A stretch of DNA of 64,000 nucleotides, taken from assembly GCA_036172245.1 (NCBI GenBank), contig JAYWIR010000072.1, positions 1 through 64,000 of the forward strand, given 5' to 3'. Made by a program: the position numbers and the translations under genes. Below, piece by piece: positions 1-64,000 of this stretch. Source of the DNA: Raillietiella orientalis. Lineage: Eukaryota. The notes beneath the pieces were generated by a model. It searched no databases and was not told the DNA's origin. It was given only the letters and a program-made list of their open reading frames with translations. How positions within the stretch are numbered: the first letter of the stretch is position 1; each line of letters starts with the position of its first letter.

Positions 1-2395
1 CGTCTTATCACAGTAGTGAATGCGGACGCAAAGTTGTAATCCAAGTTGTGGGCTGAGCGTTTGGGTCGGGTGGCCGCTTCCGTGGTGAGTCCCGAGCAGA
101 CCTACGCTGTTCCCGGACGAACCATGGAGGCCAACCTGCTCCTCGCCAGCTCATGGTGGCAGTTGCGACAACGCGTTGCACAGGATGGTCAAGGGAGCCT
201 CGCACTCCCCTCTGACCAAGAAGATCAAGCAGAGGGTGGGATGGACTCGGCGGGAGCCTTCACCGTCGCGGTCGATTTCCACAAAGCATTCGACTGTGTC
301 GATCAGGATCTCCTTTTCGAGCTCCTGGAACGCATGGGTTTGCCGGCCGTGCTCCAGTCTAACCTGCGATCCTGCTGGCGCAACGCGTATATCAATATTG
401 GTTCCAGCGGCCGGCACGTGTACGGCGTGCCAGTGCGACGCGGCATCCGGCAGGGTGACAGCCTGAGCCCCATGCTCTTTAGCATCTACTTTGCGTTGGT
501 GCTAAGGGCATACAGGGTAACTCTGGCAACTCTGCCGAGCTCGTGTGCCGGCACACCTGTTGTGTCGGCCTATGCAGACGATCTTCTGCTGCTGCTTCCC
601 GGGTCCATCCCGGCGAGTGCGCTCGAGGAATTCTTCGAGTTGCTGCGCCGTGGGACGGGCCTGGAGGTGAACAGGGCGAAGTCGTCTATGGTGTTTGTTG
701 GCTCGGCGTGGGCTGAACGGTCGGACTGGATCCGCTTTGATATCCCCACGGGCAGGTGCTTCAAGTTCCTTGACGTTCCGTTGAAGAACTTCTGCGTAGC
801 GGAAGTCTGGTCCGACCGTCTCTAAAAGGCAGCGTTGGCGATCGGTCCGTTCCAAGATAGCAAGTTCTACTTGCAGGAACAAGCCGCGGTGTGGAACACG
901 TTTCCGGCTTCCCTTCTTCGCTCCCTACTTCTTGTGTGCCCCGCCTTCTATTTTATATGAAAAAGAGCAACGGGCATCTTAAGGACAGTCCTTTGGGGCA
1001 AAGGGAGGTCCCGTGTGAGGCTCAAAGACTTGTGCGCTCCACGTAAGGACGGAGGACTTGGCATACTTACGCTGGAGCGCATTAAATTACAACTCCGCTT
1101 TAGGACTCTATCTCTGGCGGCAGAATTGTGGGACACGCCTTGGTGCATTCCAGCACGCCTCCTGGCCCAACGAGCCTGCGGATTGGATGGACTGTTGTCG
1201 TTTCTACTGGCGCGCGATCGCAGAGAAGCACACGGCGGCTGTCTCCTGCGTCTCATGTGCGTTGTGGTAAGGGAGAACGCCTGGATCTCCTGCCTCCCAG
1301 GTAACTACTCTGCATGGCTGCACGATACAGTGTCCACCTGTGTAAAGATCCACGTTCCGGCGGGCACAAGAAACACTTGCCTAAAAAGGGACGCCCGCTG
1401 CAAACTGCAGGAGATCATGCAGTCCCACGATAAACTTATGTGGGCCCTGATAACCCCCCTTGCCCCAGTGCTGCCCTTCTTAATAAACGCCAGGGACAGT
1501 AGGAAGCTGGGGAAATGAACCGTGTCCTGCACCATTGGCGGCAGGACACAAACGATTAAGGCGTGGACATCTCGGCAGCTAGCGGACGCTGCGACACCGA
1601 GTGTCCCGCTCAACGGAATTCGACGCTGGGGCGAGCTACTCGGACTATCTCCGGAGGAGATGAAGTGGCCTCCAGAGTCCTGGAACAGTGCATTTCTCCC
1701 CCTTAAATGGTAGGAGGTGGCGTTGCTTGTAATACATTGGGGCTTACCCTGTAAAGTACGCCTGTATCACTCAACCCGAGGAGCCGTGGATCCCCAGTGC
1801 GACCGGTGCGGGGAAAAAGAGACCTTTCCCCACCTTCTACGGGAGTGGGGTGCCATACGCCCTTCATGGGATCGCCTTGCGGCGATCCTGGATTTGCGCG
1901 GATGTGGCCCTAAGGACGTTATTAGGCGCCTCTTCTGTAGTGACGCCTTGTCCCCTCCCGCTTATGTAGCAGTCCTCTGCTGCATTCGAGGGATCGTGGA
2001 GGCTTGGAGCGCTACCAGAAGAAGACGTCAGCCAACTGGCAACGCCTCACGTTTCACTCGCCTATTCTTGCGAGCTGTTTGCAAGTGGCGCCAGTTAGGC
2101 GCAGAGAGGACTAAGCTTTTCCGTATCCTTAATAGGATCTAGAGGACCTATCCTCGCGCACAGTGATCTCTTCCCTGTCCTCCCACCCCTGAAACATTTG
2201 TTCCCTCGCACATTTCAGCTTTTTGTTTGTTTTTGTTTTTTCTTTCCCAACCCCCGCGCATTGGAAGGACCTCGCCGGCATAGTGTCGGCAGCCAGCAAG
2301 CTGTTTTGATGTGGTGAAACCTCGGGTTCTCCACTCCATAATGTATTGCGCTTTTGTTTATTTTAAATGAATGCCCCCGCATATCCGGGCGAAAA
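1..2395 (+). mobile_element. L1/Tx1-like LINE (subfamily A): decayed ORF2 from RT to C-terminal Zn finger, plus 3' UTR; 5' part outside window
   Basis: RT motifs VDFHKAFDCVD, RGIRQGDSLSP, AYADD (46-825); CDRCGEKETFPHLL finger (~1800-1840); several in-frame stops; family 3' end ...catatccgggcgaaaa at 2395. Confidence 0.95.
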
Positions 2396-3370
2396 CTCAC
2401 CCCGGAACTCACAGGTTCTGCACCCGGGCAGGAACACTCCATTACGCGCAGCACGGCGGAGGCCGGTGGCGACCGCGCCCTCCAGCCCGTCGTGCTACTT
2501 ACTGCCCGCTCGCTGGCTGAGGCGAGCAACACGGCCTCGCTTTCCCAGTCGTGATAAGGGCGATCGCGTCTTCTCTTCGTGACGTGCTGTAACGTCAACG
2601 GTCTCCAACACGACGAGAAGAGGCGCTTGTGGCTAACGCTCTGCGCCCCTTCGACTTGACGCTCCTGCAGGAGATTCACTGCATCTCAGAAGAGCAGGCT
2701 GCCGAAATCGAACGGCACGCGGCTGGAAGGCTACATTATAGTTGCGGCGTCGCTTTTCTCCTACGAGGAACTTTGGCCGAAGTGGTGCGCAGCGTTCGTT
2801 TCGACACGGAAGGTCAAGTGGGACAGCTTGTACTCAAGTGGTCAGACTTGGATTGAAAGGATTAAGATTTTCGGTACCGTTCAGAGCCAGTAGATCACTC
2901 GTTCTCACCCTACTGTGGCGCATCTCATTGCGGGAGACTTTAACGTCTACCTGCTGACCGAGAATAGCGCACACAAAAGAGAAAAGTTGCTAGCGGAAGA
3001 GATGTGCGCGTCCGTGCACGCGTGCAACTTGTTCGCTAGCAACCCTGTTATGGCAGCAACGCCGGACTTCGTATACCTTGATGAACACTTGCTATCTCGA
3101 GTAGGTCGGAGAGGTCCCGTACCGTCTGTGTTTTCAGACCACAACAGGCTCGAGTTCGAGTTGCTTCCGCCAGGCAAGGGGCGTCCAATCTGTGTTTTAA
3201 ATATTCCGGCAGACTGGCTAAGACAACCGGAGGAGGCGTAGCATCCTCGCCAGTACCTTTGTAGCTTCGCTATAACTGATCTTTCGGACTGGTACGAACT
3301 AAAAAGATCGGTCCGCAAGTTTTGCTGCCGGTTTCCCTCGCACTAGCTTTCGCGCGGCTTCGGAAAGGGT
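2396..3370 (+). mobile_element. LINE fragment: ORF1 C-terminus plus APE endonuclease domain, interrupted at the GFG site
   Basis: LLQEIH, GVAFLL, IAGDFN, FSDH motifs in ORFs 2629-2856 and 2915-3241. Confidence 0.9.
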
Positions 3371-4706
3371 TTTTCATTCGGGAAAGCCGGGGCTTTTATT
3401 ACTAAAATTTTGACATTACATAATTTTGTAATAAAGTCAATGTTGTTAAAATTTTCGTTTTTACGACGTCAGAAGTTCAGTTCAGAAGTTTAGTAGCACT
3501 TGTCCTTACCGACCCGGAGGCCGATAAGGTCCTTCACTGGCGCCGGGACGAAAAAAATAAAAGAAAACAAAAACAAAAAAAAGAAAAACGCCTGGAGGGC
3601 AAATGTTTTTGAAGTCGGCGCCAACGGCACGCTTTCTCCAAGGAGATCGCTGCCCAGTGAATGGCATTCCGGCTGGTCCTTCCTCTCCTAGACGCGGTCC
3701 ACTTCTCCAGGATACCGCGTATGCAGCAGAGCACTGCTACGCTCCCGGAGGCTGGCAAGCCGTCTCGCGTCAGGAGGCGTCTGAATAAATTTTTCGGGTC
3801 AACCTCCGGAATGTTGAGGATCAACGAGAGTCTGTCATACATTTCGCGGAGGGCAACACACTCCAGAATCAAGTGAGGGAAGGTCTCCCTTTCCCCGCAC
3901 TCTGCACAACTAGCATCCACATTCCCAATTGTCCAGCGAGACAGGCGTGCTCTGCTTAAAAGTCCCCAGTGGAGCAGAAGCAACGCCGTCTCTTGCCACT
4001 GCAGGGGAAGGGTACCGTTGTCCCATCACGCTGGGGGCCACTTCACCTTTTCCAGAGGTATACCGAGCAGCGCGCCCCAGCGTAAAAGTCCGTTCGGCGG
4101 GACACTCGGGGTACTAGCATCCGCTAGTTCCCTCGGCGTGCACGCCTTCAGTGACTTTTTCCTGCCTCCGATGAGGCAGGACACTTTCCACGATGCCTGT
4201 TGGTGGCTGTCCCGAACTTCCCTGAGGGAGGGCAGCACTGAGGCAAGGGGGGTGAAGGAATCCCACAGAAGTTTCCGTGGGTTGGAAGCGATCTCCTGGA
4301 GTGGCTGACCAGCGTGCCTCCCTCTGCGGAGACAGTAGTAGTCCTCATCGCTGGTGCCATTGATCTTCGCCCATGCGGAAACGGACTCCTGAAGCCAGGT
4401 AGTCCAGTCCGCTGGGATGCAGGAGATCCAAGGATTGTCTCTCAGAAGGGCAACCAAATTTCGCAGCTGATATCCACAATGGTTCAGGCTGCGTTCGTTG
4501 GCTACCAGGATTGAAGTCAATCCCAAGCAGCCGGTTAACCTGTGAGCAAGGAGTGTTTCCGGTGCACACCAGGGTGCTGTCCAAAACTTTGCCACAAGGG
4601 CAAGTTTTCTGGATTGAAGCTGTCGCTCAATGCGTTTCAACGTCAGGAGATCAAGTCCACCGTCCCTGCCTGGAGCGCACAAGTCTTTGAGACGGACGAG
4701 GGGCAC
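3371..4706 (-). mobile_element. LINE subfamily B, 5'-truncated (ORF2 C-terminal part plus 3' UTR)
   Basis: DLCAPGRDGGL...HWGL...CAECGERETFPHLILEC; near-identical to 47506-48900. Confidence 0.93.
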
Positions 4707-6508
4707 TCAAGTGGTCCGACTCGATCGATCTTGTTGTAACCAAAGTGTACGCGCCGAGCGGTGCTGGACGAGGGGCCGAAAAGATTGAGTTTTTCGGTAC
4801 CCTTCAAAGCCAGTGGCTGACGGGTCGGACTGCCTTCGGAAGGTAGAGTGTGCACTTCGCATGTTCTCAGGAGGCGAGTTCGTCTTGCCGGAACGGGCCA
4901 GCATCTAGAACGCCTTCGTTGCCAACCTTTTCCGCTCCCTGTATTTTGTTTGTCCACCCCCCCAGGAAGTCAAATTCTGGGCGCAACGCCTTCTACGCAA
5001 AGTGTTGTGGCGCCCTGCAAGATCCCGCGTAAGAATTAAAGACTTGGTGGCGCCGCGTCAGGATATAGGCTTGGGCATCCTAGACTTGCAAAGCATCGAT
5101 CTGCAGGTGCAGTTTCAAATGCTGGGGCTCTGTGCCAAGCTGTGGTGTACGCCGTGGTGCTTACCCGCACGCCTCATACTAAGGCGCTGCACGGGAAGCG
5201 AGGGACTGCTTACGTTGCTGCCCCACTTTCGGCATACCAGAATAGGGTTTGGCTTCCCGCTGAGTCAGATGTCCTCACTGCTGGAAGCCCAATGTTAAAT
5301 CTCCTGCCGCCCCATGAACATTTATGCATCGCGGCAGGAACCTTTTTCATCGTGGGTTGCTTGTCAAGGAACGCGATCGGAAGATCTTCGACGCCTGCGA
5401 CTTTTCCTCAGTCATCCAATGGACGAAGTCATGCAGGACAAGAAGAATACGGATCGTCTGGCCGCTACATTACTCGCCGCAGCTCTGTCTGCCCTCAGGG
5501 TAAGCAACGACAGTTGCCTACCGGCGAAATGGGAGTTCTGCACAATAGCGGGAGTGAGTAAGCTCCTCGGCTGCTGGACGACAAAGGAGCTGGTGGAAAC
5601 TGCCACTCCTCGTAATCGGGCGAAGAGCCTGCTTCGATGGAGTGAGCATTTAATTGTAACCCTTGAAGAGATAGTGCTTTCCTTCGTTTGTTTGGAGAAC
5701 TCCGTGTTCCCGTTAAAGTGGAAACAAGATGTGCTGCACTTTTTACACTGGGGCTTTCACTTTAACCGGCAGAGAAGCATAGTTTCCGGCGAAGCCGCTT
5801 TGCCAAACTGTTTGAGGTGCGGGGAGACTGAGTCTTTTCCGCACCTCTTGCTGGACTGCGGTGATCTCCGTGAACTGTGGTGAAGGCTGATTCCAGCCAT
5901 CCTGCCGCAGGGAGGCACTGCCATTGATGTGTTGCAGCGATTCTTCAGCAGAAATGCATTTTCGGTAGGCGCAATTGTCGCAACCTTGTGTTGTGTTCGC
6001 GCCATCGTGAAGGCCCGCTACGCTCTGGAGTTGTCAGCACAGCAAAGTGAGGCCCACCGGTTTGCCTTAGAATCCATGGAAAAGGCTGCTAGGTGACCTC
6101 ATCTCCGTCACGAGGTTAAAGAGGACATCGCCGGCATCCATCGCCGGTTTACAGGCTCTTAAGAACAGCTTAATCCGGTGATCACTACGTCCTGAAGCCC
6201 ACATACACCACTTCTCCGCTCGCCCTGCTTAAATGCCGGTGACATTACTTTTATCCTTGTGCGAACCAGAGTAATCCCAAAGACCCTTGTTCCGGCGTCC
6301 CCCATTGATTTCTTTTTCTTTTGTTTTTGCTTGTTTGTGTTCCTAGTTTCCACACTCTGTTCCGTGTTATTCTGGCCTGCGTGCCAGCAATTTTCTGATG
6401 ATCCTTGTTCAGTCGTCGATTGGGAGCATGGTTCCTAGCTGGTTTATTTTATATAAGTGTTTTCATTTTTATTATATAAAATAAACGCCCGGAGTGATCG
6501 GGTGAGAA
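4707..6508 (+). mobile_element. LINE subfamily C: short EN piece (4707-4830) fused by internal deletion to post-RT ORF2 and 3' UTR
   Basis: KWSDSIDLVVTKVYAPSG jumps to SDCLRKVE; CLRCGETESFPHLLLDC; 3' end aataaacgcccggagtgatcgggtgagaa. Confidence 0.9.
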
Positions 6509-8423
6509 GTCTCTTGCGCTTGTTCTGCAGAGATCACGTGAATCTCCTGCAGCAGCGCAAGGTCGTAGGGTTCCAGAAGAGCGACCATGTCTCGTCTTCT
6601 GCCGGCGTCTATCTTGTTCACGTTCCAAATGGCGATGCGCAGACGACGGCGGAAGGAGATTCCCGGCATTACTGCTGGCTAGACGAAGGTGTGAGGGAGC
6701 CCGCCTCTTGCAAGAGGGGCGTGATATCCATGGAAGTTTTGGCCTTCTCAGGCACCTGAAACACCTGTTCGGCCTCCACATACTCCATCCCTTCCTTGTC
6801 CGAACATGAGAGTCTCTCGGGCGACGGGTCCCGGGAATTTCCCACGCTCATAGCACACTCGCTTCCGGAAGCCATCTCTTCCCCTTCGTCGGGGAAGACG
6901 ATCTTCCGTAGCTTTGTTGAATTTCGTCCAGCCTTTTTGCGGGGTGCGGTGGAAACGGAGGCTGCGCTTCCAGCCTCCACCTCAGGGTCGGAAGTAGGAG
7001 ACTCCTGAGGGGAGGACGGACACCTTACGGCCTTCCTACTTGCTTCAGAGGGGGCTGGCTGCGACCAGGCAGCCAGCTCCTGCGCCGCACGCGCGAAAGC
7101 TGCGTCATCGATGTTGGTGTCGATGACGGACGCCGCCGCCGGCTCGCTCCCCTCGCTGTTGACAGAGTCAACAGAGGTGTGGTCGTCGGTAGCGGCGAGT
7201 TCTTTCTGGCAGCGTTGGGTAACATCAAGAATGCGTTCCACGACGACGCTGCATTCTTAAATTATCGAGCTACCCTGCTCTTTCTTCTTCTGTTGGTAAT
7301 TTTTTACTCCAATCTTCTCTCCTTTTTGCTTTTTCTTGCCGTTGCCACCTGCCACCTAGGCTCTTGTTTGGTTCCCTCGACTTTATCGGCCTTGATTGCC
7401 GTGGTCTCGAGTGCGCCCTGGGCCTTGGGCGCGGGTGGCACGGCCTTCGCGGCTGCTTTTACCGCCAGCCTTTTCTGCAGCAACCGGGCGCGTTATTCAA
7501 GTTTTCTCTTTGAAACCACCCACACACCTGCTTTGGGGCACACCTCCCCCGTGTGACCCATTGTGCCTTATGCTTTGCACTGCACGTTTGGACACCACTT
7601 TTTGAGGTGGCCCGAGTATTGCAGAATCCGCAGTATTTCGGCTTTCCCATATACCAGAGGTCGACGGTTTCGCCATCGACCACCAGTTTGTGGGGAAGAG
7701 TGCAGCCCTCTTGAACGGTCACGCGTGCAGCCGTGAAGCCGTGCTGCATCCCTGTGTAGTCCTCAAAGGGACTAACTTTCGTCCACAGCGCGTGAACCGT
7801 ATCGTATTGCTCCAACGCGGCGCGAACCTGTTCCTTGCGCATCCGCGCGGTGACGCCTTATAGGTGGACCACCATGCTGCGGTCCACCGTAGTGGGGAGA
7901 AGCCTGCGCGTCCCCATCACCACGAGAGTTTTTAGCTGTGGTTGGGCCAACTTTGCTTGTTTGCAGATGACCTCAACGTACTGACCCCCGCTGCGGATGG
8001 TCATAGCGATGAGCTCCTCCTCCTTAACAACGAGAGCCCGAATCCTTTTCGAAAAAATGCGCGCACTCTCTGAACAGTATAGATTGCCTACTTTGTAGAG
8101 CAATGAGGGTTTAAACCCCTCCTCCAGGTAGGCTGACCATTCCGCAGTGGCTGCAGGCTCTGGCGCCTCCACAACGGTGCTCCACGTTCGCGCTGCAGCG
8201 GCGATCGATTCTTTGGGGGCGGATCCCCCACCTCCATCGTCTCTAAGGACGATGTTGCCGCCGCTTCCTGGCTCTCCATCGCTTCTGGAGGAGGCGCTGT
8301 CACTGCCACCTGGCCTTCCCTGGTGGTCGTTTCAGGCATCGCTGCCTGGTCGACTACCGAACCACACTACGCTTGCACTAAGGGAGACTTTCTGGCACGA
8401 GGAGCACCGAGAAAAGACGTCTG
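6509..8423 (-). mobile_element. LINE 5' half: 5' UTR, ORF1 (gag-like, two CCHC knuckles, frameshifted) and start of ORF2 EN
   Basis: 5' motif cagacgtcttttctc at ~8409-8423; GFKPSLLYKVG, PHKLVVDGETVDLWYMGKPKYCGFC; TAATG overlap at 6669; WNVN...LLQEIH. Confidence 0.92.
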
Positions 8424-8429
8424 CCCTAG

Positions 8430-10562
8430 AGTGCACAAAGTGTTCTACTGCGTAAATTAGGATCTCCTCTTGGAGCACCTGGGTCGCATGGGCTTCCCTC
8501 TTTCCCTACTGACCTTCCTGCGCTCTTGCTGGCGCAATGCGCTATTGAACATCCCTTTCAGAGGTCAAATGGCGTACGGCGTGCCGGTACGGCGAGGCAT
8601 ACAGCAGGGAGATAGCCTCTGTCCCCTGCTCATTAGCACCTACTTTGAGTTGGTGCTAAGAGCTTATAGGGTGACGTTGGCCCCCTTGCCCAACTCGTGG
8701 CCCGGCACGTCCGCCGTAGCAGCCTATGCCGATTATCTTCTGCTCTTTTTGCCGACGTCCACCCTGGCAACGGCTGTCGGGGATTTGTATGATCTGTTTA
8801 GCTGCGGGACCGGATTACATGTGAGCAGAGCGAAGTCGTCAGTGGTGCCAGTTGGTGCGGTGTGGGCAGGGAAGCAGGACTGGGTCCGTTTGGGGATCCC
8901 CATGGCAAGGTTCTTGAAGTACCTTGGCGTTCCTTTGGGAAACTTCTGCGCAGCTGAAACATCGTCTGGCGGTCACCAAAAGTTTGAATTGGCGGTATGC
9001 CCGTTCCTGGATGCAAGTTTTAGTTGCAGGAGCGGGCCATGGTGTAGAACGCCTTTGCGGCCCCCTCCTGTTGCCCCCTACTTCTTGTGTGTGCCGTTCC
9101 TTCTTGAATTAGGACACGGAGAAGGGGCCCCTTACGGAAATCTTTTTGTTGCAACCGGAGTCTTCATGTCCTGCTTCAAGAATTTTGCGCTCTATGCTGT
9201 GACGATGGACTTGATCTTCTCGCGTTGGAGCGCTTGAAACGAAAGCTCCAATTTAGTAAACTTTCCTTTGTGGCAAAGAATAGGCAAGCACTTTGGTATA
9301 TTGCCGCAAAGCCTCTCGCCCACAGGGCAACCCGCTGCTGCGGTTTGACATTAATCCTGGTAACTAACGACCGTACACTGAACCATTGTGGGTTTAAACT
9401 ACGCGATCTGGTCACCCTGGTTAGAGAGAATCCGTGGATCTCCTGTATCCCCGTTGAGTGCATTATTTGGGTACAAGAGTCCGTTTCCGCGTGGGCAAAA
9501 TTCAACGGCTCCAGCGTTGTGGACTTCTCCTGCCTCCGTCGAGACAGGTACAATGGTCAGCCACTGTTGGAGATCATATGCAACCCACGCAAACTTTTGT
9601 GGGCTTCCTCCAACCTCCTTGCTCTTTTGCTGTTCTTCTTCAGGAAAGTCAGTGTCATCCAATAGGAGGCATCGTTGGAAGTGTCGTGCCTCATCGCAGG
9701 CAGCAAAAAACGGATGAAGGCGTGAACGTCTCGGGAACTAGCGGACGCTAGTACCTTGAATGTCCAACCGAATGGACTTGTACGCTGGGGCAACCTGCTC
9801 GACATGGAAAAGGCGAAGTGGCCCTTAGCGTCTTGCGATAACGGCACTTTTCTTCTGCAGTGGCAGGAGACTTCATTGCGGACTTTTAATCAGAACGCAC
9901 CTGTCCCACTGGACATCGGGGTGTGTGGATGCCAACTACGGAGAGTGCGGGAAAAGGGAGACCTTCCTTAACCTAATTCTAGATTCTGTTGTCCTTGGTC
10001 AGATGTTTTTGGATTTACTCTGGTGAGCCCTAACTATTCCGGGGGAAAACCAGAAGAAAATTTTTGGACGCCTGCTGTTGCGGGACTCCATGTCAGCCTC
10101 TGGAGGTGTAGCAGTACTTTTTTGCATGCACGAAATCCTGGATAAGTGGAACGCGTTAAGAAGAGTCCGCACCTGTCGGAATTTTATCCACTGGGCCGCC
10201 ATCTCTTTGGGGATGGCCTTCCGTTGGCGCCGACTTCGAAAACCTTTCAGGCACTTTTTCGCATCCGAAACAGCATGTAAAGACCTTCACACGGCGTACC
10301 GTGCTGCCTTACCTTTTCTCCCCTTCCAAAAACATTGCAATCCTCAGGCGTTTTTTTTTTTTTGGTTTTTGTTTTTGCTGCCCCTGCGTGAGTGTGCAGG
10401 ACCTTATCGGCCTGCTGGTCGATAAGGACAAGTGCGTCCAGACAACGAAACTTCTGTGCTGACCCAAAAAGAAAAATTCAGTTCACATAAAAGAATTTAT
10501 TATGGAATTTTTCTGTGTAAGAAATTTTAATGATAAAAGCTTCGGCTCACCCGGTTGAAAAA
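8430..10562 (+). mobile_element. LINE subfamily B, decayed, from RT motif KAFD to 3' end
   Basis: RRGIQQGDSLCP, AYADY; 3' UTR hairpin ccttatcggcc...ggtcgataagg; terminus cacccggttgaaaaa. Confidence 0.92.
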
Positions 10563-10569
10563 TCAAATA

Positions 10570-11450
10570 TCATGTATTCTTTAGCGCTCTCTAACAGAAA
10601 ATTGACTAACTTGTCTACAAAGTTTCTGTCTAAAGCCTGTTCCAGGACTTTATATGTCACTCTCAGTAAATACTTTCCATTTATTCGAAGGTAAACGCAG
10701 AAAGATGAGTAATGACTATAGCAGTGACTCCACGAGAACCACCACGTTTGAGAAAATCGTGCAAACATCGTTAAACGGACAAATGAAATGAACACTTAAT
10801 CATGAAAAACAGAATTCCCGAGTTGCAAGTAAGCTAATGAAAGAAATGAAGTTCCGTCAAATCACTTCATTTATTCATTAAGTGATGAAGTTCGCATTCG
10901 TTTCTCTGTATAGCAATACGATAATTAAGAAAATGTATTCTTCTGGTGATTTAGATGTGGTTGCAAATGAATATCAATATGTATCTGCGAATAACTCAAG
11001 CAAGCCACTTGTTCTTAATATTCTTGATAAGTGTAAGTATCGATTGAGGGACTATGAGCGTTTTAACTTACCTGTAGATTCCTGCAAATAGTTCCCATTC
11101 TCAGCAAAGTATTGTATAGAAATACTAACAGTCATCGTGTAGTGCTTCCTAATGTGATTGATGATTTCATCATCAGAGCGCGCAAATGCTTTGTTATGTT
11201 AACAGAATCCATCCCTCATTCTCTTTGTGAATTGCAATGGTAAGAGGGTCACGTATGACGTATGAGCATTCTGCTCTGATCAGAAAATGAAAAAACACTG
11301 TTGGTGATATGTCATCTGGAATCCATAACTCAGAATAGCACACTCGTTATGCCTTGAATTAATCTCTGAAAATGTTTCAATTCCAATTATTAGTGTCTTC
11401 TTTTCTGATTACGTGGAGTACTTAAGAACTTTAGTGTGTTTTCTATCCTA
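10570..11450 (+). other. Possible spliced host gene or gene remnant (unresolved)
   Basis: GTAAG donors (10829, 11033, 11240) and a 45-nt GTAAGT...TGTAG candidate intron flank open segments (NTIIKKMYSSGDLDVVANEY...), but phases could not be joined consistently. Confidence 0.25.
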
Positions 11451-11557
11451 GAACAAGATAAATTCACTTAAGAATTTTCTAAATAGAGTGCAATAACTTT
11501 TCATTATCAATGAATGATGTGATCGGATCCTTTAATATAAATGAGGAAACACTTTGC

Positions 11558-12440
11558 TCACTGAGTTGGACTCCTCAATAGAACTACAAAATTTTTATTT
11601 GGGGGAGGTTTCCATCTGCACTTCAGTGTGCTCGGAACATATCCCAGATTTCTTCCAGGGACAAGCCTGAAGCATATTGAAAGTACAATACGTTATCAAG
11701 AGATGCAACACACAAGAAGGACACGTGTATTTGAACTTTCAATGCGTATTTCCCTAAAAGAAAACCTAGCGATGGACGAGTTTTTTTTTCGGGAGTTTTT
11801 TTTTCTTGTGTAACAAGAGCATATAGTAGTGAAATAAATGTCAAAAAATGTGAAATATTTTAAAGACACCTTTCCTACTTTGAGAGAAGAAAAACATTGA
11901 AAGAAAAGTTCCGAAAAAATTCAGGTTTGCATATCCTTCATATTTCAAACGATTCTAATAAGTTGTAACAAAACCAGCCTTTTCCACGGTTTTGAGATAG
12001 GTCTCATCAAAAAAAGGTCAAAAGAGACACTGATGCTTGAAGCACAGCACATTCAAACACATAGCAAAAACTGAACTGTAACGTACCTTCGAGATACAGT
12101 TGCTGAAAGTTGTAGGGAGCAATCCCCATTGAAATCATTTACAAGGAACTCAACCATCATACTTCCATGGAATTCTGGCAACTGAAACCTTGCTAAGTCC
12201 TATTATATTGCAAACGTGGGCTTACAAAAAAAGACAGGGAACACGAGCCACGTTGCAATTGAACTCGCAAGTTATTGAACGACAGTTCACACGTTCCAAA
12301 ATCGTTGGCGAAAGCAGAAATACATGGCCCTCGCTTGTTCGCTAGGCCAATGACGTGTGCGAGCGATCTGAACAATGGAATTGTAGTGTTTTCCGTATCA
12401 GAACATTCTGCAGAAAGGGCAGCAAGCTGAACAGCACAGC
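11558..12440 (-). CDS. Spliced gene A (3' part), unknown Cys-containing protein, paralog of gene B
   Basis: Exons ~12440-12226, 12181-12087, 12035-11975, last exon 11666-11558 (TGA); GT-AG introns of 44 and 51 nt; peptides NTTIPLFRSLAHVIGLANKRGPCISAFANDFGTC, FLVNDFNGDCSL, GRNLGYVPSTLKCRW; one or two middle exons unresolved. Confidence 0.75.
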
Positions 12441-13519
12441 CTACAAAGAAAAAGGATTCGGTGACACTTTATCACCCGAAGGGACACATAGAGTACTAAA
12501 CTTCGCAGTTACGAAAAATGGCTGCAAACAATTTCCTTACAGTCAAAGGAAAGCTTGCGAAAAAAATTCACACAAAAGAAGTGTGTTGAGCTGTATACAC
12601 AGCTAGAACAAAAAGGTTTCCGCACGCCAATCACGGATTTTTGAACAGTAAACTCTTCGATTCGGTTGAGCACCATCTGTCCTCATAGAAAAGTTGCTTT
12701 TTTTCGACACTGTCGTCAAACAGTAAGCTCTCTTAGAATCCTTTTTCACAATAAAAGACTTTAAATATCCTAAGAACATTTCCAGAAAATAAAAACACTA
12801 GCATCAGCCACAACAAAGTGCGCGTAAGTGTTACAAGAACCAAGGCAAAATCAGAAACACAGTATGAAGAAAAGGGAAAGAGTAAAGGAATCATCCCATT
12901 ACAACAGGAATGCACCTCCACGCTAAGCGAAGTGCTTTTGCAAATTGCACGCTCGAGAGACCGAGCGTGTTTCTCCAAAGACAAAATCAAGCACCACTTG
13001 CCTCACAGACGTTCCTTCCATATACAATGAACTGCTTGCATACGGCAGAGAGATGGAAATACGCATCAAACATTGCGTAGAATGCTAGATTGAACATATG
13101 AAGGACTGCACAGTGAGCAAAATCAACTTGACGAAATACATTGCACCAATCAATAGACTAGAAACGCTAACAGAAAAGCGAGCCGTTCTAGGGAACATGC
13201 AACAAAATTCATGGTGCCTCTTAAGAAAACTCTTTCGTTCAGCACCAAAGCTGTATCCATGAAGCAAACTGAGTGAAGGAACAAACGAAACACGCTGCAA
13301 AGAACCTCACTAACCATACACACAGAGAGATGGGGCAAACGCACTGCTATAACAAAGATCCAATTTACGGTCTAAGCACTCTCAAGAAATAAATTCAGAG
13401 CAAAAAAAAACTACACCTTTCCCTAACTTGCGCCTACAAGATTAAGAGTGCCTCAAATAAGGCAACTCCTAACAGAGGGAAGAAAGATTGAAGAAGCTGT
13501 ATGCCGAAATACAGATGAA

Positions 13520-16425
13520 TTTCCTTACAACGGTGAAGAGTAGTCCACACAGCATCCTGCCTTGCGAAACTTCACACGGGATGAGTCCTAATAAGGAATG
13601 CCGCGTTCTAAAGGAATAAACCTCTGTTTCTACAGAAATGCAAACTTGCGCAGACTTCAAACCAATAAGAACCGTGCTCAACACTTGCAACGAGATGAGT
13701 CACACAAGTCAAGCGCCCACAGCTTATGAAATCATTTCACTTCAACACATGTGATTCAAACATCCAGGAATCCCAGCTGTAGGAAAGTTTGCTGCCAGAC
13801 GGAGAAGCAAAGCGGGTGCAGACAGGAAACGACAAGCTGCCTACAGCACATAAAAAAACTGTAATAGCAATTTATCGTTCCATGAGGCCACACGGCAAAG
13901 AACTACATGGAGCTTCTCCGAACGTATTAAACGCTGAGTCTCTGCAACGGTTTCCACTCACGAGACGTGCAAGAAGAAATCAGGTTGCTTCGAAAATGAT
14001 GTCCATGGCAGCGCGATAAATCCGAAACATCCGGTCCACAGCTAGAAAAGGATATGAAAACGGAATAGAAAGCAACCGGAATTCGATGAAGTTTCTCTAA
14101 TTGAATCACATGCAGCTGGATGCAACATACTGGACAGTACGAAGCAAGACGCCGGAAGATGTTCTTCTGCTTGAACATCACGAAAAAGTTATCTAAAACT
14201 CCTATCTAAACACTTATCTGCCTTGCGTTATTCGTTTTGTGTTTCAAGCGCTACTCACCCAATATCACTTAGGTGTGCTACGATGATGCTTAATTTTTTA
14301 TAAGATAGGTAACAAGCGTACCGTTTTTCTCCCAGAATCTCAGCAGCTGCTGCGTGTATGCTCTCACCAGATACATGTCCCGATAGATGCACGAGATAGC
14401 CAAGATACCCTACACATCGCTACCCGGTCATCCAGCACCACTTTGCGGAAATTTTGCGTTGTTGAAGCCGTCATTCGCGGAGCGGTTGTCCTCCAAAGAA
14501 GGTAATGGAAACATAAGTAACATTCGCCATAAACCGTGCCCTTGTTCTCCTTGCTTCCAATCTCTTTGTAGTTTTCCAAGCAGTAAAGGGGCGATAGAAG
14601 AGCCGATAGAAGAGCATCGTGCATTAAGCTGTTAGAAGGTTAGATTCGATTCAGTGTTCAGCCTTCACAGTTTCAGTTCTTACAGCTTCATTGGAGCTCA
14701 TAAATTGAAAGTCTCCTGCATCATCCGAAGAATCAGGAACGACCGTTTCCGGCGGACAAACCGGAATAGAACCCAATGCAGCTTACCAGCGAGAGTTAGC
14801 TCACAGCGTTCAAGTACAAAACAAGAAGCAAGAAGAGTAGTAAAAAAAAAGCAAATGAACATTCACTACAACGGGGGCTTTATCGTAAGTGAATAAACAG
14901 AGGAAAGCAAAGTACTCCTTAACACGCAAATGAACGAGATGCTTCAGCTACGAAGCAGACCACCTGAATGTAGAGTCGAAAGTGCCTGAAGATGCTACTG
15001 CACATACATCGACTCATACATGCAGCGAAAAACTAAAAATGCACCAATCTTTAAAGGGAACGGATCATGATCCGAAAGGCTTCCCTGCATAGGCTAGCAA
15101 CTCTTCTACAGCTGAAGTCTTCTAGGCCGACGACAGTCGCTCATAAGTGGAACGCTGGTTCTTCCTGTTAAAAGAAACTAAAGATTCAAGTGAAAAGGAA
15201 ATGATTGCAAACGAGATTTCTGCTGAACGAGGAGAGACGAGCAAGTTTCGTCGATGACGATCCACCAGCAAAGAGTTTGCATTTCAGCAAAGCGTGGTCA
15301 TAAGAGGTTAATCTCTTAAAACTTAGATGTGATAGTCGCTTGGTGAAACGTTGTAATAAAACTCCTGACGCTAAAAATACACAGGGTTTCCCATGACGGA
15401 GACGGATCCATAGGATGCTTGCTCGAAGGGACAGCAGAGTGACTATTCCATTCTCAACGCTTTCAATGAACAAATTCCTCAATAGACTAATAAATAGCCT
15501 TGGAGTCTAGTAAGATGGAGCAGTGATTTCTGGCGATCTTATTTAGATTGTATTCGCAGTTTTTGTCAAGTGTAACCATACAGCAGAGCGAAGCCGTGCT
15601 GAAGCATTCGGTTTTACTCCCGTCAGCAGGAAAGGTGTAGAAAAAAAGGGAATTTAGATCGTGCCATGTAAAAACAAAGAGTTCGACTGCAACAAAATCT
15701 CGTGATTATTTAGAGTTTCTTCATTTTTGAATCTTTCTTTATTTTTCCCAGCGTATCGCATTGAATAGGCGCGTCGCAACCGAGAAGGGTCCGCAACGCT
15801 CGGCTGCCATGCAGAAATCAACATTCTGAGCAGCCTCACGTCTCAGTTTTGCCTCGCATTCGCGGCACAACTCAAAGGCGTTGCCCAGTGCTGCCAGGAG
15901 GGGAGATGTTGCGAGCTTTAGAAATTTTATCATTCGACTGCATGTCTGCATGGCGTCGCTAAAATTGTCTTGCACAAACTTTCTTACCTTTGTCGTCCAC
16001 GATGGTACCGTACAATCCACGTGAACGGTGTTGCCTCGTTCCATTTTCTCCTCCTGCTTGTCAGTTCTCATTTGTCCACCTGTATCACCCTAATGCTTTC
16101 TCCATAAGGCACCGAGAATTAAGAGCTTTCTATCCTTTCCGTCTGTCTTCTCCTCTGTTTCTTTGTTTGGATTCGAAAAGCAGCATGAAACTCACCCATT
16201 CCAAGCATTCGCAGCATTGGTCGAGAGGGCTGTCCGGAGCATCCCGTCAGGCGTGCCTTTTCGTATTGAATTGTACGCAGCAGACGAAAGATGCGTTCGC
16301 GCTCGCGATCGCCAGGATAAGCACGTGGAGCTGTCTTCATGAGGGATGCCAGAACGGGAAGGATCCAACGCTCCATAGGGATTGCGGTCATCGATGGAAA
16401 GCAGTCTCCTCTCCCGCATGTTTTC
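13520..16425. repeat. Left arm of large inverted duplication (pairs with 17902-20390)
   Basis: Reverse-complement collinearity, e.g. ORF 16119-16391(-) vs 17930-18202(+); 13621-13705 vs 20205-20290; ~14840-15250 is absent from the right arm. Confidence 0.95.
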
Positions 16426-17600
16426 CATACCTTAGGCTCGGTAAGCCAAGTGCAAATACTTTTCTACACTTAAATTTCGAAAGCGTTTTCTTCCATTGTG
16501 AGCGATCAGCGGTTGATAGCGTTTCTTTTTTCAGCAGTAAACAGCTGGAAGGAATTATCCAGGAGCTTTTCGCCCGTAACGTCTTGTCATCTGACGCGGA
16601 GATTTATTCTCTCTTATTCCTCTGTTGGCAGTGAAAGCCGAAGATAGATTCAGAGGCATCCTGCGCGGTATCTTTTTCTGTAGAGGAGCCGTATCGCAAA
16701 AACCTTTTTTCGGACGCAACTAGGAGGAGTTCGCAAAGACGCTTGCGAAAATAGATAGGAAAAAGTCTCAGATTCCATAGGCGCAACTTCTCCTTAAATA
16801 TTGGAAACTATCTGCTTGAGTTCTATTTATTTTTTCTTCCTCTTTATTCCATTTGATTTTTTCTAAATGAGTTGGTTTCTCTGGCGAATGGTTTTCGTCT
16901 GGGAAAATGGTCCGTAGCACGCTCAATCAGCAGAATTGAATTCTGCAGGCGGGAAAAGACCTTTTGATTTTCCTGTTGATTGTTTTTCCTTTACGATTTA
17001 TCTTCCGTTTCCGCAACAACTTCTCTGACCTGACCAAGTAAGAATACGCATTTTGGAGAAAAGTCTCCCCGATCCATCATGATGAATATATTTCCATTGC
17101 GAAGCAATCAAGGCCTATTCGACCTTTTAATAGAGAGTTCTTATGCTTAAATTCCATATGATATTCCTAGAGATCAATTGACTTTGCGAGATGCGGAACA
17201 CGCTGCTTACAGAGGAGTGTCTAGCCAAATTGCATTCTGCGCGCAGGAAGTCATTTGGCAATTCCTCAGAGGACGGAACAACTCACATATGACAGATGCA
17301 CTCACCTCCAGCTGAGATTTAGGGGGAGTGGTGGAAAAGATTAGAAAACCAGCTAATGCTGAAATCACGAATTCATTTTTTTCTTGCCTCTTTCAGTGCC
17401 ACCGCACCTGTGAAAAATCGAAGGTTGTTTGGAATGCACCCTGAGAGTGCAAACACAGATGTGGAGAGGCGTGTGGACTAGAGCATGCAGAAGTTTACAC
17501 TTTTTCCAGCACAGTACGTGATTTTAATCCGAACAGGAGATGAAGCTCATGCTGCCGCAATGCTGTCAACTCCTCGTTTCGGAGGTGAATTCCTTCATGC

Positions 17601-17664
17601 TTAACTCTGTGCCAGGAGTCAACATTTACATAAAGGTGAATGTTGACTCCTGGCACAGAGTTAA
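17601..17664. repeat. Perfect 26-bp inverted repeat with 12-nt loop, bounded by TTAA (MITE-like or hairpin RNA)
   Basis: ttaactctgtgccaggagtcaacatt-tacataaaggtg-aatgttgactcctggcacagagttaa. Confidence 0.95.
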
Positions 17665-17901
17665 TTTAAGGAAATGTTATTTACATAAAGGCAGTAGGAT
17701 GCATTGCTATCTTATGGTTTCCTTTTGAAAGATCAAGCGCTACCAGTGTACCACCTGCAGAAAACCTTTTCTGAGAGCGCCAGGGTACAGATTGCTTTTT
17801 ATCAGTAGAAAACAGTTGCTCAGAAAATTCCCAGTATTCGATTCTTAGCATCCATCACTTGATATGCACAGGAGTTACCCAGGAATCATTCGAATATAAC
17901 A

Positions 17902-20390
17902 AAAAACATGAGCGCACTGCTTTTCCTCGATGACAGCGATCCGTGTGGAGCATTGGAACATTACCGTTCTGTTCTCCCTTCTAAGAAGAGCGCCTCGTGC
18001 GTTGCGAGGCGGTCCGACGCGCGCACGCATCTTTCGTCTGCTGCATACAATTCAATACGAAGAGGCACGCCTGACAGGATGCTCAGGAGAGCCTTCTCGA
18101 CCTATGCTGCGAATGCTTGGAACGGATGAGTTCCATGCTGCTTTTCGAATCCAAACAAAGAAACAGAGGAGAAGGCGGACGGAAAGGATAGAAAGCTCTT
18201 AATTCTCAATACCTTAGGGAGGAAGCATTAGGGCAGTGCGGGTGGGCAAATGAGAAACAACAAGCAGGAGGAGAAAACGGAACGAAGCAACACCGTTCAC
18301 GTGGATTGTACGGTACCATCATGGACGCAAAAGGTAGGAAAGTTTAAGAAGACAATTTTAACGACGCCATGAAAACATGCAGTCGAATCAGAAAATTACT
18401 CAAGCTTGCACCATCTTTCCTCCAGGCAGCACTGGGCAACGCCTTTGAGTTGTGTGCCGCGAATGCGAGGGAAACCTCTGAGACGTGAGGCTGCTCAGAA
18501 TGTTGATTTCTGCATGACAGCCGAGCGTTGCGGACCCTTCTCGGTTGCGACGTGCCTATTCAATGCGATACGCTGGGAAAAATAAGGATTCTAAAATGAA
18601 GAAACTCTAAATGATCACGAGATTTTGCTGCAGTCGAACTTTTTGTTTTTGCATGGCACGATCTAAATTCCCTTTTTTTCTGCACCTTTCCTGCTGGCGG
18701 GAGTAAAACCAGATGCTATAGCGCGGCTTTGCTCTATTGTATGGTTACATTTGACAAGAACTGCGACTCTCATCTCATTGAGATCGGCAGAAATCTCTAA
18801 TTTATCCTACTAGACTCCCATTCTATTTATCAAGGGAGAAATTTGTTTACTGAGGGGGGCAAGGATGGAGGCGCCACGCCACTGTCCCTTCGAGGAGCCA
18901 CACTATGGATGCTTCTCCATCATGAGTGGCGCTGAGTATTTTTAGCGTCAGGAATTTTATTGCAACCATTCTCCAAGCGACCATGACAACTCGATTTTAC
19001 TTGACGAACTCCTTATGAACACGCTTTGCTGTAACTCAAACTCTTTGCTGTTGGATCGTAATGGACGAAGGTAATTATAGTTGCTTCTTGCTTCTTGTTT
19101 TGTACTTTGACGCTGTGAGCTAACGCTCTCTCTAAATTTGCATTGGCTTCTCTTCCGGTTTGTCCGCCTGAAACGGTGGTTTCTGAATCCTCGGTTGATG
19201 CTGGAGACTTTTAATGTGTGGGCTCAAATGATGCTGTAAGAACTGAGAATGTGAAGGCTGAGTTCTAAACAGCCTGCAACCATGTCTAAACTTAAGTGAC
19301 CACGCTCTTCTATCGGCGCATAACTTTTCATTACGGCTTGAAGAACTACACAGGGATTGGTGGCGAGGAGAATGAGCGCCGGGTCATTAGCGAATCTTGC
19401 TGGTGTTTTCGTGATCATCTTCGGAGGACAACCGTTTCGCGCATGACTGCTTTACCAGCACAAAAAATTTCTCAAAGTGGCATTGGATAGCCGGCAGGCG
19501 TTCCAAAGTTTATCTGGACTTTCTCGTGCTTCTCTCAGGCCATGTATATGGCAAGTGTAACCACGCAGTAGGTGCTTGCAGTGGGAACAGCTTCAGAGAT
19601 TCTGCGAGCAAAACGCTACGCTTGTAACCTATCATATAAGAAAGTAAGCGTCATCGTAGCCCATCTGAGTAATATTGGGTGAGCAGCGTTCGAAACACAA
19701 AGCGAAGCACGTAAGGTAAATAAGTGTTTAAATTTTTAGATGACTTTGTCGTGATGTTTGATCTTCTGCCGTCTTGCTTCTCACTCTCCCGTATATTGCA
19801 TCGAGTTGCATGTGATTGCAGCAGAGAAACTTCAACGATTTCCGATGGCTTTCTATTCTTTCTTCACATCCTCCTCTTGTTGTGGACCGAACGTTTCGGA
19901 TTTATCATGCTGCAACACCTTTCTTTTTTTCAGATGGAGATGATTTTCCGAGCAAGTTGATTTCTTTTTGCACGTCTCGTGACTGGAAACTGTTCCAAGA
20001 AGTTAACTTTTAAGACGTTTGGACAAGCTGCGTCAAGTTCTTCGCCGTGTGGTTACATGGAGTGGTAAATCGTTGTTAGTGTTCTCTATTGATGTGCTGT
20101 ATGCAGCTTGTCGTCTCTGCTCTGCACTCTCTTTGCTCCTCCGTTTCGCAGCATACTCTTCTACAGCTGGGATTCCCGGATCTTGGTTTCACGTGTAATG
20201 CATATGTTTGAATCATGTCTTTGCAAGTGTTGACCGCGGTTGTGATTGGTTTGCAGTCTGCGCAATTTCCTATTTGTGCGGAAGCTTGGGAACATCTCGG
20301 TAGATTCCGGCATTTGTTAATAGTACTAATTCTATGTGCACTTATCGGAGGCAAGATGCATTGGAGAATCTGGTTTTTTTCAGTAAGGAT
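17902..20390. repeat. Right arm of large inverted duplication
   Basis: Collinear reverse complement of 13520-16425; similarity is highest near the spacer and decays outward. Confidence 0.95.
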
Positions 20391-20756
20391 GATTGCCGAA
20401 GCAGGAGATGTGATCTATTACTCTCTTCAGCAGGCTTTCCACATTTTGTATTCTAGTGCTCTTTTTGTTGCTTAAGGAGGGATTTTCTAGCTGTTTTTTC
20501 CTTTCTGAAGTAAACATTTCTTCGTAGTATGGCGACTGTAGTTCGGTCTCTGTGAAACCATTTTTTTTTTCTTATTTTCCTTTAGTATAATGTGTTGTCA
20601 CTGTTGTGCATGCTTTTTTGCGTATTTGTTGTATTTCAAGTGAAGTTTTTACTACAGAGAAATTTCTTGCACCAGTTATGCATGTCGGTGTTTTGCTTTC
20701 TTTTCCAATGTTTTTTAGCCTTTTATAATGTCACTTAATTTTTTTTTTAATTTTAG

Positions 20757-21635
20757 ATTATCACTGTTGTTATGTACGGTAATACACCAAGTGACTGTGC
20801 TTGTCTCAGTAAGAACGTAACTCTGAATACGGATAGATTGATAGTGGATCTACTGTTGTTTACACGTGAGGATGGACCTTGTGTTCTCCTTTTCGACAAC
20901 ACTCTTACAAACTGCCAAATGATATATACTAATCGATTTGCTCGAACAGTTGCAAATAATTGCAGGCTGGACATCGACGTAAGTGAAGTGTACTTAGACA
21001 CCTGGTATTATGATGTCCCTAGGCGCAAGGAACTTATCCTTCGGAGTACATTAATTTTCTTCTTGAAGGTCCAGATGGTTCTTGTACCTTACACTACCCA
21101 GATAGAACTGTAACGTAAGTATTCTTTTAGATTTTCGGTTGGTTCTCGAGATGCTTTGTGTCCAGCATTTTGAGCCATGAGTATATATTTCATGTTTCCA
21201 TTCATTATGACGCATGGTGTGTGACAGTACGTACCAAATATCGTACTTACACATGTTGAATTTGAGGAATGTGTGAGGAAAGAAAGCATTTTTCTCCGTA
21301 AGAAAGCACTCCATTTCTTCGCAAGTTCCTTCTCAGATCATCCATAATTTCTGTTGTATGGGGTTGTGGTGATTCGTGTTTCTCTCGACTTCTTTTTGTT
21401 GCAGTCTTTCTGAATTCTATTGATACAACCCCTATTAGAATTGCTTGTGAGCTGTCTTTATTGAATGTGTTTTCGGATATCGATGTAGAGTATCGAATTT
21501 CCTGAAAAAAGTGATTCTCAAAAATTTTTCAGATTGAGCACAGGCCGTAATATTCAGGCAGTTCCGACCAGCCTAAGATGCAGTTGGCCCTCAGGAACAG
21601 GTGTGACGGTGAAGTTGAAGGGACAAACTGATTAA
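20757..21635 (+). CDS. Spliced gene B (3' part), unknown Cys-containing protein, paralog of gene A
   Basis: Exons 20757-20978, 21023-21114, 21166-21226, last exon 21533-21635 (TAA); introns of 44 and 51 nt; peptides NVTLNTDRLIVDLLLFTREDGPCVLLFDNTLTNC, FLLEGPDGSCTL, GRNIQAVPTSLRCSW. Confidence 0.78.
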
Positions 21636-22039
21636 AGTCGCAGCAGTTGAGTAGCTGCGTAGAATAAAGTCGCTGTAGATTTCGATTTTGTGTTTTCAAA
21701 GAATGCAAATTGCAGCTACAGAAGAGTCGCACAGCTTATAATTCCTAGTTTGGCGATGACAACTTGGAATGATGTACTCACAAAACACTTTAACATGCTA
21801 TTTGTAAACTGAAACCCTGAAAATTACAAATTGCATTAGAAACTAACAGTTCTCAGAGATGTGCCCACAACATTTTATAACCATTCGGTATTTTACGAAG
21901 TGCTTTATACAGCTATGCAGTTCACTTGTATATATTATATAACAGGTGTGGTTATTATTTATTCAAAGTCATGAGATTCGCGGCTGAAGGTTTTTTACCG
22001 CGACATATGAACCGAGACTCGTGGAGGTGATGGCTTGAA

Positions 22040-23230
22040 TGGCAAACACGGAGGCACGCAGCACGATGGAGGCCGGTGGAGAACGTGTCGACCAAACAGT
22101 TGTGCTACACACTGTCCTCTTACCGGATAAAACTAGCAAAAAGCTGGCATCCTCTCAGCAGTAGTGAGAGGAATCGAATCTCATCGCTATATGTATTTGC
22201 ATTCTGAAACGTCAACGAACTGCAGAACGGCTAGAAGAGGCGACTGTTATACAATGCCCTGAAGTTGTTCCAGCTTGTGCTCCTGTAGGAGGTGCACGTA
22301 GTCTACGAAGAGCGAGCTGCCAAAATCGAGAAACGCGCTGAGGGAACGCCACCTTTGTGTCGCAACGGCGTTCGCTAGAGATAAATTCGAGAAAGCAATG
22401 CGTGCTTTCGTTACAAGTGTAGACGATTAGAACAAGTTATCGTCAAATGGTCCGAGTCCATCGATTCCGTAGCTACAAACGTCTAAGGGCCGTGTGGCTC
22501 TAGCTGCCTTCCCAAAAGAATCGCATTTTTTTACAAAATGCAGTTTCACTGGCTGAACAGCCCATAATAGCCGCACATTTTTGCAAGTCATTTCAAATTC
22601 CTCCTGCTTTCGGACGACTGGATCTGCCCGAGAAAGTGCTTGCTAGCAATCGAAATATGCGCGTATGTGCACCCAGCCAACTTCATGGACAGCGAACCTG
22701 GGATGAAAACATTGCTATATCATTTTTTCACCGATGATAAACTGTATTCCCGCGTAGGAAGGAGAAGAAGAATGCCATCTGAGCTGTCGGATCACCACAG
22801 ATTGGAGTTCGACCTTCTCATCTTAAGAAAGGGACCTCTGTTCAACAACAGGAGGCTGCCAAGGAAATGGATTAGCTATTCGGAGGCGTCGGATCATTTT
22901 GTCAGCACCTTTGCGACTTCGTCTTCAGGAAACTCTTGGACTGTGACCATCTCAAACGATTTGTCTGCAAGCTCTGCAGCCGATTTCCTTTCAATCGCCT
23001 TCCGTGCGATTCCGGGAAAGGGATGGTCAACAGCAGAGAATTTCGGTAGGCTCTCACCTTTTCTAGAATTGAGGACGTCCAGCATCTCGCACCGTAAAAG
23101 GCGAGAACCGAGTACCAAATCTACTAGGCTGGTTCAAATTGCATGCCCGACGACTGGGACCGGAAATGCTCGACCCCAATCAATGTTTAGCAAATACATT
23201 TTCCAGGCTTTAGCCTGATGGCGGGAACGC
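22040..23230 (+). mobile_element. Old, heavily decayed LINE fragment (ORF1 end, EN, linker)
   Basis: Similar to 2440-3370; SRVGRRRRMPSELSDHHRLEF. Confidence 0.8.
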
Positions 23231-23239
23231 TTTCCGATT

Positions 23240-24165
23240 CTTGGAGCCCGAGGCAATGCTCCTGGACTCCAAAGAGCAAGCTGAGTGCAGCGTGACTGAT
23301 GCAGGGGACGGTTCTGCACCTCAATCTGCCGTGCTACTGGTTGATGCCTCGCCGGATGGAGCGAGGAACGCTCCGCCATGCTCGACGCCGTAAAGAGCGG
23401 ACTCGCATCTTCCCTCTGCGTAGGCGTGTCCTGTTGGAACGTCAACCGGCTGCAGGACGCAGATAAGTGGCTGTTGGTAGTCAAATACTTGAGCGACATT
23501 GATCTGGTCCTGCTGCAGGAGACACAGGACATCTCCAAACAAAAAGTGGACGATGTTAAAGTCCGAGCAGGCAAGATGCTCCATTAACAGAAAGGCACCC
23601 AAAATTCTTGTGGAGTCGCATTCCTTGTTCGGAGCAGGGTTGCGAAGGCGGTGTGGAACATAGGTTTCGACGGGGAAGCTCAACTGGTTCGATTCAATTT
23701 ATCTTCTCGTCACGAATGTGCATGCGCCGAGCGGAGCGGTGCGTCGTTCGGAAAGACTACGGTTACTCGGAAGTCTTCGTAGCCACTGGCTCAGCAACTC
23801 TGTCCTAGACGTGGCTCACCTCGTAGCCAGGGACTTAAACGTCCACATGCTATTTGAGAGGAGACGCCATCTGTGAACGGGTGTCTGAGCTTCTGTGCAC
23901 GCTCCGAATTTGCTAGCCCAAGATCCGGGACTCCGCCGGTTGCCTGACCATGGGTTCCTTGACGAACACTTGCTCTGTCGGTTGAATCGAAAAAGTCCAA
24001 TCCCGTCCGTGCTTTCCGACCGTGCAGGCTGGAGCTTGAGCTTGTAAAACTTTGCAAGGGTTTTCTGACGTACGTCTGGAGGAAGCCGTACGAGTGGTTT
24101 AGCATTCCGGCTGCTGCAGAGAATCTCTGCAAGAATCTGCGGGGCTTTGACGTTTGCGACCTTCG
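23240..24165 (+). mobile_element. Decayed LINE fragment (ORF1 end plus EN)
   Basis: SCWNVNRL...DLVLLQETQ; AHLVARDLN; PDHGFLDEHLLCR...PSVLSD. Confidence 0.85.
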
Positions 24166-26650
24166 TTCTCACCCGGTTGCGACTGGGCGTTTATTTTTCC
24201 GAATTAAACGGCAGTCTGTGGCTTAACTGGTGGTTTAGCCACGCACTAATGAACAACAATAAATCTGCAGGGTCACAGCTTCGCAGTCCGGTATGGTCCA
24301 CCACGACAGCAGAGGGAACAGGGAGAAAACAAAAAGATATAACAAATATAAAGAATTTGTATATTTAAAAACAAGATCTAAAAGGCACAGGAAAAGATCG
24401 CAGTCTGCTGTGGGGCCATTACATCCTTTCTAGGATGCCGGCAAGCGGTTCCTTGATTGATGAATCCAGATGGTGCATTCAGTCGCTGTCCTCATAAATT
24501 CGACTGCGCATTGGACGGCACCCTCATCGCGTGGTCCAAACGTTGCCTTGCTACAGGCAGCGACGATCTTGCGGAAGCAGCACAGGGCTGCTAACGAGAA
24601 TGAGGGCCGAAGGAAGTCGGAAACAAAGAGGGATCTAATTGCGTTTCTGCTGTTGCCACAGGGGATTTCGATTGCTGCGGCGAAGCGGTTGGAATGGGGC
24701 CGAAGAGCCTCACAATCCATAAGGAAGTGAAGGAGGGAATGCCGTTCTCGACACCTTACACAATTACGGTATACCGCTCCCTAGGTCCAATGGTGTCGGC
24801 AGAGGTTGCAGGGGAGTCCCCAAAACAGCAGCAGTAGCGCCGGATCCTGCTATTTGAAGGAGAGGATGGAGGTGTTTATCAGAACCGGGGGCCACTTCAG
24901 TTGTTCCGGAGGAACCTTTAGCAGCTCACCACAGCGCAAAAGTTCAATAGGGGTGATAATCTGGACTACAGTATCGCCAAGAATCCCAGTTTTCCATTCC
25001 TCGATCTTTTTCTCTGTACCGGAGATTTTAGCAACCACTTCCCATGTCGCCGCAGTATTGCTGTTCAGATGGTCCACGAGGTAGAACAGCATTGAAGCGA
25101 GGGGAGTTTTTCTTTTATATGCTCGTTTGTGGGGGTTCTCCACCATCTCCCGCAGCGTGAGGTGGTAGTTGAGCGCAAACAGTTGTGTGCGATATTGATC
25201 GGCGCGTCGCTCGTTGCTCCTCGCTCACGTGAAAGCAGTTTCCTGGAGCCAGCCATTTCCATTAAGTGGGCAACAGAAGAGCCTTTCCGCGTTCATCCTC
25301 TTCGGATCAGCCACTTTAAGCAACTTTAAACCGCAGCGACCGACTTGGCGGCGACAACGGAGCGATAGGAAGGATGAGACTCCCACCTTGCTCTCCTACA
25401 GTTTCACGAGGAGACGTGCAGGATCGCATCAGCTACTACTCCAATACTTTGCCACTAGGGAGACTAACCGAAACTGGAGCTGGAGCTGCAGCCTCTCCAG
25501 CGTCAGGTGACCGAGACAGCCATCCGCAAGCGGAGCGCTCAAGTTCGCGAGCGGGACTCGGGCTCTCCCCCTACCACACGGGGCAATCCTTAGGTGGTCC
25601 TTCGTCTGCTTTATGGTCTCTGCAATAAGAGGGCCAACAAAAAGTAGGGAACGGAGAAGGGGTTCGCGAACGTGTTCCACACCGCGTCCCATTCCGTCAG
25701 GAAAAACCTGCGGCCTTGGAACGGGCCGATTGCCGTCTCTACCTTCTCAAGGCAGCTGGACCACTCATCCGATGGGAGATGATACCCCATAGGTAAACCG
25801 AGGTACTTGGAGTACCGTACCTTGTGGATCATCAAACAAACCCAGTCCGGCTGCCCTGCCCACGCCGCACCGAGTGGCATGACAGACAACTTCGGCCTGT
25901 TCACCTTAAGCCCGGTTCCTTGACTTTGCAGGTCGAGGAACTCCTAGACCTCAAATGCCAGGATGGACATAGGAAGCAGCAGCAGTCAATCGTCCGCGTA
26001 CGCTGAAATCGCCTGCGTACCGGCGTACTTGAGCGGAATGTGCGCTAGAGTTTGCCTATACCCTCTCAATAACAGCACAAACTGGTAGTGAATAACAAGC
26101 GGCTCAGCCTGTCACCCTGCTGAATCCGACGCCGCACCTGCACGCCGTGCACAGTAAGCCCGTTGAAAGCAAAATTGAATATCGCGTCGCCCCAGCTGTA
26201 GCGTAGATTGGCCAATAATGATTCCGAAAAGCCCATGCATTCCAGAAGCTCCAGCACGTGATTCTGGTCCACGCAATGAAATGCTTTCCGCAGGTCGACT
26301 GCGCCCGCAAGAGCTCTTACCCAACCGACAATCCGGTCCGTTGCCTGCGAACTTACCTGAATTTCGGTTGCGAATCATGCTCATTCAATGAACGAGCTCT
26401 AGACAGGTAAAGGCGTGTAACATTTTCGCCTCCATGCTTCGCCCGGGAACAGCATATGTCTACTCCGGGAAGGTAAAGACGTTTGCAATTCGTCCCAGGC
26501 GCTCTACCTAAACCTTTGCCAGCAAGTTGGCGTCCGCATTCACTATTGTGATGAGACGCCAGCTGTTGATGCTCCTCAGATCTCCTCCCATAAAAAGAAG
26601 CCGCACCTTCGCCGAACGAAACGAGGCGGAAACGTCACCTGTCTCGTTGT
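24166..26650 (-). mobile_element. LINE, decayed ORF2 from RT to 3' end
   Basis: RRIQQGDRLSRLLF, DGCLGHLTLERLQLQLQFR; 3' end reads ttctcacccggttgcgactgggcgtttatt on +. Confidence 0.92.
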
Positions 26651-26667
26651 ATTAGCAAGGTGAATCG

Positions 26668-27600
26668 AGGTACCAGGTAAAAAGATCCACGTTCCGGCGG
26701 GCACAAAGAACACTTGCCTGAAAAGGTATGGCCGCTGGACGCTGCAGGATATCGTGCAGTCCTGCGACGTGCTTCTTAGGCTTTGATTACTCATCTTGCT
26801 CCAGTGATGCCTTTCTTGTCAGCTCTAGTGACAGCAGCGAGCAGGGGAAATGAATGGTCTACTGCAACATTGACGGCAGGACACAAATGAGTAAGGTGTA
26901 GACATCGCGGCATCTAGCGGAAGCTGCGACGCCGAGTGTCCCGCTCATCGAAATTTGACGATGGGGCGAGCTATTCGGACTATCTCCGGAGGAGATGAAG
27001 TGGAACTCAGCGTCCTGGAACAGTGGATCCCTCTCCCTGAAATGGCTGGCGTTGCTTGTCGAACATTAAGGTTTACCCTGCAAAGCACGACAGTATCACT
27101 GCACACGGGGGCTGTGAATCCCCAATGCGACCGGTGTGAAGAGAAAGAGACATTCCCCCACCTTCTTCTTGAGTGCAATGCTCTCCGCCCTTCATGGGAT
27201 CGCCTTGCGGAACTCCTGGACTTGCGCGGAAGCGGCCCTGAGGACGTTTTTAGGCGCCTCTTCTCTCGTGACGCATCGTCCCTGTCCGCTTGTGTAGCAG
27301 TCCTCTGCTGCATTCGAGGAATCGTGGAGGCTTCGTGCGCCACTAGAAGAAGGCGTCAGGCTAGCGCAATGTGTTCCCTTCCTTACCCTTCCTTCCCTAA
27401 AAGATTAATGCCCTCCCACGTTTGAACTTTTGTTTGTTTTGTTTCTTTTATCCCTAACCCGTGCATCGGAAGGACCTTGCCTGGTGAATTCTGGCAAGCA
27501 GCAAGCTGTTTTGGTGTGGTGGACCTTTGGGTTCGGCACGCAATAGGGCAATGTCTTTTTATTTTCTAAAAATAAGTGCCCAGGCATATCCGGGTGAGAA
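26668..27600 (+). mobile_element. LINE subfamily A, 5'-truncated 3' part
   Basis: Highly similar to 1340-2395; CDRCEEKETFPHLLLEC; ends catatccgggtgagaa. Confidence 0.92.
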
Positions 27601-28488
27601 CGTAGTAAACATCGACGGCCTCGTTGCCGACGTCCACTCTGAGCTGTAGCCCGCCGTTTGCGTTGACGGTCACACGCGCTGCCTCCATGCCACTGAACAA
27701 TCTTTCGTAACTTTGGAAGACGTTCGGCTTGGTCCAGAGCGCTTGCACCATACCTTATTTACTGAGTCCCTCCTTCACGAGGCTTTTCGACATTTGGAGG
27801 GTAACTCCCGTGTGGTGCGTTACCACAGAGCGGTCTTCGGTAACCGAGAAGACGTTTCTGCCTTCCAGCATGCCGAGGGAATTAAGCAGGCGCTGAGCCA
27901 GGCTTGTATCCGTTCAAGTTGCTCCCATCGCTGACCCGCACTCAGCACTGAAACGCCTTCCAGGTCCTCCTCTTTTACGTTCAACCGCTTCAACTCCCTG
28001 TCGAAATTGCAGGTGGTATTCTCCAGAAACAAATTTCCTACACTTGTAAATCAACGACGGCTTGAATACTTGTTCATGGAAGGCACGCTGATCTGCTATA
28101 GCTGCAGGAGATGGCGCTGCAGCCATGACGCTCCAGGTCTTCGTGGTTGGTGAAGGCGGATCCACGGACGCCGTTGCCCCCTTTTTCGAGGGGGCGGTTG
28201 CGCCCTTTTCCAGGAGCGTGCTTGTTTTTTTTTTCAAAGTGGGCGGTTGCCCTTTCATCCGAGGGGGCGGTTGCTCCTTTTCCAAGGGGGCGGTTGTCCT
28301 CTACTCCGTGGGGGCAATTGCACCCACCTCCGTAGGTTGGGGAGCGGAACAAGCCTCTCCCTCTTCAATATCCATCGCGGTGTCCTCAGGCATTCCTACC
28401 ATTGCACACCGGCGATATACCACTCACAAACAAACTGAAAAAAGCTTCGCAAACTTATGCGTCAAAAGCGCAGAGAAAACACGTTCGC
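27601..28488 (-). mobile_element. LINE 5' UTR plus N-terminal ORF1
   Basis: 5' motif gcgaacgtgttttctc; FKPSLIYK; AARVTV...VDVYY. Confidence 0.88.
28170..28330 (-). repeat. ~24-bp tandem repeat (about 6-7 degenerate units) in ORF1 N-terminus
   Basis: Repeated gggggcggttgc.cc.tt unit on +, encoding P-x-E/K-K-G-A-T-A-like octapeptides. Confidence 0.8.
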
Positions 28489-31227
28489 ACGCATCCCGTG
28501 CTCGAGAGCGCCGCCCGAGCGGGATGTTTCACGACTCTTGCTTCCGGAAGGCGCAGCAGCTATCCGGAGGTAGGAGAGAAAGTCCATCGACCAGCCTTTC
28601 ACGAAGGGCGATATCATCTCAGCCAACGGAAAGCTCAAGAGGTGCAAGGCACCAGGGGAGGACGGCCTGCCGGCGAAGTTTTAGCATACTTTCGCGGCAG
28701 AGCTAACTCCCCTGGTACATCAACTTACCTTGCTGATACGCAAGACAGGTGACGTTCCTACTCGTTCCGATCGGAAAAGGTGCGGTTCCCCACTAATGGA
28801 GATCTAAGGAGCATGAAAAACTGGCACCATCACAATGGTGAATGCTGACGCCAAGTTGCTAGCCAATCTTTGGGCATAGCAAATGCGAATGGTTGTAAAC
28901 GCCTTCATCAGCCCGGGGCAGACATGCACCGGGCTGATGCATCGCGTGCATCACGCAGGAGGTGTTCACGTGCGATGCCTGGAGGCAAACCTGTTTCAAG
29001 CTTCCACATGGTTAGAGCTCCAACAACGAAGGGGCTTATTGAGCAACCGGAATTCCAATGCGTTCGTCGGTGGAAGTCGGGATGGTCGGGTGGGGGAGAT
29101 AACCCTTGCGGTCGCTGTCGACTTGCGTAAGGCATTCGACAGCTTCGACCAGAATCTCATGCTGGAGCTTCTGGAACGCTTGGGCTTCCCGGCCTCTTTG
29201 TTGGCCTACCTGCGCTCGAGATGGCGCGATGCACTCATTAACGTCTTCTTCAGCGAGCAAACCGTGAACGCCGTACCGGTGCGACGCGGCATACGGAAGG
29301 GAGACAGACTGAGCCCCTTGCTCTTCAGCGCCTTTTTAAAATTGGTGCTGAGATCGTATAGGGTGACTCTGACGCTCCTGCCGCGCGAATGTCCCAGTAC
29401 ACCTGCGGTTTTGGCATACGCGGAAGAACTGCTGCTTCTGCTACCTATGTCCGCCCCGGCTTCGGAGATCGAGGAGTATTTCGACCAGCTGACTCGTGGA
29501 ACAGGACTAACGGTGAACAGGGCGAAGTCGACCGTCATGCCAATCGGAGAGACGTGGGCAGGGAAGCAGAACTGGGTCCGTTTGTGGATCCCCACGGTGA
29601 GGTACTTAAGGACTTTGGTGTGCCTTTAGGGAATTATTCCCTTGCGGAAACGTGCTCCGGCTGCCTTCAGAAGGCTCAGGGGACGATCGACCCGTTCCAG
29701 AACGGAAGTTTATTCCTTCAGGAACGATCCGGCGTGGAATGCGTTTGCGGCTCCCCTGCTCCGTCCGTTGCTTTCTGTTTGCCTTCTACTCTGCGGGATC
29801 AAGGAAAAGGACGAAGGAGCTGCTAAGGATCGCTTTTCGGGGAACAAGAAGACCCTGAGTCCGTCTTTCGGATTTGTGCGTTCTTCGTCGAGATGGTGGT
29901 CTGGGCCTCCTAACGCTGCAGCGGCTGGAGCTTCAGTTCCAGTTTCGGATAGTTGCTTTAATGACAAATAAGTGGTAATCCCCCTGGTGCGTCCCTGCAC
30001 GTCCCCTCGTCGAGCAGAGAAACCAAGGGAAACTTGGGAATCTCGTCCTACTTTGCACTTCGAAGACCGAAATGCCACTGCAAAATCCAGCTTCAGAGGG
30101 CGGCCAAACAAGTAAAGACCAACATGAGATCGTTCTTCGTACGCTTCGCGAACGGTACTGCCTGGCTGCCGGAAACCTTTCGCACGTGGGCAATGACTCA
30201 AGAGCAGAGCCCTCAATACGAGCAAATAGCTCTTTTCCGACCGCACGTCCACCGCACGCTCCGAGAAATCGTCCAGGATCCCCGAAGTGGAGCGTGGGCA
30301 CAATGAACCTTCTTTGCTGCGGTACTGCCTACCCTACGGGATCATGTATGAAGCGACATCGCGGCACAATGGGAGGTTGCTGTTAAGATCGCCAACAGGA
30401 TAAAGAAGATCGGTGATTGAAGAACGGGCCGGCTGACCAACGCTGCGACTCCGAGGACCACCCTAAAATGACTGTTGCGCAGGGGCGAGCTAATGAATGT
30501 TTTGGAAGAACATCGCGAGAGGCTCCCGGTGCTCATGGTCTCGAACACTGTCCCAATTAAATGACAACATTCGGCACTGCTAGTGTTGCATTGGGAACTT
30601 CCCTGCAACTCCCGCGACACCACTGGTCGCAGGGGGGTGTCAACCCTAATTGTGTGAGGTGTAAGGAGAGGAAAAATCTCACTCACCTGTTAGTGGATTG
30701 TATTGCCCTTCGTCCCTTGCGGGAATTCTTTGCCGCGGCCCTGGGTATCTCCGGAGGCAACCCCTGAGGCGCTTTTCGCCCCTTTTTCGTCTAATTCGCT
30801 TTGCCTACAGCGGCCTGGCTTGTAGCTTAGTGCTGCCTACGCGGGATCGTCGTGACACGGAGCAAAGCGACACGAGGATCCAGAGACGGGCATGCCACCG
30901 TGTATGCCGCCCGCTTCCTGCGGTTGAGGACGCGATGTCCCATCTAAAGTCCTCCATTCAGCAACAGCTTACCGGCATCCTTTACAGGATGATGGACCCT
31001 CTCAGCAGGCAGTGTTCTTTTTCCGCTCCCTCCCCAGTTTTGTTAATTTTTTTGTTTTCTTTTTGTTTCGTTCCCCCTCCCCTCGGCTGCCTAGGTCGAC
31101 CGCGCCGGTCGGCACTACGGTAGCCCGGCTTGCTGATACTTTCTAGGGCGTGGCTGTACTGCTGGTTCACTCACAGTGTAGATAGGTTTATTTGACAAAA
31201 TAAACGTCCCGGCGAAGCGGGATTCAG
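28489..31227 (+). mobile_element. LINE subfamily E, ORF2 from linker and RT to 3' end, decayed
   Basis: VDLRKAFDSFD, RGIRKGDRLSP, AYAEE; homologous to 49736-51304 plus 56812-57474. Confidence 0.93.
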
Positions 31228-31378
31228 TCGAGCGCCGATGCCTGCATGAACGCAGGAAGCAGAAGCAGAAACTTTTCGGCATAGGTCGACACGGCATGGG
31301 TGCCAGGACATGAGCTCGGTACGGTGCCAAAGTCTCCTTGTATGCTCTTAGCACCAACTCAAACTAGATGCTGAAGTT
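31228..31378 (-). mobile_element. Short RT fragment (YADD region)
   Basis: ELVLRAYKETLAP...AYAEKFLLLLP. Confidence 0.75.
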
Positions 31379-31379
31379 C

Positions 31380-32264
31380 ATGACAGCGATGTTGCGGCGA
31401 AGTGGGCTTTCGAAGCAATCATCTCCGGAAAAGAGAAGAAGCTGGGAGAGTGGAAGTCGGGCCAGTCAACAGATGCTGTGACCCCGAACACGCCTCCCAA
31501 TGGACTCCTGAGCGGGATCGCGCTGCTCTATTTTCCGAATGAACATCTAAAATGTCTTCGTTGCTAAGAAACAAGTCCACGCTTCCGTCAAAATGACAGA
31601 AGTCGGCTCTACTGTTGAAGCATTATGGACTCCATTGCAACACCCGCCGACACCACTGGACCTGAAAGCGGTCGATGCCAACTGTGTAAGGTGTGAGGAA
31701 CAAGAATCCATCCCCCACCTCCTAGTGGATTGTGTTGTTCTTCGTCCCCTTTGGTTCCGCTTTGCCGTGGCCTTCGGAATCCACTGCGGCAACCCCAGGG
31801 ACTCTTTAAAAGCCTTATTCGTTGCCGACGCCCTCCGGCCAGCGGCCTCGAGAGCCGCCTTGTGCTGCCTTTGCGGGATTATTGCTGCATGGAGCATGGC
31901 CACCGAAAGACCATGCGATGAGGAGGTCATCCAGTGAGCGCCCCCTTTCCTGAGGAGGGCATCGCGAGTGCCAAATATGGATTCGCTATTGCACAAAGAG
32001 CTTGCCGGCATCCTGAGAAGGATGATACGGTCCCAGCAGCAACAGTGATATCTTCCCGTACCCTCCCACTTTTTTTGTTCTTTTGTTTAATTTTTTGTTT
32101 TACCCCCTTCCCCGTGCTGCCTAGGAGGACTGAACGGGTTTGCGAACCGTTGATCCGACAGGCTCCGCGTTTCTTCGTGCGTGGCAGGAGCATTGCTGCA
32201 GCCACTGTCATCTTCTTGTAAAGTTTATTCTTAAATAAACGACCCGGGAAAATCCAGTTGAAAA
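31380..32264 (+). mobile_element. LINE 3' part (Zn finger plus 3' UTR)
   Basis: CVRCEEQESIPHLLVDC; gtttattcttaaataaacgacccgggaaaatccagttgaaaa. Confidence 0.9.
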
Positions 32265-32288
32265 TCAAATCCTTTACGCGCGTTAGGA

Positions 32289-33424
32289 CAGGCGTATTTT
32301 CTCGTTGCTCCTTGTGCCAGAAACTTTGCCTAGGTGCAAGCATTGTGTGGTTCGGTGGTCGAACAGGCCTGAGAAGAACAACAGTGAGTGTCAGGAGGTG
32401 GCGGCAACGTCGTTATCAGTGGCGATGAAAGTGCGGGCATCGGCACCCACATTGTAGTTCCCCGCTGCAGCGCGGGTGTTAAGTGCCGTCGTAACGACAC
32501 CATTACCGGCAGGATCGGTGGAATATTCAGCCTATGTGGAGGAGGGGAACAACCCCTCACTGATCTACAGGGTAGGCAATCATTAATGTTCTAAAAGCGT
32601 GCGCCAATTCTCGAGAGGGATGAATCCTCTCAATGTACAAAAGGAGGAGCTCTGCGCTTTGACCATCCGCAGCGGGGGGCAGTACGTTGAGAGATCTGAA
32701 AATACGAAGATCTGGCCCAACGTCTGACCAAAACCAACGTGGTCATGGAAACAGGCAGACAGCCTTCCGGTCCCCATTAAGACGGACCCCAGTATGGTGG
32801 TCCACCTTTTAGAAGTGACCGCGCGAATGCCGATAGATTGAGTACGCGCCGCGTTGGGAGAACAAGGCACGGTCCATGCAGTGTAAACCAAGCCTAGTCC
32901 TTTCGAAAACCATACTAAACTTCAATGCGGCTTGATGGCTGCACGAGTAACCATAAGGCTCTACCCTTCTTCACAAAATGGTATTTGTTGGCGGAAGCGT
33001 CGATCTCTGGTACGTGGGAAAGCCCAAATTCTGTGACTTCTGCAACGAGTCGGGACACCTCAAAAGGAGATGCCCCAACGTACAGTGTCAAGTATTCGGG
33101 ACAATGGGCCACACAATGGAGGTGCTGTCAAAAGCTGCTGTGCGTAGGGTTTCCGTAAGGAACCTAAAAAACGCTTCCAGCTAATACAAAAAGGCTGGCC
33201 GCAAAACCTGCCGCTAAAGCTGTGCCACCCGCGCCCATGTTTCAGCACTCACTTGAAACCGCGGCAAAGTACGCCGAAAAGGTAGAGAGAATCGGCGAGG
33301 AACCCTGGTAGCAAGGTACAAAACCGAAAAGTTGGAAAGAGAAAGCCGACTAGAAAAGAAACTCGCCCACTGAAAGAAAATATAAGAGGGTAGCGAGATA
33401 AGGAAAGAATGCAGCGTCGTCGTA
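32289..33424 (+). mobile_element. LINE 5' UTR plus decayed ORF1
   Basis: 5' UTR homologous to the 8423 and 49668 copies; VDLWYVGKPKFCDFCNESGHLKRRC. Confidence 0.88.
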
Positions 33425-34440
33425 TATTACTCGGTTGCGCCTGTAGGTTTATTAATAATATCGTCTGGGAACTCTGCTCCCAAGCAAGGGGAACAGAATA
33501 TGGTAAAGAGGGCTCCCGGCTCCCAGGCCGGGCACACTGAGAGTTCGGAACGATAGGGAGAGGATAATAAATAAATAAATAGGGTGGAAAAATGGGGACA
33601 GGGGTATGCAGTCCAGCCGTTCTTATTCTCAGCGGAGGCGGTGAATGCCGGCAATCTCCATTCTCACTTTTGTTGCGAGGTGTGACCACCTGGCAGCCAT
33701 TTGCCGCTTGCAGTCTGCAGTGTCGGGGACCGATGTTATAACCGCTCGCACCTGCAATACGTGGCGGGCCCTGACAATGGCGCAGACGCAGCAGATGATT
33801 GCGAAGACAGCTCCAAGAGAAAGACCGCTACGCGTGAAGAAGTGGCGCATCCAATCCATTGTGGTGTGTCCGGGGTGCAGGAGCGCTGAAGACAGCCGCC
33901 GCCACAGCTCATGGAGGGCAGCGCATTCAAATAGCAAATGCGGAGGCGTTTCCACCGCTTCGCATGTTGCACAGTTCGAAGAAGCAATTCCCTAGGAAAC
34001 CAGGTGCGCCCGCTGGTTGCAGCACAGACCCCAATGCACCAGCAGAAGAGCGTCTTCATTCCAACGAAGGGTGAAGACATTCGCGTCCAAGCACGCAGAA
34101 GGGACCACAAGTTCTTCGGTGGGCACCCCGAGGAGCTCCCTCCACAAAGAAGTCCCTTGGCACGAAACCGAGGGGGGCAGCGTCTGCCAGCTCGCAAGTC
34201 CGCCAGCCGCCCAGCAGTCAGGTTTCGCCTGCGATTCCACAAGCGACCTCCCACTTCGCAGGTAGGTCACTGTCGTCTCGCATCATCAGTGCAGACAGTG
34301 ATTCGGCGAGTGACGTAGCGGCTAGGCGTGTCCACTGGTCCTGGTCTTCCAGCACCTCCCTCACTGCACAGTATGAGGAAAGGTCCACGTAACGGAGTTC
34401 CAAACGGGACACATTCTTTTGCGTTGCACAGGACGATAAG
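33425..34440 (-). mobile_element. LINE 3' part (C-related subfamily)
   Basis: VHWGLCCN, CATCEAVETPPHLLFEC; degenerate 3' terminus at ~33425. Confidence 0.88.
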
Positions 34441-34625
34441 GCCATCACCATCATTAGTATGATGCGTGGAATCGCCTCTTAAAGGCAGCTGCGTATGTCC
34501 TCTTGGAATGTTGACGGGCTAGGTAGCTAAAGCAAGAAGCGTAGCGTGGCCGACACCCTGCGACCTTTCGACCTGATACTTCTTCAAAAGGTTCACGCTC
34601 TCAGAGAAGAAGACGTCCAGGAGAT
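34441..34625 (+). mobile_element. LINE fragment: ORF1/ORF2 junction and EN start, interrupted at the QEI site
   Basis: SWNVDGLG...DTLRPFDLILLQKVHALREEDVQEI; homologous to 38290-38475. Confidence 0.85.
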
Positions 34626-37600
34626 TTCTCAGCAGGTTACGCCGAAGAGTTCATTTCATATAACATAAACACAAACAATCATATAAAATAAACCAGTTGG
34701 GAACCATGATCCCAACCGACGAATGAACAAGGATCAATATAAGATTGCTGGCACGCAGGCCAGAATAACAGTCTTGTTAACAATGTGTGGGGACAACGAA
34801 TACAAACAAACAAAAACAAAAGAAAAAGAAAACAATGAGGTACGCTGGGACAAGGGTCTTTGGGATCGCTCTGGTGCGTATCGGGATAAAAGTAATACAC
34901 CGAAATTTTAGCAGAGCGATAGGGGAATGGGTATGGGTGGGCAACAGATCAAAGTGGTCACCTATAACGCCGTTCCTGAAAGTCTGATGACACGCAATGG
35001 ATGCCGGCGATGTCCTGTTTGACCTCGTAACGAAGATAAAGCCACCTAGCAGCCTTTTTATAAATTATGCTGCAAACCGGTGAGCTTCCCTTCGCAGCGC
35101 TGGCAACCACAGGGCGTAGTGGGTGTTCACGATAACACGAATCCAACACATGGCTGTGACAATCGCGACTACCGAAAATACATTTCTGCTAAAGAAGCTT
35201 CGCGGCACATCAATGGCAGTGCCTTCCTGCGGCAGGATGGCTTTCGCCACAGTTCACGGAGGTTACCGCAGTCCAAAAAGAGCTGCGGAAAAGACTCGAT
35301 CTCTCCGCACCTCGAACAGTTTTGCAAAGCAGCTCCCACGGAAACGCTGCTACGCTCCAGATTACAGTGTGAAAAGAGCAGAAAATCTTGTTTCCACTTT
35401 GAGGGGAACACAGAGCTGTCCAAACAAACGGGGAGAACCACTCTTCGGGGTTACACTTAAATGCTCACTCCACCGAAGCAGGCCCTTGGCCCGATTACGA
35501 GGAGTTGCAGTTTCCACCAGCTTCTTTGCCGTCCAGCCGCCGAGGAGCATACTGATTCCCGCTATTATACAGTAGAACTCCCATTTCACCTGTAGGCAAC
35601 TGTCGTTGCTTAACTTGAAGGCCAGACAGCGCTGCAGCGAGTGGTGTGTCGGCCCGACGATCCTTCTTCTTCTTGTCCTGCATGACTTCGTCCTTTGGAT
35701 GACTGAGGAGGAGTCGCAGGCTTCAAAGATCTTCCGGGCGCGTTCCTAGCGAAGCTGCTCATGATAAAAAAGATTCCTGCCGCCATAAATTAATGTTCAT
35801 GGGGCGGCAGGAGATCCAACATTGGGATTTTAGCAGTGAGTACAGCTGCCTCAGCGAAAAACCAAACCCTATTCTGGTGTGCAGAAAGTAAAGCAGCAAC
35901 GAAAGCAGTCCCTCGCTTCCCGTGCAGCGCCTCAGTTTAAGGCATGCGGGTAAGCATCACGGCGTACACCACAGCTCGGGACAGAGCCGCAGCATACGAA
36001 GCTGCACCTGCAGCTCGATGCTTTTTCAGTCCAGGATGCCCAATCCTGCATCCTGAGGCGGCGCCACCAAGTCTTTCAGTCATACGCGGGACCTTGCAGC
36101 CCTCACGACGCTTTGCGTAGAAGGCGATGCGCTCAAACTTTGACTTCCTGGAGGGGTAAGCAAACAAAAAACAGGGGTAGAAGGAGGAAGTAACAAAGGT
36201 GTTTTAGATTCTGGCCTTTTGCGTCAAGACGAACTCGCCTCCTGAGAACGGGCCAAGTGCACGCTCTGCCTTATGAAGGCAGTCCGACCACGCTTCTGAG
36301 GTGCAGAAGTCGCCCAACCGCACGCCAAGGCACCTCAGGTACCTGCACGTGTAGATCCCTAGGTGGATATAGTCGGACTGCCCCTCCCACGTCGCTCCAA
36401 CCGGAACAACCATGCTGTTTCTCCTGTTGACGCTCACGCCCGCAGCGCGACGGATCAACTCAAAGAAATCTTCGCTCGACGCCGCCGGGGTGGACATGGG
36501 AAACAGGAGAAGCACGTCGTCGGCATAGGCTGCTACGGCCGGCGTACCTGGACAGGAGCTCGGCAGGTTGGCTAGCGTCAGCCTGTAAGCCTCCAGCACC
36601 ATTTCAAAATAGATGCTAAGGAGCAGCGGTGTCAAGCTATCGCCCTGTTTAATTCCTCGCCTAACCGGCACGCCGTACACGCGATAGCCACTGAAAACAA
36701 TGGATATAATCGCGTGGCTCCAGGAGGAGTGCAAGTACGCCAACAGGGATGCCGGAAGACCCAGACGTTCAAAGAGCTCAAGAAGAAGCTTTTGGTTCAC
36801 GCAATCAAAAGAATTGTACAAATCGACTGCAACTGCAAAGGCTACTGGGGTTTCGCTTTGCGACCCGTGCCTCCGTTAGTGAGAGATCGAAGGCGTCGCT
36901 TCCGCATGACGATCCATCGCCACGCGATGATTCAATGGTAGCCATGTGCGGATGAACAAGAGGTTCGCGTCCATGGACCGCCCAGGAACAGCATAGGTCT
37001 GCTCCGGAATCACCAAAGACTTCGCGATCCTCCCCATCCGCGCCACCCAAAGTTTCGAGAACAACTTGACGTCCGGGTTCACTAATGTGATCGGACGCCA
37101 ATTGCTCAGTTAGCGGAAATCTCTGCCTTTCGGCAGGTGACGAACCTTCCCTGAGTGAAGCGAGGCGGGGACATCGTACTCGTCTCGCATTAGCGACGAG
37201 AGTTGGAGCACCAGAGGGATGAGCTCCTCCGCAAAGCACTGGAAGAATTCCGCGAGGAGTCCTTCCTCGCCTGGCGCTTTTCGACTCTTTAGCCATGAGA
37301 TGGCCGAAGGAAATTACTCTGCCGTGAAGGGCTAATCAAGACGCGCGCGTGCCACCTCGTCTACAACAGTTGCATCAATCGTTAGAAGTAGCTCGAAGAG
37401 ACTGCGTTCCGTCGGTGCCTCTGCATACAGAGAAGAGTAATAGCGCCTGACTACCCGTCGCATGTCTGTTCGAGCCGAGCATTACCGGTCCTGGTCGTCG
37501 AGCAGATCTGTCTCTACAGACTGCCAAACATGACGCTCGGCCTTTGCCTTGTACTCGGATAATCGACCAACGTCCGCGCGCCTGGAGAAGGAGCAGGCCT

Positions 37601-37849
37601 GCAGAAAGACTCTGCGGTTGGCTACACCCTCTCCGAAGCCGCGCGGAAGCTATTGCAATGCATACCGACAGCAAAACTCGCGGATCGATCTTTTCAGATT
37701 GTCCCAATCCGATAGCTAACTTATCGCAAAGAATTGGCCATGTAGCACAAAACTGCATGGCCGACTTAACAGAAACACACAAGTACGTGCGAACACGCAC
37801 GCACAAAGATGCTCAATCGCGGACGCGGTGAGACTAAGAAACACGTCTG
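34626..37849 (-). mobile_element. LINE subfamily C with both termini but ORF1 and EN deleted
   Basis: 5' motif cagacgtgtttctt at 37836-37849 joined to post-EN DWDNLKRSIREFC; RGIKQGDSLTP, AYADD; 3' UTR matches 6160-6508. Confidence 0.9.
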
Positions 37850-38591
37850 TACTGTGGGAGCGCACGAGGTCGAGAGGCTCCCACGAGGTTTTAAGAAGGC
37901 GGCGGAGGAATTCGCGGCCACTTTAATGCAGCTGCCTAAGTCTGTATAGAAGGCCGTGAGACGTCCGGCGGAAGCCAAAGGAGCGGAAACTTCTGAGTCC
38001 GAGGCGAAAGCCGGAAACGCTCCCACCGTCGCCCTCCCGAAGAGGAAGGCGGGCCGTAGGTCCCGCAAACCTATGCGCGTTGCTGCCCCGCAGGCTGAGG
38101 AGGAGGAAACGCGCTCGGGTAGCGAGGAGGCGATGTTTGCGATGTCGCGTGATCCCTCCCTAAAAAGCGTCCGGTCCGATCTTCCGTTCGACCTAATTCA
38201 GGCTGCTGACGTTCAGGTCGTTGCCGAAACGCCGACTATGCAGGTGGACATCGACCAGCCGACTCCCGAACAGGAGCCCGCAACACAATCGCCAGCATCA
38301 TCATTAGCATGATCCGTGGAATCGCTTCTTACCGGTAGCTGCGTTTAGGCTGTTGGAATGTCAACGGGCTGCGTAGCGAAAGCAAGAGGCGTAGCATGGC
38401 CGACACCCTGCGACCTTTCCGTCTGGCTCTACTCCAAGAGGTTCACCCTCATAGGGGAGATAACGTACAGGAAATCGAGAGGCTCACAGGGGTGAGGCTA
38501 CATTCGCGTTCCGGTGGAGACCATTCCCGAAAAGTGGTCTTTCTGCTGAAGCCAGACGTCGCAAATGCGATGCGCACTGTACACTTCGATG
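37850..38591 (+). mobile_element. LINE fragment: ORF1 C-terminus plus EN start
   Basis: ATGA stop-start overlap at ~38309-38312; CWNVNGLRS, ALLQEVH. Confidence 0.88.
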
Positions 38592-39180
38592 TTTTTACCC
38601 GGTCAAACAGAGACGTTTATTAAAAAACCTTACAGAATTTGCGGTGCAAGGACCCGCTGCGGCCAATAAATCTAAGGAGCTGTCGCGTGGACGGAGCACA
38701 TACCGACTTGACACTCCACGTCAAAGGATGGACATTGAAGAAAAAAATATAAATAAGAAAAAAGAAAAATTAAAAACACTAGTCATTTGGAGGGTCAAGA
38801 ATGGATCATTCTCCGTTGTGGGGAGGCTGCATCCTTTGCAGTATGCTGACGAGGTTTTCGTAGAGATTTCTTAGTTGGGGCCGTCGGGATGCTATTCACA
38901 GAAAGCGAGCAGAATACTCCATGACGTTCTCTCCGTTAACATCCTCTGCTTCGTCGAATGCAGTACAAGCTGCCACAATGCCGGGTACGCAGCACAGAGC
39001 TGCCATTACAACGGCTGGCTGCAGGGCGTCTCGCACGATGAGAAGCCGAAAAACGTCTCTGGGATGGTTATCTTCCAGGATTCCTAAGGTGGAACCGAAG
39101 CATCATCACAGGGGCCGAAAAGCATCACAATCAACTAAAGGGTGCGGAAGGCTTTCCGCTCTCCACATCGGCCACAGTTG
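38592..39180 (-). mobile_element. LINE 3' tip (Zn finger plus 3' UTR)
   Basis: CGRCGERKAFRT..VDC, RDALQPAVVMAALCCVPGIVAA; 3' terminus tttttacccggtc...cgtttatt. Confidence 0.85.
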
Positions 39181-39189
39181 CGCTTCATA

Positions 39190-41865
39190 CCTGTGTCCTT
39201 CTAGGGAGCGGAGGTGGTTTGGCATTGCTCAGCGGTCTAGTTAGTGCGAAGGTATTCGGTGCTTTTGTCTGGTGTGTAGGAGCGCCGGTGCCCCACGAAA
39301 CAAATGCCTGAGGACACCGCGATGGAAATCAGGGGAGGAGAGGTGACTTCCTCGCCACCACCCATGAAAGTGAGGGTGTCCGCCCACAAGGAATCCGGGG
39401 CACTTGCCCCATCGGATTCGGGGGAAACCGTCCCTTCGCGACCCTCTTCGGCAGCGACGAGGAGTTGGAGTGCCGTCGTTCCTGCAATATCCCCTGCTGC
39501 AATAGCGGAGCAGATTGCCTACAAGGACAGCGGCTACAAACCGTCGCTGAACCACAAGGTAGGCAGCGTGTTCGACGAGAAAATTGCACGCTAATTTCAA
39601 ATGGAGTAGCAAAGACTGAACGTGAGGGACGAAGACATCGAAGGCCTCTCCGTCCTTAGTGGGGGGCACGGCTTGAGCTGACTTGCACAGAGGCAAGTCT
39701 GGAACAGCGCCTGCTAAACAACCCCATTACGGTAATCGCCGCAGGATCTTCCCTGTGACAGAGGACCGGTCCGTCGTGGTCCACCTCACGGGCGTATCAC
39801 TCCGAATGGACAAAACCAGCGTCCATAAGAAGTTGTCAAAACACAGCAGTGTGCACGCGTATTGGGCCAAATCCAATGTGGTCGGAACGTACGAAAGGAT
39901 ATTCAGTGAAATGGCCGCTGCCCGCGTCGCAATACCGGAGAATAATGGGTTTCCCCACAAACTAAATATCGGCGAAGAAAAAGTCGATGTTAGGTGCGTG
40001 GGAAAGCCCCAGTATTGTAGCAATTGCAATGCTACAGGGCACTTAAAAAAGCTGTGCCATAACATCCAATGCCACTTATGTGGAAAAAAGGGCTACATCC
40101 GCAAGGTGTGCCCAAAAGAGAAATCCCGGTCCCTTTCGCTGCCAAAAAGGCAAAAGGGAAACAATCGAGAGAGACAAATACCATGGAGCAGGCTGTAAGG
40201 AGCCAGATGCCAGTCCCTAAGCCATTCCAGCAAACGTAAGTTCAGAGCACTCCCGACGACGCTCGCGACGGCGAAGGCTGGCAGATGGTACAGCCCAGAT
40301 GGAAGCCTGGGAGTAACAAACGATGCGCGGGGAAAACAAAAACGCAGCGCAAAAAACCGTGCCGCGAAAAACTCCGCTCTTCTTCAATAACATTAGAGCG
40401 TGTGGAGGCACTCGATGCCACCACCGGGCGAGCAATTCCCCCCTTGCGTCCACCGAAGCTACGACGGTCGATGACGAACCCTCTGGAGAAACAGAGGGGG
40501 AACCAGGCGCCGCGCTCAACGCGATCAACGAGGCCGCCTTCCAGCAGGCGGTGGAAGAACTCGAGGCAGAACTGCAAGGCCGTGAGAAGAAGTCGCGGAT
40601 AGGCTTACCAAGACCGGCCGCGAGGAAGAATCCGGATGCAGGAACTGCGTCCTCAACGGAGGCGCCACCAAAGATGACGGGACGCAAGTCCTAGAATCCC
40701 AGGAGGTCCGTACGGATCAAGAAGGAGGAGCATGAAATGGCACCCGAGGGGGAAGCCGGCAACGTGAGACGCGAGGGTGGGAATCTCTCATTCCCAGACA
40801 CCGTGCAGCTGGCGACCCTCATGGAGGAGGAAGTACAGGTGGGTAAAACCCTTCTTCCTCTGCACGGCCCTAAAGAAGGCTCGGCCTCCATGAAGGAGGG
40901 AGAAGCGGTGCGCAACGCACCCCCTCCTCCTAGCGTCCCGCCCCAAAAGGTGGCGGGAGCCCAATTGTTACTTTCCCAGGATTTACATCTGGACTCGCCT
41001 GTCGCCGTAGGAACCGCGTAGCTTGCTGGAACGTCAACGGGCTGCGCGACGACGGAAACAGGCGGGATTCGGCCGACACCCTGCGCGACTTCGAACTGGC
41101 GCTCCTGCAGGAGATCCACGTGATCACCGCGGAGAACGCCCAAGAGATCGAAAGGATCGCAGAGGGTCGTCTGTTTTTGCAATGCGGCGCTCGCAACACC
41201 TGTGGCATCACCTTTTTTATGAAGCCAGCAGTCGCCGCCTTCGTCAAGGACGTACGCTTCGACAACGACAGTCGGGATGGCCAGCTCATCCTTAGGTGAT
41301 CCGACTCGATCGACCATGTCGTGACCAATGTTTACGCTTTGAGCTAGGGATGCGGGTACGGGGAACGTTTCCGGTTCCTCGAAACTCTGATGCGGGACTG
41401 GCTGGCGGAGACAAACGTACGCAAAGTGCATCTGATCGGTGATGATTTCAACATCCGCCTGCTCTCATGTGTGCCTTGCGAACAAAAAGACGCAGGCAAC
41501 GAGCTGTGCACTGCTATGCGCACGCGCAACTTGTTGGGGGACCTACCGGAAATTGTCCAAAGCGTAGACCACGTCTTGCTTGACGCCAACCTGTGCCCAC
41601 GGGTCAGCAGACGAGGGAAACTTCCGTCGACGCTATCGGACCATTTCCGGTTGATATTCGAGCTTATGCCTCGCGACAAAGGACCACCATCCAGAGCGTC
41701 TCGTGTCCCTCGGGGACAGAACGCGCATCTCGGGTGCGGCGGAACATCTCCGCCAAGTACTGGGAGGCGTCATCCTCCGGAATCTCTAATTCTAAGACCG
41801 CATGGTTTCGGTCCGCGAGCTCTGCGAGGAGTTTTCTGTGCACAGCCTGCCCCAGGGATTTGGTG
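39190..41865 (+). mobile_element. LINE 5' half: ORF1 plus EN, interrupted at the GFG site
   Basis: MPED start at 39305; GYKPSLNHKVG; CSNCNATGHLKKLC and CHLCGKKGYIRKVC; ALLQEIH, IGDDFN, LSDH. Confidence 0.92.
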
Positions 41866-43030
41866 TTGTCACCCGGGTACGCTTGGAGCGTTGATTTCAA
41901 AAAAACTCTCTACCATCGGTGGTATGAGGTTCCACTGCGGCCTTAGACACGCCACTTGTCGAGACACCAGGACGCAGCCCGACGTGGTACTCCCCGACAG
42001 CAAAAGGGGATAAAGGAAAAAACAAAAAGAAAAATCAAAGGCATAAACAAACAGAAAAAAAAAAAAAAAATTTGGAGGGAAGGGAAGTGATCACGGGACG
42101 CTATGAAGAGGGCCCATCCGTCGAAGGAAGCCCTCTAGGTCTGTTCGCATTCTTCCCAGATGTGGCCATCGGGCAGCTCTCCGCAAGAAGCGTACTGCGT
42201 GCTGGAAGACTTCCCTCTCGTTCCAATCTACATCTTCGCTGCTGGCATCGCTCCATGCCGCCACGATGCCTCGAACGCAGCACAGGACTGCAAGGGCTGC
42301 TGCTGGCTGCAAGGCGTCCCGCAGGAAGAGGAGGCGGAAAACGTCTCTGTGTTCACTGCCCGTAGGGAGCCCGAGGGTCGTCCCGAACCGTTCGCAAAGG
42401 GGTAGGAGGGCATCACAATACAATATAAGGTAGAGGAGCGACTTCCCCTCCCCGCACCTTGCACACTCAGGCCTTACACTTCCCCGCGTCCAGTGGAAGC
42501 GGCGCGCGTTGCAGGGTAGACCCCAGTGCAACAGTAGCAGCGCCGTCTCTTGCCACTTTAGAGGAAGAAGCCTGGATCCGATGAGAACTGGAGGCCACTT
42601 CAGGTCATCCTTCGGGATGCCGAGCAGCTCAACCCATCTCAGAAATTCACGCGGGGGGGCACTAGGGGTCGTGGCGTCTGCCAGTTCTCCCATGGTCCAA
42701 CCGCTCATCTTTTTTTCTTTTCCTGCGATTCGGCAGGAAACTTGTCACTTTGGCGTCCAGCCGCTGGTTAGCGCCTACCGTAGGAAGAAAGCGTCGAACC
42801 TGAAGGGGTGGTCTTCGCCTACGTGCTTCTTGCGGGACAATCCAGAGTGCTCCGTAGGGTGCAGCAGGCGTTGGGGCCGAATCGCAGGCGGTTGCAATTT
42901 TCGGTTCCTGGGTTGTTCAGGTTGGCCCACGTCGCAACGGATTCCTCCAGCCATGCGGAGGAGTTGGCGGCGCTGCATAACGTCCAGCCGTTTTCTTTCA
43001 CTAGGGCTTCGATGCGTCCAAGGAGGAGGC
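41866..43030 (-). mobile_element. LINE subfamily D, 5'-truncated 3' part
   Basis: ORF 42091-42708 closely matches 60340-61000; CARCGEGKSLLYLILYC. Confidence 0.92.
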
Positions 43031-43099
43031 CGCATCTCCTGAATTTCCTGCCGGGGCACAGAAGGAAAGTCGCGAGTCCTTGCGTCGTGCATACACGGC

Positions 43100-45640
43100 T
43101 GGCGAGGATGCGGGCTGGAGCGCACCAGAGCGTGTTCCATGTCTTGGATGAAGGAAGAGGATTTTGGCAATGGTAAGGGAATCAGGCTGATGCTCTTTGT
43201 TTATGGGTTCTTTGGCTGTTGGGTTAATTTCCAGGCTTGACGCTCGGCCCGGGCTTGATCTTCGGTCAGGCGACGGACATTGGAGGTCCTCTCGTACCGT
43301 CGGGCCTGTAAATAGGCCGTATGGTTGCGAGCCCCCTCCTTAAATCCGTGGCGAGCGGACGGGTTTTTCCTTCGCTCCCCAGTGAGTCGACAGGAAGCGG
43401 GTGTTTTGTGGTGTTTTTTGTGTGGAACATCTTTGTTTTCCGATATGAGCGATGCCTGAGGAAATCACGATGGAGGGGAGCCTTGCCTACCCCCACAGCC
43501 TACAGAAAAAGGGGCGTACGCCCCGGAATCGCCCTCGCCTCCCAAGGCGAGGAGCTGGAGCACCATCGTGACCGCGCCTAGCGAGCAGGCCATGGCCTAG
43601 ATGGTGGCCTACCGGACAGCTGGGTACAAGCCCAGCTTAATGTACCAGGTAGGCAATCTCTTTGACGGGCGAACTGCACGCGCTTTTTCGAAGGCGCTGC
43701 AGAACGCCAACGTATTAGAGAAGGATATTGACGGTCTATCCGTGCTCAGCGGGGATCAGCGCGTCGAGGATGTCTGTAAGCACATCACCTTTGCGCAAAG
43801 CTTTATCACTACCCCGCTGAATGTGGACATGCGCAAGATCCTGCCAGTCATGATGGACCGCTCCGTAGGGGTCCATCTGACTGGTATCACCAGCCGCATG
43901 ACGCGGTATGCGGTTGGTGATTAGCTGAAAAAATACGGCGAAGTACACGCGCTATGGCCAAAGGCCACAATCTTTGATGATTACGATAGCCTTTTCGGAG
44001 GGCAGGCCGCCGCGCGTGTGACAATTAAGAAGGATAGTGGGCTTCCCCACAAACTAGAGGTTAATGACGAAGTCTTAGAACTCTGGTAAGTTTGGCAACC
44101 CCGCTTTTGTGGCCACTGCAATGCAGTAGGACACCTTCGTAAGAGGTGCCCGAACATTGTGTGCCACTAATGCGGGGAGAAGGGCAACGTGCGTCGCGTG
44201 TGCCCTAAACTCCGCACTCCGGTGCCGCCTGCCGCCAAGAAAGCGCAGGTAAAACGCGGAAAATTGATCGAAAGACGAAAAAGAGATACTGGCCGCCAGC
44301 AACCGCAAGCCCTTGTTCCTCTTACACAGGCGTCGCAAGAAAAACCTTCCGAAGACGCGGGATTCCAGGACGGCTGGAAGCTGGTTAAGGCCAGAAAGGA
44401 AAACAGGGTGCCCCCGCGGAACCCGCGAAGGCGGTAAAAAAGACCACCGGCAAGGTGAAAAAAACCTGGGATGCGCTCCAAGACTCTGCGTGAATGTACG
44501 GTGGCACTGGAACGCATAGCCGTTCCCGAGACTGCCACCCGGGGCGACGAACCTCCCATCGCCGTTTCCGCCGTGCCCGAGGTTCGCGAACGCGAACCCT
44601 CTGTGCAAACAGGAGCAAACGGTCCAAGCCGAAGAAACTGCGTTCGCGCAGGCGGCGGAAGAGCTTGCGGCCACGCTGGCAGACAGTGAGAACCACTCAC
44701 CCAAGGCCGTGTGAAGGCCGGCTCCGGCGAAGAAGGCCCCACAGGTGAGTTTGATCTGAAGGCCGAAAGTACATCCTGCTCCTCGAAGGCACCCTTCAGG
44801 AAGTCGGGAAGGAATTCCCAGAAACCCAGGAGGCACCTCCCGTCCACAAGCGAGGAGGAGAATTAGGAAGGTAGCGGAAGCGTGGGAATCCCGGAGGGGG
44901 AACTCTCACCCTCGGAAGCCGTCGGGCCGGCCACCCAATGGAGGAGGGTGAGCAGGGGGACGAAGTCCTCCCTGCAGTCGCCGAGGATGAACAGCACCTC
45001 CCATGGAGGAGGGATAACAGGTAGGCGCCAATCCACCTGAGGGTGACCCGCTCGAGGCGCCGTTACCCATGGAGGGGGGGGAACAGGTGCAGTCAGCGCC
45101 TTACCCTCCTCCTCCACCTTTCGCCCAGCCCCAACAGGTGGCAAACGGCGCATCGCCATCTTACCAGGAGTAACACCTGGGCTCGCTAGTCGCCATCGGA
45201 TTCGCGCAGCCAGTTGGAACGTAAACCGGCTGCGCGACGACAAAAACAGGCGAGATACGTCCGACACCCTGCATGAGGTCGACCAAGCCCTGTTGCAGGA
45301 GATCCACGTGATCACGGCGGCAGACGCCCAGGAGATCGAGACGATCGCGAGAAGTCGGTTGCATTAAAGATACGGCCTCCTCAACACCTGCGGGGTCGCG
45401 TTCTTCGTGAAGTCAGCCACCGAAGCTGCAGTGAAGGGCGTGCGCTTCGCTGGCGACGGTCGGGTCGGTCAGCTGATTCTCAGCTGGTCCGACTTCATCA
45501 AACTGATCGTCACGAATGTGTACGCACCCAGCGGAAAACAAGGATACAGCGACCGCACTAGGTTACTGGAATCCCGGAAGCGCGACTGGCTGGCGGAGAC
45601 AAACGAACTGAAGGCTAACCTGATAGCGGGAGATTTCAAT
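43100..45640 (+). mobile_element. LINE subfamily D 5' half: 5' region, ORF1, EN to GDFN
   Basis: MPEE start at ~43452; GYKPSLMYQVG; CGHCNAVGHLRKRC; NVYAPSG, IAGDFN. Confidence 0.9.
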
Positions 45641-45645
45641 CGAGT

Positions 45646-47505
45646 GCGGACGTGTTTTTCTTCGCTCTCGTCTCCGTGCTTTCATCCGCTTCATCTTGGC
45701 GTCGTACATTTTGACGACGATATCGACCCAACTCGAAGCTACTGAAGTTGGAGGAACACCATCCGGATCTGCAATCGCGGAACCGACGGCCGCCTCCACT
45801 TCGTCTTTCTCGCCAATCGAGAGGAGTTTTGCTGACGTTGCTGCCACAGCAGCCGTCAAAGGGAAACCACTCGACGAGTCGGAGTTGCGGGCATACGTAG
45901 CCCAAGACTATAGACCTGCCCTCCGATATAAGGTGAGTGGTTTTCTTTCTGCGCGCGACGGGAATCAGTTCAACGATGAACTGACCCGTGCTGGCGTGCG
46001 GGAGGGGGACCTCCTCGCTATTATGCCCGTAAAGGATATGGGTTATTTCGAGGTGCGTTGCAAAGACGCTGCACTTGTGCAACGCTTGCTGCGCACCCCT
46101 TTTTCGATCCGTGGCCAGAAAGTCTTCCCGGCCGCCATGGACAACTCATTTGTGGCGGAGATTTTCGAAATCAAGTCGGAAATCTCGGATATTGATATTG
46201 GGAACGCGTTGGCGAAATTTGCCACGGTCCATGCGCTGTGGAGGGTGCGTAGCAACCTCAAGGACTTCCCGTCCATACACAGCGGAGTCGCTGGAGTTCG
46301 GCTTACAATGCCGGACCGCCGTCTGCTGCACACCAAACTACAGGTGAAGGACACGGTCGTTCACCTGTGGTTCGTGGGCAAAGTAAGAACGTGCGAGCAA
46401 TGCGGGAAGGAAGGGCATTGTTTGGATAAATGCCCCTCTGGAAAGTGCCGCTATTGCAAACTATCCGGGCACCAATTGAAAAATTGACTGGATCTTCTGC
46501 GAAAAAAGGCAGCCGAGGAGCTCCATCTTAAAAAACAAAGCGCGGATAAAAAGAAAAAATCTGCGAAAAACCTGCAGACACCGCGGCAGAAATTCCGTGC
46601 AAACGCTAGGCGGAATGTCGCCCCAAAGCAGCAGGAAACCTCGCACGCGAAGCCCTGCGCGCCCCCTCTCGCGGCAAGGGAGCCGCAAAAGAAAGGGTGC
46701 GGGGAATCTGGGCAATGGTAAGTCCATCTAGGCACAATAGCTGTCCTTCCCAAGAACGCCCGGCTCTTTCGGAGTTCGAGCAACCGGCGGGGACGTCAAT
46801 GGACAACGGCGGTAAGGACACTTCCAGTACAGTCAGATCTATTCCTTCACCTCCTGCAGTGGCTGAGAAGCCCGAATCCGGTAAGAAGGGTTGTGCCGTG
46901 TCGACTTCGAAAGTCGGCAAAAAAAAATCCGCGTCGCGATCCTACACCGCGAAAGCGGAGAAAAATCTCAAGCCGTCGCAATCGGAGAGCAAGCTCTCGA
47001 CTGGCGCGGATGCCATGCCAACGAAGGGATTAAAAGCCCTTCCGAAGGCAGCGTCCATGACGAGCGTGTCAGAGCCATCGAAAGTGCTCCCCTCCAAAGA
47101 CGCATATGGCTTTAAAGATGGCAATGGAGCACAATCTCCATTTAAGGCGTCACGCGAAGTGAAAAATAGTAATGCAGTGAAGAACACTTCAGCAAAGGTC
47201 CCTCGTGCAACTGCGCGTGAGCACGCTAAAAACGCACGCGCCGGGAAAGCAGCCGTCACCAAAAGCGATGCTCTGGTGACCGATAACGAAAACAGGACAG
47301 CTGTCAATCCAGCAGAACCTGTCACTATTTCCCGGAAGGCCGAAACCCGATCGAACATGCGCCGGTCGAACTCCGAAATGGATGCCGTTCCGATCACCGA
47401 GACGAGGACAACTCGTTCAAAAGCGTGTGCGAGCCGATCAAAAGTGGGCAGCCAGGCAACGCTCGCCGCGAAGCAACGCGAAGTTCTTACGAAACCCGAA
47501 GGGGT
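45646..47505 (+). mobile_element. Divergent LINE subfamily: 5' end and ORF1 with a long Lys/Ser/Ala-rich tail
   Basis: 5' motif gcggacgtgtttttc; DYRPALRYKVS, KFATVHALW, CEQCGKEGHCLDKC and CRYCKLSGHQLKN(stop). Confidence 0.88.
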
Positions 47506-49665
47506 TTTTCACCCAAGTAAGCCGGCGCTTTTATTACTAAAATTCTGATATTACAAACTTTTGTAATAAGGTCCTTGTTGTTAAAAAAGGAATTTCCTTT
47601 TTCGGACGTCAGACGTTCATTGAAGTAAAATAGCACTTGTCTTTATCGACCCGGAGGCCGATAAAGTCCTTCACTGGCGCCGGGACGGGGAAAATAAACA
47701 GAAAACAAAACAAAAAAAGTAAAACGTCTGGAGGGCAATGTTTTTGGGTAGCGGGAGCAAGGGAGAGGATTTCCGTGCGCCGTGAGCAGGCCTCTGCATC
47801 CGATTTCGTATGTTCACAAGTGCCATAAATGTTTTTGAAGTCGGCGTTTAACGGCCGGCTTTCCCCGAGGAGATCGCTGCCCAGATGATGGCATTCCGGC
47901 TGGTTCTTCCTCTCCTAGACGCGGTCCACTTCTCCAGGATTCCGCGTATGCAGCAGAGCACTGCTACGCTCCCGGAGGCTGGCAAGCCGTCTCGCGTCAA
48001 AAGGCGTCTAAATAAATTTTTCGGGTCACCCTCCCGGATGTTGAGGATCGACGAGAGTCTGTCCCACATTTTGTGGAGGGCAACACACTCCAGAATCATG
48101 TGAGGGAAGGTCTCCCTTTCCTCGCACTCTACACAACTAGCATCCACATTCCCCGATGTCCAGCGAGACAGGCGTGCTCTGCTTAAAAGTCCCCAGTGGA
48201 GCAGAAGCAACGTTGTCTCCTGCCACTGCAGGGGAAGGGTGCCGTTGTTTCATGACGCTGGGGGCCACTTCACCTCCTCCGGAGGTATACCGAGCAGCGC
48301 GCTCCAGCGTAAAAGTCCGTTCGGCGGGACACACGGGGTAGTAGCGTCCGCTAGTTCCCTCGGCGTCCACGCCTTTAGTGATATTTTCCTGCCTCCGATG
48401 AGGCAGGACACTTTCCACGATGCCAGTTGGTGGCTGTCCCGAACTTCCCCTAGGGAGGGCAGCACTGGGACAAGGGGAGTGAAGGAAGCCCACAGAAGTT
48501 TCCGTGAGTTGGAAACGATCTCCTCGAGTGACTGACCAGCGTGCCTCCCTCTGCGGAGGCAGGAGAAGTCCTCATCGCTGGTGCCATTGATCTTCGCCCA
48601 TGCGGATACGGACTCCTGAAGCCAGGTAGTCCAGTCCGCTGGGATGCAGGAGATCCAAGGGTTGTCTCTCAGAAGGGCAACCAAATCCCGCTGCTGATAA
48701 CCACAATGGTTCAGGCTGCGTTCGTTGGCTACCAGGATTGAAGTCTATCCGGAGCAGCCGGTTGCCCTGTGAGCAAGGATTCTTGCTGGTGCACACCAGG
48801 GTGCTGTCCAAAACTTCGCCACAAGGGCAAGTTTTCTGAATTGGAGCTGTCGCTTCATGCGCTCCAACGTCAGGAGACCAAGTAAACCGTCCCTGCGTGG
48901 AGCGCACAAGTCTTTGAACCGGACACCAGCCCACCGATTGCCCCAGAGGGCTTTCCATATAAGGCTCTAGTCCGTGTTCTAATTTGATACGCGGTAGGGC
49001 ACACAAAAAGTAGGGGGCGAAGGAGAAGGGCCGCCAAAGCGTTCCATAGCGTGGCCCGTTCCTGCAAGTGCAACTTGCTTTCCAGGAACGGGCCGATCGC
49101 CAGCTCCACCTTTTGTAGACGGTCGCACCAGGCTTCTGCAGAGTAGAAGTCCCCCAACGGAACGCCAAGGTACTTGATGTACCTGCCCGTGGATATCCCC
49201 AAGCGGATCCAGTCGGACCGTCCGGCACTCGTCGAGTCGGTGAGAAGCAACGACGTCTTCGTCCTGTTTACCTGGAGGCCTGTCCCACGGTATAGCATCT
49301 TGAAGAAATCCTCGAGCACCGATGCCGGGTTGGACCCGGGAAGCAGGAGCAGAAGATCGTCGGCATAGGCCGACACAACAGGCGTGCCGGGACACGAGCT
49401 CGGCAGGGTTGCCAAAGTCTCCCTGTATGCTCTCAGCACCAACTCAAAGTAGATGCTGAAGAGCAGGGGGCTGAATCTGTCACCCTGCCGGATGCCACGA
49501 CGCAACGGCACGCCATATACCTTTTGGCCGCTGAAAGAGACGGTAATCATCGCATTCCGCCAGCAAGAGCGCAGGTAAGAAATGAGGGAGGGTGGGAAGC
49601 CCTTGAGAGCCAGGAGCACCAAGAGGAATTCCTAGTCTACACAGTCGAACGCCTTGCGTGCTCCA
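47506..49665 (-). mobile_element. LINE subfamily B, from RT motif KAFD to 3' end
   Basis: RRGIRQGDRFSP, SAYADD, CVECEERETFPHMILEC. Confidence 0.94.
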
Positions 49666-49667
49666 AG

Positions 49668-51304
49668 GCGGACGTGTTTTCTCGGTGCTCCTCGTGGCAG
49701 GAAGTCTCCCCCAGTGCAAGCGTCGTGTGGCTCGGCGGTTAGAGCTCCAACAAGGAAGGAGCATAATAAGCAACGGGAATTCCGGTGCGTCCGTCACTGG
49801 GGGACGGGATGGTCGGGGGGGGAGGAGCCCTCGCGGTCGCAGTCGATTTGCATTAAGCATTCGATTGCGTATACGAGAATCTCCTTTTGGAGCTCCTGGA
49901 ACGCTTGGGCTTCCCGGCCTCTTTGCTGGCCTACCTGCGCTCCAGCTGGCGCGACGCGCTTATTAATGTTTTTTTTAGTGGATCCACCGTGTACGGCGTA
50001 CCGGTGCGATGCGGCATACGGCAGGGAGACAGCCTCAGCCCCTTGCTCTTCAGCGCCTTTCTAAAATTGGTGCTGAGATCGTATAGGGCGACTCTGACGC
50101 TCCTGCCGCGCGAATGTCCCAGTACACCTGCGGTTTTGGCATACGCGGACGACCTTCGGCTGCTGCTGCCTATGTCCACCCCGGCTGCGGCGGTCGAGGA
50201 GTTCTTGGACCTGCTGAGTCGGGTAACAGGACTGACGGTGAACAGGGCGAAGTCGTCCGTAATGCCAGTCGGAGCGGCGTGGGTACGGCAGCAGGACTGG
50301 GTCCGTTTGGGGATCCCCACGGTCAGGTACTTCAAGTACCTTGGTGTGCCGTTGGGGGACTACTCCCCTGCGGAAGCGTGGTCCGGCTGCCTTCAGAAGG
50401 CTCAGGCGGCGATCGGCCCGTTCCAGGACGGCAGGTTCTACCTGCAGGAACGGGCCGCGGCGTGGAACGCGTTTGCGGCCCCCCTCCTTCGCCCCTTGCT
50501 TTTTGTTTGCCCCCCCTCAGCGGAGTCAAAGAACAGGACGGAGGACCTCCTGAGGATCGCCCTTTGGGGCAGAGGGAGGCCCCGAGTCGGTCTTTCGGAC
50601 TTGTGCGCTCCTCGTCGGGATGGTGGTCTGGGCCTCCTGACGTTGGAGCGGCTGGAGCTACAGCTCCAGTTCCGAGTTGTTGCCTTTATGGCAGAAAATT
50701 GGTGCACCCCTTGGTGCCTCCCTGCACGTCTCCTCGTCGAGCGGGCCACCGGCAATGCGGGACTCTCGTCCTACTTCGCACTCCGAAGCCCCATCTGCCA
50801 CTGCGGACTTCAACTTCGGAGGGCGGCCAAGCTCGTGAAGAACAACTCGGCGCGGATCCTCGTACCTCCCGCGAACGGTCCTGCCTGGCTGCAGGAAACC
50901 GTGCGCAAGTGGGCGATGATTCAGGAGCAGAGCCCGCCACACGAGCAAATAGCTCTGTTCAAGCCTCACGCTTACCACACGCTCCGAGAAATCATCGAGA
51001 ATCCCCGAAGGAGAGCGTAGGCACAAAGAACCTCCCTTGCTGCGGTACTGCCTACCCTACGGGAACATCTGGGCAGCGACGTCGCCGCACAATGGGAGGT
51101 TACTGTCAAGATCGCCAGCAGGGCAAAGAAAATCGGGGATTGGAGAACGGGTCAGCTCACCAACGCTGCGACCCCGAGGACCACCGCAAATGGACTCTTG
51201 CGCTGGGAAGAGCTACTGGATGTTCCAGAGGAACATTTCGAGTGGCCCCCAGTGCTCATGGACTCGCTCACCCTCCCCATAAAGTGGCAACAGTCGGCAC
51301 TGCT
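49668..51304 (+). mobile_element. Chimera: ~70-bp LINE 5' UTR fused to subfamily E ORF2 (left part of host split by the 51305-56811 insertion)
   Basis: gcggacgtgttttctcggtgctcc followed by RT ORF 49887-51020 (RQGDSLSP, AYADD); breaks at KWQQSALL. Confidence 0.92.
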
Positions 51305-51559
51305 TTTACACCCGGGTGCGCCGGGGCGTTTGTTTCTTTAATAAAAAAAAAAAAAAATAAACAAGCAAGTGTAGGGCTATCTCCCCTACAGTGTTCAGAA
51401 CATGTTCTTCTGAACTCGCCGAGTGGGCAGCACGCAGGTTCCCAAGGTCGACTCGGCAGCGGAGGGGGAAGGGACAAATAGAAAAAAACAAAAAGAAAAC
51501 ACTATTTACAAAAGCAGAGAGGGGTTGGGGAAGGGATCACGTTCCGCTGGAGACGTCCT

Positions 51560-54500
51560 CTACATCCTTTGCAGGATGCCGGCAAGTTCAAACTGCATGT
51601 GTCCCAGATGGGTCCATCTGGCTGCCGTCCTCAAGAAGCGCAGGGCGTAGCACAAGATGTCCCTATCGTTCGGTCCACCAGTGGCGGTGCTCCAAGCCGC
51701 TACAATCCCTCGTAAGCAGCAGAGGGCTGCAAGGGCTGCGGCAGGCGAAAGGGCGTTGCGCACGAAGAGGCGCTTTAAAACGTCTCTTGGAGCGTGCAAG
51801 GGTGCACCAACGGCTGTTGCAAAGCGCAACCACAGGGGCCGGAGGGCAACACAGTCAACGAGCAGGTGCGGGAGAGTTTCTCGTTCCCCGCACCTGACAC
51901 AGTTTGGGTCCACAACCCCCCTCGTCCAATGAGAGCGGCGGGCGTTGCTGGGGAGTCCCCAGTGCAACACCAGGAACGCCGACTCCTGCCACTTTAGGGG
52001 AAGGGCCCGAGTATTCCTCAGCACTGAGGGCCACTCGAGTTCATCCCGCGGGATGCACAGCAGCTCGCCCCAGCGCAACAGTCCTCTCGGTGGGGAACTT
52101 GGGATCGCGGCATCAGCAAGCTGACCCGTGGTCCAAACACCTTGTTCTTTCTCAGTGTCCCTGATCGTACACGGGACCTCCCACATGGCCGGCTGGCTAC
52201 TGCCCAGTTGTTCTTTGAGGTGGGACAGAGCTGTGGCAAGGGAGGTCTTCTCAGCCCACGCACTCAAGGCGGGCTGCACGATGATGTCCTGCAGCGAGCG
52301 GCTCTTATGATAGGAGTGCAGCATTCGCTGCCGCAACTCCGGGCTCGCTTTCTCGATCTGGGCCCACGTGCGAAGGCTTTCCCGCAACCAGGAAGTGCCG
52401 TTCGCGGGCCGGCAGGAGATCCAGGTGTTCTTCCTGGTCAGCTTCGCCACTCGCCGAAGAGCCAGTCCGCAGTGGAACAGGTACCGGCGTTTGCGGCGCG
52501 CTAGGAAGGTAGACAGTCCCGCGCAGCCGCCGACTCGCTGAACCAGGCATCGTGCAGGCTCGCACCAGCTGGCGCTCCACAACTTCGCCACCAGGGCGAT
52601 TGTTCGGAACTGCAGCTGCAGTTCGAGACGCTCCAGCGTGAGGAGGCCAAGGCCCCCATCGCGACGAGGGGCGCACAAGTCCTTCCAACGCGCGCGGGGC
52701 CTTCCTCTGCCCCAGATGGCGATTCTGAGGAGGTCCTTTGTACGTGTTCTCACACCACGGGGTGGGGGACAAACAAAAACCAAGGAGCGAAACAGGGGGG
52801 CCACGAAAGTGTTCCACAGCACGGCCCGTTCCGGCAAGAAGAACTTGCCATCCAGGAACGGGCCGAACGCTCTCTCGGCTTTTTGGAGGCAGCAAGACCA
52901 TTGTTCCGCTGGGGAGTAGTCCCCCAACGGCACACCGAGGTACTTAAGGTACCGTACCGTGGGGATCCCCAAGCGAGACCAGTCTAGCTGCCCTGCCCAC
53001 GAGGAACCGACTGCAACAACGGACGACTTTGCTCTGTTCACCTCCAGTCCTGTCCCGCGACGCAGCAGCTCGAAAAAGTTTTCGACCGCCGACGCCGGGG
53101 TGGACATGGGGAGCAGCAGCAGAAGATCGTCCGCATACGCCGCTAAGGCCGGTGTACCTAAGCACACGCGCGGCAGGCGACCAAGAGTCTCCCTGAATGC
53201 CCTCAGCACCAACTCGAAGTAGGTGCTGAAGAGCAAGGGGCTCAAGCTATCACCCTGCCGTATCCCGCGGCAAACCGGCACACCGAACACGTTCCTTCCC
53301 CTGAAAGAAATGTTGGTCAGCGCGTCGCGCCAGCAAGAGCGCAGAAAGGCCAATAAGGAGGCCGGGAAGCCCAAGCGCTCCAGAAGCTCCAGCAGGAGCT
53401 CCTAGTCGACACTGTCGAATGCTTTCCGCAAATCGACAGCGACCGCGAGGGCCCCTTCTCTGTCCCGACTATTCCGCGAACCACCAGCGGACGTCCCGCA
53501 AATCGGGCTGCCGACCTTGTTTCCTCCATTCATTCTGGTTCTTTGAAGTTCGAACCAGGTGTTCGCGAAGTGCAGGTTGGCGTCCATGCTTCGCCCGGGA
53601 ACAGCGTAGGTCTGCTCCGGGCTGATGAAGCTTTCCGCCACCCGCCTTATTCGCTCCGACCATAGCTTCGCAACCAGCTTGGCGTCCGCGTTCAGTACGG
53701 TAATCGGACGCCAATTGCTGAGGTTCCGTAAGTCTCCTCTTTTCGGTAGGAGACGCATACGTGCCGATCGGAAGGAGGCGGGAACGTCTCCTGTCTCCCG
53801 GATCAGCAGCGTTAGCCGCTGCACCAGGGGAGCCAGCTCCGCCGCGAAGCACTGAAAAAACTCCGCGGGCAGGCCGTCTTCCCCCAGTGACTTCCGCCTT
53901 TTGAGCTTCCCGATTGCGGTGATGATTTCACCCATCGTAAAAGGCTCGTCCAGGCGTACTCTCTCTTCTTCCCCGATCGCCGGGGCACCTTCCGGAAGCA
54001 AAAATTGGGAAAACTCCCGGTCCGGAGGCACCCTGGTGTACAGGGAAGAATAATAGCCGCGCACTAGGCTACTCACCTCTGCCGGGGCCAAGTGCTCTTG
54101 GCCTTCGTCGTCCAGCAGGCTGGGCGACCCCGATTGCCAGGCAAGCCGCTCGGCCCCGGCTTTAAATTCCGCCAGTCTTCGGACGTCTGGTGTTCGGGAG
54201 TAACGACGGGCCTGCAGCCCCGTCGTTACTCCCGCCCTATCGTTCCGAACACCTTCTCCAAATCCTTTCAAGAGACGGTCCATGGGGAACTGTTGGCAGA
54301 ACTCTCGCACCGAGACTTTCAAATCGTCCCAGTCGTCGGGCGTCTGCAGGCTGAAACCTCGCAAGAACGCGCGGAGGTGTTCCGCTGCGCCTGGCTTGGT
54401 CAGCCAGTCCCCCGGTAGACGCCACGCCTGCGCGGGGGGCCCCCTGTCAAGCGGGCGAATGACGAGTTGCACACGGGAGTGGTCGAAGACTAACGACTGT

Positions 54501-55138
54501 ATCTTACCTCGCCTGCCCACGCGACAGCGCAGGTGATCGTCGAGGAAGACGTGGTCCACGCTCCGTTCCATCCCGGTATCCCCGGCTAACAAGTTGGATG
54601 CGTGCACCGCAGCGCACATCTCGTTTACCGGGGTGGCCTCTGTCCTCGCCGCACCTGATAGCAGGCGAATATTAAAATCGCCGGCTATCAGGTGCGCCGT
54701 GCGCGCGCCTGCCTCCGACAGTCAGTCGCGCTTGAACGCACGGAAAAACGCCGTCCGTGCCACGCGCGCGTGACCGCCGCTCGGCGCGTACACGTTCGTG
54801 ACGACGAGATTGATGGAGTCGGACCACCTGAAGGTGATTTGCCCGACCCGACCTGCCTCATCGAAACGAACTTTCCGCACCGCGCGTTGTAAGGCAGGCT
54901 TCAGAAGGAAAGCGACCCCGCGCGTACGGCGGTGGCCGCATCGCCACATAAGCTGACCACCTGCTATCCGTTCGATCTCCCGCGCATGTTCTGCGGAAAT
55001 CTCATGGATCTCCTGCAGCAGCATGAGGTCGAAGGCTTGCAAGGTGGCAGCTATGTCTCGTCTCCTGCCGTCATCGCAAAGCCCGTTGACGTTCCAGCTG
55101 GCGATGCGTATTTGACGGCAGGTGGCGAGTCCCGGCAT
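51560..55138 (-). pseudogene. LINE ORF2 (1192 codons; APE-EN, RT, Zn finger), premature stops at 54722-54724 (W>TGA) and 53402-53404 (Q>TAG)
   Basis: Three ORF-track ORFs are co-framed; WNVNGL, LLQEIH, GDFN, WRPITVLNADAK, DLRKAFD, QGDSLSP, YADD, KYLG, CVRC..HLLVDC. Confidence 0.96.
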
Positions 55139-56730
55139 TACTGCTGGGAAAGTGATGCTGCGTCTCCCGCCTCACCTAGGGGCGGGACGCCGGCTTTCTC
55201 CTGTGCGGTGGGGGGCGGCTCGACGACCCCCTCCGTCCCCATCGGCTCCGTCTCGACCGATCGTGGGAGTTCAGGACTCGTGTCCATCTCTCCCACGCTC
55301 GCCGCACCCTCGTTTCCGGAGGATTCCCCTTCCTCGGAGGAGACGATCCTCCTCGGGTTACGGATTTTCCTTCCGGTCTTCCTCAGGGGTGCAGATGCGG
55401 ATGGTGCGTGTCCGGTCTCCGGGTCCGAGTCCGAGGTCCCGTTCCCCCTCCTGTCGGCCGGACGTCGAACGGCCTTTTTCCCGACCTTTGCGAGAGGCTG
55501 CTGACTGGCGGAGAGCTCGACGGCGGCTTTTGCAAAGCCCGAGTCATCGCGGCTCTCCCCGTCGCCGCAGCCCTCGGACGCTGTTTGCACAGCGACGGGG
55601 CTGTCAGCGTTGTTGCACACGGCAACGTCCTGTTCGCACGGCACTTCGGCGTCTGCAAGGCGCTCCAGTGCGACCGTGCATTTTTTCAGTCCCTGCTTTT
55701 TCGCGGGTTTCGCGGTTTTTGCAGGGACTTTATTTTTATTATTTACGTCCTTTTTTTCTTTCTTTTTCTTTAGACTGACCTTTTGCCAGCCAGGCTCTTT
55801 TCCTTCCACCTAGGTTGCCTGCGTTTCTGCAGACGGGGTGGTCGGGATGCCCTTTTTGGATGGCTCCGGGTCAACCGTATTTTCAGACGGCGGCCTGGTC
55901 TTGCCAGGCTTCTTGCTCGCGTTCGTGCCGCTCACGGCAGCAGCCGGCGCGCGCGAAGTATTTTTGGGGCACACTTCTTCCGTGTGCCCGATTGCCTCGC
56001 ACTTGCGGCAGGTGATGCTGGGGCAGCGTTTCTTCACGTGCCCCGTACCATCACAAAACGCACAGTATTTGGGTTTCCCCAGATACCAGATGTCGACAGA
56101 ATCTCTGTCGACTACTAGTTTATGGGGAACCCCAATGTCCTTATTCACAGTTACACGTGCCGCGGCGAGTCCGCTCAGGAGTCCGTCACAAGTACGGAAC
56201 CTGTTGGGCTTCAGCCACAGCGCGTGTACGGTGCCGAATTTTCTTAGTTCAGCCCTGACGGCGCTCGGTAACATCCGCACGGTGATTCCACGGAGGTGGA
56301 CAACTATTGAGTTGTCCACCGGGACAGGGAAGATCTGGCGGCCCTCGACCCTGACGGGGGTTCGCAGCAGTCTTTGCGCCAACCCTGCTTCTTTGCAGGT
56401 CAACTCGACATGCTGTCCCTCGCTGCGGATGGAGAGACCCAGCAGATCCTCCTTGTTAACGTTCAAACGGTGGAGCTCCTTCTCGAAGGAGCGCGCCACA
56501 CGGTCATCAAACACCCGGCCTACCTTATACAGCAGACTCGGGTTGTAGTTGTAGGCCTTGTAGGCCTGAGCCTCGGCGATGTCCGCTGCAGATGGCGCGG
56601 CGACCTCGACGCTGTAGTCCCTCGCCGGCGCGGGGGACGAAGCTTTCGGGGCAGGTGCCCCTATCTCCATGGGTACGGGGGACGTTCGCCCGGCCCCCAC
56701 CCCACATTCACTAGTGGCGGGATCAGGCAT
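55138..56730 (-). pseudogene. LINE ORF1 (gag-like, ~530 aa; RRM-like region plus two CCHC knuckles), one premature TAG at 55810-55812
   Basis: ORFs 55810-56931 and 55138-55809 are in the same frame; CAFCDGTGHVKKRC, CRKCEAIGHTEEVC. Confidence 0.93.
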
Positions 56731-56811
56731 TTCTGACATCCCCCGACCACTGATGCACCGCACTACACCAATAAAGTCGAGCGAGTCAGGAGCGCGCAGA
56801 GAACACGTCTG

Positions 56812-57474
56812 ACCGTCGTCGCTGCTGGTGTTGCATTGGGGTCTTCCCTGCAACTCCCGCCGACACCACTGGACGCGGGGGGGTGTCAACCCTAATTGTG
56901 TCAGGTCCGTGGAGAGGGATACCTTCCCCACCTGTTAGTGGATTGTGTTGCCCTCCGTCCCTTGTGGGAACGGTTTGCCGCAGCCCTGGGGATCCCCGGA
57001 GGCAACCCCAGAGACGCTTTGCGCCCCATCTTCGTCCGTGACGCCCTGCCTCCAGCGGCCTCGCTTGCAGCCCTGTGCTGCCTACGCGGGATCGTCGTGG
57101 CATGGAGCAAAGCGACGGGAGGATCCAGCGACAGGGATGCCAACGTGTATGCCGCCCGTTTCCTCAGGATGGCGACGCGATGGCCCCATCTGGAACCACA
57201 CAAGCAGAAACAGCTTGTCGGCATCCTCCAGAGGATGACGGACCCTCCCAGCAGACTGTGATCCCTTCCCGCTCCCTCCCTGATTTTTGTTTATTTTTTG
57301 TTTTCTTTTTGTTTCGTCCCCCTCCCCCTCTGCTGCCGAGGTCGACCGCGCCGGTCAGCGCACCGGTATCCCGGCAAGCTATCTCTTTCCAGGGCATGGA
57401 TGGACTACTGGTCCAGTCACAGATTGTATAAGTTTATTCGTGAGAATAAACGTCCCGGCGCACCCGAGTTTCAA
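56812..57474 (+). mobile_element. Subfamily E 3' part (right part of split host)
   Basis: HWGLPCNSRRHHWTRGGV...; 3' end gtttattcgtgagaataaacgtcccggcgcacccgag. Confidence 0.93.
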
Positions 57475-57494
57475 TGGAGATTCCGGAGCGTCGA

Positions 57495-60110
57495 GCGGAC
57501 GTGTCTTTTCGTTGCTCCTGAGTTCCATTTCCGTTATTGCTAGTGCGTGGTGTCGGTGGAGGATTAGGCAGAAATGCCTCATACCACCATCGGTGAGGAT
57601 CCGGGGGTGATGACCTCATTGCCTTCGGAGCAGATGGAGGTGGAAGCTCCCCCATCAGTGGAGGCTCCCGCCAGCACGGATGCGCCCTTGGCCCTACTTA
57701 GGGCTTGGAACGCCGTGGCTGCGGCACCTACGCCAGCGGCTATGGCGGAAATGCGCGCTTACCAGGAGGAGGGGTATAACCCACCCCTTCTATATAAGGT
57801 AGGCGGCCTATATTCTCCCGAGAACGCGCGCGCTTTCTCACAGGCGATGCGCGTTTTCGGCGTACAGAAAGAGGAGCTTCTGGTTATGTCCGTCAGAAGC
57901 GGGGGTCAATTTGTGGAAGTTATCTGCAAGGAGGCAACTCTTGCGCAGAGACTTCTGCGAACCCCCGTAATTATGGGCAGCCGGAGGCTTCTCCCAATTA
58001 CCGAAGACCGGTCGGTGATCATTCACCTGACCGGTATCACGTTCCGGATGACGAAGTAGGCCGTCCGGAACGAATTGGAAAAATTCGCAACCGTCCACGC
58101 GCTGTGGGGAAAGCCTACTCCTTTTGTCGATTACGACGGGTTGCTTGGCGGCCTGGGTGCAGCGCGAGTGACGGTTCGCGAGGGATGTGAGGTTCCCCAC
58201 AAACTCACCGTCAACGGTGAATCCGCTGACGTGTGGTACGTGGGGAAACCCAAGTTTTGCGTCTGCTGCAGCAGCTTTAATCACCTTAAAATGAGGTGTC
58301 CGAGCGTGCAGTGCCAGCAATGCAAACAAGCGGGGCACACCCGTCTGGTGTGCCCCCAAAACACAGTCCGCGTCGTGTCGGCGATAAACGCGAGAAAGCG
58401 CGCGGCTAAAAAGAGGAAAAAGCTGGTAGCTCGTGCTGCTGCTAAGGAGGTCACTTGCGCCACCAAGGCGAAGGCCAGCCTCGAGACCCCACCGAAAAAC
58501 GCCGAAAAGGTCGAGGGCAAGGGTCAAGAGCCAGGGTGGCAGAAGGTGGACCCTAAGAAAATCTCCCATAAGAAGGGAAAGAACGTGGCGAAACGGAGCG
58601 AAACCGCTCTGCGCCGCGAAAAAACAAAAAGCTGCTGCGTCGTTGTAGAGCGGATTCCCACCATCGACGAATGCGGCGCTAAAAAACTCGCTGCTGCCCC
58701 TGCTCAACCCTCCGTTGACAAAGTCAACAAGGAGGGGAGCGAGGCGGCGGCGTCCGTCAGCGGAAGGGGAAGCCGGACGCCAGACGTCGCCTTCGAGCGC
58801 ACCGCGGAGGAGCTGGCTGCCTCGTTGCAGACGGTTGCCCCCAAGGCTGGCAAGAAGGCCGTCAGGCGTCTGGCTTCCCCTCAGGAGTCGGCCACTTCCG
58901 ATCCCGAGGTGGAGGCCGGAAGCGCAGCCTCCGTTTCCACGGCACCCCGCAAAAAGGCAGGACGAAAGTCCACAATGCCCCGGAAGATCGTCTCTCCCGA
59001 CGAAGGGGAGAGATGGCTTCCGGTAGCGAGGGTGCCATGAGCGTGGGAAACTCCCGGGACCCGTCGCCCGAGAGAATTCCACGCTTGGACACGGAGGTGA
59101 TGGTGAGGATGGAGGCCGAACAGGTACCCCAGGCGCCTGAAGAGGCCTCCGTCCTCCTACCGATGGACCTGTCCTACACCTGCCCCGCGGCAGGTGCCGC
59201 GACGCCACTTTCCCAGCCATAATGCCAGAAATCGCCTCTCGACGTCGTCTTCTGATCGCCTGTTGGAACGTGAACGGGCTAAGCGACGACGGCAAGAAAC
59301 GTGACGTGGCCGCCACCCTGGCATCCTTCGACCTGGTGCTGCTGCAGGAGATCCACGTGATCTCCGCAGATCAAGCCCGGGAGATCGAACGGATCTCGGG
59401 TGGGCGGCAGTTGTGGCGTTGCGGCAACGCGAAATCAAGCGGTGTCGCCTTCCTGCTTCGGCCAGCCATCGAGACCGCAATAAAGGACGTTCGGTTCGAT
59501 GACGCAGGTCGCGTCGGTCAGCTGACTCTCAGCTGGTCCGACTCTATCGACCTGGTCGTCACCAACCTATACGCTCCTAGCGGAAACAACGCGTTGAGGG
59601 CGAAGGCAAGAAGGGAATTCTACCTTGCCCTGAGACGCGATTGGCTGACCGATGCAGGAGCTCGCAAAGCGCACCTGATCGCAGGAGATTTCAACCTGCG
59701 CATGCTTTCAGGTGCGCCGGATACACTGAACGACCGCGTCAACGAGTTGTGCGCAGAAATGAACACGCGCAACTTGTTGGCCGGGGACACGGCCATGGAA
59801 AGCAGCATCGATCACGTGTACCTTGATCAGCACCTATGCTCTCGGGTGGGCAGGCGCGGCAAGGTACCATCCGAGCTGTCGGACCATGGTCGGATCATGT
59901 TCGAAGAGCGTCCGCGCCTCAAGGGCCCCCCCTCGTCAGCGTGGCGTCTGCCACGGGACTGGCTGAAGTTTCCCAATGCGGCGTAGCACCTCCGCGCCTT
60001 TATTCGGAGCTTCATGATGCAGACACTTCAGGACTGGGACCGCTTCAAGCGGTCGGTCCAGGAGTGCTGCGACCAGTTCCCCCTGCATCGCCTACCTGCG
60101 GGATTTGGGG
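57495..60110 (+). mobile_element. LINE 5' half: 5' UTR, ORF1 (57574-59222, one stop and one frameshift), ORF2 EN (from 59222), interrupted at the GFG site
   Basis: gcggacgtgtcttttc; GYNPPLLYKVG; CVCCSSFNHLKMRC and CQQCKQAGHTRLVC; TAATG at 59220-59224; complete EN motifs. Confidence 0.95.
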
Positions 60111-63100
60111 TTCTCACCTGGGTACGCCCGGGGCGTTTATTAAAAAAACTCTACATAAACGTGGTACGAGGCCCCACTAACGGCCACACAACACCGGACC
60201 TGCCGGGACGCCGGGACGCAGCCCGGCGTGACGCTCCTCGGCAGTGGAGGGGGATAGGGATCAAAACAAAAAGAAAAAAAAGATAAGGAAAACAAAAAAG
60301 AGTTTGGAGGGAGGGGAAGGGATCACGTTCCACTTAGAGGAGGGTCCATTCTTCGCAGGATGCCCTCTAGGTCCATCTTCATGTTTTCAAGATGGGGCTA
60401 TCTCGCTGCTCTCCGCATGAAGCAGACCGCATACGGGATGACATCCCTCACGTTGGCATCCACTCCTTCGACGCGAATGTCGCTCCATGCCGCCACGATG
60501 CCCCGGATGCAGCAGAGGGCTGCGAGGGCTGCGGCGGGCTGCAGGGCGTCCCGCACGAAGAGGGGCCGAAGAACTTCTCTGGGCGCGCTGCCCGTTGGGA
60601 GCCCGAAGGTCGTCCCCAACCGTTCCCACAGGGGTCGCAGGGCAGCACAGTCCACTAGTAGGTGGGGGAGCTATTCCCGCTCCCCATACCTGTCACGCTC
60701 AGGCCTTACACTCCACCGCGTCCAGTGGAAGCGGCGCGCGTTGCAGGGTAGACCCCAGTGCAACAGTAGCAGCGCCGACTCTTGCCACTTAAGGGGGAGA
60801 AGCCTGGATCCGATTAATATTGGGGGCCACTTGAAGTCATCCGTCGGGATGCCGAGCAGCTCGCCCCATCTACGAAGTCCACGCGGGAGGGCACTCGGGG
60901 TTGTGGCATCTGCCAGTTCTCCCATGGTCCAACCGCTCATCTTCTTTTCCTTGCCTGCGATTCGGCAGGAGACTTGCCACTTTGGCTTGCGGCCGCTCGT
61001 TAAAGCCCTTCGTAGGAATGGCAGGGTCGAAGCTAGGGGGGTAGTCTCCGCTCACGTGCTCCAGGCGCTCCAGCGTCAGGAGGCCGAGACCGCCGTCCGG
61101 ACGAGGAGCGCATAAGTCATCTAGATGCAAACGTGGCCTCCCGCTGCCCCAGAGGGCGATGCGGAGTAGGTCTTTGGTCCCCTTTTTAACGTCACGGGGG
61201 ACGGGGCACACAAAAAGCAGAATGAGGAGGATGGGAGCCGCGAAGGCGTTCCACACCGCGGCCCGTTCCGGCAGAAGGAACTTGCCTTCCAGGAACGGGC
61301 CGATTGCCAACTCTACCTTCTGGAGACGACCTGACCAGGCTTCTGCGAGGCAAAAGTCCCCCAAACGGGACACCCAGGTACTTCAGGTACCTGGCCGTGG
61401 GGATCCCCAAGCGGATCCAGTCAGGATATCCGACCCACGTCGCACCCACCGGTAAGACCGACGACTTCGCCTTGTTTACCCGAAGTCCAGTAACACGACT
61501 TAGCAGGTCGAAGAAATCCTCGACTGCTTCTGCCGAGACGGACATGGGCAACATGAGCAGAAGATCATCGGCGTATGCTGCAACGGCAGGCGTGCCGGGG
61601 CACGAGCTGGGCAGGGCAGCCAAAGTCACCCTGTACGCTCTCAGCACCAACTCAAAGTAGGTGCTGAAGAGCAGGGGACTGAGGTTATCGCCCTGCCGTA
61701 TGCCCCGCCGCACCGGATCGCCGTACACCTGTTGGCTGGAAAAGACGATGTTGACGATGGCATTGCGCCAGCATGAGCGCAGGTAGGAGAGAAGGGAGGG
61801 TGGGAAGCCCATGCGACCCAGGAACTCCAACAGTAGCTCCTGGTCTACGCAGTCGAACGCCTTGTGGAGATCGACCGCGATCGCTAGGGCTCCCTTCCCA
61901 GCCCGGGTATCCATTCCCAGCCCGGCTGGCGGTCCCAAAGTGGGGTTGCCAATCTTTTCCCCTGGGTCGTTCAGGCAGCGCTGCACATGGAACCATGTGC
62001 TCGCGAAGAAGAGGTTGGCATCCATACTTCGCCCGGGAACAGCGTACGTCTGCTCCGAGCTAATTATGGAGTCTGCCACCTGTCCTAGACGCGAAGCCTA
62101 CAGTCCAGCGATCAGCTTGGCGTCCGTATTCACGATTATGATCGGACGCCAATTGCCCAAGGATCTCAAGTCTCCTCCTTTCGGGAGGAGCCTCACACGG
62201 GCTGACCGAAACGAGGCGGGAACGTCGCCTTCGTCTCGGATCAGCCCGGTCAACTAAAGCACCAGGGGTGCCAGCTCTGCCGTGAAACATTAAAAGATTT
62301 CCGCAGGCAGGCCGTCCTCCCCTGGCGCCTTTCGCCTCTTGAGACTTTTAATACCAGCGAGAATTTCACCGGTAGAAAAAGGCTCGTCGAGGCTGATCTT
62401 CTCCTCCTCCTTTATTGCCGGGGCTCCATCCGGGAGCAGGAGCCGCGAGACGTTCCGCTCTGGGGGTGCGCTAGCGTAGAGGGAGGAGTAATAACGTCGC
62501 ACGAGGTGCCTGATCGCGGGTGGGGCGGATCGCTCCCGGCCCTGGTCGTCCAGCAAGCTGGCCGACCCGGATTGCCAGGCTTGGCGTTCGGCCCCGCTCG
62601 ATATTCCGCGAGGCGACGGACATTCTGGGTCCTCTCGTACCGGCTGGCCTGTAGATAAGCCCGATGCTTCCGAGCCCCCTCCCCGAATCCGGGGGCAGGC
62701 GGTGCAGCGGAAACTCCTCGCAGAACTCGCGGACCGAGGTCTTGAAGAGGTCCCAGTCTTGGAGACTGCGGTGGGTGACGCCTCTCAGGAATTCGCGAAG
62801 GTGTTCTTTCGCACCTGAGAGCCGTGTCCAGTCCCCAGGCAGTCGCCACGCCCAGGACGGGGGTCCTTTGTCGCGCGGGCAAACCTCGGCGATGATCCTG
62901 GAATGGTCCGACAGCGTCGACGCAACTTTTCCCCGTTTGCCGACCCGCGAGCACAGGTCGACATCCAGGAAGAAGTGATCGATGCTGCGGTCCATTCCCT
63001 CCGCGTCTGCCAACAAGTTGCGCGTGCGCATGGCAGCGCACAACTCGTTGGCCGTGCGTTCTTGTGCTTCGGGCTCACCTGACAGCAGACAGAGATTGAA

Positions 63101-64000
63101 GTCTCCAACTATCAGGTGTGCCTTCCGCACATTCGTGTCGGCCAGCCAATCGCGCTTCAGGGTTTCCAGCAGCCTGGTACGGTCGCTGTATCCCCCTTTT
63201 CCGCTCGAGGCGTACACTTTCGTGACGATCAATTCGATCGAGTCGGACCAGCTGAGAATCAGCTGACCGACCCGACCGTCGTCATCAAAGCGTACGCCCT
63301 TCACGGCAGCGTCGATGGCCGACTTGACGAAGAACGCGACCCCGCAGGTGTTGCGGGCGCCGCATCGCCAATGCAGTCGACTCCCCGCGATCGTCTTGAT
63401 TTCTTGCACGTCTGCCGAGGTGATCACGTGGATCTCCTGCAGCAGGGCCAGGTCGAAGTCGCGCAGGGTGTCGGACGTATCTCGTCTGTTGCCGTGGTCG
63501 CGCAGACCGTTGACGTTCCAATTGGCCACGCGGATTCGACGGCGACAGGCGAGCCCAGGTGTTATTCCTGGGAAATCGGCTGTGCGGCGTCCGCCACCTG
63601 TTGGGGCGGGACGCTAGGTGGAGGAGGAGGGACAGGTGCCTCTAGCACCTGGCCACCCTCTTCCATCGGTGACGGCGCGTCGGGTGATTCACCCTGAGGT
63701 GTGGTCGCGCCTACCTGATGGCCCTCCTCCATAGGGGTGGGCTCCTCAGGGTCCGCGACGGCAGGAGGGATTTCGCCCTTCTGCTCACCCTCCTCCATGG
63801 GGGTGTCCTGCTCGACGGCTTCCGCGCGTTGGAGCTCCCCCTCCGGGATTGCCACGCTGCCGGCGACTTCCTGCTTCTCCTCCTCGCTCGTAAAGGGGAG
63901 GCGCTTCCTCGGATTTTGGGACTTGCTTCCTGTCTTCCGGGGGGGTGCCTCCGAGGAGGCGGATGCACTTCCGGCTACCAGGTCGTACTCACCTGCGGAT
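60111..64000 (-). mobile_element. LINE subfamily D: ORF1 end, ORF2 (stops, frameshifts, internal deletion near 61055) and 3' UTR; continues past the window
   Basis: EN ORF 62471-63529, RT ORF 61192-62079 (DLHKAFD, QGDNLSP, YADD). Confidence 0.95.
63655..63810 (-). repeat. Three ~66-bp repeats encoding (T/S)PMEEG units at the subfamily D ORF1 C-terminus
   Basis: TPMEEGEQKG...TPMEEGHQVG...SPMEEGGQV; homologous units at 44935-45085 and 40815-40905. Confidence 0.8.

What the first reader, a model, noticed from the sequence alone, without database searches (positions are those of the whole stretch)
1..64000. A guild of LINEs that nest in each other almost exclusively antisense
Seen: 14 element 3' ends abut an identifiable LINE host. 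Thirteen are antisense to the host (3371, 6508, 24166, 27600, 31227, 32264 [24-bp remnant, tentative], 33425, 34626, 38592, 41866, 47506, 51305, 60111) and one is sense (2395). Intact 5' ends show the same bias: 8423, 28488, 32289, 37849, 49668 and 56811 are antisense, 45646 is sense. The result is a strand-alternating array with no host DNA over >40 kb, while the 11-kb gene island is LINE-free inside. Known: TPRT primes from the nicked strand, and Tx1-clade elements include sequence-specific members that target other repeats. Inference: the EN nicks the host element's sense strand, making a self-targeting 'safe harbour' array. Such nests would also produce dsRNA and might mark heterochromatin or centromeres.
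Basis: partly seen in the sequence, partly recalled or inferred. Interest (0 to 1): 0.85.

Follow-up and report, generated by a model that had tools for sequence, protein, structure and literature searches.

The report
LINEs nested antisense at hot spots
This stretch is a pile-up of related jumping genes (LINEs) in which newer copies sit almost always backwards against older copies, several at exactly the same spots, which suggests they aim at each other's sequence rather than landing at random.

Summary
About 52 kb of the window (1-10561 and ~22057-64000) consists of diverged copies of one L1/Tx1-like LINE lineage. These copies have an APE endonuclease and RT, defined 5' and 3' termini, and no poly(A). 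Fifteen abut LINE DNA. Of these, 12 are antisense and 1 is sense (2395). Two (32264, 57472) are followed after a 23-24-nt spacer of unassignable origin by a same-strand 5' end. P lies between 0.002 and 0.035 depending on how those two are counted.

New here: insertion sites recur. Same-subfamily inserts share the same site three times, and one ~45-nt stretch of ORF2 (the 'GFG' codons) is broken in 4 of 8 copies. In each recurrent pair the insert sides are more alike than the host sides, so these are independent hits, not duplicated blocks. One near-intact element (51305-56811) has flanking duplication and an empty site in a related data set.

Best reading: site-preferring endonucleases nick the sense strand of resident copies. 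Why always the sense strand is unexplained. The 'gene island' shows no gene. Centromere and dsRNA ideas are untested. No genome was available, so n is small.

The parts
1..2395 (+). #1 LINE 3' part (model 3102-5507), subfamily 'delta'; 3' end at 2395 abuts a same-strand LINE (the one sense junction)
2396..3370 (+). #2 host piece (model ~1630-2579); broken at GGCTTCGGAAAGGGT^ in the GFG codons
3371..4713 (-). #3 'alpha' insert, 3' end at 3371 (model 5507->4103)
4690..4822 (+). #4 133-nt endonuclease-region piece (model 1964-2096) between #3 and #5
4821..6508 (+). #5 'gamma' insert (model 3911-5505), 3' end 6508
6509..8423 (-). #6 5' part (model 1836->1), full 5' end at 8423; broken at GAGA(Y)^CGA by #5
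8432..10561 (+). #7 3' part (model 3382-5507); 3' end 10561 abuts non-LINE DNA
10562..22056 (.). LINE-free, AT-richer island (42% G+C) with its own inverted duplication; no gene detected
22057..23179 (+). #8 piece (model ~1570-2730), GFG site uninterrupted
23259..24165 (+). #9 host piece (model 1535-~2476)
24166..26690 (-). #10 'epsilon' insert (model 5504->2970), 3' end 24166
26691..27600 (+). #11 'delta' insert (model 4475-5505), 3' end 27600
27601..28488 (-). #12 5' part (model 731->4), 5' end ~28488; holds a 24-bp tandem repeat
28495..31226 (+). #13 (model 2768-5502), 3' end ~31227
31228..31382 (-). #14 155-nt RT piece (model 3730->3575)
31373..32264 (+). #15 (model 4599-5506), 3' end 32264
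32265..32288 (.). 24-nt spacer between a + 3' end and the next + 5' end; origin and strand not assignable
32289..33424 (+). #16 5' part (model 1-1146), full 5' end
33425..34317 (-). #17 insert (model 5502->4565), 3' end ~33425
34442..34625 (+). #18 185-nt host piece (model 1654-1838), broken at GAGAT^ by #19
34626..37849 (-). #19 'gamma' insert (model 5504->2460) joined to a 5' leader ending at 37849
37882..38591 (+). #20 host piece (model 1269-1954)
38592..39219 (-). #21 insert (model 5506->4863), 3' end 38592
39263..41865 (+). #22 5' part (model 37-2559), broken at GGATTTGGTG^
41866..43350 (-). #23/24 'beta' insert (model 5504->4215 and 2679->2544), 3' end 41866
43358..45640 (+). #25/26 5' part (model 3-2141), full 5' end at 43358 abutting #24
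45646..47505 (+). #27 divergent element, 5' end 45646 (sense to #26); 46593-47505 unlike any other copy
47506..49658 (-). #28 'alpha' insert (model 5507->3384), 3' end 47506 at CCCGAAGGGGT^
49669..51304 (+). #29: 5' leader (49669-49736) joined to model 3256-4849; host of element A
51305..56811 (-). Element A, full length (5507 nt); ORF2 has 2 in-frame stops; antisense in #29, with flanking duplication and an empty site in run X1
57475..57497 (.). 23-nt spacer before the next + 5' end; origin not assignable
57498..60110 (+). #30 5' part (model 3-2557), broken at GGATTTGGGG^
60111..64000 (-). #31/32 'beta' insert (model 5505->4550 and 4191->1377), runs off the window

Best explanation
The two LINE blocks are a nest built by repeated target-primed reverse transcription of several co-resident subfamilies of one L1/Tx1-like LINE lineage into each other.

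The element-encoded APE endonuclease prefers a small number of sites that lie in the sense strand of resident copies:
- a ~45-nt stretch of ORF2 between the endonuclease and RT domains (the 'GFG' codons, model ~2530-2580);
- GAGAT^CGA at model ~1836;
- a further junction cluster at model ~3382.

The 3'-OH of the nicked sense strand primes cDNA synthesis on the element's RNA, so the new copy ends up antisense to its host. A new copy can in turn be hit, which gives the alternating pattern. 5' truncation and loss of host sequence are frequent.

Shown: the termini, the orientation counts, the recurrence of sites, and one complete insertion with flanking duplication and an empty site.

Inferred: that endonuclease site preference is the cause of the bias, and that most other junctions are insertions of the same kind. 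It remains unexplained why every preferred site is on the sense strand.
For: (1) Orientation. 12 of 13 assignable 3' junctions are antisense (P=0.0017).

(2) Recurrent sites. Both 'beta' inserts end after GGATTTGG(T/G)G (41866, 60111). Both 'gamma' inserts end at GAGA(T/C) of model 1836-1838 (6508, 34626). Both 'alpha' inserts end after C.GAA(A/G)GGGT (3371, 47506), the second in a non-homologous host region. Among the 11 junctions placed in model coordinates, 2 pairs lie within 3 nt (431 of 200000 simulations reach this) and 4 pairs lie within 25 nt (582 of 200000).

(3) GFG stretch. Of 8 copies aligned across model 2520-2600, 4 are broken there and 4 are intact.

(4) Independent hits, not copied blocks. 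The insert sides are more alike than the host sides in all 4 recurrent pairs:
- beta: 74-80% versus 65-67% (Fisher P=0.001);
- gamma: 79-83% versus 59-61% (P=4e-7);
- alpha: 81-91% versus unalignable;
- the 5' junction at model 3382: 88% versus 73-75% (P=0.02; tests).

(5) Element A. It interrupts #29 at contiguous coordinates (model 4849 | 4830). A contig of run X1 joins 51299 to 56822, skipping 5522 = 5507 + 15 nt. This is an empty site with CTGCT duplicated.

(6) Age order. In the right-hand chain, stop-codon density falls with nesting depth: #22 1.2, #23/24 1.2, #25/26 1.4, #28 0.7, #29 0.4, A 0.1 per 100 codons.

(7) Composition. Strand composition cannot explain the bias. The sense strand is A 0.220, T 0.220, G 0.285, C 0.276.

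(8) Precedent. Target-specific insertion into other transposons is described for the Tx1 clade (Kojima 2015, passages).
Against: - Each recurrent site rests on n=2 inserts.
- Six of the 12 antisense junctions are at single sites (model 731, 1146, 1954, ~2476, 3730, 4849).
- The 'delta' pair (2395, 27600) and the 'epsilon' pair (24166, 31227) do not share a site.
- No motif common to all nick sites was found.
- Site preference by itself does not say why 9 of 10 distinct site choices fall on the sense strand (P=0.011).
- Only element A has both host flanks in register. For the others the host's other half is missing, displaced by 0.3-2.3 kb, or would lie beyond the window.
- On the left side, stop density does not follow nesting order: #11 has 2.8 per 100 codons.
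- Two 3' ends are followed by same-strand elements, and one junction is plainly sense.
- The LINEs also border non-LINE DNA (10561; loose ends).
- Everything comes from one window.
Confidence: 0.5

Rival explanations
1. The bias is imposed during integration by transcription of the resident copies, not by site recognition. Either repair coupled to transcription aborts sense-oriented integration intermediates, or the displaced non-template (sense) strand of transcribed LINEs is the one exposed to nicking.
For: Servant et al. 2017 (PMC5717806, abstract only) report that transcription-coupled repair biases de novo human L1 insertions against the sense orientation in genes. Here half of the antisense junctions (6 of 12) are at non-recurrent sites. 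Strand composition is symmetric. So a general strand-level cause is needed in any case.
Against: This does not predict nucleotide-precise reuse of sites by same-subfamily inserts. There are no expression data, and most hosts are old, broken copies. It could act together with site preference rather than instead of it.
Confidence: 0.2
2. Insertion orientation is random. The excess of antisense neighbours is chance in a small sample, or arises later because sense (direct-repeat) pairs are removed by recombination or are harder to recognise.
For: There are only 13-15 events. P is 0.018-0.035 if the two tandem cases count as sense. Only one young insertion has an intact duplication (A). Host sequence is often missing next to inserts, so deletion is common here. 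Levy et al. 2010 (passages) had to drop same-family sense insertions as ambiguous.
Against: The 3' termini were found by a profile that does not depend on flank orientation. Neighbouring copies are only 60-80% alike, which makes them poor substrates for homologous recombination. Three same-subfamily pairs sit at the same site in the same orientation. The right-hand chain is ordered by age.
Confidence: 0.15
3. Much of the alternation comes from rearrangement within single insertion events (twin-priming-type 5' inversions) or from copied composite blocks, not from separate antisense insertions.
For: In 7 of 7 head-to-head junctions that lack a second 3' end, the inverted piece covers more 5' coordinates than the adjoining 3' piece, as a 5' inversion would give (for example 41866-43350(-) with 43358-45640(+)). 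#25/26 and #23/24 are both ~75-80% like the other beta copy and have similar stop densities.
Against: The junctions counted for the bias are complete 3' termini abutting internal host positions, which twin priming does not make. The break position in the '+' piece goes with the subfamily of the next '-' insert (beta, gamma, alpha), as expected for a target site. Unequal divergence on the two sides argues against copied blocks. The 5' ranges of inverted pieces (700-2600) and 3' pieces (2400-4900) make 'b<c' nearly automatic.
Confidence: 0.1

Closest known systems
Zepp / ZeppL LINE clusters of green algae (Chlorella, Coccomyxa, Chlamydomonas)
   Same: These are LINE-only, G+C-rich clusters tens of kb long, made by insertion of L1-group LINEs into existing copies with frequent 5' truncation (Blanc 2012 and Craig 2021, passages).
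   Different: Zepp is described as giving tandem arrays mostly of 3' ends, i.e. in one orientation (Craig 2021, passage). Here 23 of 29 neighbouring pieces switch strand and many 5' halves are present. There is no poly(A) tail here, whereas Zepp's poly(A) is recalled, not checked. The closest named relatives are not algal ZeppL. The original Zepp papers were not held, so their junction details were not seen.
Target-specific Tx1-clade LINEs (Tx1L in Tx1D, Keno in U2 genes, Tx1-Mar in Mariner-N4_AMi, two families in LTR elements)
   Same: These are APE-type LINEs that insert at set positions of a repeated target, including other transposons. Different families use different positions of the same target (Kojima 2015, passages). 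The best named relatives of the window's ORF2 carry the TX1 name.
   Different: The target here is the coding sequence of the LINE lineage itself, hit antisense by several subfamilies. Specificity is only a preference: half the junctions are at single sites. Clade membership was not tested by a tree.
Orientation bias and hot spots of nested human transposons (Levy, Schwartz & Ast 2010)
   Same: Nested insertions show hot spots along the target element and orientation bias (passages and Table 3 text).
   Different: Human L1-in-L1 is biased about 2.2-fold towards sense (21,559 versus 9,899), attributed to sequence features of L1. Here the bias is the other way and stronger (12:1 to 12:3), with no strand asymmetry in base composition.
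Tandem dimers from double insertion at one target site (McGurk & Barbash 2018)
   Same: The two 3'-end / 23-24-nt spacer / 5'-end arrangements (32264-32289, 57472-57498) look like two hits at one duplicated target site.
   Different: Only the title and the start of the abstract were seen. The spacers here could not be assigned to any host.

Membership tests
APE-type LINE of the L1/Tx1 group | ORF2 with N-terminal apurinic-like endonuclease (Pfam PF03372) | tested here: met
   3 of 218 ORFs of >=100 aa match above cut-off. Examples: 59141-59983(+) at 66 bits and element A 54725-55171(-) at 33.7 bits.
APE-type LINE of the L1/Tx1 group | Reverse transcriptase domain (PF00078) | tested here: met
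   9 of 218 ORFs match; 7 are above the 29.6-bit cut-off.
APE-type LINE of the L1/Tx1 group | C-terminal zinc-binding domain after RT (PF13966) | tested here: inconclusive
   5 ORFs match at 20-23.5 bits, all below the 27.5-bit cut-off.
APE-type LINE of the L1/Tx1 group | ORF1 with CCHC zinc knuckle(s) | tested here: inconclusive
   No Pfam family at E<=0.001 for 55813-56934(-). Cys-His strings of knuckle type are visible in the translation. The pattern is recognised by eye only.
Tx1 clade | Placement within Tx1 in an RT phylogeny | not tested
   Only the naming of relatives was seen. At 30-37% identity these are an unnamed sea-turtle protein, a Closterium protein and an Oryzias protein named 'transposon TX1 uncharacterized 149 kDa protein'.
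Target-specific LINE | Copies of one family at the same nucleotide of a repeated target, in one orientation | tested here: met
   Three subfamily pairs (alpha, beta, gamma), n=2 each, all antisense. The two sides diverge unequally.
Target-specific LINE | Most copies genome-wide flanked by the target | not testable with these tools
   No genome is held. In the window 15 of 16 3' ends abut LINE, but LINE is ~81% of the window.
Target-specific LINE | Endonuclease cleaves the target site specifically | not testable with these tools
   This is a bench assay.
Zepp/ZeppL-type cluster | Cluster formed by insertion into existing copies | tested here: met
   The LINE profile covers 95.5% of 22057-64000. 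Element A is nested, with an empty site.
Zepp/ZeppL-type cluster | Same-orientation (tandem) arrays mostly of 3' ends | tested here: not met
   23 of 29 adjacent pieces switch strand. Nine full 5' ends are present.
Zepp/ZeppL-type cluster | One cluster per chromosome / centromeric histone association | not testable with these tools
   No genome and no ChIP data.
Twin-priming 5' inversion | Inverted 5' segment and direct 3' segment of one RNA within one pair of target duplications | tested here: inconclusive
   Coordinates fit in 7 of 7 head-to-head junctions, but no shared duplications were found and the break sites go with the neighbour's subfamily.

The most novel reading that the evidence does not exclude
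A guild of LINE subfamilies whose endonucleases have each specialised on a conserved coding motif in the sense strand of their relatives' ORF2, so that functional constraint on the host keeps the landing pad intact. Alternatively, their integration is steered to the sense strand by pairing of element RNA with resident copies (an R-loop-type guide). Either way the result is obligate antisense 'LINE-in-LINE' hyperparasitism that builds self-growing, dsRNA-prone arrays.
Probability: 0.2. Interest if true: 0.8.

Novelty: new variant of a known kind. Interest (0 to 1): 0.55.

Why it matters
LINEs that land in other repeats are known, and so are LINEs that pile into their own copies. If confirmed genome-wide, this case would add three things:
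- a lineage in which several subfamilies reuse nucleotide-precise sites inside each other's coding sequence;
- a fixed antisense orientation, opposite to the sense bias of human L1-in-L1;
- no base-composition asymmetry to explain that orientation.

Together these would give a natural system for asking how an APE-type endonuclease or the integration complex reads strand identity. They would also let one ask how 'safe-harbour' arrays grow, and whether such inverted nests feed small-RNA or heterochromatin pathways.

Tried and rejected
- Whole genome: none is held, so no genome-wide test was possible.
- Earlier notes: none for this genome or sequence.
- Relatives elsewhere. The metagenome scan gave 1 distant locus at 27% identity (L001). 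The genome-contig scan and the viral-contig scan gave none. The search for homologous proteins gave 3 proteins, only one of them close (73%, a 2870-bp contig). phmmer against 1.84 billion representatives gave one hit at 73%, one 132-aa piece at 66%, and the next at 37%. The Atlas look-up gave only generic RT clusters from mixed phyla. The organism stays unknown.
- Sequencing runs: one DNA run with a 0.09 share of words, and no RNA holder listed.
- Run X1 joints. The two 'opposite strands' joints and the 'skips 8820' joint join equal model coordinates of different copies, so I read them as paralogues laid across two copies, not as junction evidence.
- 3' terminus structure: RNAalifold predicts no conserved pairs in 14 termini, so no stem-loop is claimed.
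- Spacers 32265-32288 and 57475-57497: not assignable to a host or a strand.
- Base-composition explanation: rejected.
- Common nick-site motif: none is convincing. A 'TCG' near about half of the sites was noticed post hoc only.
- CpG decay as a clock: unusable, because CpG o/e is 0.8-1.2 everywhere.
- Frameshift counts are confounded by subfamily indels.
- Island: no Pfam hit above cut-off among 135 ORFs (one COX6A hit at 17 bits, below the cut-off of 25). No Rfam family or tRNA.
- Literature. Searches listed no paper on antisense self-nesting LINE guilds. This covers only the held library and the listed titles and abstracts. Higashiyama 1997 and Yamamoto 2003 were not held.


Full report
WHAT THE WINDOW IS

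Two G+C-rich blocks (52-62% G+C) flank an AT-richer island of 38-46% G+C. Of 218 stop-to-stop ORFs of at least 100 aa, 9 match reverse transcriptase (PF00078) and 3 match the apurinic-type endonuclease fold (PF03372). Five match the zinc-binding domain zf-RVT, all below its cut-off.

One copy on the minus strand, 51305-56811 ('A', 5507 nt), is nearly intact. Its ORF2 reads through 1203 codons with two in-frame stops. A search of the window with A alone, and then with a profile built from the hits, places every LINE piece in A's coordinates. The profile covers 95.5% of 22057-64000 (40038 of 41944 bases) and nearly all of 1-10561. It finds nothing in 10562-~22056.

TERMINI

The copies share a 3' terminus of about 27 nt with no poly(A): AATAAACGCCCCG-GC....CCGGGTGAGAA. 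They also share a 5' terminus, (G)CAGACGTGTTTTCTCGGTGCTCC.

A profile of the 3' terminus finds 16 sites at E<=2.7e-4 and nothing else below E=2.9.

Nine pieces reach a full 5' end: 8423, 28488, 32289, 37849, 43358, 45646, 49668, 56811 and 57498.

No conserved secondary structure was predicted for the 3' terminus.

ORIENTATION

One 3' end (10561) abuts the island. The other 15 break down as follows.
- Twelve abut a LINE piece on the other strand: 3371, 6508, 24166, 27600, 31227, 33425, 34626, 38592, 41866, 47506, 51305, 60111.
- One abuts a same-strand piece (2395). Its flank at 2447-2507 matches the region upstream of another + copy.
- Two (32264, 57472) are followed by a 24- or 23-nt spacer and then a full 5' end on the same strand.

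I could not assign either spacer. Against all LINE DNA their best local scores (11-13) equal those of shuffled spacers (median 11, maximum 14). In a directed test, the reverse complement of the first spacer matches the 'GFG' site (10 exact letters, 36 of 2000 shuffles), but its forward strand matches the same region nearly as well (145 of 2000). For the second spacer the value was 167 of 2000.

The count is therefore 12 of 13 (one-sided P=0.0017), or 12 of 15 if the tandem cases are taken as sense (P=0.018; two-sided 0.035). Neighbouring pieces switch strand in 23 of 29 pairs (P=0.0012), but a nested insert contributes two such pairs, so this figure is inflated.

Of the 9 full 5' ends, 6 abut the opposite strand, 1 abuts the same strand (45646), and 2 are the tandem cases.

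Grouping inserts by the likeness of their 3' regions gives pairs that I call alpha, beta, gamma, delta and epsilon.
- alpha: 3371, 47506
- beta: 41866, 60111
- gamma: 6508, 34626
- delta: 2395, 27600
- epsilon: 24166, 31227

The two beta inserts end at the same nucleotide of the host, after GGATTTGG(T/G)G (model 2557-2559). The two gamma inserts end at GAGA(T/C)^ before CGA (model 1836-1838).

The two alpha inserts end after TTCGGAAAGGGT and CCCGAAGGGGT. The first lies five nucleotides downstream of the beta site. The second lies in a host region (46593-47505) with no likeness to A's ORF2 or to anything else in the window. What the two alpha sites share is therefore the short motif, not homology.

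Of the 8 copies aligned across model 2520-2600, four are broken there:
- #2, #22 and #30, each by a 3' end;
- #24, which starts there against the 5' end of #25.
The other four (#8, #19, A, #32) are intact.

A further pair of junctions, a full 5' end against an antisense copy starting at model 3382-3384, occurs at 8423/8432 and at 49668/49658.

Among the 11 antisense 3' junctions that can be placed in model coordinates, 2 pairs lie within 3 nt and 4 pairs within 25 nt. Uniform simulations reach these counts in 431 and 582 of 200000 runs.

The delta and epsilon pairs do not share sites, and six junctions are singletons.

INDEPENDENT HITS OR COPIED BLOCKS?

If a host-plus-insert block had been duplicated, both sides would have diverged equally. 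They have not:
- beta: host 65-67% versus insert 74-80%;
- gamma: host 59-61% versus insert 79-83%;
- alpha: host unalignable versus insert 81-91%;
- model-3382 junction: host side 73-75% versus 5'-leader side 88%.
Fisher tests give P=0.001, 4e-7 and 0.02 for the three pairs that can be tested. I take the recurrent junctions to be separate insertions of like elements into unlike hosts.

ONE CLEAN INSERTION

Piece #29 (+) runs to model 4849 at 51304-51310 and resumes at model 4830 at 56816, with A between them on the other strand.

A contig of run X1 (Logan contigs, 90-99% like the window) joins 51299 directly to 56822, skipping 5522 nt. That is A's 5507 nt plus 15. The flanks show CTGCT on both sides and ten further letters at the 5' junction that resemble the left flank. 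Read as a duplication, this is 14 nt with 3 mismatches.

So A is a real, fairly recent antisense insertion.

Another X1 contig bridges the sense junction at 45646 and departs from the window about 22 nt before the alpha junction at 47506. It may be a form without that insert, but I could not see its sequence.

ARCHITECTURE

From 39263 rightwards the pieces can be read as a staircase of insertions, each into the one before: #22 > beta #23/24 > #25/26 > #27 > alpha #28 > #29 > A. After #29's 3' end the series continues with #30 > beta #31/32.

Stop-codon density in the homologous frame falls along this series: 1.2, 1.2, 1.4, (0.4), 0.7, 0.4 and 0.1 per 100 codons. This fits 'deeper is younger'.

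The hosts' other halves do not reappear within the window. That is a prediction for the flanking sequence, not a finding.

On the left, two sets share the form 'host (+) / full-length insert (-) / truncated insert (+)', with 0.3-2.3 kb of host coordinates missing:
- #2, #7 / #3, #6 / #5;
- #9, #13 / #10, #12 / #11.
They are not copies of each other. In the second set the stop densities do not follow the order (#11 has 2.8).

A reading in which head-to-head junctions are twin-priming inversions fits the coordinates in 7 of 7 cases. It does not explain complete 3' termini abutting internal host positions. Nor does it explain why the break position goes with the subfamily of the next insert.

WHY ANTISENSE?

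In target-primed reverse transcription, the strand that is nicked becomes continuous with the cDNA. This is established knowledge, recalled. An antisense 3' junction therefore means the host's sense strand was nicked.

A site-specific nick gives a fixed orientation, which accounts for the recurrent pairs. It does not explain why 9 of 10 distinct site choices are on the sense strand (P=0.011).

Base composition is not the reason. The sense strand of all pieces together is A 0.220, T 0.220, G 0.285, C 0.276.

Human L1-in-L1 insertions are biased the other way, 21,559 sense to 9,899 antisense, a bias put down to L1's sequence features (Levy et al. 2010, passages).

A transcription-coupled effect, as reported for de novo L1 in genes (Servant et al. 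2017, abstract), or exposure of the non-template strand, remains a live rival or partner. No expression data were to be had.

THE ISLAND

10562-~22056 is LINE-free and has 42% G+C. I found no gene: 135 ORFs of >=45 aa gave 0 Pfam families above cut-off, and there is no Rfam family or tRNA.

The island carries an inverted duplication of its own: 13552-16405 against 20359-17916, at 72-84% identity.

RELATIVES AND ORGANISM

The lineage is isolated. Among 1.84 billion representatives there is one protein at 73% and one 132-aa piece at 66%, both from unnamed JGI/IMG records. The next hit is at 37%.

Named relatives at 30-37% identity are an unnamed sea-turtle protein, a Closterium protein, an Oryzias protein named 'transposon TX1...', and fish hypothetical proteins. 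This makes a Tx1-like placement plausible but untested.

CpG o/e is 0.8-1.2 in both LINEs and island, so there is no CpG depletion.

COMPARISON WITH KNOWN SYSTEMS

Zepp/ZeppL elements also pile into their own copies and form G+C-rich clusters. They are described as tandem arrays mostly of 3' ends (Craig et al. 2021; Blanc et al. 2012; passages). The original Zepp papers were not held.

Tx1-clade families are known to aim at set positions of other repeats, including DNA transposons and LTR elements (Kojima 2015, passages).

The present case works like a target-preferring Tx1-type LINE whose target is its own lineage's coding sequence, read backwards. My four literature searches listed nothing of that kind. 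They cover only the held library.

VERDICT

The alternating, LINE-on-LINE array and its antisense excess are real in this window. The excess is significant but rests on 13-15 events.

The recurrence of sites is the stronger result and points to targeted insertion. The cause of the strand choice is open.

I rate this a new variant of a known kind and moderately interesting. It needs the whole genome to stand.

Noticed in passing
window 13552-16405 and 17916-20359: The LINE-free island contains an inverted duplication with arms of ~2.8 kb at 72-84% identity around a ~1.5-kb centre, including a 64-nt near-perfect palindrome at 17601-17664. Its nature is unknown. No ORF has a Pfam match.
   Followed up: partly
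window 37728-37849 and 49669-49736: Two copies carry a genuine 5' leader joined directly to the middle of ORF2: model ~2460 in #19 and ~3256 in #29. These are internally deleted forms. I did not resolve whether by splicing, template switching or deletion.
   Followed up: partly
window 32265-32288 and 57475-57497: Twice a complete 3' end is followed after 24 or 23 nt by a complete 5' end on the same strand. The equal spacer length suggests two hits at one duplicated target site, but the spacers match no LINE region above chance.
   Followed up: yes
window 45646-47505: Element #27 has the family's 5' terminus and an ORF1-like part, but 46593-47505 (a 312-aa open frame) resembles nothing else in the window or in Pfam. 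A related contig in run X1 follows it from 45612 to 47484 and then continues for ~1.9 kb unlike the window.
   Followed up: partly
window 4690-4822: A 133-nt endonuclease-region piece on the + strand lies between the truncated 5' end of alpha insert #3 and gamma insert #5. It may be filler or the remnant of another host.
   Followed up: no
window 28173-28315: A 23-24-bp tandem repeat of 3-5 copies lies inside the 5' part of element #12.
   Followed up: no
whole window: CpG observed/expected is 0.8-1.2 in LINE pieces and 0.9 in the island, so there is no sign of methylation-driven CpG loss. The youngest copies are the most G+C-rich, 60-61% against 49-58%.
   Followed up: no
window 21092-21337 (-): The only Pfam signal in the island is a weak COX6A match (17.2 bits, below the cut-off of 25). 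It is probably chance.
   Followed up: no
nick sites, window-wide: About half of the host sequences just 5' of the insert 3' ends contain TCG or TCGA within a few nucleotides of the break. This was noticed after the fact and not tested.
   Followed up: no

Follow-up and report, generated by a model that had tools for sequence, protein, structure and literature searches.

Composition of the window and coordinates of the LINE copies

The window (the whole stretch of 64 kb analyzed here) is a dense nest of one LINE family with an APE endonuclease and a reverse transcriptase, about 50 kb of it being LINE inserted in LINE with a GC content of 52-62%, compared with 38-46% in the non-LINE block. The N-terminal part of ORF2 harbors an APE-like endonuclease domain (EN; PF03372, E = 5e-11, 43.2 bits against a cut-off of 24.5; 62471-63613, minus strand), and a reverse transcriptase domain (RT; PF00078, 40.3 bits, cut-off 29.6) was detected at 51560-53401 of the same strand; matches to zf-RVT (PF13966, 23.5 bits, cut-off 27.5) and to a CCHC knuckle in ORF1 (PF00098, 17.6 bits, cut-off 20.8) scored under their thresholds. 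An Atlas search returned only generic RVT_1 and zf-RVT clusters as neighbors, and a protein search with the RT C-terminal region retrieved distant plant L1-like matches together with one 72%-identical protein on a 2.9-kb contig. Pfam analysis of 10 further ORFs, including those of the AT-rich block, detected no families, an Rfam scan gave 0 matches, and metagenome matches to the tail pattern at five loci were discarded as chance, none of them showing LINE or window homology. A query of public sequencing runs with 5000-7400 listed none. The copies are old (pairwise divergence of 16-45%), and 15 of the 16 elements whose 3' end is present are either cut or 5'-truncated.

Table 1. LINE copies, hosts and junction features discussed in the text (positions within the window).
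Feature	Position	Strand	Description
Subfamily C copy A	4823..6508	+	5'-truncated LINE; ORF2 C-terminal part to 6150, 3' UTR 6151-6508
3' tail of copy A	6480..6508	+	AATAAACGCCC-hairpin-GGGTGAGAA, without poly(A)
Host A	6509..8428	-	LINE with intact 5' end (~8428); ORF1 7532-8229; EN residues 2-71 (6511-6717); cut at site 1
Subfamily C copy B	34626..37731	-	5'-truncated LINE that starts at the end of the EN region; 3' tail at 34626
Host B	34445..34625	+	EN N-terminal fragment, residues ~20-72 (tblastn 34468-34626); cut at site 1
5'UTR/ORF1 piece left of host B	32285..33424	+	Sister of host A in ORF1
e17	33425..34246	-	C-related 5'-truncated LINE, antisense (tblastn 34246-33644); tail abuts the ORF1 piece at another site
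S1	37887..38591	+	Sister of the EN of host B; site 1 intact (CAGGAAATCGAG at 38468), empty-site comparison
h23	39250..41865	+	Host, 5' end intact; interrupted at site 2 (…GGATTTGGTG^)
e24 element	41866..43350	-	Inserted antisense at site 2 of h23; tail at 41866
h33	57493..60110	+	Host, 5' end intact; interrupted at site 2 (…GGATTTGGGG^), same nucleotide as h23
e34	60111..61067	-	Sister of e24 (99/98); tail antisense in h33 at site 2
e3	3370..4704	-	LINE of another subfamily, antisense; tail 4 nt downstream of site 2 of its host h2 (2447-3369, +)
FL	51305..56814	-	5.5 kb; no other full-length element has both flanks

Copy A was delimited by homology to copy B over 4823-6508 and by a tblastn match of the RT C-terminal region (residues to 613) that ends at 6150, and host A by tblastn, a blastn map, the EN alignment and an alignment of 5' ends. 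Copy B is covered by tblastn matches at 37730-36795 and 36791-35247 and has its tail at 34655-34626; its 5' limit was set by the match of 37626-37731 to 3370-3265. The 5'UTR/ORF1 piece may or may not form one element with the EN fragment of host B. A further antisense tail (e21, with its 3' end at 38592) later interrupted S1 at EN residue ~110. FL lies antisense in the RT region of a plus-strand host (49770-51304 and 56815-57474) and is flanked by a 12-bp target-site duplication (TSD; 51293-51304 and 56815-56826, 10 of 12 positions identical), the mark of classical target-primed reverse transcription (TPRT) in this family.

Two sister copies enter the endonuclease region at one nucleotide

Read on the host sense strand, junction A is ...GAACAAGCGCAAGAGAC|TTCTCACCCG (6509|6508, host A being on the minus strand) and junction B is ...GAAGACGTCCAGGAGAT|TTCTCAGCAGG (34625|34626). 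When the window's full set of 10 EN N-terminal copies was aligned, hosts A and B ended at one and the same column (site 1), and the other eight copies, in which site 1 is empty, ran on uninterrupted as ...GA(G/A)AT-CGA/CAA.... The last base of host A is C where the other copies have T, which fits either a transition or a 1-nt offset. Each insert is antisense to its own host. Insert A (4823-6508) and insert B (36289-34626) are 82.2% identical (1360 of 1654 aligned bases), their 3' UTRs (6151-6508 and 34983-34626) are 78.4% identical, and both are sisters with a support of 100/100 in a tree of 17 RT-C-terminal copies. The original prediction, that a single subfamily had inserted antisense at the homologous nucleotide of two hosts, was confirmed: the sharing of one site 1 nucleotide by A and B is real.

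Within the window, A and B are the only members of subfamily C whose 3' end is present; e17, their next relative in the same tree (100/100), sits elsewhere. An identical 9-mer core, CAGGAGATC, occurs 33 nt upstream of site 1, in the LLQEIH codons, and carries no insertion.

The two junctions and the kinship of their hosts

Sequence identity between the two regions drops exactly at the junction, from 80.0% over the last 186 nt of the inserts to 54.6% over the first 186 nt of the hosts (Fisher, 2.4e-7). The same step is seen over longer spans, with 82.2% for the whole insert versus 67% for host EN plus ORF1 (Fisher, 1.6e-20); per 100 nt, identity is 70-89% in the insert, 49-61% in host EN and 60-80% in host ORF1, and over ~1.2 kb the hosts have diverged 2-3 times as much as the inserts (JC 0.40-0.70 versus 0.19-0.25). 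The indices for RIP and CpG decay were normal, giving no sign of a bias in these divergences.

Built separately, the insert and host phylogenies disagree. The inserts are sisters, whereas the EN fragment of host B forms a clade with S1 (100/100 in both cases) and is 79% identical to the uninterrupted sequence at 38290-38475. The EN segment of host A next to the junction has 74% identity to h33 and 73% to FL, and a clade of host A and host B in the EN segment, a group named after the tree was seen, is rejected by the AU test (7.6e-12). In a tree of eight 5'UTR/ORF1 copies, 7500-8428 of host A is the sister of 32285-33200, the piece left of host B (support 100/99, 70% identity). Sister hosts in ORF1 would also be expected from a duplicated composite, and have a chance of about 1 in 7 under independent hits. 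The earlier description of the hosts as clearly different subfamilies therefore holds next to the junction, where identity is 54.6%, but not in the 5'UTR/ORF1, where, of all copies in the window, each is closest to the other.

Taken together, the drop in identity at the junction, the conflict between host and insert trees and the AU rejection indicate that junctions A and B are separate events and not copies of one ancestral junction, as had been argued from the sequence when a simple segmental duplication was discounted. The competing scenario is that one ancestral junction between a host and a C insert was duplicated in inverted orientation, ~28 kb apart, after which the host side was replaced or diverged faster, or the insert was homogenized by gene conversion ending at the boundary of heterology. 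Such an origin would account for the colinearity of regions A (4823-8428) and B (36289-32284), which share the order insert, EN, ORF1 and 5' end, for the sister relationship in 5'UTR/ORF1, and for an 85-nt 5'UTR match between both regions with an insert-like identity of 83.5%; besides, conversion tracts naturally end where homology ends. It fits poorly with host divergence of 2-3 times that of the insert stepping exactly at the junction, and with a host B EN that shares 79% identity with an uninterrupted copy and only 55% with host A. Gene conversion is also unlikely between sequences that are ~55-70% identical. Considering in addition that inserts closer than their hosts recur at a second site, with hosts in different clades (see below), we regard a duplicated junction as quite improbable.

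Neither a TSD nor the second half of either host was found in the window past the 5' ends of A or B, and the full anatomy of an insertion is therefore seen for FL only. S1 was discarded as the missing half of host B, since it overlaps the EN of host B at 79% identity and begins further upstream.

A second hotspot downstream in the endonuclease region

A second position in EN (site 2, …GGATTTGGNG^; consensus …GGATT(T/C)GGNG^A…) lies ~720 nt downstream of site 1. The sister copies e24 and e34 join h23 and h33 at one base of this site. A clade of h23 and h33 is rejected (AU, 6e-7), h23 grouping instead with copy c63613 (100/100), which is intact at site 2, and in the site 2 pairs the inserts are 72.8-81.6% identical compared with 60.7-65.2% for the hosts (1.1e-11). 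The e3 tail lies 4 nt from the same position, and e15 and e32 are probably also inserted there; e10 was considered and ruled out, as it lies ~85 nt upstream. Site 2 is thereby occupied in 6 of the 10 copies that reach it (three certain and three probable events), and in the tree of RT-C-terminal copies its users belong to three different subfamilies.

Site 2 has also been re-used beside an earlier tail, with spacers of 18 and 21 nt. Only two same-strand stacks occur in the window (e15 followed by host B, and e32 followed by h33), and repeated use of a single antisense site accounts for both. In addition, the 5' end of x43 (from 43351) abuts the site 2 region of the e24 element itself (43338-43350), 13 nt upstream of the nick position; this TSD-like offset would fit a classical nested insertion.

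The recurrence at two positions bears on whether A and B could coincide by chance. Most L1-like LINEs have a loose EN preference, and when 14 junctions were placed uniformly along 5.5 kb of host, 4.8% of 200,000 simulations contained two of them within 1 nt of each other. However, the coinciding pair consists of sisters in the same orientation (for the pre-named pair A/B, the arithmetic gives ~3 in 5500), and a second hotspot with three certain and three probable events exists; in simulations with 14 random sites, the joint probability of three lying within 4 nt and, separately, two lying within 1 nt is 2e-5. Two random insertions that happened to coincide are, in our view, a scarcely credible explanation.

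Orientation, 3' tails and spread of the insertion sites

All 11 LINE hosts that could be identified by flank homology are antisense to their insert, and this becomes 15 of 15 when four probable hosts are included. These identified hosts were hit at no fewer than nine (at least 9) different positions. Seven of the 16 mapped 3' ends fall at the two hotspots (two at site 1, and three certain plus two probable at site 2), and the remaining nine lie at other, unique positions, one of them in non-LINE DNA. No motif common to site 1, site 2 and the other junctions was seen among the 16 junctions.

An explanation of the antisense rule, though not of the exact sites, is survival: sense-nested direct repeats would be lost by recombination, and inverted ones would persist in an old cluster. 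The uniform orientation of the hosts and the age of the copies agree with this idea, but it leaves nucleotide-exact recurrence unexplained and is at odds with the persistence of the two tandem same-strand stacks, so that we consider survival rather unlikely as the source of the rule.

None of the 16 tails ends in poly(A) or a simple repeat; they end in …GAGAA, …GAAAA or decayed forms of these (…TGAGAA in copies A and B), preceded by a conserved AATAAACG…GGGTG block, and the tail type of copy A recurs at 13 further 3' ends. A hairpin is predicted in the tail of copy A (-9.6 kcal/mol, z = -2.2), but an equivalent stem is present in only 5 of 13 tails (A, e10, e11, e34 and FL; z from -2.2 to +0.8), and it was not retained as a strong structure. 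Microhomology between the …GAGAA tail and either target was likewise rejected, the only match being a 4-bp inverted one (GAGA/TCTC) at site 1.

Several other candidates were discarded. The flank of e29 is not an EN site, as its host x45 has no EN homology there, and x45 does not form a single element with a TSD together with the tail at 57474, the expected continuation of the host being missing. Twin priming or second-strand template switching, considered for units composed of a host 5' half and an antisense tail, is probably not needed: the FL TSD and the 13-nt offset of x43 fit classical nested insertion, and an "onion" of antisense insertions would account for the distance to the other host halves, although the nests do not close within the window.

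Proposed mechanism

We consider it probable, although well short of certain, that these junctions arose by ordinary target-primed insertion with a strong site and strand preference, A and B being two TPRT events in which the EN/RNP of the family chose the site. We infer that the nick falls on the sense strand of a LINE copy already in place, separating the T from the C in …CA(G/A)GAGAT^CGA…, at EN codon ~72, 12 codons past the catalytic LLQE motif. The freed 3'-OH would then prime cDNA synthesis directly on the last base of the subfamily C RNA, without microhomology, leaving a new antisense, 5'-truncated copy and a host whose EN gene is split. The family would thus favor two or more nick sites in related copies, site 1 being one of them and site 2 being used more often and by several subfamilies, and the choice of site and strand may most simply be credited to the EN/RNP of the element.

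The original prediction had proposed sequence-specific targeting of a conserved site in other LINEs. The part that stands is that exact sites recur, with replication at site 2; a specificity of the R1/R2 type does not, given that 9 of 16 tails lie elsewhere, that site 1 is empty in most EN copies and that CAGGAGATC is unused. The assignment of site 1 to subfamily C in particular is tentative, with two copies at the site and e17 at another one.

Alternatively, the insertions could be independent but have their site set by something other than EN recognition, either because a read-through flank from a master copy anneals to the target, or because the state of the host (transcription, R-loops or repair) exposes the sense strand at pause sites. 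Annealing of a read-through flank to the nicked target has been described for the rDNA-specific R1. Antisense orientation in 11 of 11 hosts at nine or more positions would suggest a strand-wide property rather than one motif, and the sites have no motif in common; sister inserts are found at common sites (A and B at site 1, e24 and e34 at site 2), as if these had been inherited from the location of a master; and the re-use of site 2 at 18- and 21-nt spacers implies that the recognized feature survives on the flank side. Moreover, a study of human L1 reports an antisense bias relative to transcription that is present at the insertion stage (PMC5717806). On the other hand, no complementarity between the tail and either target was found, and the presence of three subfamilies at site 2 would require several masters in one site or a true EN preference. 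We therefore view site choice outside the EN as unlikely.

A more elaborate reading is conceivable, although we hold it doubtful. Each sub-lineage would have a nucleotide-exact homing site in the EN of its siblings (C at codon ~72, others ~240 codons further), and antisense entry would disable the EN of a competitor and create a fresh target while keeping the recognition element on the flank, so that one site could be hit repeatedly, as the stacked copies with 13-21-nt spacers might suggest. The element would then be a self-propagating, site-specific parasite of its own family, building centromere-like clusters by itself. Such a homing site may perhaps be inherited through read-through RNA and not through protein.

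Comparison with known self-nesting and site-specific LINEs

In a number of algae and fungi, centromeres or chromosome ends are marked by clusters of LINEs that nest within themselves, and the excerpts of the literature on them that were reviewed do not state how a new copy finds an old one. For one family, the window offers a possible base-level answer, namely a few exact, strand-specific nick sites in its own EN gene. Should this be true genome-wide, it would provide a simple mechanism of cluster growth, a natural case in which target specificity shifts from one subfamily to another, and a pair of short, defined DNA targets for a direct endonuclease assay; if not, the window would be a local example of the nested-TE hotspots known from human repeats.

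The closest descriptions are those of Zepp and ZeppL in the green algae Coccomyxa/Chlorella and Chlamydomonas, L1-type LINEs that insert into existing copies and form nested clusters of tens of kb, one per chromosome, with a GC content above that of their surroundings, which are putative centromeres (PMC3446292, PMC8226300, PMC9940879). The window resembles them in being nearly all LINE, nested into existing copies and GC-richer than the non-LINE block. Zepp carries poly(A), unlike the copies in the window, and the likeness is one of description. The excerpts of the Zepp/ZeppL reviews describe tandem arrays of 3' ends and mention neither a nucleotide site in the EN ORF nor an antisense rule. 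Similarly, Cnl1 of Cryptococcus is a LINE that "inserts preferentially within itself", producing nested arrays (PMC9942834; bioRxiv 10.1101/2021.08.11.455996); its copies are described as nesting in tandem at subtelomeres, whereas the family studied here is antisense in 11 of 11 hosts and uses sites inside EN.

Human TEs also enter other TEs at specific positions and orientations, with a single-nucleotide hotspot in Alu (Levy, Schwartz and Ast 2010; PMC2836564). Those hotspots are statistical, drawn from hundreds of thousands of events and a loose L1 EN motif, whereas in the window a few exact sites in the coding sequence of the family itself take 7 of the 16 tails.

Sequence-specific APE LINEs include R1, TRAS/SART (SART1) and the Tx1 group, the last of which targets other repeats. 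The family resembles R1, TRAS/SART and Tx1 in its use of a fixed base (A/B and e24/e34) and a fixed orientation, in not relying on poly(A) and in having a repeat as target. R1, R2, TRAS/SART and Tx1, in contrast, place nearly all of their copies in one target, and since 9 of the 16 tails lie elsewhere, the behavior seen here is a preference and not strict specificity. By analogy, the pattern would be best described as a variant of the known self-nesting LINEs, Zepp and Cnl1.

Two insertions at one nucleotide of the endonuclease ORF

Our analysis placed two 5'-truncated LINEs of subfamily C, copies A and B, within the endonuclease (EN) of two other LINE copies, hosts A and B. All 10 EN N-terminal copies in the window were aligned, and 8 of them run uninterrupted through the insertion position, site 1 (…C(A/G)(A/G)GA(G/A)AT-CGA…, EN codon ~72). 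Host A ends …CAAGAGAC and host B ends …CAGGAGAT in the same alignment column, the final base of host A being a transition, and past each host comes the reverse-complemented tail of the insert (TTCTCACCC… in A and TTCTCAGCAGG… in B). The inserts share 82.2% identity over about 1.65 kb and 78.4% in the 3' UTR, for which no other match was found within the window, and are sisters (support 100/100) in a tree of 17 copies. These results bear out the original observation that antisense inserts of one subfamily occupy a single EN nucleotide. The 118-nt EN fragment beside copy A may belong to copy A, which would then have an internal deletion, or be a remnant of its own.

It had also been argued that the two junctions do not derive from a simple segmental duplication. 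A duplicated composite is expected to be equally diverged on either side of the junction, yet the 186 nt at the insert end are 80.0% identical and the 186 nt at the host start 54.6% (Fisher 2.4e-7), and the entire insert compares with 67% identity for host EN plus ORF1 (1.6e-20). In 100-nt steps, identity is 70-89% in the insert, 49-61% in host EN and 60-80% in host ORF1, with the fall at the junction. Neither RIP nor CpG decay skews the divergence of host and insert, as the indices of both are normal. In separate phylogenies the inserts are sisters, while the EN segment of host B has the 38265-38475 copy, intact at site 1, as its partner in a 100/100 clade; that of host A is nearest to two other copies (74% and 73%). 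Joining hosts A and B in the EN segment, a group chosen post hoc from the tree, is 49 log-likelihood units worse (AU p 7.6e-12). Both the unequal divergence and the rejected host clade argue against simple segmental duplication.

The claim that the hosts clearly belong to different subfamilies stands for the EN beside the junction but not for the 5' UTR/ORF1, where host A pairs as sister (100/99, 70% identity, 8 copies with the region) with the piece to the left of host B, and an 85-nt 5' UTR stretch is 83.5% identical. The hosts are therefore not distinct subfamilies along their whole length. Host B may be a mosaic; otherwise the ORF1 piece and the EN fragment of 181 nt would come from different elements. 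Between the two pieces lie a nested, C-related element (e17) and about 200 nt of further sequence. The same sisterhood would be in keeping with a duplicated block of host plus insert having produced both junctions, but even in the 5' UTR/ORF1 host divergence is about twice that of the insert (JC 0.40 vs 0.19-0.25), and with the unequal divergence across the junction this explanation has a low probability. That site 1 is peculiar to subfamily C is only thinly supported: C tails lie there in 2/2 cases vs 0/14 for the others (about 0.008), or 2/3 vs 0/13 (about 0.025) with e17 counted as C.

Coordinates of features in the window
Feature	Positions	Strand	Remarks
Copy A	4823-6508	+	subfamily C insert
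Copy B	34626-37731	-	subfamily C insert
Host A	6509-8428	-	cut at site 1
Host B, EN fragment	34445-34625	+	cut at site 1
Complete element	51305-56814	-	5.5 kb
Intact 5' ends	8428; 32285; 28420; 39250; 43351; 45645; 56814; 57493		shared (G)AGCGGACGTGTTTTTC-like leader
Example tails	6480-6508; 24166-24195; 27569-27600; 51305-51334; 60111-60141
Certain or probable junctions at or near site 2	41865/41866; 60110/60111; 3369/3370; 32264/32265; 57474/57475; 43350/43351
Spacer	32265-32285		21 nt, past e15 tail (32264)
Spacer	57475-57492		18 nt, past e32 tail (57474)
AT-rich block	10562-22050		38-46% GC
EN fragment, 118 nt	4706-4823	+	EN residues about 120-157, between e3 5' end and copy A start

A second hotspot and the antisense rule

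A second EN position, site 2 (…GGATT(T/C)GGNG^A…), about 720 nt downstream of site 1, is hit repeatedly. The tails of the sister elements e24 and e34 (99/98), at 41866 and 60111, lie antisense at the same base of two hosts, h23 and h33. A clade of these hosts is rejected (AU p 6e-7), h23 grouping 100/100 with an EN copy intact at site 2 (c63613), and identity is higher in the inserts (72.8-81.6%) than in the hosts (60.7-65.2%; 1.1e-11). Element e3, of a different subfamily, joins a third host 4 nt downstream of site 2. The tails of e15 and e32 are each followed by a spacer resembling antisense site 2; the spacers retain host reading (…KGF… and …PESP…), and directly beyond each, a same-strand element begins with its 5' end intact. 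Such an order, in which the spacers are short, probably reflects one site used again beside an earlier insertion. Another element, x43, adjoins the e24 element with its 5' end, 13 nt upstream from where the nick falls, an offset like that of a target-site duplication (TSD). With probable cases counted, site 2 is occupied in 6/10 copies reaching it vs 2/10 for site 1. In simulations with 14 sites placed at random along a host of 5.5 kb, three sites fell within 4 nt and another two within 1 nt of each other with P = 2e-5.

The host is identifiable by homology at the flank of 11 of the 16 mapped tails, always in antisense (11/11, two-sided binomial about 0.001); of the other five, four probably have the same orientation and the fifth is in non-LINE DNA. 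A possible exception concerns a 5' junction, where the 5' end of x45 (about 45641) adjoins the 'GDFN' codons of x43 EN on the same strand.

The youngest pair of the window is e3 and e29 (3623-3922 vs 47850-48149, 92% identical). Their flanks part a few bases past the tail, both starting CCC(T/C)TTC, and the host region of e29, in x45, has no EN homology.

Tails, target recognition and nesting

All 16 mapped 3' ends in the window lack poly(A) and share a tail block, sometimes decayed, in which a short inverted repeat (CCCGG…CCGGG) stands between AATAAACGCCC and GGGTGAGAA; the repeat is followed by TGAGAA. A hairpin is predicted in only 5/13 folded tails (copy A, e10, e11, e34 and the complete element), with weak z-scores (-2.2 to +0.8). 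At 2395/2396, the e1 tail adjoins what seems to be a second element's tail in reverse complement (CTCACCCCGG…), a tail-to-tail junction.

Since the host sense strand runs at its 3' end into the insert tail, the first nick should fall on that strand; at site 1 it would lie at GAGAT^CGA, with cDNA synthesis begun at the final base of the element RNA. No complementarity was found between tail and target, nor any motif common to site 1, site 2 and nine single-use sites. The site-1 9-mer (A/G)GAGATCGA is unique within the full-length element. The core CAGGAGATC is also present 33 nt upstream (LLQEIH codons) with no insertion there, so sequence recognition, if any, requires more than CAGGAGATC. As the main alternative, which we regard as unlikely, independent insertions would be guided by read-through RNA or by some state of the host sense strand linked to transcription or repair; this would account for antisense orientation at every site, hotspots and others. 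We lean towards site and strand choice being set by the element's own EN/RNP.

Next to the 5' ends of copies A and B, neither a TSD nor the remaining half of either host was found. Eight elements have intact 5' ends, a full-length copy lies behind only 1/16 tails, and the plus-strand elements in 38-60 kb mostly have intact 5' ends without 3' halves. Such an arrangement is what an 'onion' predicts, in which successive antisense insertions into one internal site would leave the missing halves farther out; closure of the nests was not seen within the 64-kb window. Along the cluster, 5' halves and 3' halves segregate by strand.

The LINE family and its surroundings

One LINE family, with fragments in both orientations, fills ~50 of the 64 kb. 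It encodes an APE-type endonuclease (Pfam PF03372, 43.2 bits) and a reverse transcriptase (PF00078, 40.3 bits); zf-RVT and CCHC-knuckle matches fall below the Pfam threshold. The sole complete element lies in the reverse transcriptase region of a plus-strand copy, between a 12-bp TSD (GTCGGCACTGCT / GTCGTCGCTGCT, 10/12 identical), and its insertion point is uninterrupted in a sister copy of its host, indicating that ordinary target-primed reverse transcription is active here.

A 12-kb AT-rich block (about 10.6-22.0 kb) has no LINE homology and no Pfam or Rfam match. Within it lies a large imperfect inverted repeat whose arms (about 14602-16405 and 17916-19317) are 75-86% complementary, and the e7 tail at 10561 adjoins the block as the sole LINE 3' end next to non-LINE DNA.

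Comparison with known systems

Strictly sequence-specific APE LINEs exist. Self-nesting has its own precedents: Zepp and ZeppL of green algae nest in their own copies (PMC3446292, PMC8226300, PMC9940879), and Cnl1 of Cryptococcus is described as nesting in itself in tandem orientation (PMC9942834). The human genome has TE-in-TE insertion hotspots specific in position and orientation (PMC2836564). The accessible part of a 2025 ZeppL/CENH3 preprint does not mention the target site. A non-exhaustive search of partly accessible literature met neither base-exact antisense hotspots in a family's own endonuclease ORF nor same-site re-use with TSD-sized spacers, both of which the primary Zepp papers may cover. 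The significance would rise only if subfamily-specific homing sites hold genome-wide. Self-nesting LINEs and TE-in-TE hotspots are thus already known, and base-exact antisense EN sites may be new.

Follow-up and report, generated by a model that had tools for sequence, protein, structure and literature searches.

Head-to-head LINE junctions at the KAFD codons of a resident reverse transcriptase: a candidate antisense insertion hot spot in a nested LINE island

Site-specific LINEs are known to target rRNA, snRNA and tRNA genes, telomeric repeats, microsatellites and one DNA transposon. Keno/Utopia-type elements insert into snRNA genes and SART/TRAS elements into telomeric repeats, while Tx1L targets the Tx1D transposon and thereby illustrates that a mobile element can itself serve as LINE target. 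Two LINE segments lying head to head with their 3' ends outward are also known from human L1, where such 5' inversions are explained by the established twin-priming model. Target-sequence-specific APE-type LINEs of the Tx1 and R1 groups are treated in three papers (PMC4640811, PMC5035012, PMC7265360). For nested human transposable elements, the relevant passages of Levy et al. 2010 (PMC2836564) report that insertions cluster at particular positions of the target, a bias that the authors suggest inactivates it, and that L1-into-L1 insertions favour the sense orientation (21,559 vs 9,899) and follow A/T-rich nick sites. Our literature search found no LINE that targets a conserved coding motif in the reverse transcriptase (RT) of other LINEs.

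The window, i.e. the whole stretch of 64,000 nt analysed here, contains a eukaryotic island filled by nested APE-type LINEs with nine heads and 15 3' ends. In a tblastn map, LINE fragments cover most of positions 1-10561 and 22208-64000, and many copies are 5'-truncated. LINE sequence makes up almost every flank in the island, and an antisense LINE adjoins six of the nine heads. The locus thus has the build of a Zepp-like nested LINE island: Zepp and Zepp-like clusters of green algae are likewise GC-rich islands of mutually nested LINE copies, although the likeness concerns nesting architecture; the passages on Zepp mention neither an exact intragenic hot spot nor an antisense rule (PMC3446292). 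Of the nested insertions in the window, just one is clean, a full-length LINE (51305-56815, minus strand; head at 56811, ORF1, and ORF2 with APE and RT), which served as reference. It is flanked by a target-site duplication of 12-15 nt (acagtcggcactgct / accgtcgtcgctgct, 12/15 matches) and sits within a 5'-truncated plus-strand LINE (ORF2 aa ~536-1068; 49737-51304, resuming at 56816-57474). An ORF2 with endonuclease followed by reverse transcriptase, target-site duplication and 5' truncation place the group among the APE-type non-LTR elements, where it compares with those of L1/Tx1-like architecture. Exo_endo_phos was detected at 59141-59986 (E 5.4e-18), corresponding to the apurinic-type endonuclease of LINE ORF2, and RVT_1 in the reference element (E 3.6e-10 and 2e-6); PDB matches of the RT were R2 and human L1 ORF2p RT (E 4e-11 to 2e-8), and a protein search with the RT half returned a single match. 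The zf-RVT (E 9e-5, 23.5 bits) and zf-CCHC (E 0.004, 17.6 bits) matches stay below the Pfam cut-offs of 27.5 and 20.8 bits, respectively, and CxxC...GHxxxxC knuckles were seen by eye.

A 5' head of ~76 nt with the start GCGGACGTG occurs at 8424(-), 32288(+) and 49668(+), subsequently designated junctions 1, 3 and 7. The first-pass annotation had reported the same 5' UTR at these sites with coordinates that are right within a few bases. The three junctions, each taken with 25 nt of flank and 80 nt of head, were combined into an nhmmer profile, which recovered just these three copies in the window, at 8449-8346(-), 32263-32366(+) and 49643-49744(+) with E-values of 4.9e-33, 4.7e-31 and 4.6e-30, respectively; the next match (E 0.032) covers the GCGGACG start onward only. 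Pairwise identities of the heads are 62/76, 62/76 and 55/76. In all three cases the head meets an antisense LINE RT head to head via a common 9-nt linker, and this attachment at KAFD is one and the same junction type. The RT side opens with the Arg and Lys codons of RKAFD (ORF2 aa 582/583). The tblastn map lets the ORF2 flanks begin at aa 581 (8432 onward, plus) and aa 579 (49667 downward, minus), while an alignment with seven uninterrupted copies of the RT sets the break directly 5' of codon R582, past the linker, and so substantiates the KAFD flanks originally proposed for the 8423 and 49668 junctions. The linkers of junction 1 (8425-8433, cctagagtg on plus) and junction 7 (49659-49667, tgctccaag) match neither RT nor other heads, and the six other heads lack the 9-nt linker. 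The reference element is nested without a linker. Head copy 1 (8346-8424, minus; GCAGACGTC...) starts a LINE that runs leftward to 6509 through ORF1 and then ORF2 aa 1-66. Head copy 3 is followed by ORF1 aa 1-263 (32288-33145, plus; nhmmer profile and tblastn map). Head copy 7 (49668-49736, plus) measures ~70-76 nt, after which homology shifts to a plus-strand RT starting ~100 nt before KAFD.

The flank at 32287, initially described as a degenerate KAFD motif, proved to be real but short. Here the arm is cut to 14 nt by the 3' end of another LINE, LINE X (31397-32264, plus; 5'-truncated, ORF2 aa 995 to 3' end), which intrudes at 32264 and adjoins the arm after ...aaaggatttga (K-G-F-D), at a distance of 14 nt from the base where the arm begins. 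The 23 nt separating this 3' end from the head at 32288 consist of 14 nt of arm (antisense of cgt aaa gga ttt ga) and the 9-nt linker (32265-32287, minus). A remnant of the RT arm (ORF2 from aa 623 or ~640 to aa 697) lies at 31227-31378 (minus) and is 126/157 (80%) identical to the arm of junction 7. Flanks were compared without gaps over the 25 nt upstream of the head and anchored at the head, and P values were derived from random 25-mers. In this test the flank of junction 3 matches that of junction 1 at 15/25 positions (P ~2e-4) and that of junction 7 at 14/25 (P ~1e-3). An unanchored local alignment of the flanks of junctions 3 and 7 was not significant (p 0.77), and the anchored test was used instead. 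The spacer also fits the antisense ALAVAVDL register with 14-15/25 matches (best of ~35 shifts) and the KGFG site with 12-13/25. The head-anchored KAFD register was kept because it involves no choice of shift.

The arms of junctions 1 and 7 (c1 and c7) are long. Arm c1 (8434-10561, plus) extends from R582/K583 to the LINE 3' terminus with seven stops and three frameshifts and is followed by AT-rich DNA without match to the reference ORF1/ORF2. Arm c7 (47506-49658, minus) extends from R582 to the LINE 3' terminus with four stops and ends within the antisense ORF1 tail of another LINE; by eye this end had been assigned to the KGFG site, which was discarded, the flank actually being the K/S-rich ORF1 tail. 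Both arms thus reach their own LINE 3' termini (10561 and 47506), and the DNA beyond is unrelated. They have in common one stop, a TAG that is also present in the reference element, and one frameshift, a 1-nt deletion 36 nt before the stop. Differences between c1 and c7 amount to 151/139/219 by codon position over 613 codons (chi-square p 2e-5), and on the internal branch to c7 and its 91% relative the polarised changes are 8/12/23 (p 0.015), whereas the three positions do not differ significantly in the neutral controls (c1 branch, 33/44/42, p 0.42; c7 vs relative, 26/32/35, p 0.51). On the head side, the 226 codons compared between ORF1 of elements 1 and 3 differ at rates of 0.292/0.279/0.46 at the three codon positions (p 0.001). 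Junction flanks on both sides have therefore diverged partly as coding sequence, and c1 and c7 look, from their substitution patterns, like separate copies of live elements. The two align unbroken across the junction (8357-10435 vs 49735-47633, 72% over 2114 columns). Their identity is flat along the arm, at 0.68-0.76 in ten 200-nt windows to reference position 2000 and 0.61 in the last. Comparing divergence across the junction, as had been suggested at the outset, gave 72-82% identity for the head and 56-68% for flank plus linker, but this step is not significant (Fisher p 0.17, 0.055 and 0.14). Contigs of one sequencing run (X1, 0.05 of words) lie along 47400-50400 in ~200-nt pieces, none spanning the junction.

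All three interrupted arms belong to one subfamily in their 3' 1.3 kb, whose closest relative (3371-4703) is ~91% identical to the 49668 arm at codon sites and possibly represents the RT of the head-bearing family itself. Within the RT core, c7 lies nearer to an uninterrupted copy (0.85, one 200-nt window), the tree does not settle the grouping, and a clade of c1 and c7 was not rejected in a tree of the first 800 nt (AU p 0.39). The host 'subfamily B' to which junctions 1 and 7 had been assigned holds as a clade for the 3' 1.3 kb alone, and an association argument (4/4 vs 0/7) was dropped on that ground. The first-pass annotation also suggested that insertion would "kill the competitor". This found no support, the arms being one subfamily with a ~91% relative that is possibly the head family's own; self-nesting, with dead relatives as the target, is no less likely.

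The LINE group does show hot-spot behaviour. Within the same window, exact antisense hot spots exist inside the ORF2 of relatives at aa 65/66, adjoined by two of the 15 3' ends, and at aa 305-307, adjoined by three; the head at 43357 adjoins antisense sequence from aa 303 onward with a similar stagger. The KAFD codons also carry, at a distance of 14 nt (one target-duplication length) from junction 3, the 3' end of LINE X, which is unrelated and of another subfamily. The degenerate sequence AARGSNTTYGR, a motif picked post hoc, is common to the K-A-F-D and K-G-F-G codons. It has nine occurrences in the window, and in the reference element it is present twice, exactly at these two sites. All three copies of the head subfamily, possibly not independent, are at KAFD. 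However, the KAFD site is not general for the LINE group. Seven of the ten RT copies reaching K583 are uninterrupted, four of these seven carrying the motif, and six of the nine heads lie elsewhere. The 15 3' ends are spread over many sites rather than gathered at one. At KAFD the window has the 5' junctions of three elements and the 3' junction of a further one, LINE X, and no element with both junctions there. None of the 15 3' ends in the window continues into the ALAVAV half of the RT upstream of KAFD, contrary to what had been expected 3' of the element.

We give about an even chance to the reading that repeated antisense insertion at a KAFD hot spot explains the three junctions. Each would be the 5' junction of an ordinary target-primed insertion, in which a full-length LINE of one head subfamily entered a resident LINE antisense at the RKAFD codons of the RT. 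The host sense strand would have been nicked after AAG-GCG-TTC-GA and the other strand cut 12-16 nt upstream, and the host part beside the new head would therefore start at R582. The linker is common to all three junctions and untemplated filler would not repeat; under a hot spot it must therefore belong to the element, presumably as the extreme 5' end of the head subfamily. Homing would further place a repeat of CGCAAGGCGTTCGA, followed by antisense ALAVAVDL codons, at the 3' flank of full-length elements. That the RT motif is targeted, as first proposed, agrees with the behaviour of KAFD as a landing site, given LINE X and the other antisense hot spots; the three insertions would be independent events, a point not proven by these data. 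Several findings count against a hot spot, namely the shared linker, the missing 3' junction, the sparing of seven of ten RT copies and the single 3'-region subfamily of the arms. The flat, neutral-looking c1-c7 identity, the c1 plus c7 clade that was not rejected and the non-significant identity step weigh in the same direction, as does head 7, which spans only ~70-76 nt and is followed by sequence not accounted for. More tentatively, and with less than even odds in our judgement, a LINE lineage might home, always backwards, to the codon motif AAR-GSN-TTY-GR (K-A/G-F-D/G), which relatives are unable to lose, as it encodes KAFD of the RT active site and the linker motif KGFG. Landings would cut the resident RT at its catalytic motif and extend the LINE-only island, creating a self-assembling safe haven that disables older copies.

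A single ancestral head-to-head junction, formed by one insertion or repair event and then copied as a composite, is somewhat unlikely but is the main rival to repeated insertion. Such a composite would most plausibly have spread if a chimeric RNA in arm sense, made up of the antisense head, the linker and the RT from KAFD up to the 3' end of the LINE, was retrotransposed in trans and 5'-truncated to varying extents. Breakpoint and linker recur unchanged in kind across the three copies, the c1/c7 alignment runs unbroken through the junction, the shared block stops exactly at the arm's LINE 3' terminus like a retrotransposed unit, and head 7 ends after ~76 nt as if 5'-truncated. The uniform arm subfamily with flat identity, the non-rejected monophyly of c1 and c7 and the want of a matching 3' junction fit as well. 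A caveat that the 8423 and 49668 junctions may descend from one event thus stands as to common descent, but was drawn too narrowly, all three junctions sharing breakpoint and linker. Yet a dead unit should lose codon structure, whereas third positions are in excess both in the arms (p 2e-5; internal branch p 0.015) and in the head-side ORF1 (p 0.001) and not in the neutral controls, and no disabling mutation of the arm body is common to c1 and c7. Moreover, the antisense part of copy 1 stops precisely at the aa 65/66 hot spot, which also holds the 3' end of another LINE, and is therefore better read as a longer element that was interrupted later. Segmental duplication was rejected, as the shared blocks stop at LINE 3' termini and the flanks are unrelated.

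Twin priming, in which the second target strand primes internally on one RNA near KAFD and the 5' part (head to ~aa 581) becomes inverted relative to the 3' part (K583 to end), would yield the head-to-head geometry, the true 5' end of the RNA at the junction and an arm ending at the primed 3' terminus. It would also account for head and arm subfamilies going together and for both sides deriving from live RNAs. We nevertheless consider it improbable. The RT that comes after the head of copy 7 has the stretch from KAFD to aa 1068 (~500 codons) in common with the arm, at ~71% identity (dS 1.0), and hence the two are not from one RNA; on the same identity a snap-back was rejected for this copy, i.e. 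an arm copied from the element's own RT. The inverted part of copy 1 is visible only to ORF2 aa 66. In addition, unlike twin-priming junctions, which normally vary between events, these three repeat to the base and with the same linker. Random nested insertions might look alike in a LINE-saturated region, where nearly all flanks are LINE and six of nine heads adjoin antisense LINE. Three junctions at the same base of a 5.5-kb element, a homologous linker and the anchored flank matches (P 2e-4 to 1e-3) make coincidence scarcely credible, and we count it as refuted.

Like LINEs of the Tx1 and R1 groups, the elements described here are of APE type, and their junctions recur at a single exact base in a multicopy target that is harmless to the host. 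They differ in that the target is the coding sequence of relatives' RT, always antisense, and that specificity is partial, with several hot spots, many other sites and no element with both junctions at the site. With the nested human elements covered in the cited passages (PMC2836564) they share preferred positions within a target element; unlike human L1-into-L1 insertions, they are antisense and use a G+C-rich codon motif. If the junctions are independent, LINE-only islands resembling centromeres or piRNA clusters could build themselves without harm to host genes, and nature would offer an APE endonuclease whose G+C-rich target is defined by codons. If they descend from one event, the locus is an ordinary composite repeat and a caution that junctions which recur within nested clusters should not be taken for homing.

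Five other heads with a clear start reach 4-11/25 against the flanks of the three junctions. The head at ~39208 was considered as a fourth junction copy: unshifted it scores 7-9/25, and at the best of five shifts 12/25, where at least 13/25 has P ~0.015 and our estimate is ~0.05, which does not establish it. The 22-nt spacer before the head at 57497 has a best match of 12 nt (E 0.04).

The window consists of eukaryotic DNA, and a tblastn map of it showed that positions 1-10561 and 22208-64000 are made up nearly entirely of fragments of one LINE group, which are mutually nested. ORF1 of these LINEs bears putative CCHC-type knuckles, and ORF2 encodes an APE endonuclease (Exo_endo_phos, E 5e-18) and a reverse transcriptase (RVT_1), with a weak match to zf-RVT. 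A near-intact copy at 51305-56815(-) served as reference element; its ORF2 comprises 1203 codons, the K of the RT motif KAFD being residue 583. All results are drawn from this single 64 kb window. The stretch 10562-22200 is AT-rich (38-46% GC), has no matches to ORF1 or ORF2 of the reference and contains a large inverted repeat (13552-14835 vs 20359-19084, 72%; second pair 15247-16405 vs 19069-17916, 84%) as well as an ORF (15963-16634) with no Pfam match. A far more divergent LINE, sharing 27-32% identity with reference ORF2, is represented at the edge of the adjacent LINE island (22208-24154) by two fragments of its endonuclease region.

Nine LINE 5' starts, subsequently designated heads, are present in the window and begin with GCGGACGTG(T)TTTCTCG. 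Three of them form one subfamily, located at 8424(-), 32288(+) and 49668(+) (junctions 1, 3 and 7): a profile built from these heads matched only the same three in the window (E 1e-30 to 1e-33), and the remaining heads align to it solely from GCGGACG onward. At junctions 1 and 7 the neighbour is an RT piece in opposite orientation, which starts at the R582/K583 codons and extends from 8434 onward (+) and from 49658 downward (-), respectively. Head and RT are separated by a 9-nt linker (cctagagtg at junction 1, tgctccaag at junction 7), which fits neither the RT consensus of seven uninterrupted copies nor the other heads. Left of the head at junction 3 only the linker and 14 nt of the RT arm remain, the latter reading cgt aaa gga ttt ga on the opposite strand. 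When anchored at the head and compared without gaps, the 25 nt upstream of the junction 3 head agreed with junctions 1 and 7 at 15/25 and 14/25 positions, respectively (P ~2e-4 and ~1e-3), the corresponding range for five comparison heads with a clear start being 4-11/25. The head at ~39208 reached 7-9/25 unshifted; a fourth junction there is not established. Further to the left of junction 3, an RT remnant (31227-31378(-)) is identical to the 49668 arm at 126 of 157 positions, and a 5'-truncated (+) LINE with its 3' end at 32264 (LINE X) lies between the two arm pieces. Taken together, the shared head profile, the linker/RT anatomy and the anchored flank matches demonstrate that the three junctions between one head subfamily and the KAFD motif of an antisense LINE, noticed in the first-pass annotation, are real and of a single type.

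The origin we prefer, and give an even chance, is target-primed insertion of the ordinary kind, with KAFD acting as a hot spot. The host sense strand would be nicked after AAG-GCG-TTC-GA and the second cut would be placed 12-16 nt upstream, leaving R582 as the first host base beside the incoming head; the same stagger would apply at the KGFG site (ORF2 aa 305-307 region; head at 43357). Both sites have the motif AARGSNTTYGR in common, which was picked post hoc and occurs only there in the reference element. If insertion at KAFD was target-primed, the linker must be the head subfamily's own 5' end. The main rival, a possible though less likely course, is that one ancestral junction was copied as a composite, in trans, as arm-sense RNA. 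Such copying would agree with the identical base and homologous linker in all three junctions and with the arms c1 (8434-10561(+)) and c7 (47506-49658(-)), whose alignment is unbroken across the junction (72% over 2114 columns) and whose identity is flat (0.68-0.76 in ten 200-nt windows to reference position 2000, 0.61 in the last); tree inference over the first 800 nt did not reject a c1+c7 clade (AU p 0.39). Also in line with copying, head 7 is just ~70-76 nt long, and the RT half upstream of KAFD (ALAVAV), which the first-pass annotation had proposed to seek as the 3' flank, follows none of the 15 LINE 3' ends in the window. However, the arms terminate at their own 3' termini beside unrelated DNA, and c1 and c7 have neither a frameshift in the arm body nor a stop in common, except for one TAG also found in the reference (private stops: six in c1, three in c7). 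Moreover, c1-c7 arm differences are distributed over codon positions as 151/139/219 (p 2e-5; dN/dS 0.47), and those on the branch leading to the pair of c7 and 3371-4703, a close relative of it, as 8/12/23 (p 0.015; Fisher p 0.046 versus the c1 branch), whereas the counts are flat on branches where neutral change is expected (33/44/42 and 26/32/35). The head side likewise shows a third-position excess (p 0.001), between the ORF1 sequences of elements 1 and 3. As a dead composite would not evolve in such a codon-structured manner on both sides, these data argue against copying, as does the independent 3' junction of LINE X on the same KAFD codons, 14 nt or one target-duplication length away. 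Twin priming as the source of head-to-head junctions appears improbable, failing for copy 7, in which the arm overlaps the RT on the head side with an identity of 71%.

The suggestion that insertion at KAFD kills a competitor found no support. Of the ten RT copies that extend to K583, seven are uninterrupted at this point. In their 3' region all hit arms fall into a single subfamily; its nearest relative may be a member of the head-bearing family itself. Insertion hot spots in human nested elements have already been published, together with the proposal that the target is inactivated by nesting (PMC2836564), and nested Zepp clusters have been described (PMC3446292); among the titles and abstracts listed on target-specific LINEs, none showed a LINE aimed at the RT motif of another LINE.

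An in-frame TAG is located seven codons past the K of KAFD in three of nine RT copies (53402-53404(-), 8458-8460(+) and 49632-49634(-)), including the otherwise near-intact reference element. The codon is CAG in four other copies, GAG in one and CAA in one; the TAG could result from recurrent C-to-T change or shared segment ancestry, or could be a read-through stop.

The 15 LINE 3' ends in the window have the consensus AATAAACGCCCCGGCGCACCCGGGTGARAA. All carry the perfect palindrome CACCCGGGTG just ahead of GARAA (e.g. 60111-60142(-)); the palindrome could form a 3' hairpin for RT recognition. Three of these ends adjoin another copy antisense exactly at ORF2 aa 305-307 (3371, 41866, 60111) and two at aa 65/66 (6508, 34626); the 3' end at 24166 lies near the former hot spot in a very divergent host. 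Likewise, the head at 43357 adjoins antisense ORF2 from aa 303 onward. Stretches 41021-42827 and 59258-61060, each joining (+) ORF2 up to aa 305 to an antisense LINE 3' part, align as one 72% block, which raises a question like that at KAFD, i.e. recurrent hit or copied composite.

The neighbour of the head is an antisense LINE in six of nine cases, a sense LINE 3' end plus a 22-23-nt spacer in two and sense aa 167 in one. Both spacer cases (57474-57497 and 32264-32288) run from a (+) LINE 3' end to a (+) head, resembling tandem use of one target; no LINE position could be assigned to the 22-nt spacer 57475-57496. At 45640-45646 the head directly follows a sense-strand endonuclease fragment that breaks off at the GDFN motif (ORF2 aa 167); none of the other eight heads forms a coding junction of the sense-into-sense type. 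Nesting is cleanly resolvable in one case only: the reference element interrupts a host LINE (49737-51304 and 56816-57474), with a target duplication of 12-15 nt (12/15 matches) and without linker.

What the first reader, a model, noticed from the sequence alone, without database searches (positions are those of the whole stretch)
11558..21635. Hidden divergent paralog pair with identical intron lengths but highly diverged proteins
The pair is not visible in the ORF track. Gene A(-) and gene B(+) share a 44-nt phase-0 intron, a 51-nt phase-2 intron, a 61-nt exon and a phase-2 last exon. Aligned residues: NTT/NVT sequon 23 aa before the end of GPC; GPCISAFANDFGTC vs GPCVLLFDNTLTNC; CSLSFF| vs CRLDID|; FLVNDFNGDCSL vs FLLEGPDGSCTL; F8 and W17 of the 61-nt exon; GRNLGYVPSTLKCRW vs GRNIQAVPTSLRCSW. 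Identity is low (roughly a quarter by eye) and concentrated on Cys/Gly/Trp. I do not recognise the family. Inference: a fast-evolving disulfide-bonded extracellular glycoprotein pair, possibly recognition or effector-like, isolated in a retrotransposon sea.
Basis: partly seen in the sequence, partly recalled or inferred. Interest (0 to 1): 0.7.

Follow-up and report, generated by a model that had tools for sequence, protein, structure and literature searches.

The report
Amplified head-to-head orphan secreted gene pair
Two back-to-back genes for small secreted proteins with no known relatives form a fixed A-plus-B unit that this arthropod genome has copied about twenty times, often keeping the two genes' control regions nearly identical while the proteins stay very different, which suggests the two work as a team.

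Summary
The pair is real, but it is neither isolated nor five-exon. A and B are homologous four-exon genes for about 147-aa secreted proteins, 23% identical, with five invariant cysteines. The 44-nt intron holds. The 51-nt intron and 61-nt exon do not: both sites are present in 3 of 30 copies, and including the piece throws the conserved last exon out of frame. The host is an arthropod. Its assembly holds 24 head-to-head arrangements, all A+B, plus 13 singles; some are probably haplotigs. Mature proteins group by type and give mirror trees. Promoter plus exon 1 group by cassette (up to 100% identical, ending 53-224 nt before exon 2), and the spacer occurs in both orientations. Sequence, profile and partial-fold searches found no family. 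Best reading (0.45): co-expressed, co-secreted partners, perhaps a disulfide-linked heterodimer, amplified as a unit like silkmoth chorion A/B pairs. Passive linkage is a close rival (0.35). The window's A copy is frameshifted. Expression, fold and binding are untested. The scan noted a similar pair (probably this family) and many converting palindromes elsewhere in this genome.

The parts
11558..11666 (-). Gene A exon 4 (phase 2, G.N..VP..L.C.W, stop)
   Evidence: conserved in paralogs
11667..12086 (-).
12087..12181 (-). Gene A exon 3, 95 nt
12182..12225 (-). Gene A intron 2, 44 nt, phase 0
12226..12440 (-). Gene A exon 2: 215 nt against 216 in near-identical copies, a 1-nt frameshift near its start (pseudogene, assembly error, or use of a second AG at 12427)
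12441..13528 (-). Gene A intron 1, 1088 nt
13529..13555 (-). Gene A exon 1, coding part: 9 codons, start of the signal peptide, GTAAG donor
13646..13702 (-). Conserved promoter block of A (CAAGTG box and reverse CCAAT; other subfamilies have a TATAAA just after it, this one does not)
   Evidence: reading it as a promoter is inference
13552..14835 (.). Outer inverted arm, A side; 72% to 19084-20359
15247..16405 (.). Inner inverted arm, A side; 84% to 17916-19069; DNA search matches only cassette loci
16406..17915 (.). Central spacer, 1.5 kb; matches only cassette loci; spacers of other cassettes occur in both orientations
17601..17664 (.). Near-perfect 29-bp hairpin in the spacer (z -14.6); only sub-threshold miRNA matches
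17916..19069 (.). Inner inverted arm, B side
19084..20359 (.). Outer inverted arm, B side, with the promoter block at 20207-20267
20356..20382 (+). Gene B exon 1, coding part (9 codons)
20383..20756 (+). Gene B intron 1, 374 nt
20757..20978 (+). Gene B exon 2, 222 nt, phase 0
20979..21022 (+). Gene B intron 2, 44 nt
21023..21114 (+). Gene B exon 3, 92 nt
21115..21532 (+). Gene B intron 3, 418 nt (contains the rejected 61-nt piece, 21166-21226)
21533..21635 (+). Gene B exon 4; intact 147-aa model

Best explanation
One old inverted duplication of a small secreted-protein gene produced an A/B head-to-head cassette of about 10 kb.

SHOWN: the cassette has been copied as a unit, mostly into LINE-rich regions. 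Gene conversion or crossover between the arms repeatedly makes promoter, exon 1 and most of intron 1 alike within a cassette. The exons for the mature protein stay A or B and evolve fast around a five-cysteine core.

INFERRED: identical promoters and signal-peptide starts make A and B co-expressed and co-secreted by the same cells. They act as a two-subunit unit, most likely a heterodimer: the odd core cysteine could form an inter-chain disulfide, and A is usually basic while B is neutral or acidic. The unit would work at an extracellular interface that favours variety (reproductive secretion, coat or recognition). The window's copy belongs to a subfamily where promoter conversion has lapsed, and its A gene is frameshifted.
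For: - 24 of 24 head-to-head arrangements are A+B; none is A+A or B+B.
- Mature-protein tree of 29 rows: one A/B split, support 97/92. The A and B distance matrices of 14 cassettes mirror each other, Mantel r 0.92, 0 of 2000 permutations as high.
- Promoter plus exon 1 tree of 28 rows: 9 label changes, no fewer than shuffled labels; A and B are sisters within 8 cassettes.
- Arms reach 99.6% over 1.5 kb, 97.5% over 3.8 kb and 96.8% over 4.2 kb.
- Identity ends 53-224 nt before the approximate exon-2 acceptor in 8 of 13 cassettes tested. A-vs-B intron 3 identity (0.56-0.67) is at shuffle level (mean 0.59, max 0.67).
- Type-specific residues persist across the deepest split.
- Five core Cys; A is more basic than B in 8 of 10 cassettes with both models.
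- Precedents: chorion A/B pairs (PMC4639761) and the disulfide-linked SIX8-PSL1 pair (PMC10942635).
Against: - No expression, fold or binding data.
- Mirror trees follow from linkage alone.
- One partner is broken or deleted in at least 8 of 24 arrangements (window, C72b, C72c, C94a, C53a, C91, C105, C84), often with the other intact, and there are 13 singles.
- Conversion has retreated to exon 1 in 5 of 13 cassettes tested.
- Unchecked scan notes describe converting palindromic pairs in many unrelated families of this genome, so the arms need no family-specific explanation.
- The AU test does not reject an independent origin of the deepest subfamily's pair (p=0.10), and warns that long branches meet.
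- The deep B subtype has six mature Cys, and signal cleavage sites are unknown, so odd parity is uncertain.
Confidence: 0.45

Rival explanations
1. Passive linkage. A and B are independent secreted paralogs that travel together only because they lie 6-10 kb apart in duplication-prone LINE-rich DNA. Arm homogenisation is this genome's general habit and stops at exon 2 because homology has decayed there.
For: Many broken partners and singles. Conversion has lapsed in the window's subfamily. Scan notes of similar palindromes in trypsin-, pepsin-, myosin-tail- and membrane-gene pairs (unchecked).
Against: Both types are kept in every subfamily, across divergences of up to 70-76%. No A/A or B/B pair in 24, although tracts run to within about 60 nt of exon 2 in several cassettes.
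Confidence: 0.35
2. Flip-flop switch. Recombination between the arms inverts the central spacer, and its orientation decides whether A or B is expressed.
For: The spacer lies in one orientation in C108 and C91 and in the opposite one in C210, C111 and C105. One near relative of the window (C94a) has an inverted centre with deletions.
Against: The genes lie outside the invertible part and each has its own promoter and exon 1. In the Ogataea system the genes lie inside the inverted segment and one end is silenced (PMC5720833). Occasional crossover in any palindrome gives such flips. The window's arms are only 72-84% alike.
Confidence: 0.07
3. Two-component secretion aimed at another organism (venom, salivary or host-directed factor), with paralogous subunits.
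For: Secreted, Cys-stabilised, amplified, with a positively selected class in A. Paralogous two-subunit toxins exist (recalled, no call).
Against: No family, PDB or fold match. The host's way of life is unknown.
Confidence: 0.08
4. Selfish toxin-antidote or drive cassette spreading in LINE-rich DNA.
For: Paired amplification, rapid evolution, frequent decay, LINE-rich setting.
Against: Both products are secreted paralogs with the same promoter, whereas drive pairs usually need different timing (general knowledge). No terminal repeats bound the cassette in the window's self-comparison.
Confidence: 0.05

Closest known systems
Silkmoth chorion A/B gene pairs (Bombyx mori; PMC4639761, passages read)
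   Same: Two old branches of one secreted superfamily, strictly head-to-head, amplified as pairs (44 pairs), with a short first exon, gene conversion, and some pseudogenes and unpaired genes.
   Different: Chorion pairs share one bidirectional promoter of about 330 nt and cluster at one locus, with similarity running between pairs. Here each gene has its own promoter on kb-long inverted arms, similarity runs A-to-B within a cassette, cassettes lie on many contigs, and the proteins showed no match to any Pfam family.
Palindromic duplicates under arm-to-arm conversion; 'peak of divergence' model (PMC3924837, passages read)
   Same: Near-identical tracts end sharply next to anciently diverged coding sequence.
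   Different: The whole mature gene, downstream introns included, is outside the tract, and the palindrome itself is the amplified unit.
Fusarium SIX8-PSL1 and Avr2-SIX5 pairs (PMC10942635, passages read)
   Same: Divergently transcribed small secreted Cys proteins that work as a pair; SIX8-PSL1 is a disulfide-linked heterodimer.
   Different: Those partners come from two structural families and share a promoter. Here they are paralogs in an animal and binding is not shown. This is an analogy only.
Drosophila glue genes Sgs7/Sgs8 (PMC10835880, passages read)
   Same: Small, fast-evolving secreted arthropod genes with a 28-bp first coding exon, with inversions, duplications and conversion.
   Different: There conversion blurs the coding identities and copy numbers are 0-3. 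Here A and B stay distinct over about 20 cassettes.
Ogataea flip/flop mating-type switch (PMC5720833, passages read)
   Same: Kb-long inverted repeats around a segment found in both orientations.
   Different: There the genes are inside the inverted segment next to a silencing centromere. Here they are outside, each with its own promoter.

Membership tests
Chorion-type A/B paired multigene family (architecture) | Two old paralog branches, paired head-to-head and amplified as pairs | tested here: met
   24 of 24 arrangements A+B; trees
Chorion-type A/B paired multigene family (architecture) | One short shared bidirectional promoter | tested here: not met
   Separate promoter blocks 6-9 kb apart on inverted arms
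Chorion-type A/B paired multigene family (architecture) | Co-expression of the two partners | not testable with these tools
   No RNA holder was listed
Any Pfam family | Profile match | tested here: not met
   0 families for the two window exons; 4 of 29 members had one weak hit each, to four different families, E 0.04-0.33. Exon 2 only.
Known fold (PDB) | Structural match of the domain | tested here: inconclusive
   A 61-aa exon-2 model (pLDDT 67, four strands) gave no match in VIA-wide or Foldseek. It covers half the domain; the spliced domain could not be folded.
Converting palindromic duplicates | Arms group by locus, coding regions by type, with a sharp boundary | tested here: met
   Met in 8 of 13 cassettes; the tract ends at or before exon 1 in the other 5, the window among them.
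Flip/flop switch | Alternative genes inside the invertible segment, one of them silenced | tested here: not met
   Genes lie outside the arms
Flip/flop switch | Both orientations at one locus within an individual | not testable with these tools
   No reads available; both orientations were seen only between cassettes
Disulfide-linked heterodimer pair (SIX8-PSL1-like) | Unpaired cysteine in each partner | tested here: inconclusive
   Five core Cys in both types; extra Cys near the cleavage site in B, and a sixth in the deep B subtype
Disulfide-linked heterodimer pair (SIX8-PSL1-like) | Physical A-B complex | not tested
   Only exon fragments could be submitted, so no complex job was sent
Secreted protein | N-terminal signal peptide, no membrane anchor | tested here: met
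   Hydropathy peak starts at residues 1-12 in 25 of 25 full models; hydropathy only, no SignalP

The most novel reading that the evidence does not exclude
A previously undescribed arthropod family of obligate two-subunit secreted proteins, possibly of a new beta fold. Its 1:1 co-expression would be enforced not by a shared promoter but by continual arm-to-arm copying of promoter and signal-peptide exon, with selection holding the conversion boundary just before the mature protein. About twenty diversified cassettes would then supply a repertoire of A-B heterodimers, perhaps combinatorial.
Probability: 0.25. Interest if true: 0.7.

Novelty: new variant of a known kind. Interest (0 to 1): 0.48.

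Why it matters
It is an orphan secreted family with no relative in 1.84 billion representative proteins (exon-2 profile). It is also a naturally replicated experiment: about twenty copies of one palindromic cassette at different stages of promoter homogenisation (68-100%). That makes it directly testable whether conversion of regulatory DNA keeps two diverged partners co-expressed. Paired amplification and conversion boundaries are each known, and this genome seems rich in converting palindromes, which limits the surprise.

Tried and rejected
Searches that found nothing:
- RNA: no RNA holder was listed for 11500-13500; this is no evidence either way.
- Homologs: the word-index search with B exon 2 and with the 29-row exon-2 alignment (longer proteins only) found none. 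The HMM search of 1.84 billion representatives gave 4 hits, all tandem-repeat artefacts on inspection. PDB sequences 0. Metagenome contigs: 537 pattern hits, 0 confirmed. ESM Atlas gave nothing at 0.8 or above.
- Fold searches with the half-domain model: 0 matches.
- Literature: searches returned no paper on this architecture by title or abstract start (one search had 0 papers). The library lacks most subscription journals. No supplements were read.

Ideas rejected or left weak:
- Nematode host, my first guess from TTTCAG acceptors. The SL1 search was blank, and its control did not ring either. A TTAGG array (172 overlapping matches, control 0) and an animal-type actin point to an arthropod; reading TTAGG as the arthropod telomere repeat is recalled knowledge.
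- Coding arms: no conserved frames among cassettes. The 223-aa ORF at 15963-16634 is interrupted by stops in the mirror arm and has no Pfam match.
- Arms or spacer as a dispersed transposon: matches only at cassette loci (the tool warns that common words are skipped).
- Internal repeat between the exon-2 and exon-3 hairpins: probability 7.6%, not claimed.
- Resemblances to CUB, PAN, TIMP, ML/NPC2 and cystine knots were judged from recalled cysteine spacings only; none fitted.
- My first site-model run was poorly optimised and overstated the signal; one search replaces it.
- No in-frame or intronless copy was found among the 47 modelled loci, so the whole domain could not be folded.

Full report
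OBSERVATION. The quoted motifs are in the sequence at the stated places. The span 11558-21635 runs from A's stop to B's stop. The cassette is 35-47% GC inside LINE-derived DNA of mostly 51-63% GC. The host is an animal with a long TTAGG array, read as an arthropod (the motif's meaning is recalled). Unchecked scan notes call it crustacean-like.

GENE MODEL. Searches of the own genome gave 40 matches for B exon 2, 32 for A exon 2 and 23 for B exon 4. Of 49 distinct fetched loci, 47 were modelled, and 43 have intact exons 2 and 3. One of the two unmodelled loci proved intact later. The structure is constant: exon 1 of 24-27 coding nt, exon 2 of about 216-222 nt (225-237 in a few copies that lost the usual acceptor), intron 2 of 43-44 nt, exon 3 of 92-95 nt, intron 3 of about 390-500 nt, and exon 4 of about 33 codons. 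A conserved block with CAAGTG, ATTGG and, outside the window's subfamily, TATAAA lies upstream of the ATG. Full models are 142-165 aa with an N-terminal hydrophobic peak (25 of 30 could be built).

The 51-nt intron and 61-nt exon fail. Both splice sites are present in 3 of 30 copies. Exon 3 ends in phase 2 and exon 4 starts in phase 2, so a 61-nt insert destroys the conserved last exon. Window A has a 1-nt frameshift near the start of exon 2 relative to copies 99% identical in that exon. B is intact.

CASSETTE CENSUS. Combining, I count 24 head-to-head arrangements, all A+B. In 4 of them one partner is partly deleted, and 2 are stretched to 20-25 kb. There are also 13 singles, 3 of them at contig ends; one single (C93) is of unclear type. 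Several copies are near-identical (C33a/C94, C111 twice, C54/C84) and may be haplotigs, so about 20 distinct cassettes is safer. Of 14 cassette regions tested, 11 have flanks matching the window's LINEs.

ARMS AND SPACER. In the window the upstream regions form inverted arms of 72% and 84%. Elsewhere they reach 96-99.6% over 1.5-4.2 kb. Identity falls abruptly 53-224 nt before the approximate exon-2 acceptor in 8 of 13 cassettes. In the other 5 (two deep ones and three of the window's subfamily) it ends at or before exon 1. Mature proteins split once into A and B (97/92, with a long-branch warning; 29 rows, one frameshifted copy left out). Promoter plus exon 1 (28 rows, two without a called exon 1 left out) show 9 changes, as many as shuffled labels. 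An independent origin of the deepest subfamily's pair is not rejected (AU p=0.10). The spacer lies one way in C108 and C91 and the other way in C210, C111 and C105, so crossovers have occurred. The genes are outside the flipping part.

PROTEINS. A and B are 21-30% identical within 12 cassettes and clearly homologous. Five Cys, G-x-C, L..G.N and P..L.C are shared, and each type has its own fixed residues. Pairwise dN/dS has medians of 0.73 (A, 21 pairs) and 0.77 (B, 26 pairs). My own codon models give 0.59 and 0.47, with about 8% of A sites at omega 3.2 (p=0.0002) and no significant class in B. These use fixed branch proportions and include one broken copy per set, and conversion among paralogs can inflate such tests. 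The exon-2 model is four beta strands at modest confidence. No family, homolog or fold was found; all these searches used exon 2 only.

MECHANISM. Shown: paired amplification, arm homogenisation, spacer inversion, and fast evolution around a Cys core. Inferred: co-expression and a two-subunit secreted unit (0.45), from strict A+B pairing, long retention of both types, odd core cysteines and a charge difference in 8 of 10 cassettes. Against it: at least 8 of 24 arrangements have a broken partner, there are 13 singles, conversion has lapsed in some lineages, and unchecked notes show converting palindromes in many families of this genome. Passive linkage therefore stays close (0.35). A switch (0.07), an outward-directed two-component factor (0.08) and a selfish pair (0.05) are weaker.

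COMPARISON. It works like silkmoth chorion A/B pairs (PMC4639761, passages) but lacks their single short promoter. It fits the conversion-boundary model (PMC3924837, passages). It resembles SIX8-PSL1 (PMC10942635, passages) and Sgs7/Sgs8 (PMC10835880, passages) by analogy only, and fails the Ogataea switch test (PMC5720833, passages). Four searches listed no paper on this combination; I saw those only as listings.

VERDICT. New variant of a known kind; interest 0.48.

Noticed in passing
window 17601-17664: Near-perfect 29-bp hairpin in the spacer (z -14.6), also present in the C72b copy; Rfam miRNA matches are far below threshold.
   Followed up: partly
window 13670-13690 and 20240-20280: The window's subfamily (window, C33, C53, C204) lacks the TATAAA found in the C108/C210/C91/C111/C26 promoters, and is also a group in which promoter conversion lapsed.
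   Followed up: partly
L081 (G000:C94:64500-74499): Close relative of the window's cassette with the centre inverted and most of B deleted; A is broken too.
   Followed up: partly
L075-L078 (G000:C72:272500-309000): Two more 96-98% copies of the window's cassette and flanking LINEs on the same contig, each with internal deletions: recent segmental duplication or assembly redundancy.
   Followed up: partly
L042, L043, L045, L046: Deep A-type copies appear to have lost the usual exon-2 acceptor; an in-frame AG slightly upstream would add about five hydrophobic residues to the signal peptide.
   Followed up: no
L071 (G000:C9:4489810-4493580): The cytoplasmic actin gene sits in very GC-rich, homopolymer-rich DNA, unlike the AT-richer cassettes: strong compositional compartments in this genome.
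   Followed up: no
G000:C13:4486415 onward: Long TTAGG array, with most of the listed matches on this contig.
   Followed up: no
window 1-10500 and 22300-64000: Dense nest of mutually inserted LINE fragments (CCHC, endonuclease, RT, zf-RVT), mostly 65-90% alike.
   Followed up: no
L100 (G000:C93:31000-31300): A divergent family member only 47% identical to the nearest A type, with no partner within the 15 kb fetched; possibly a third type.
   Followed up: no
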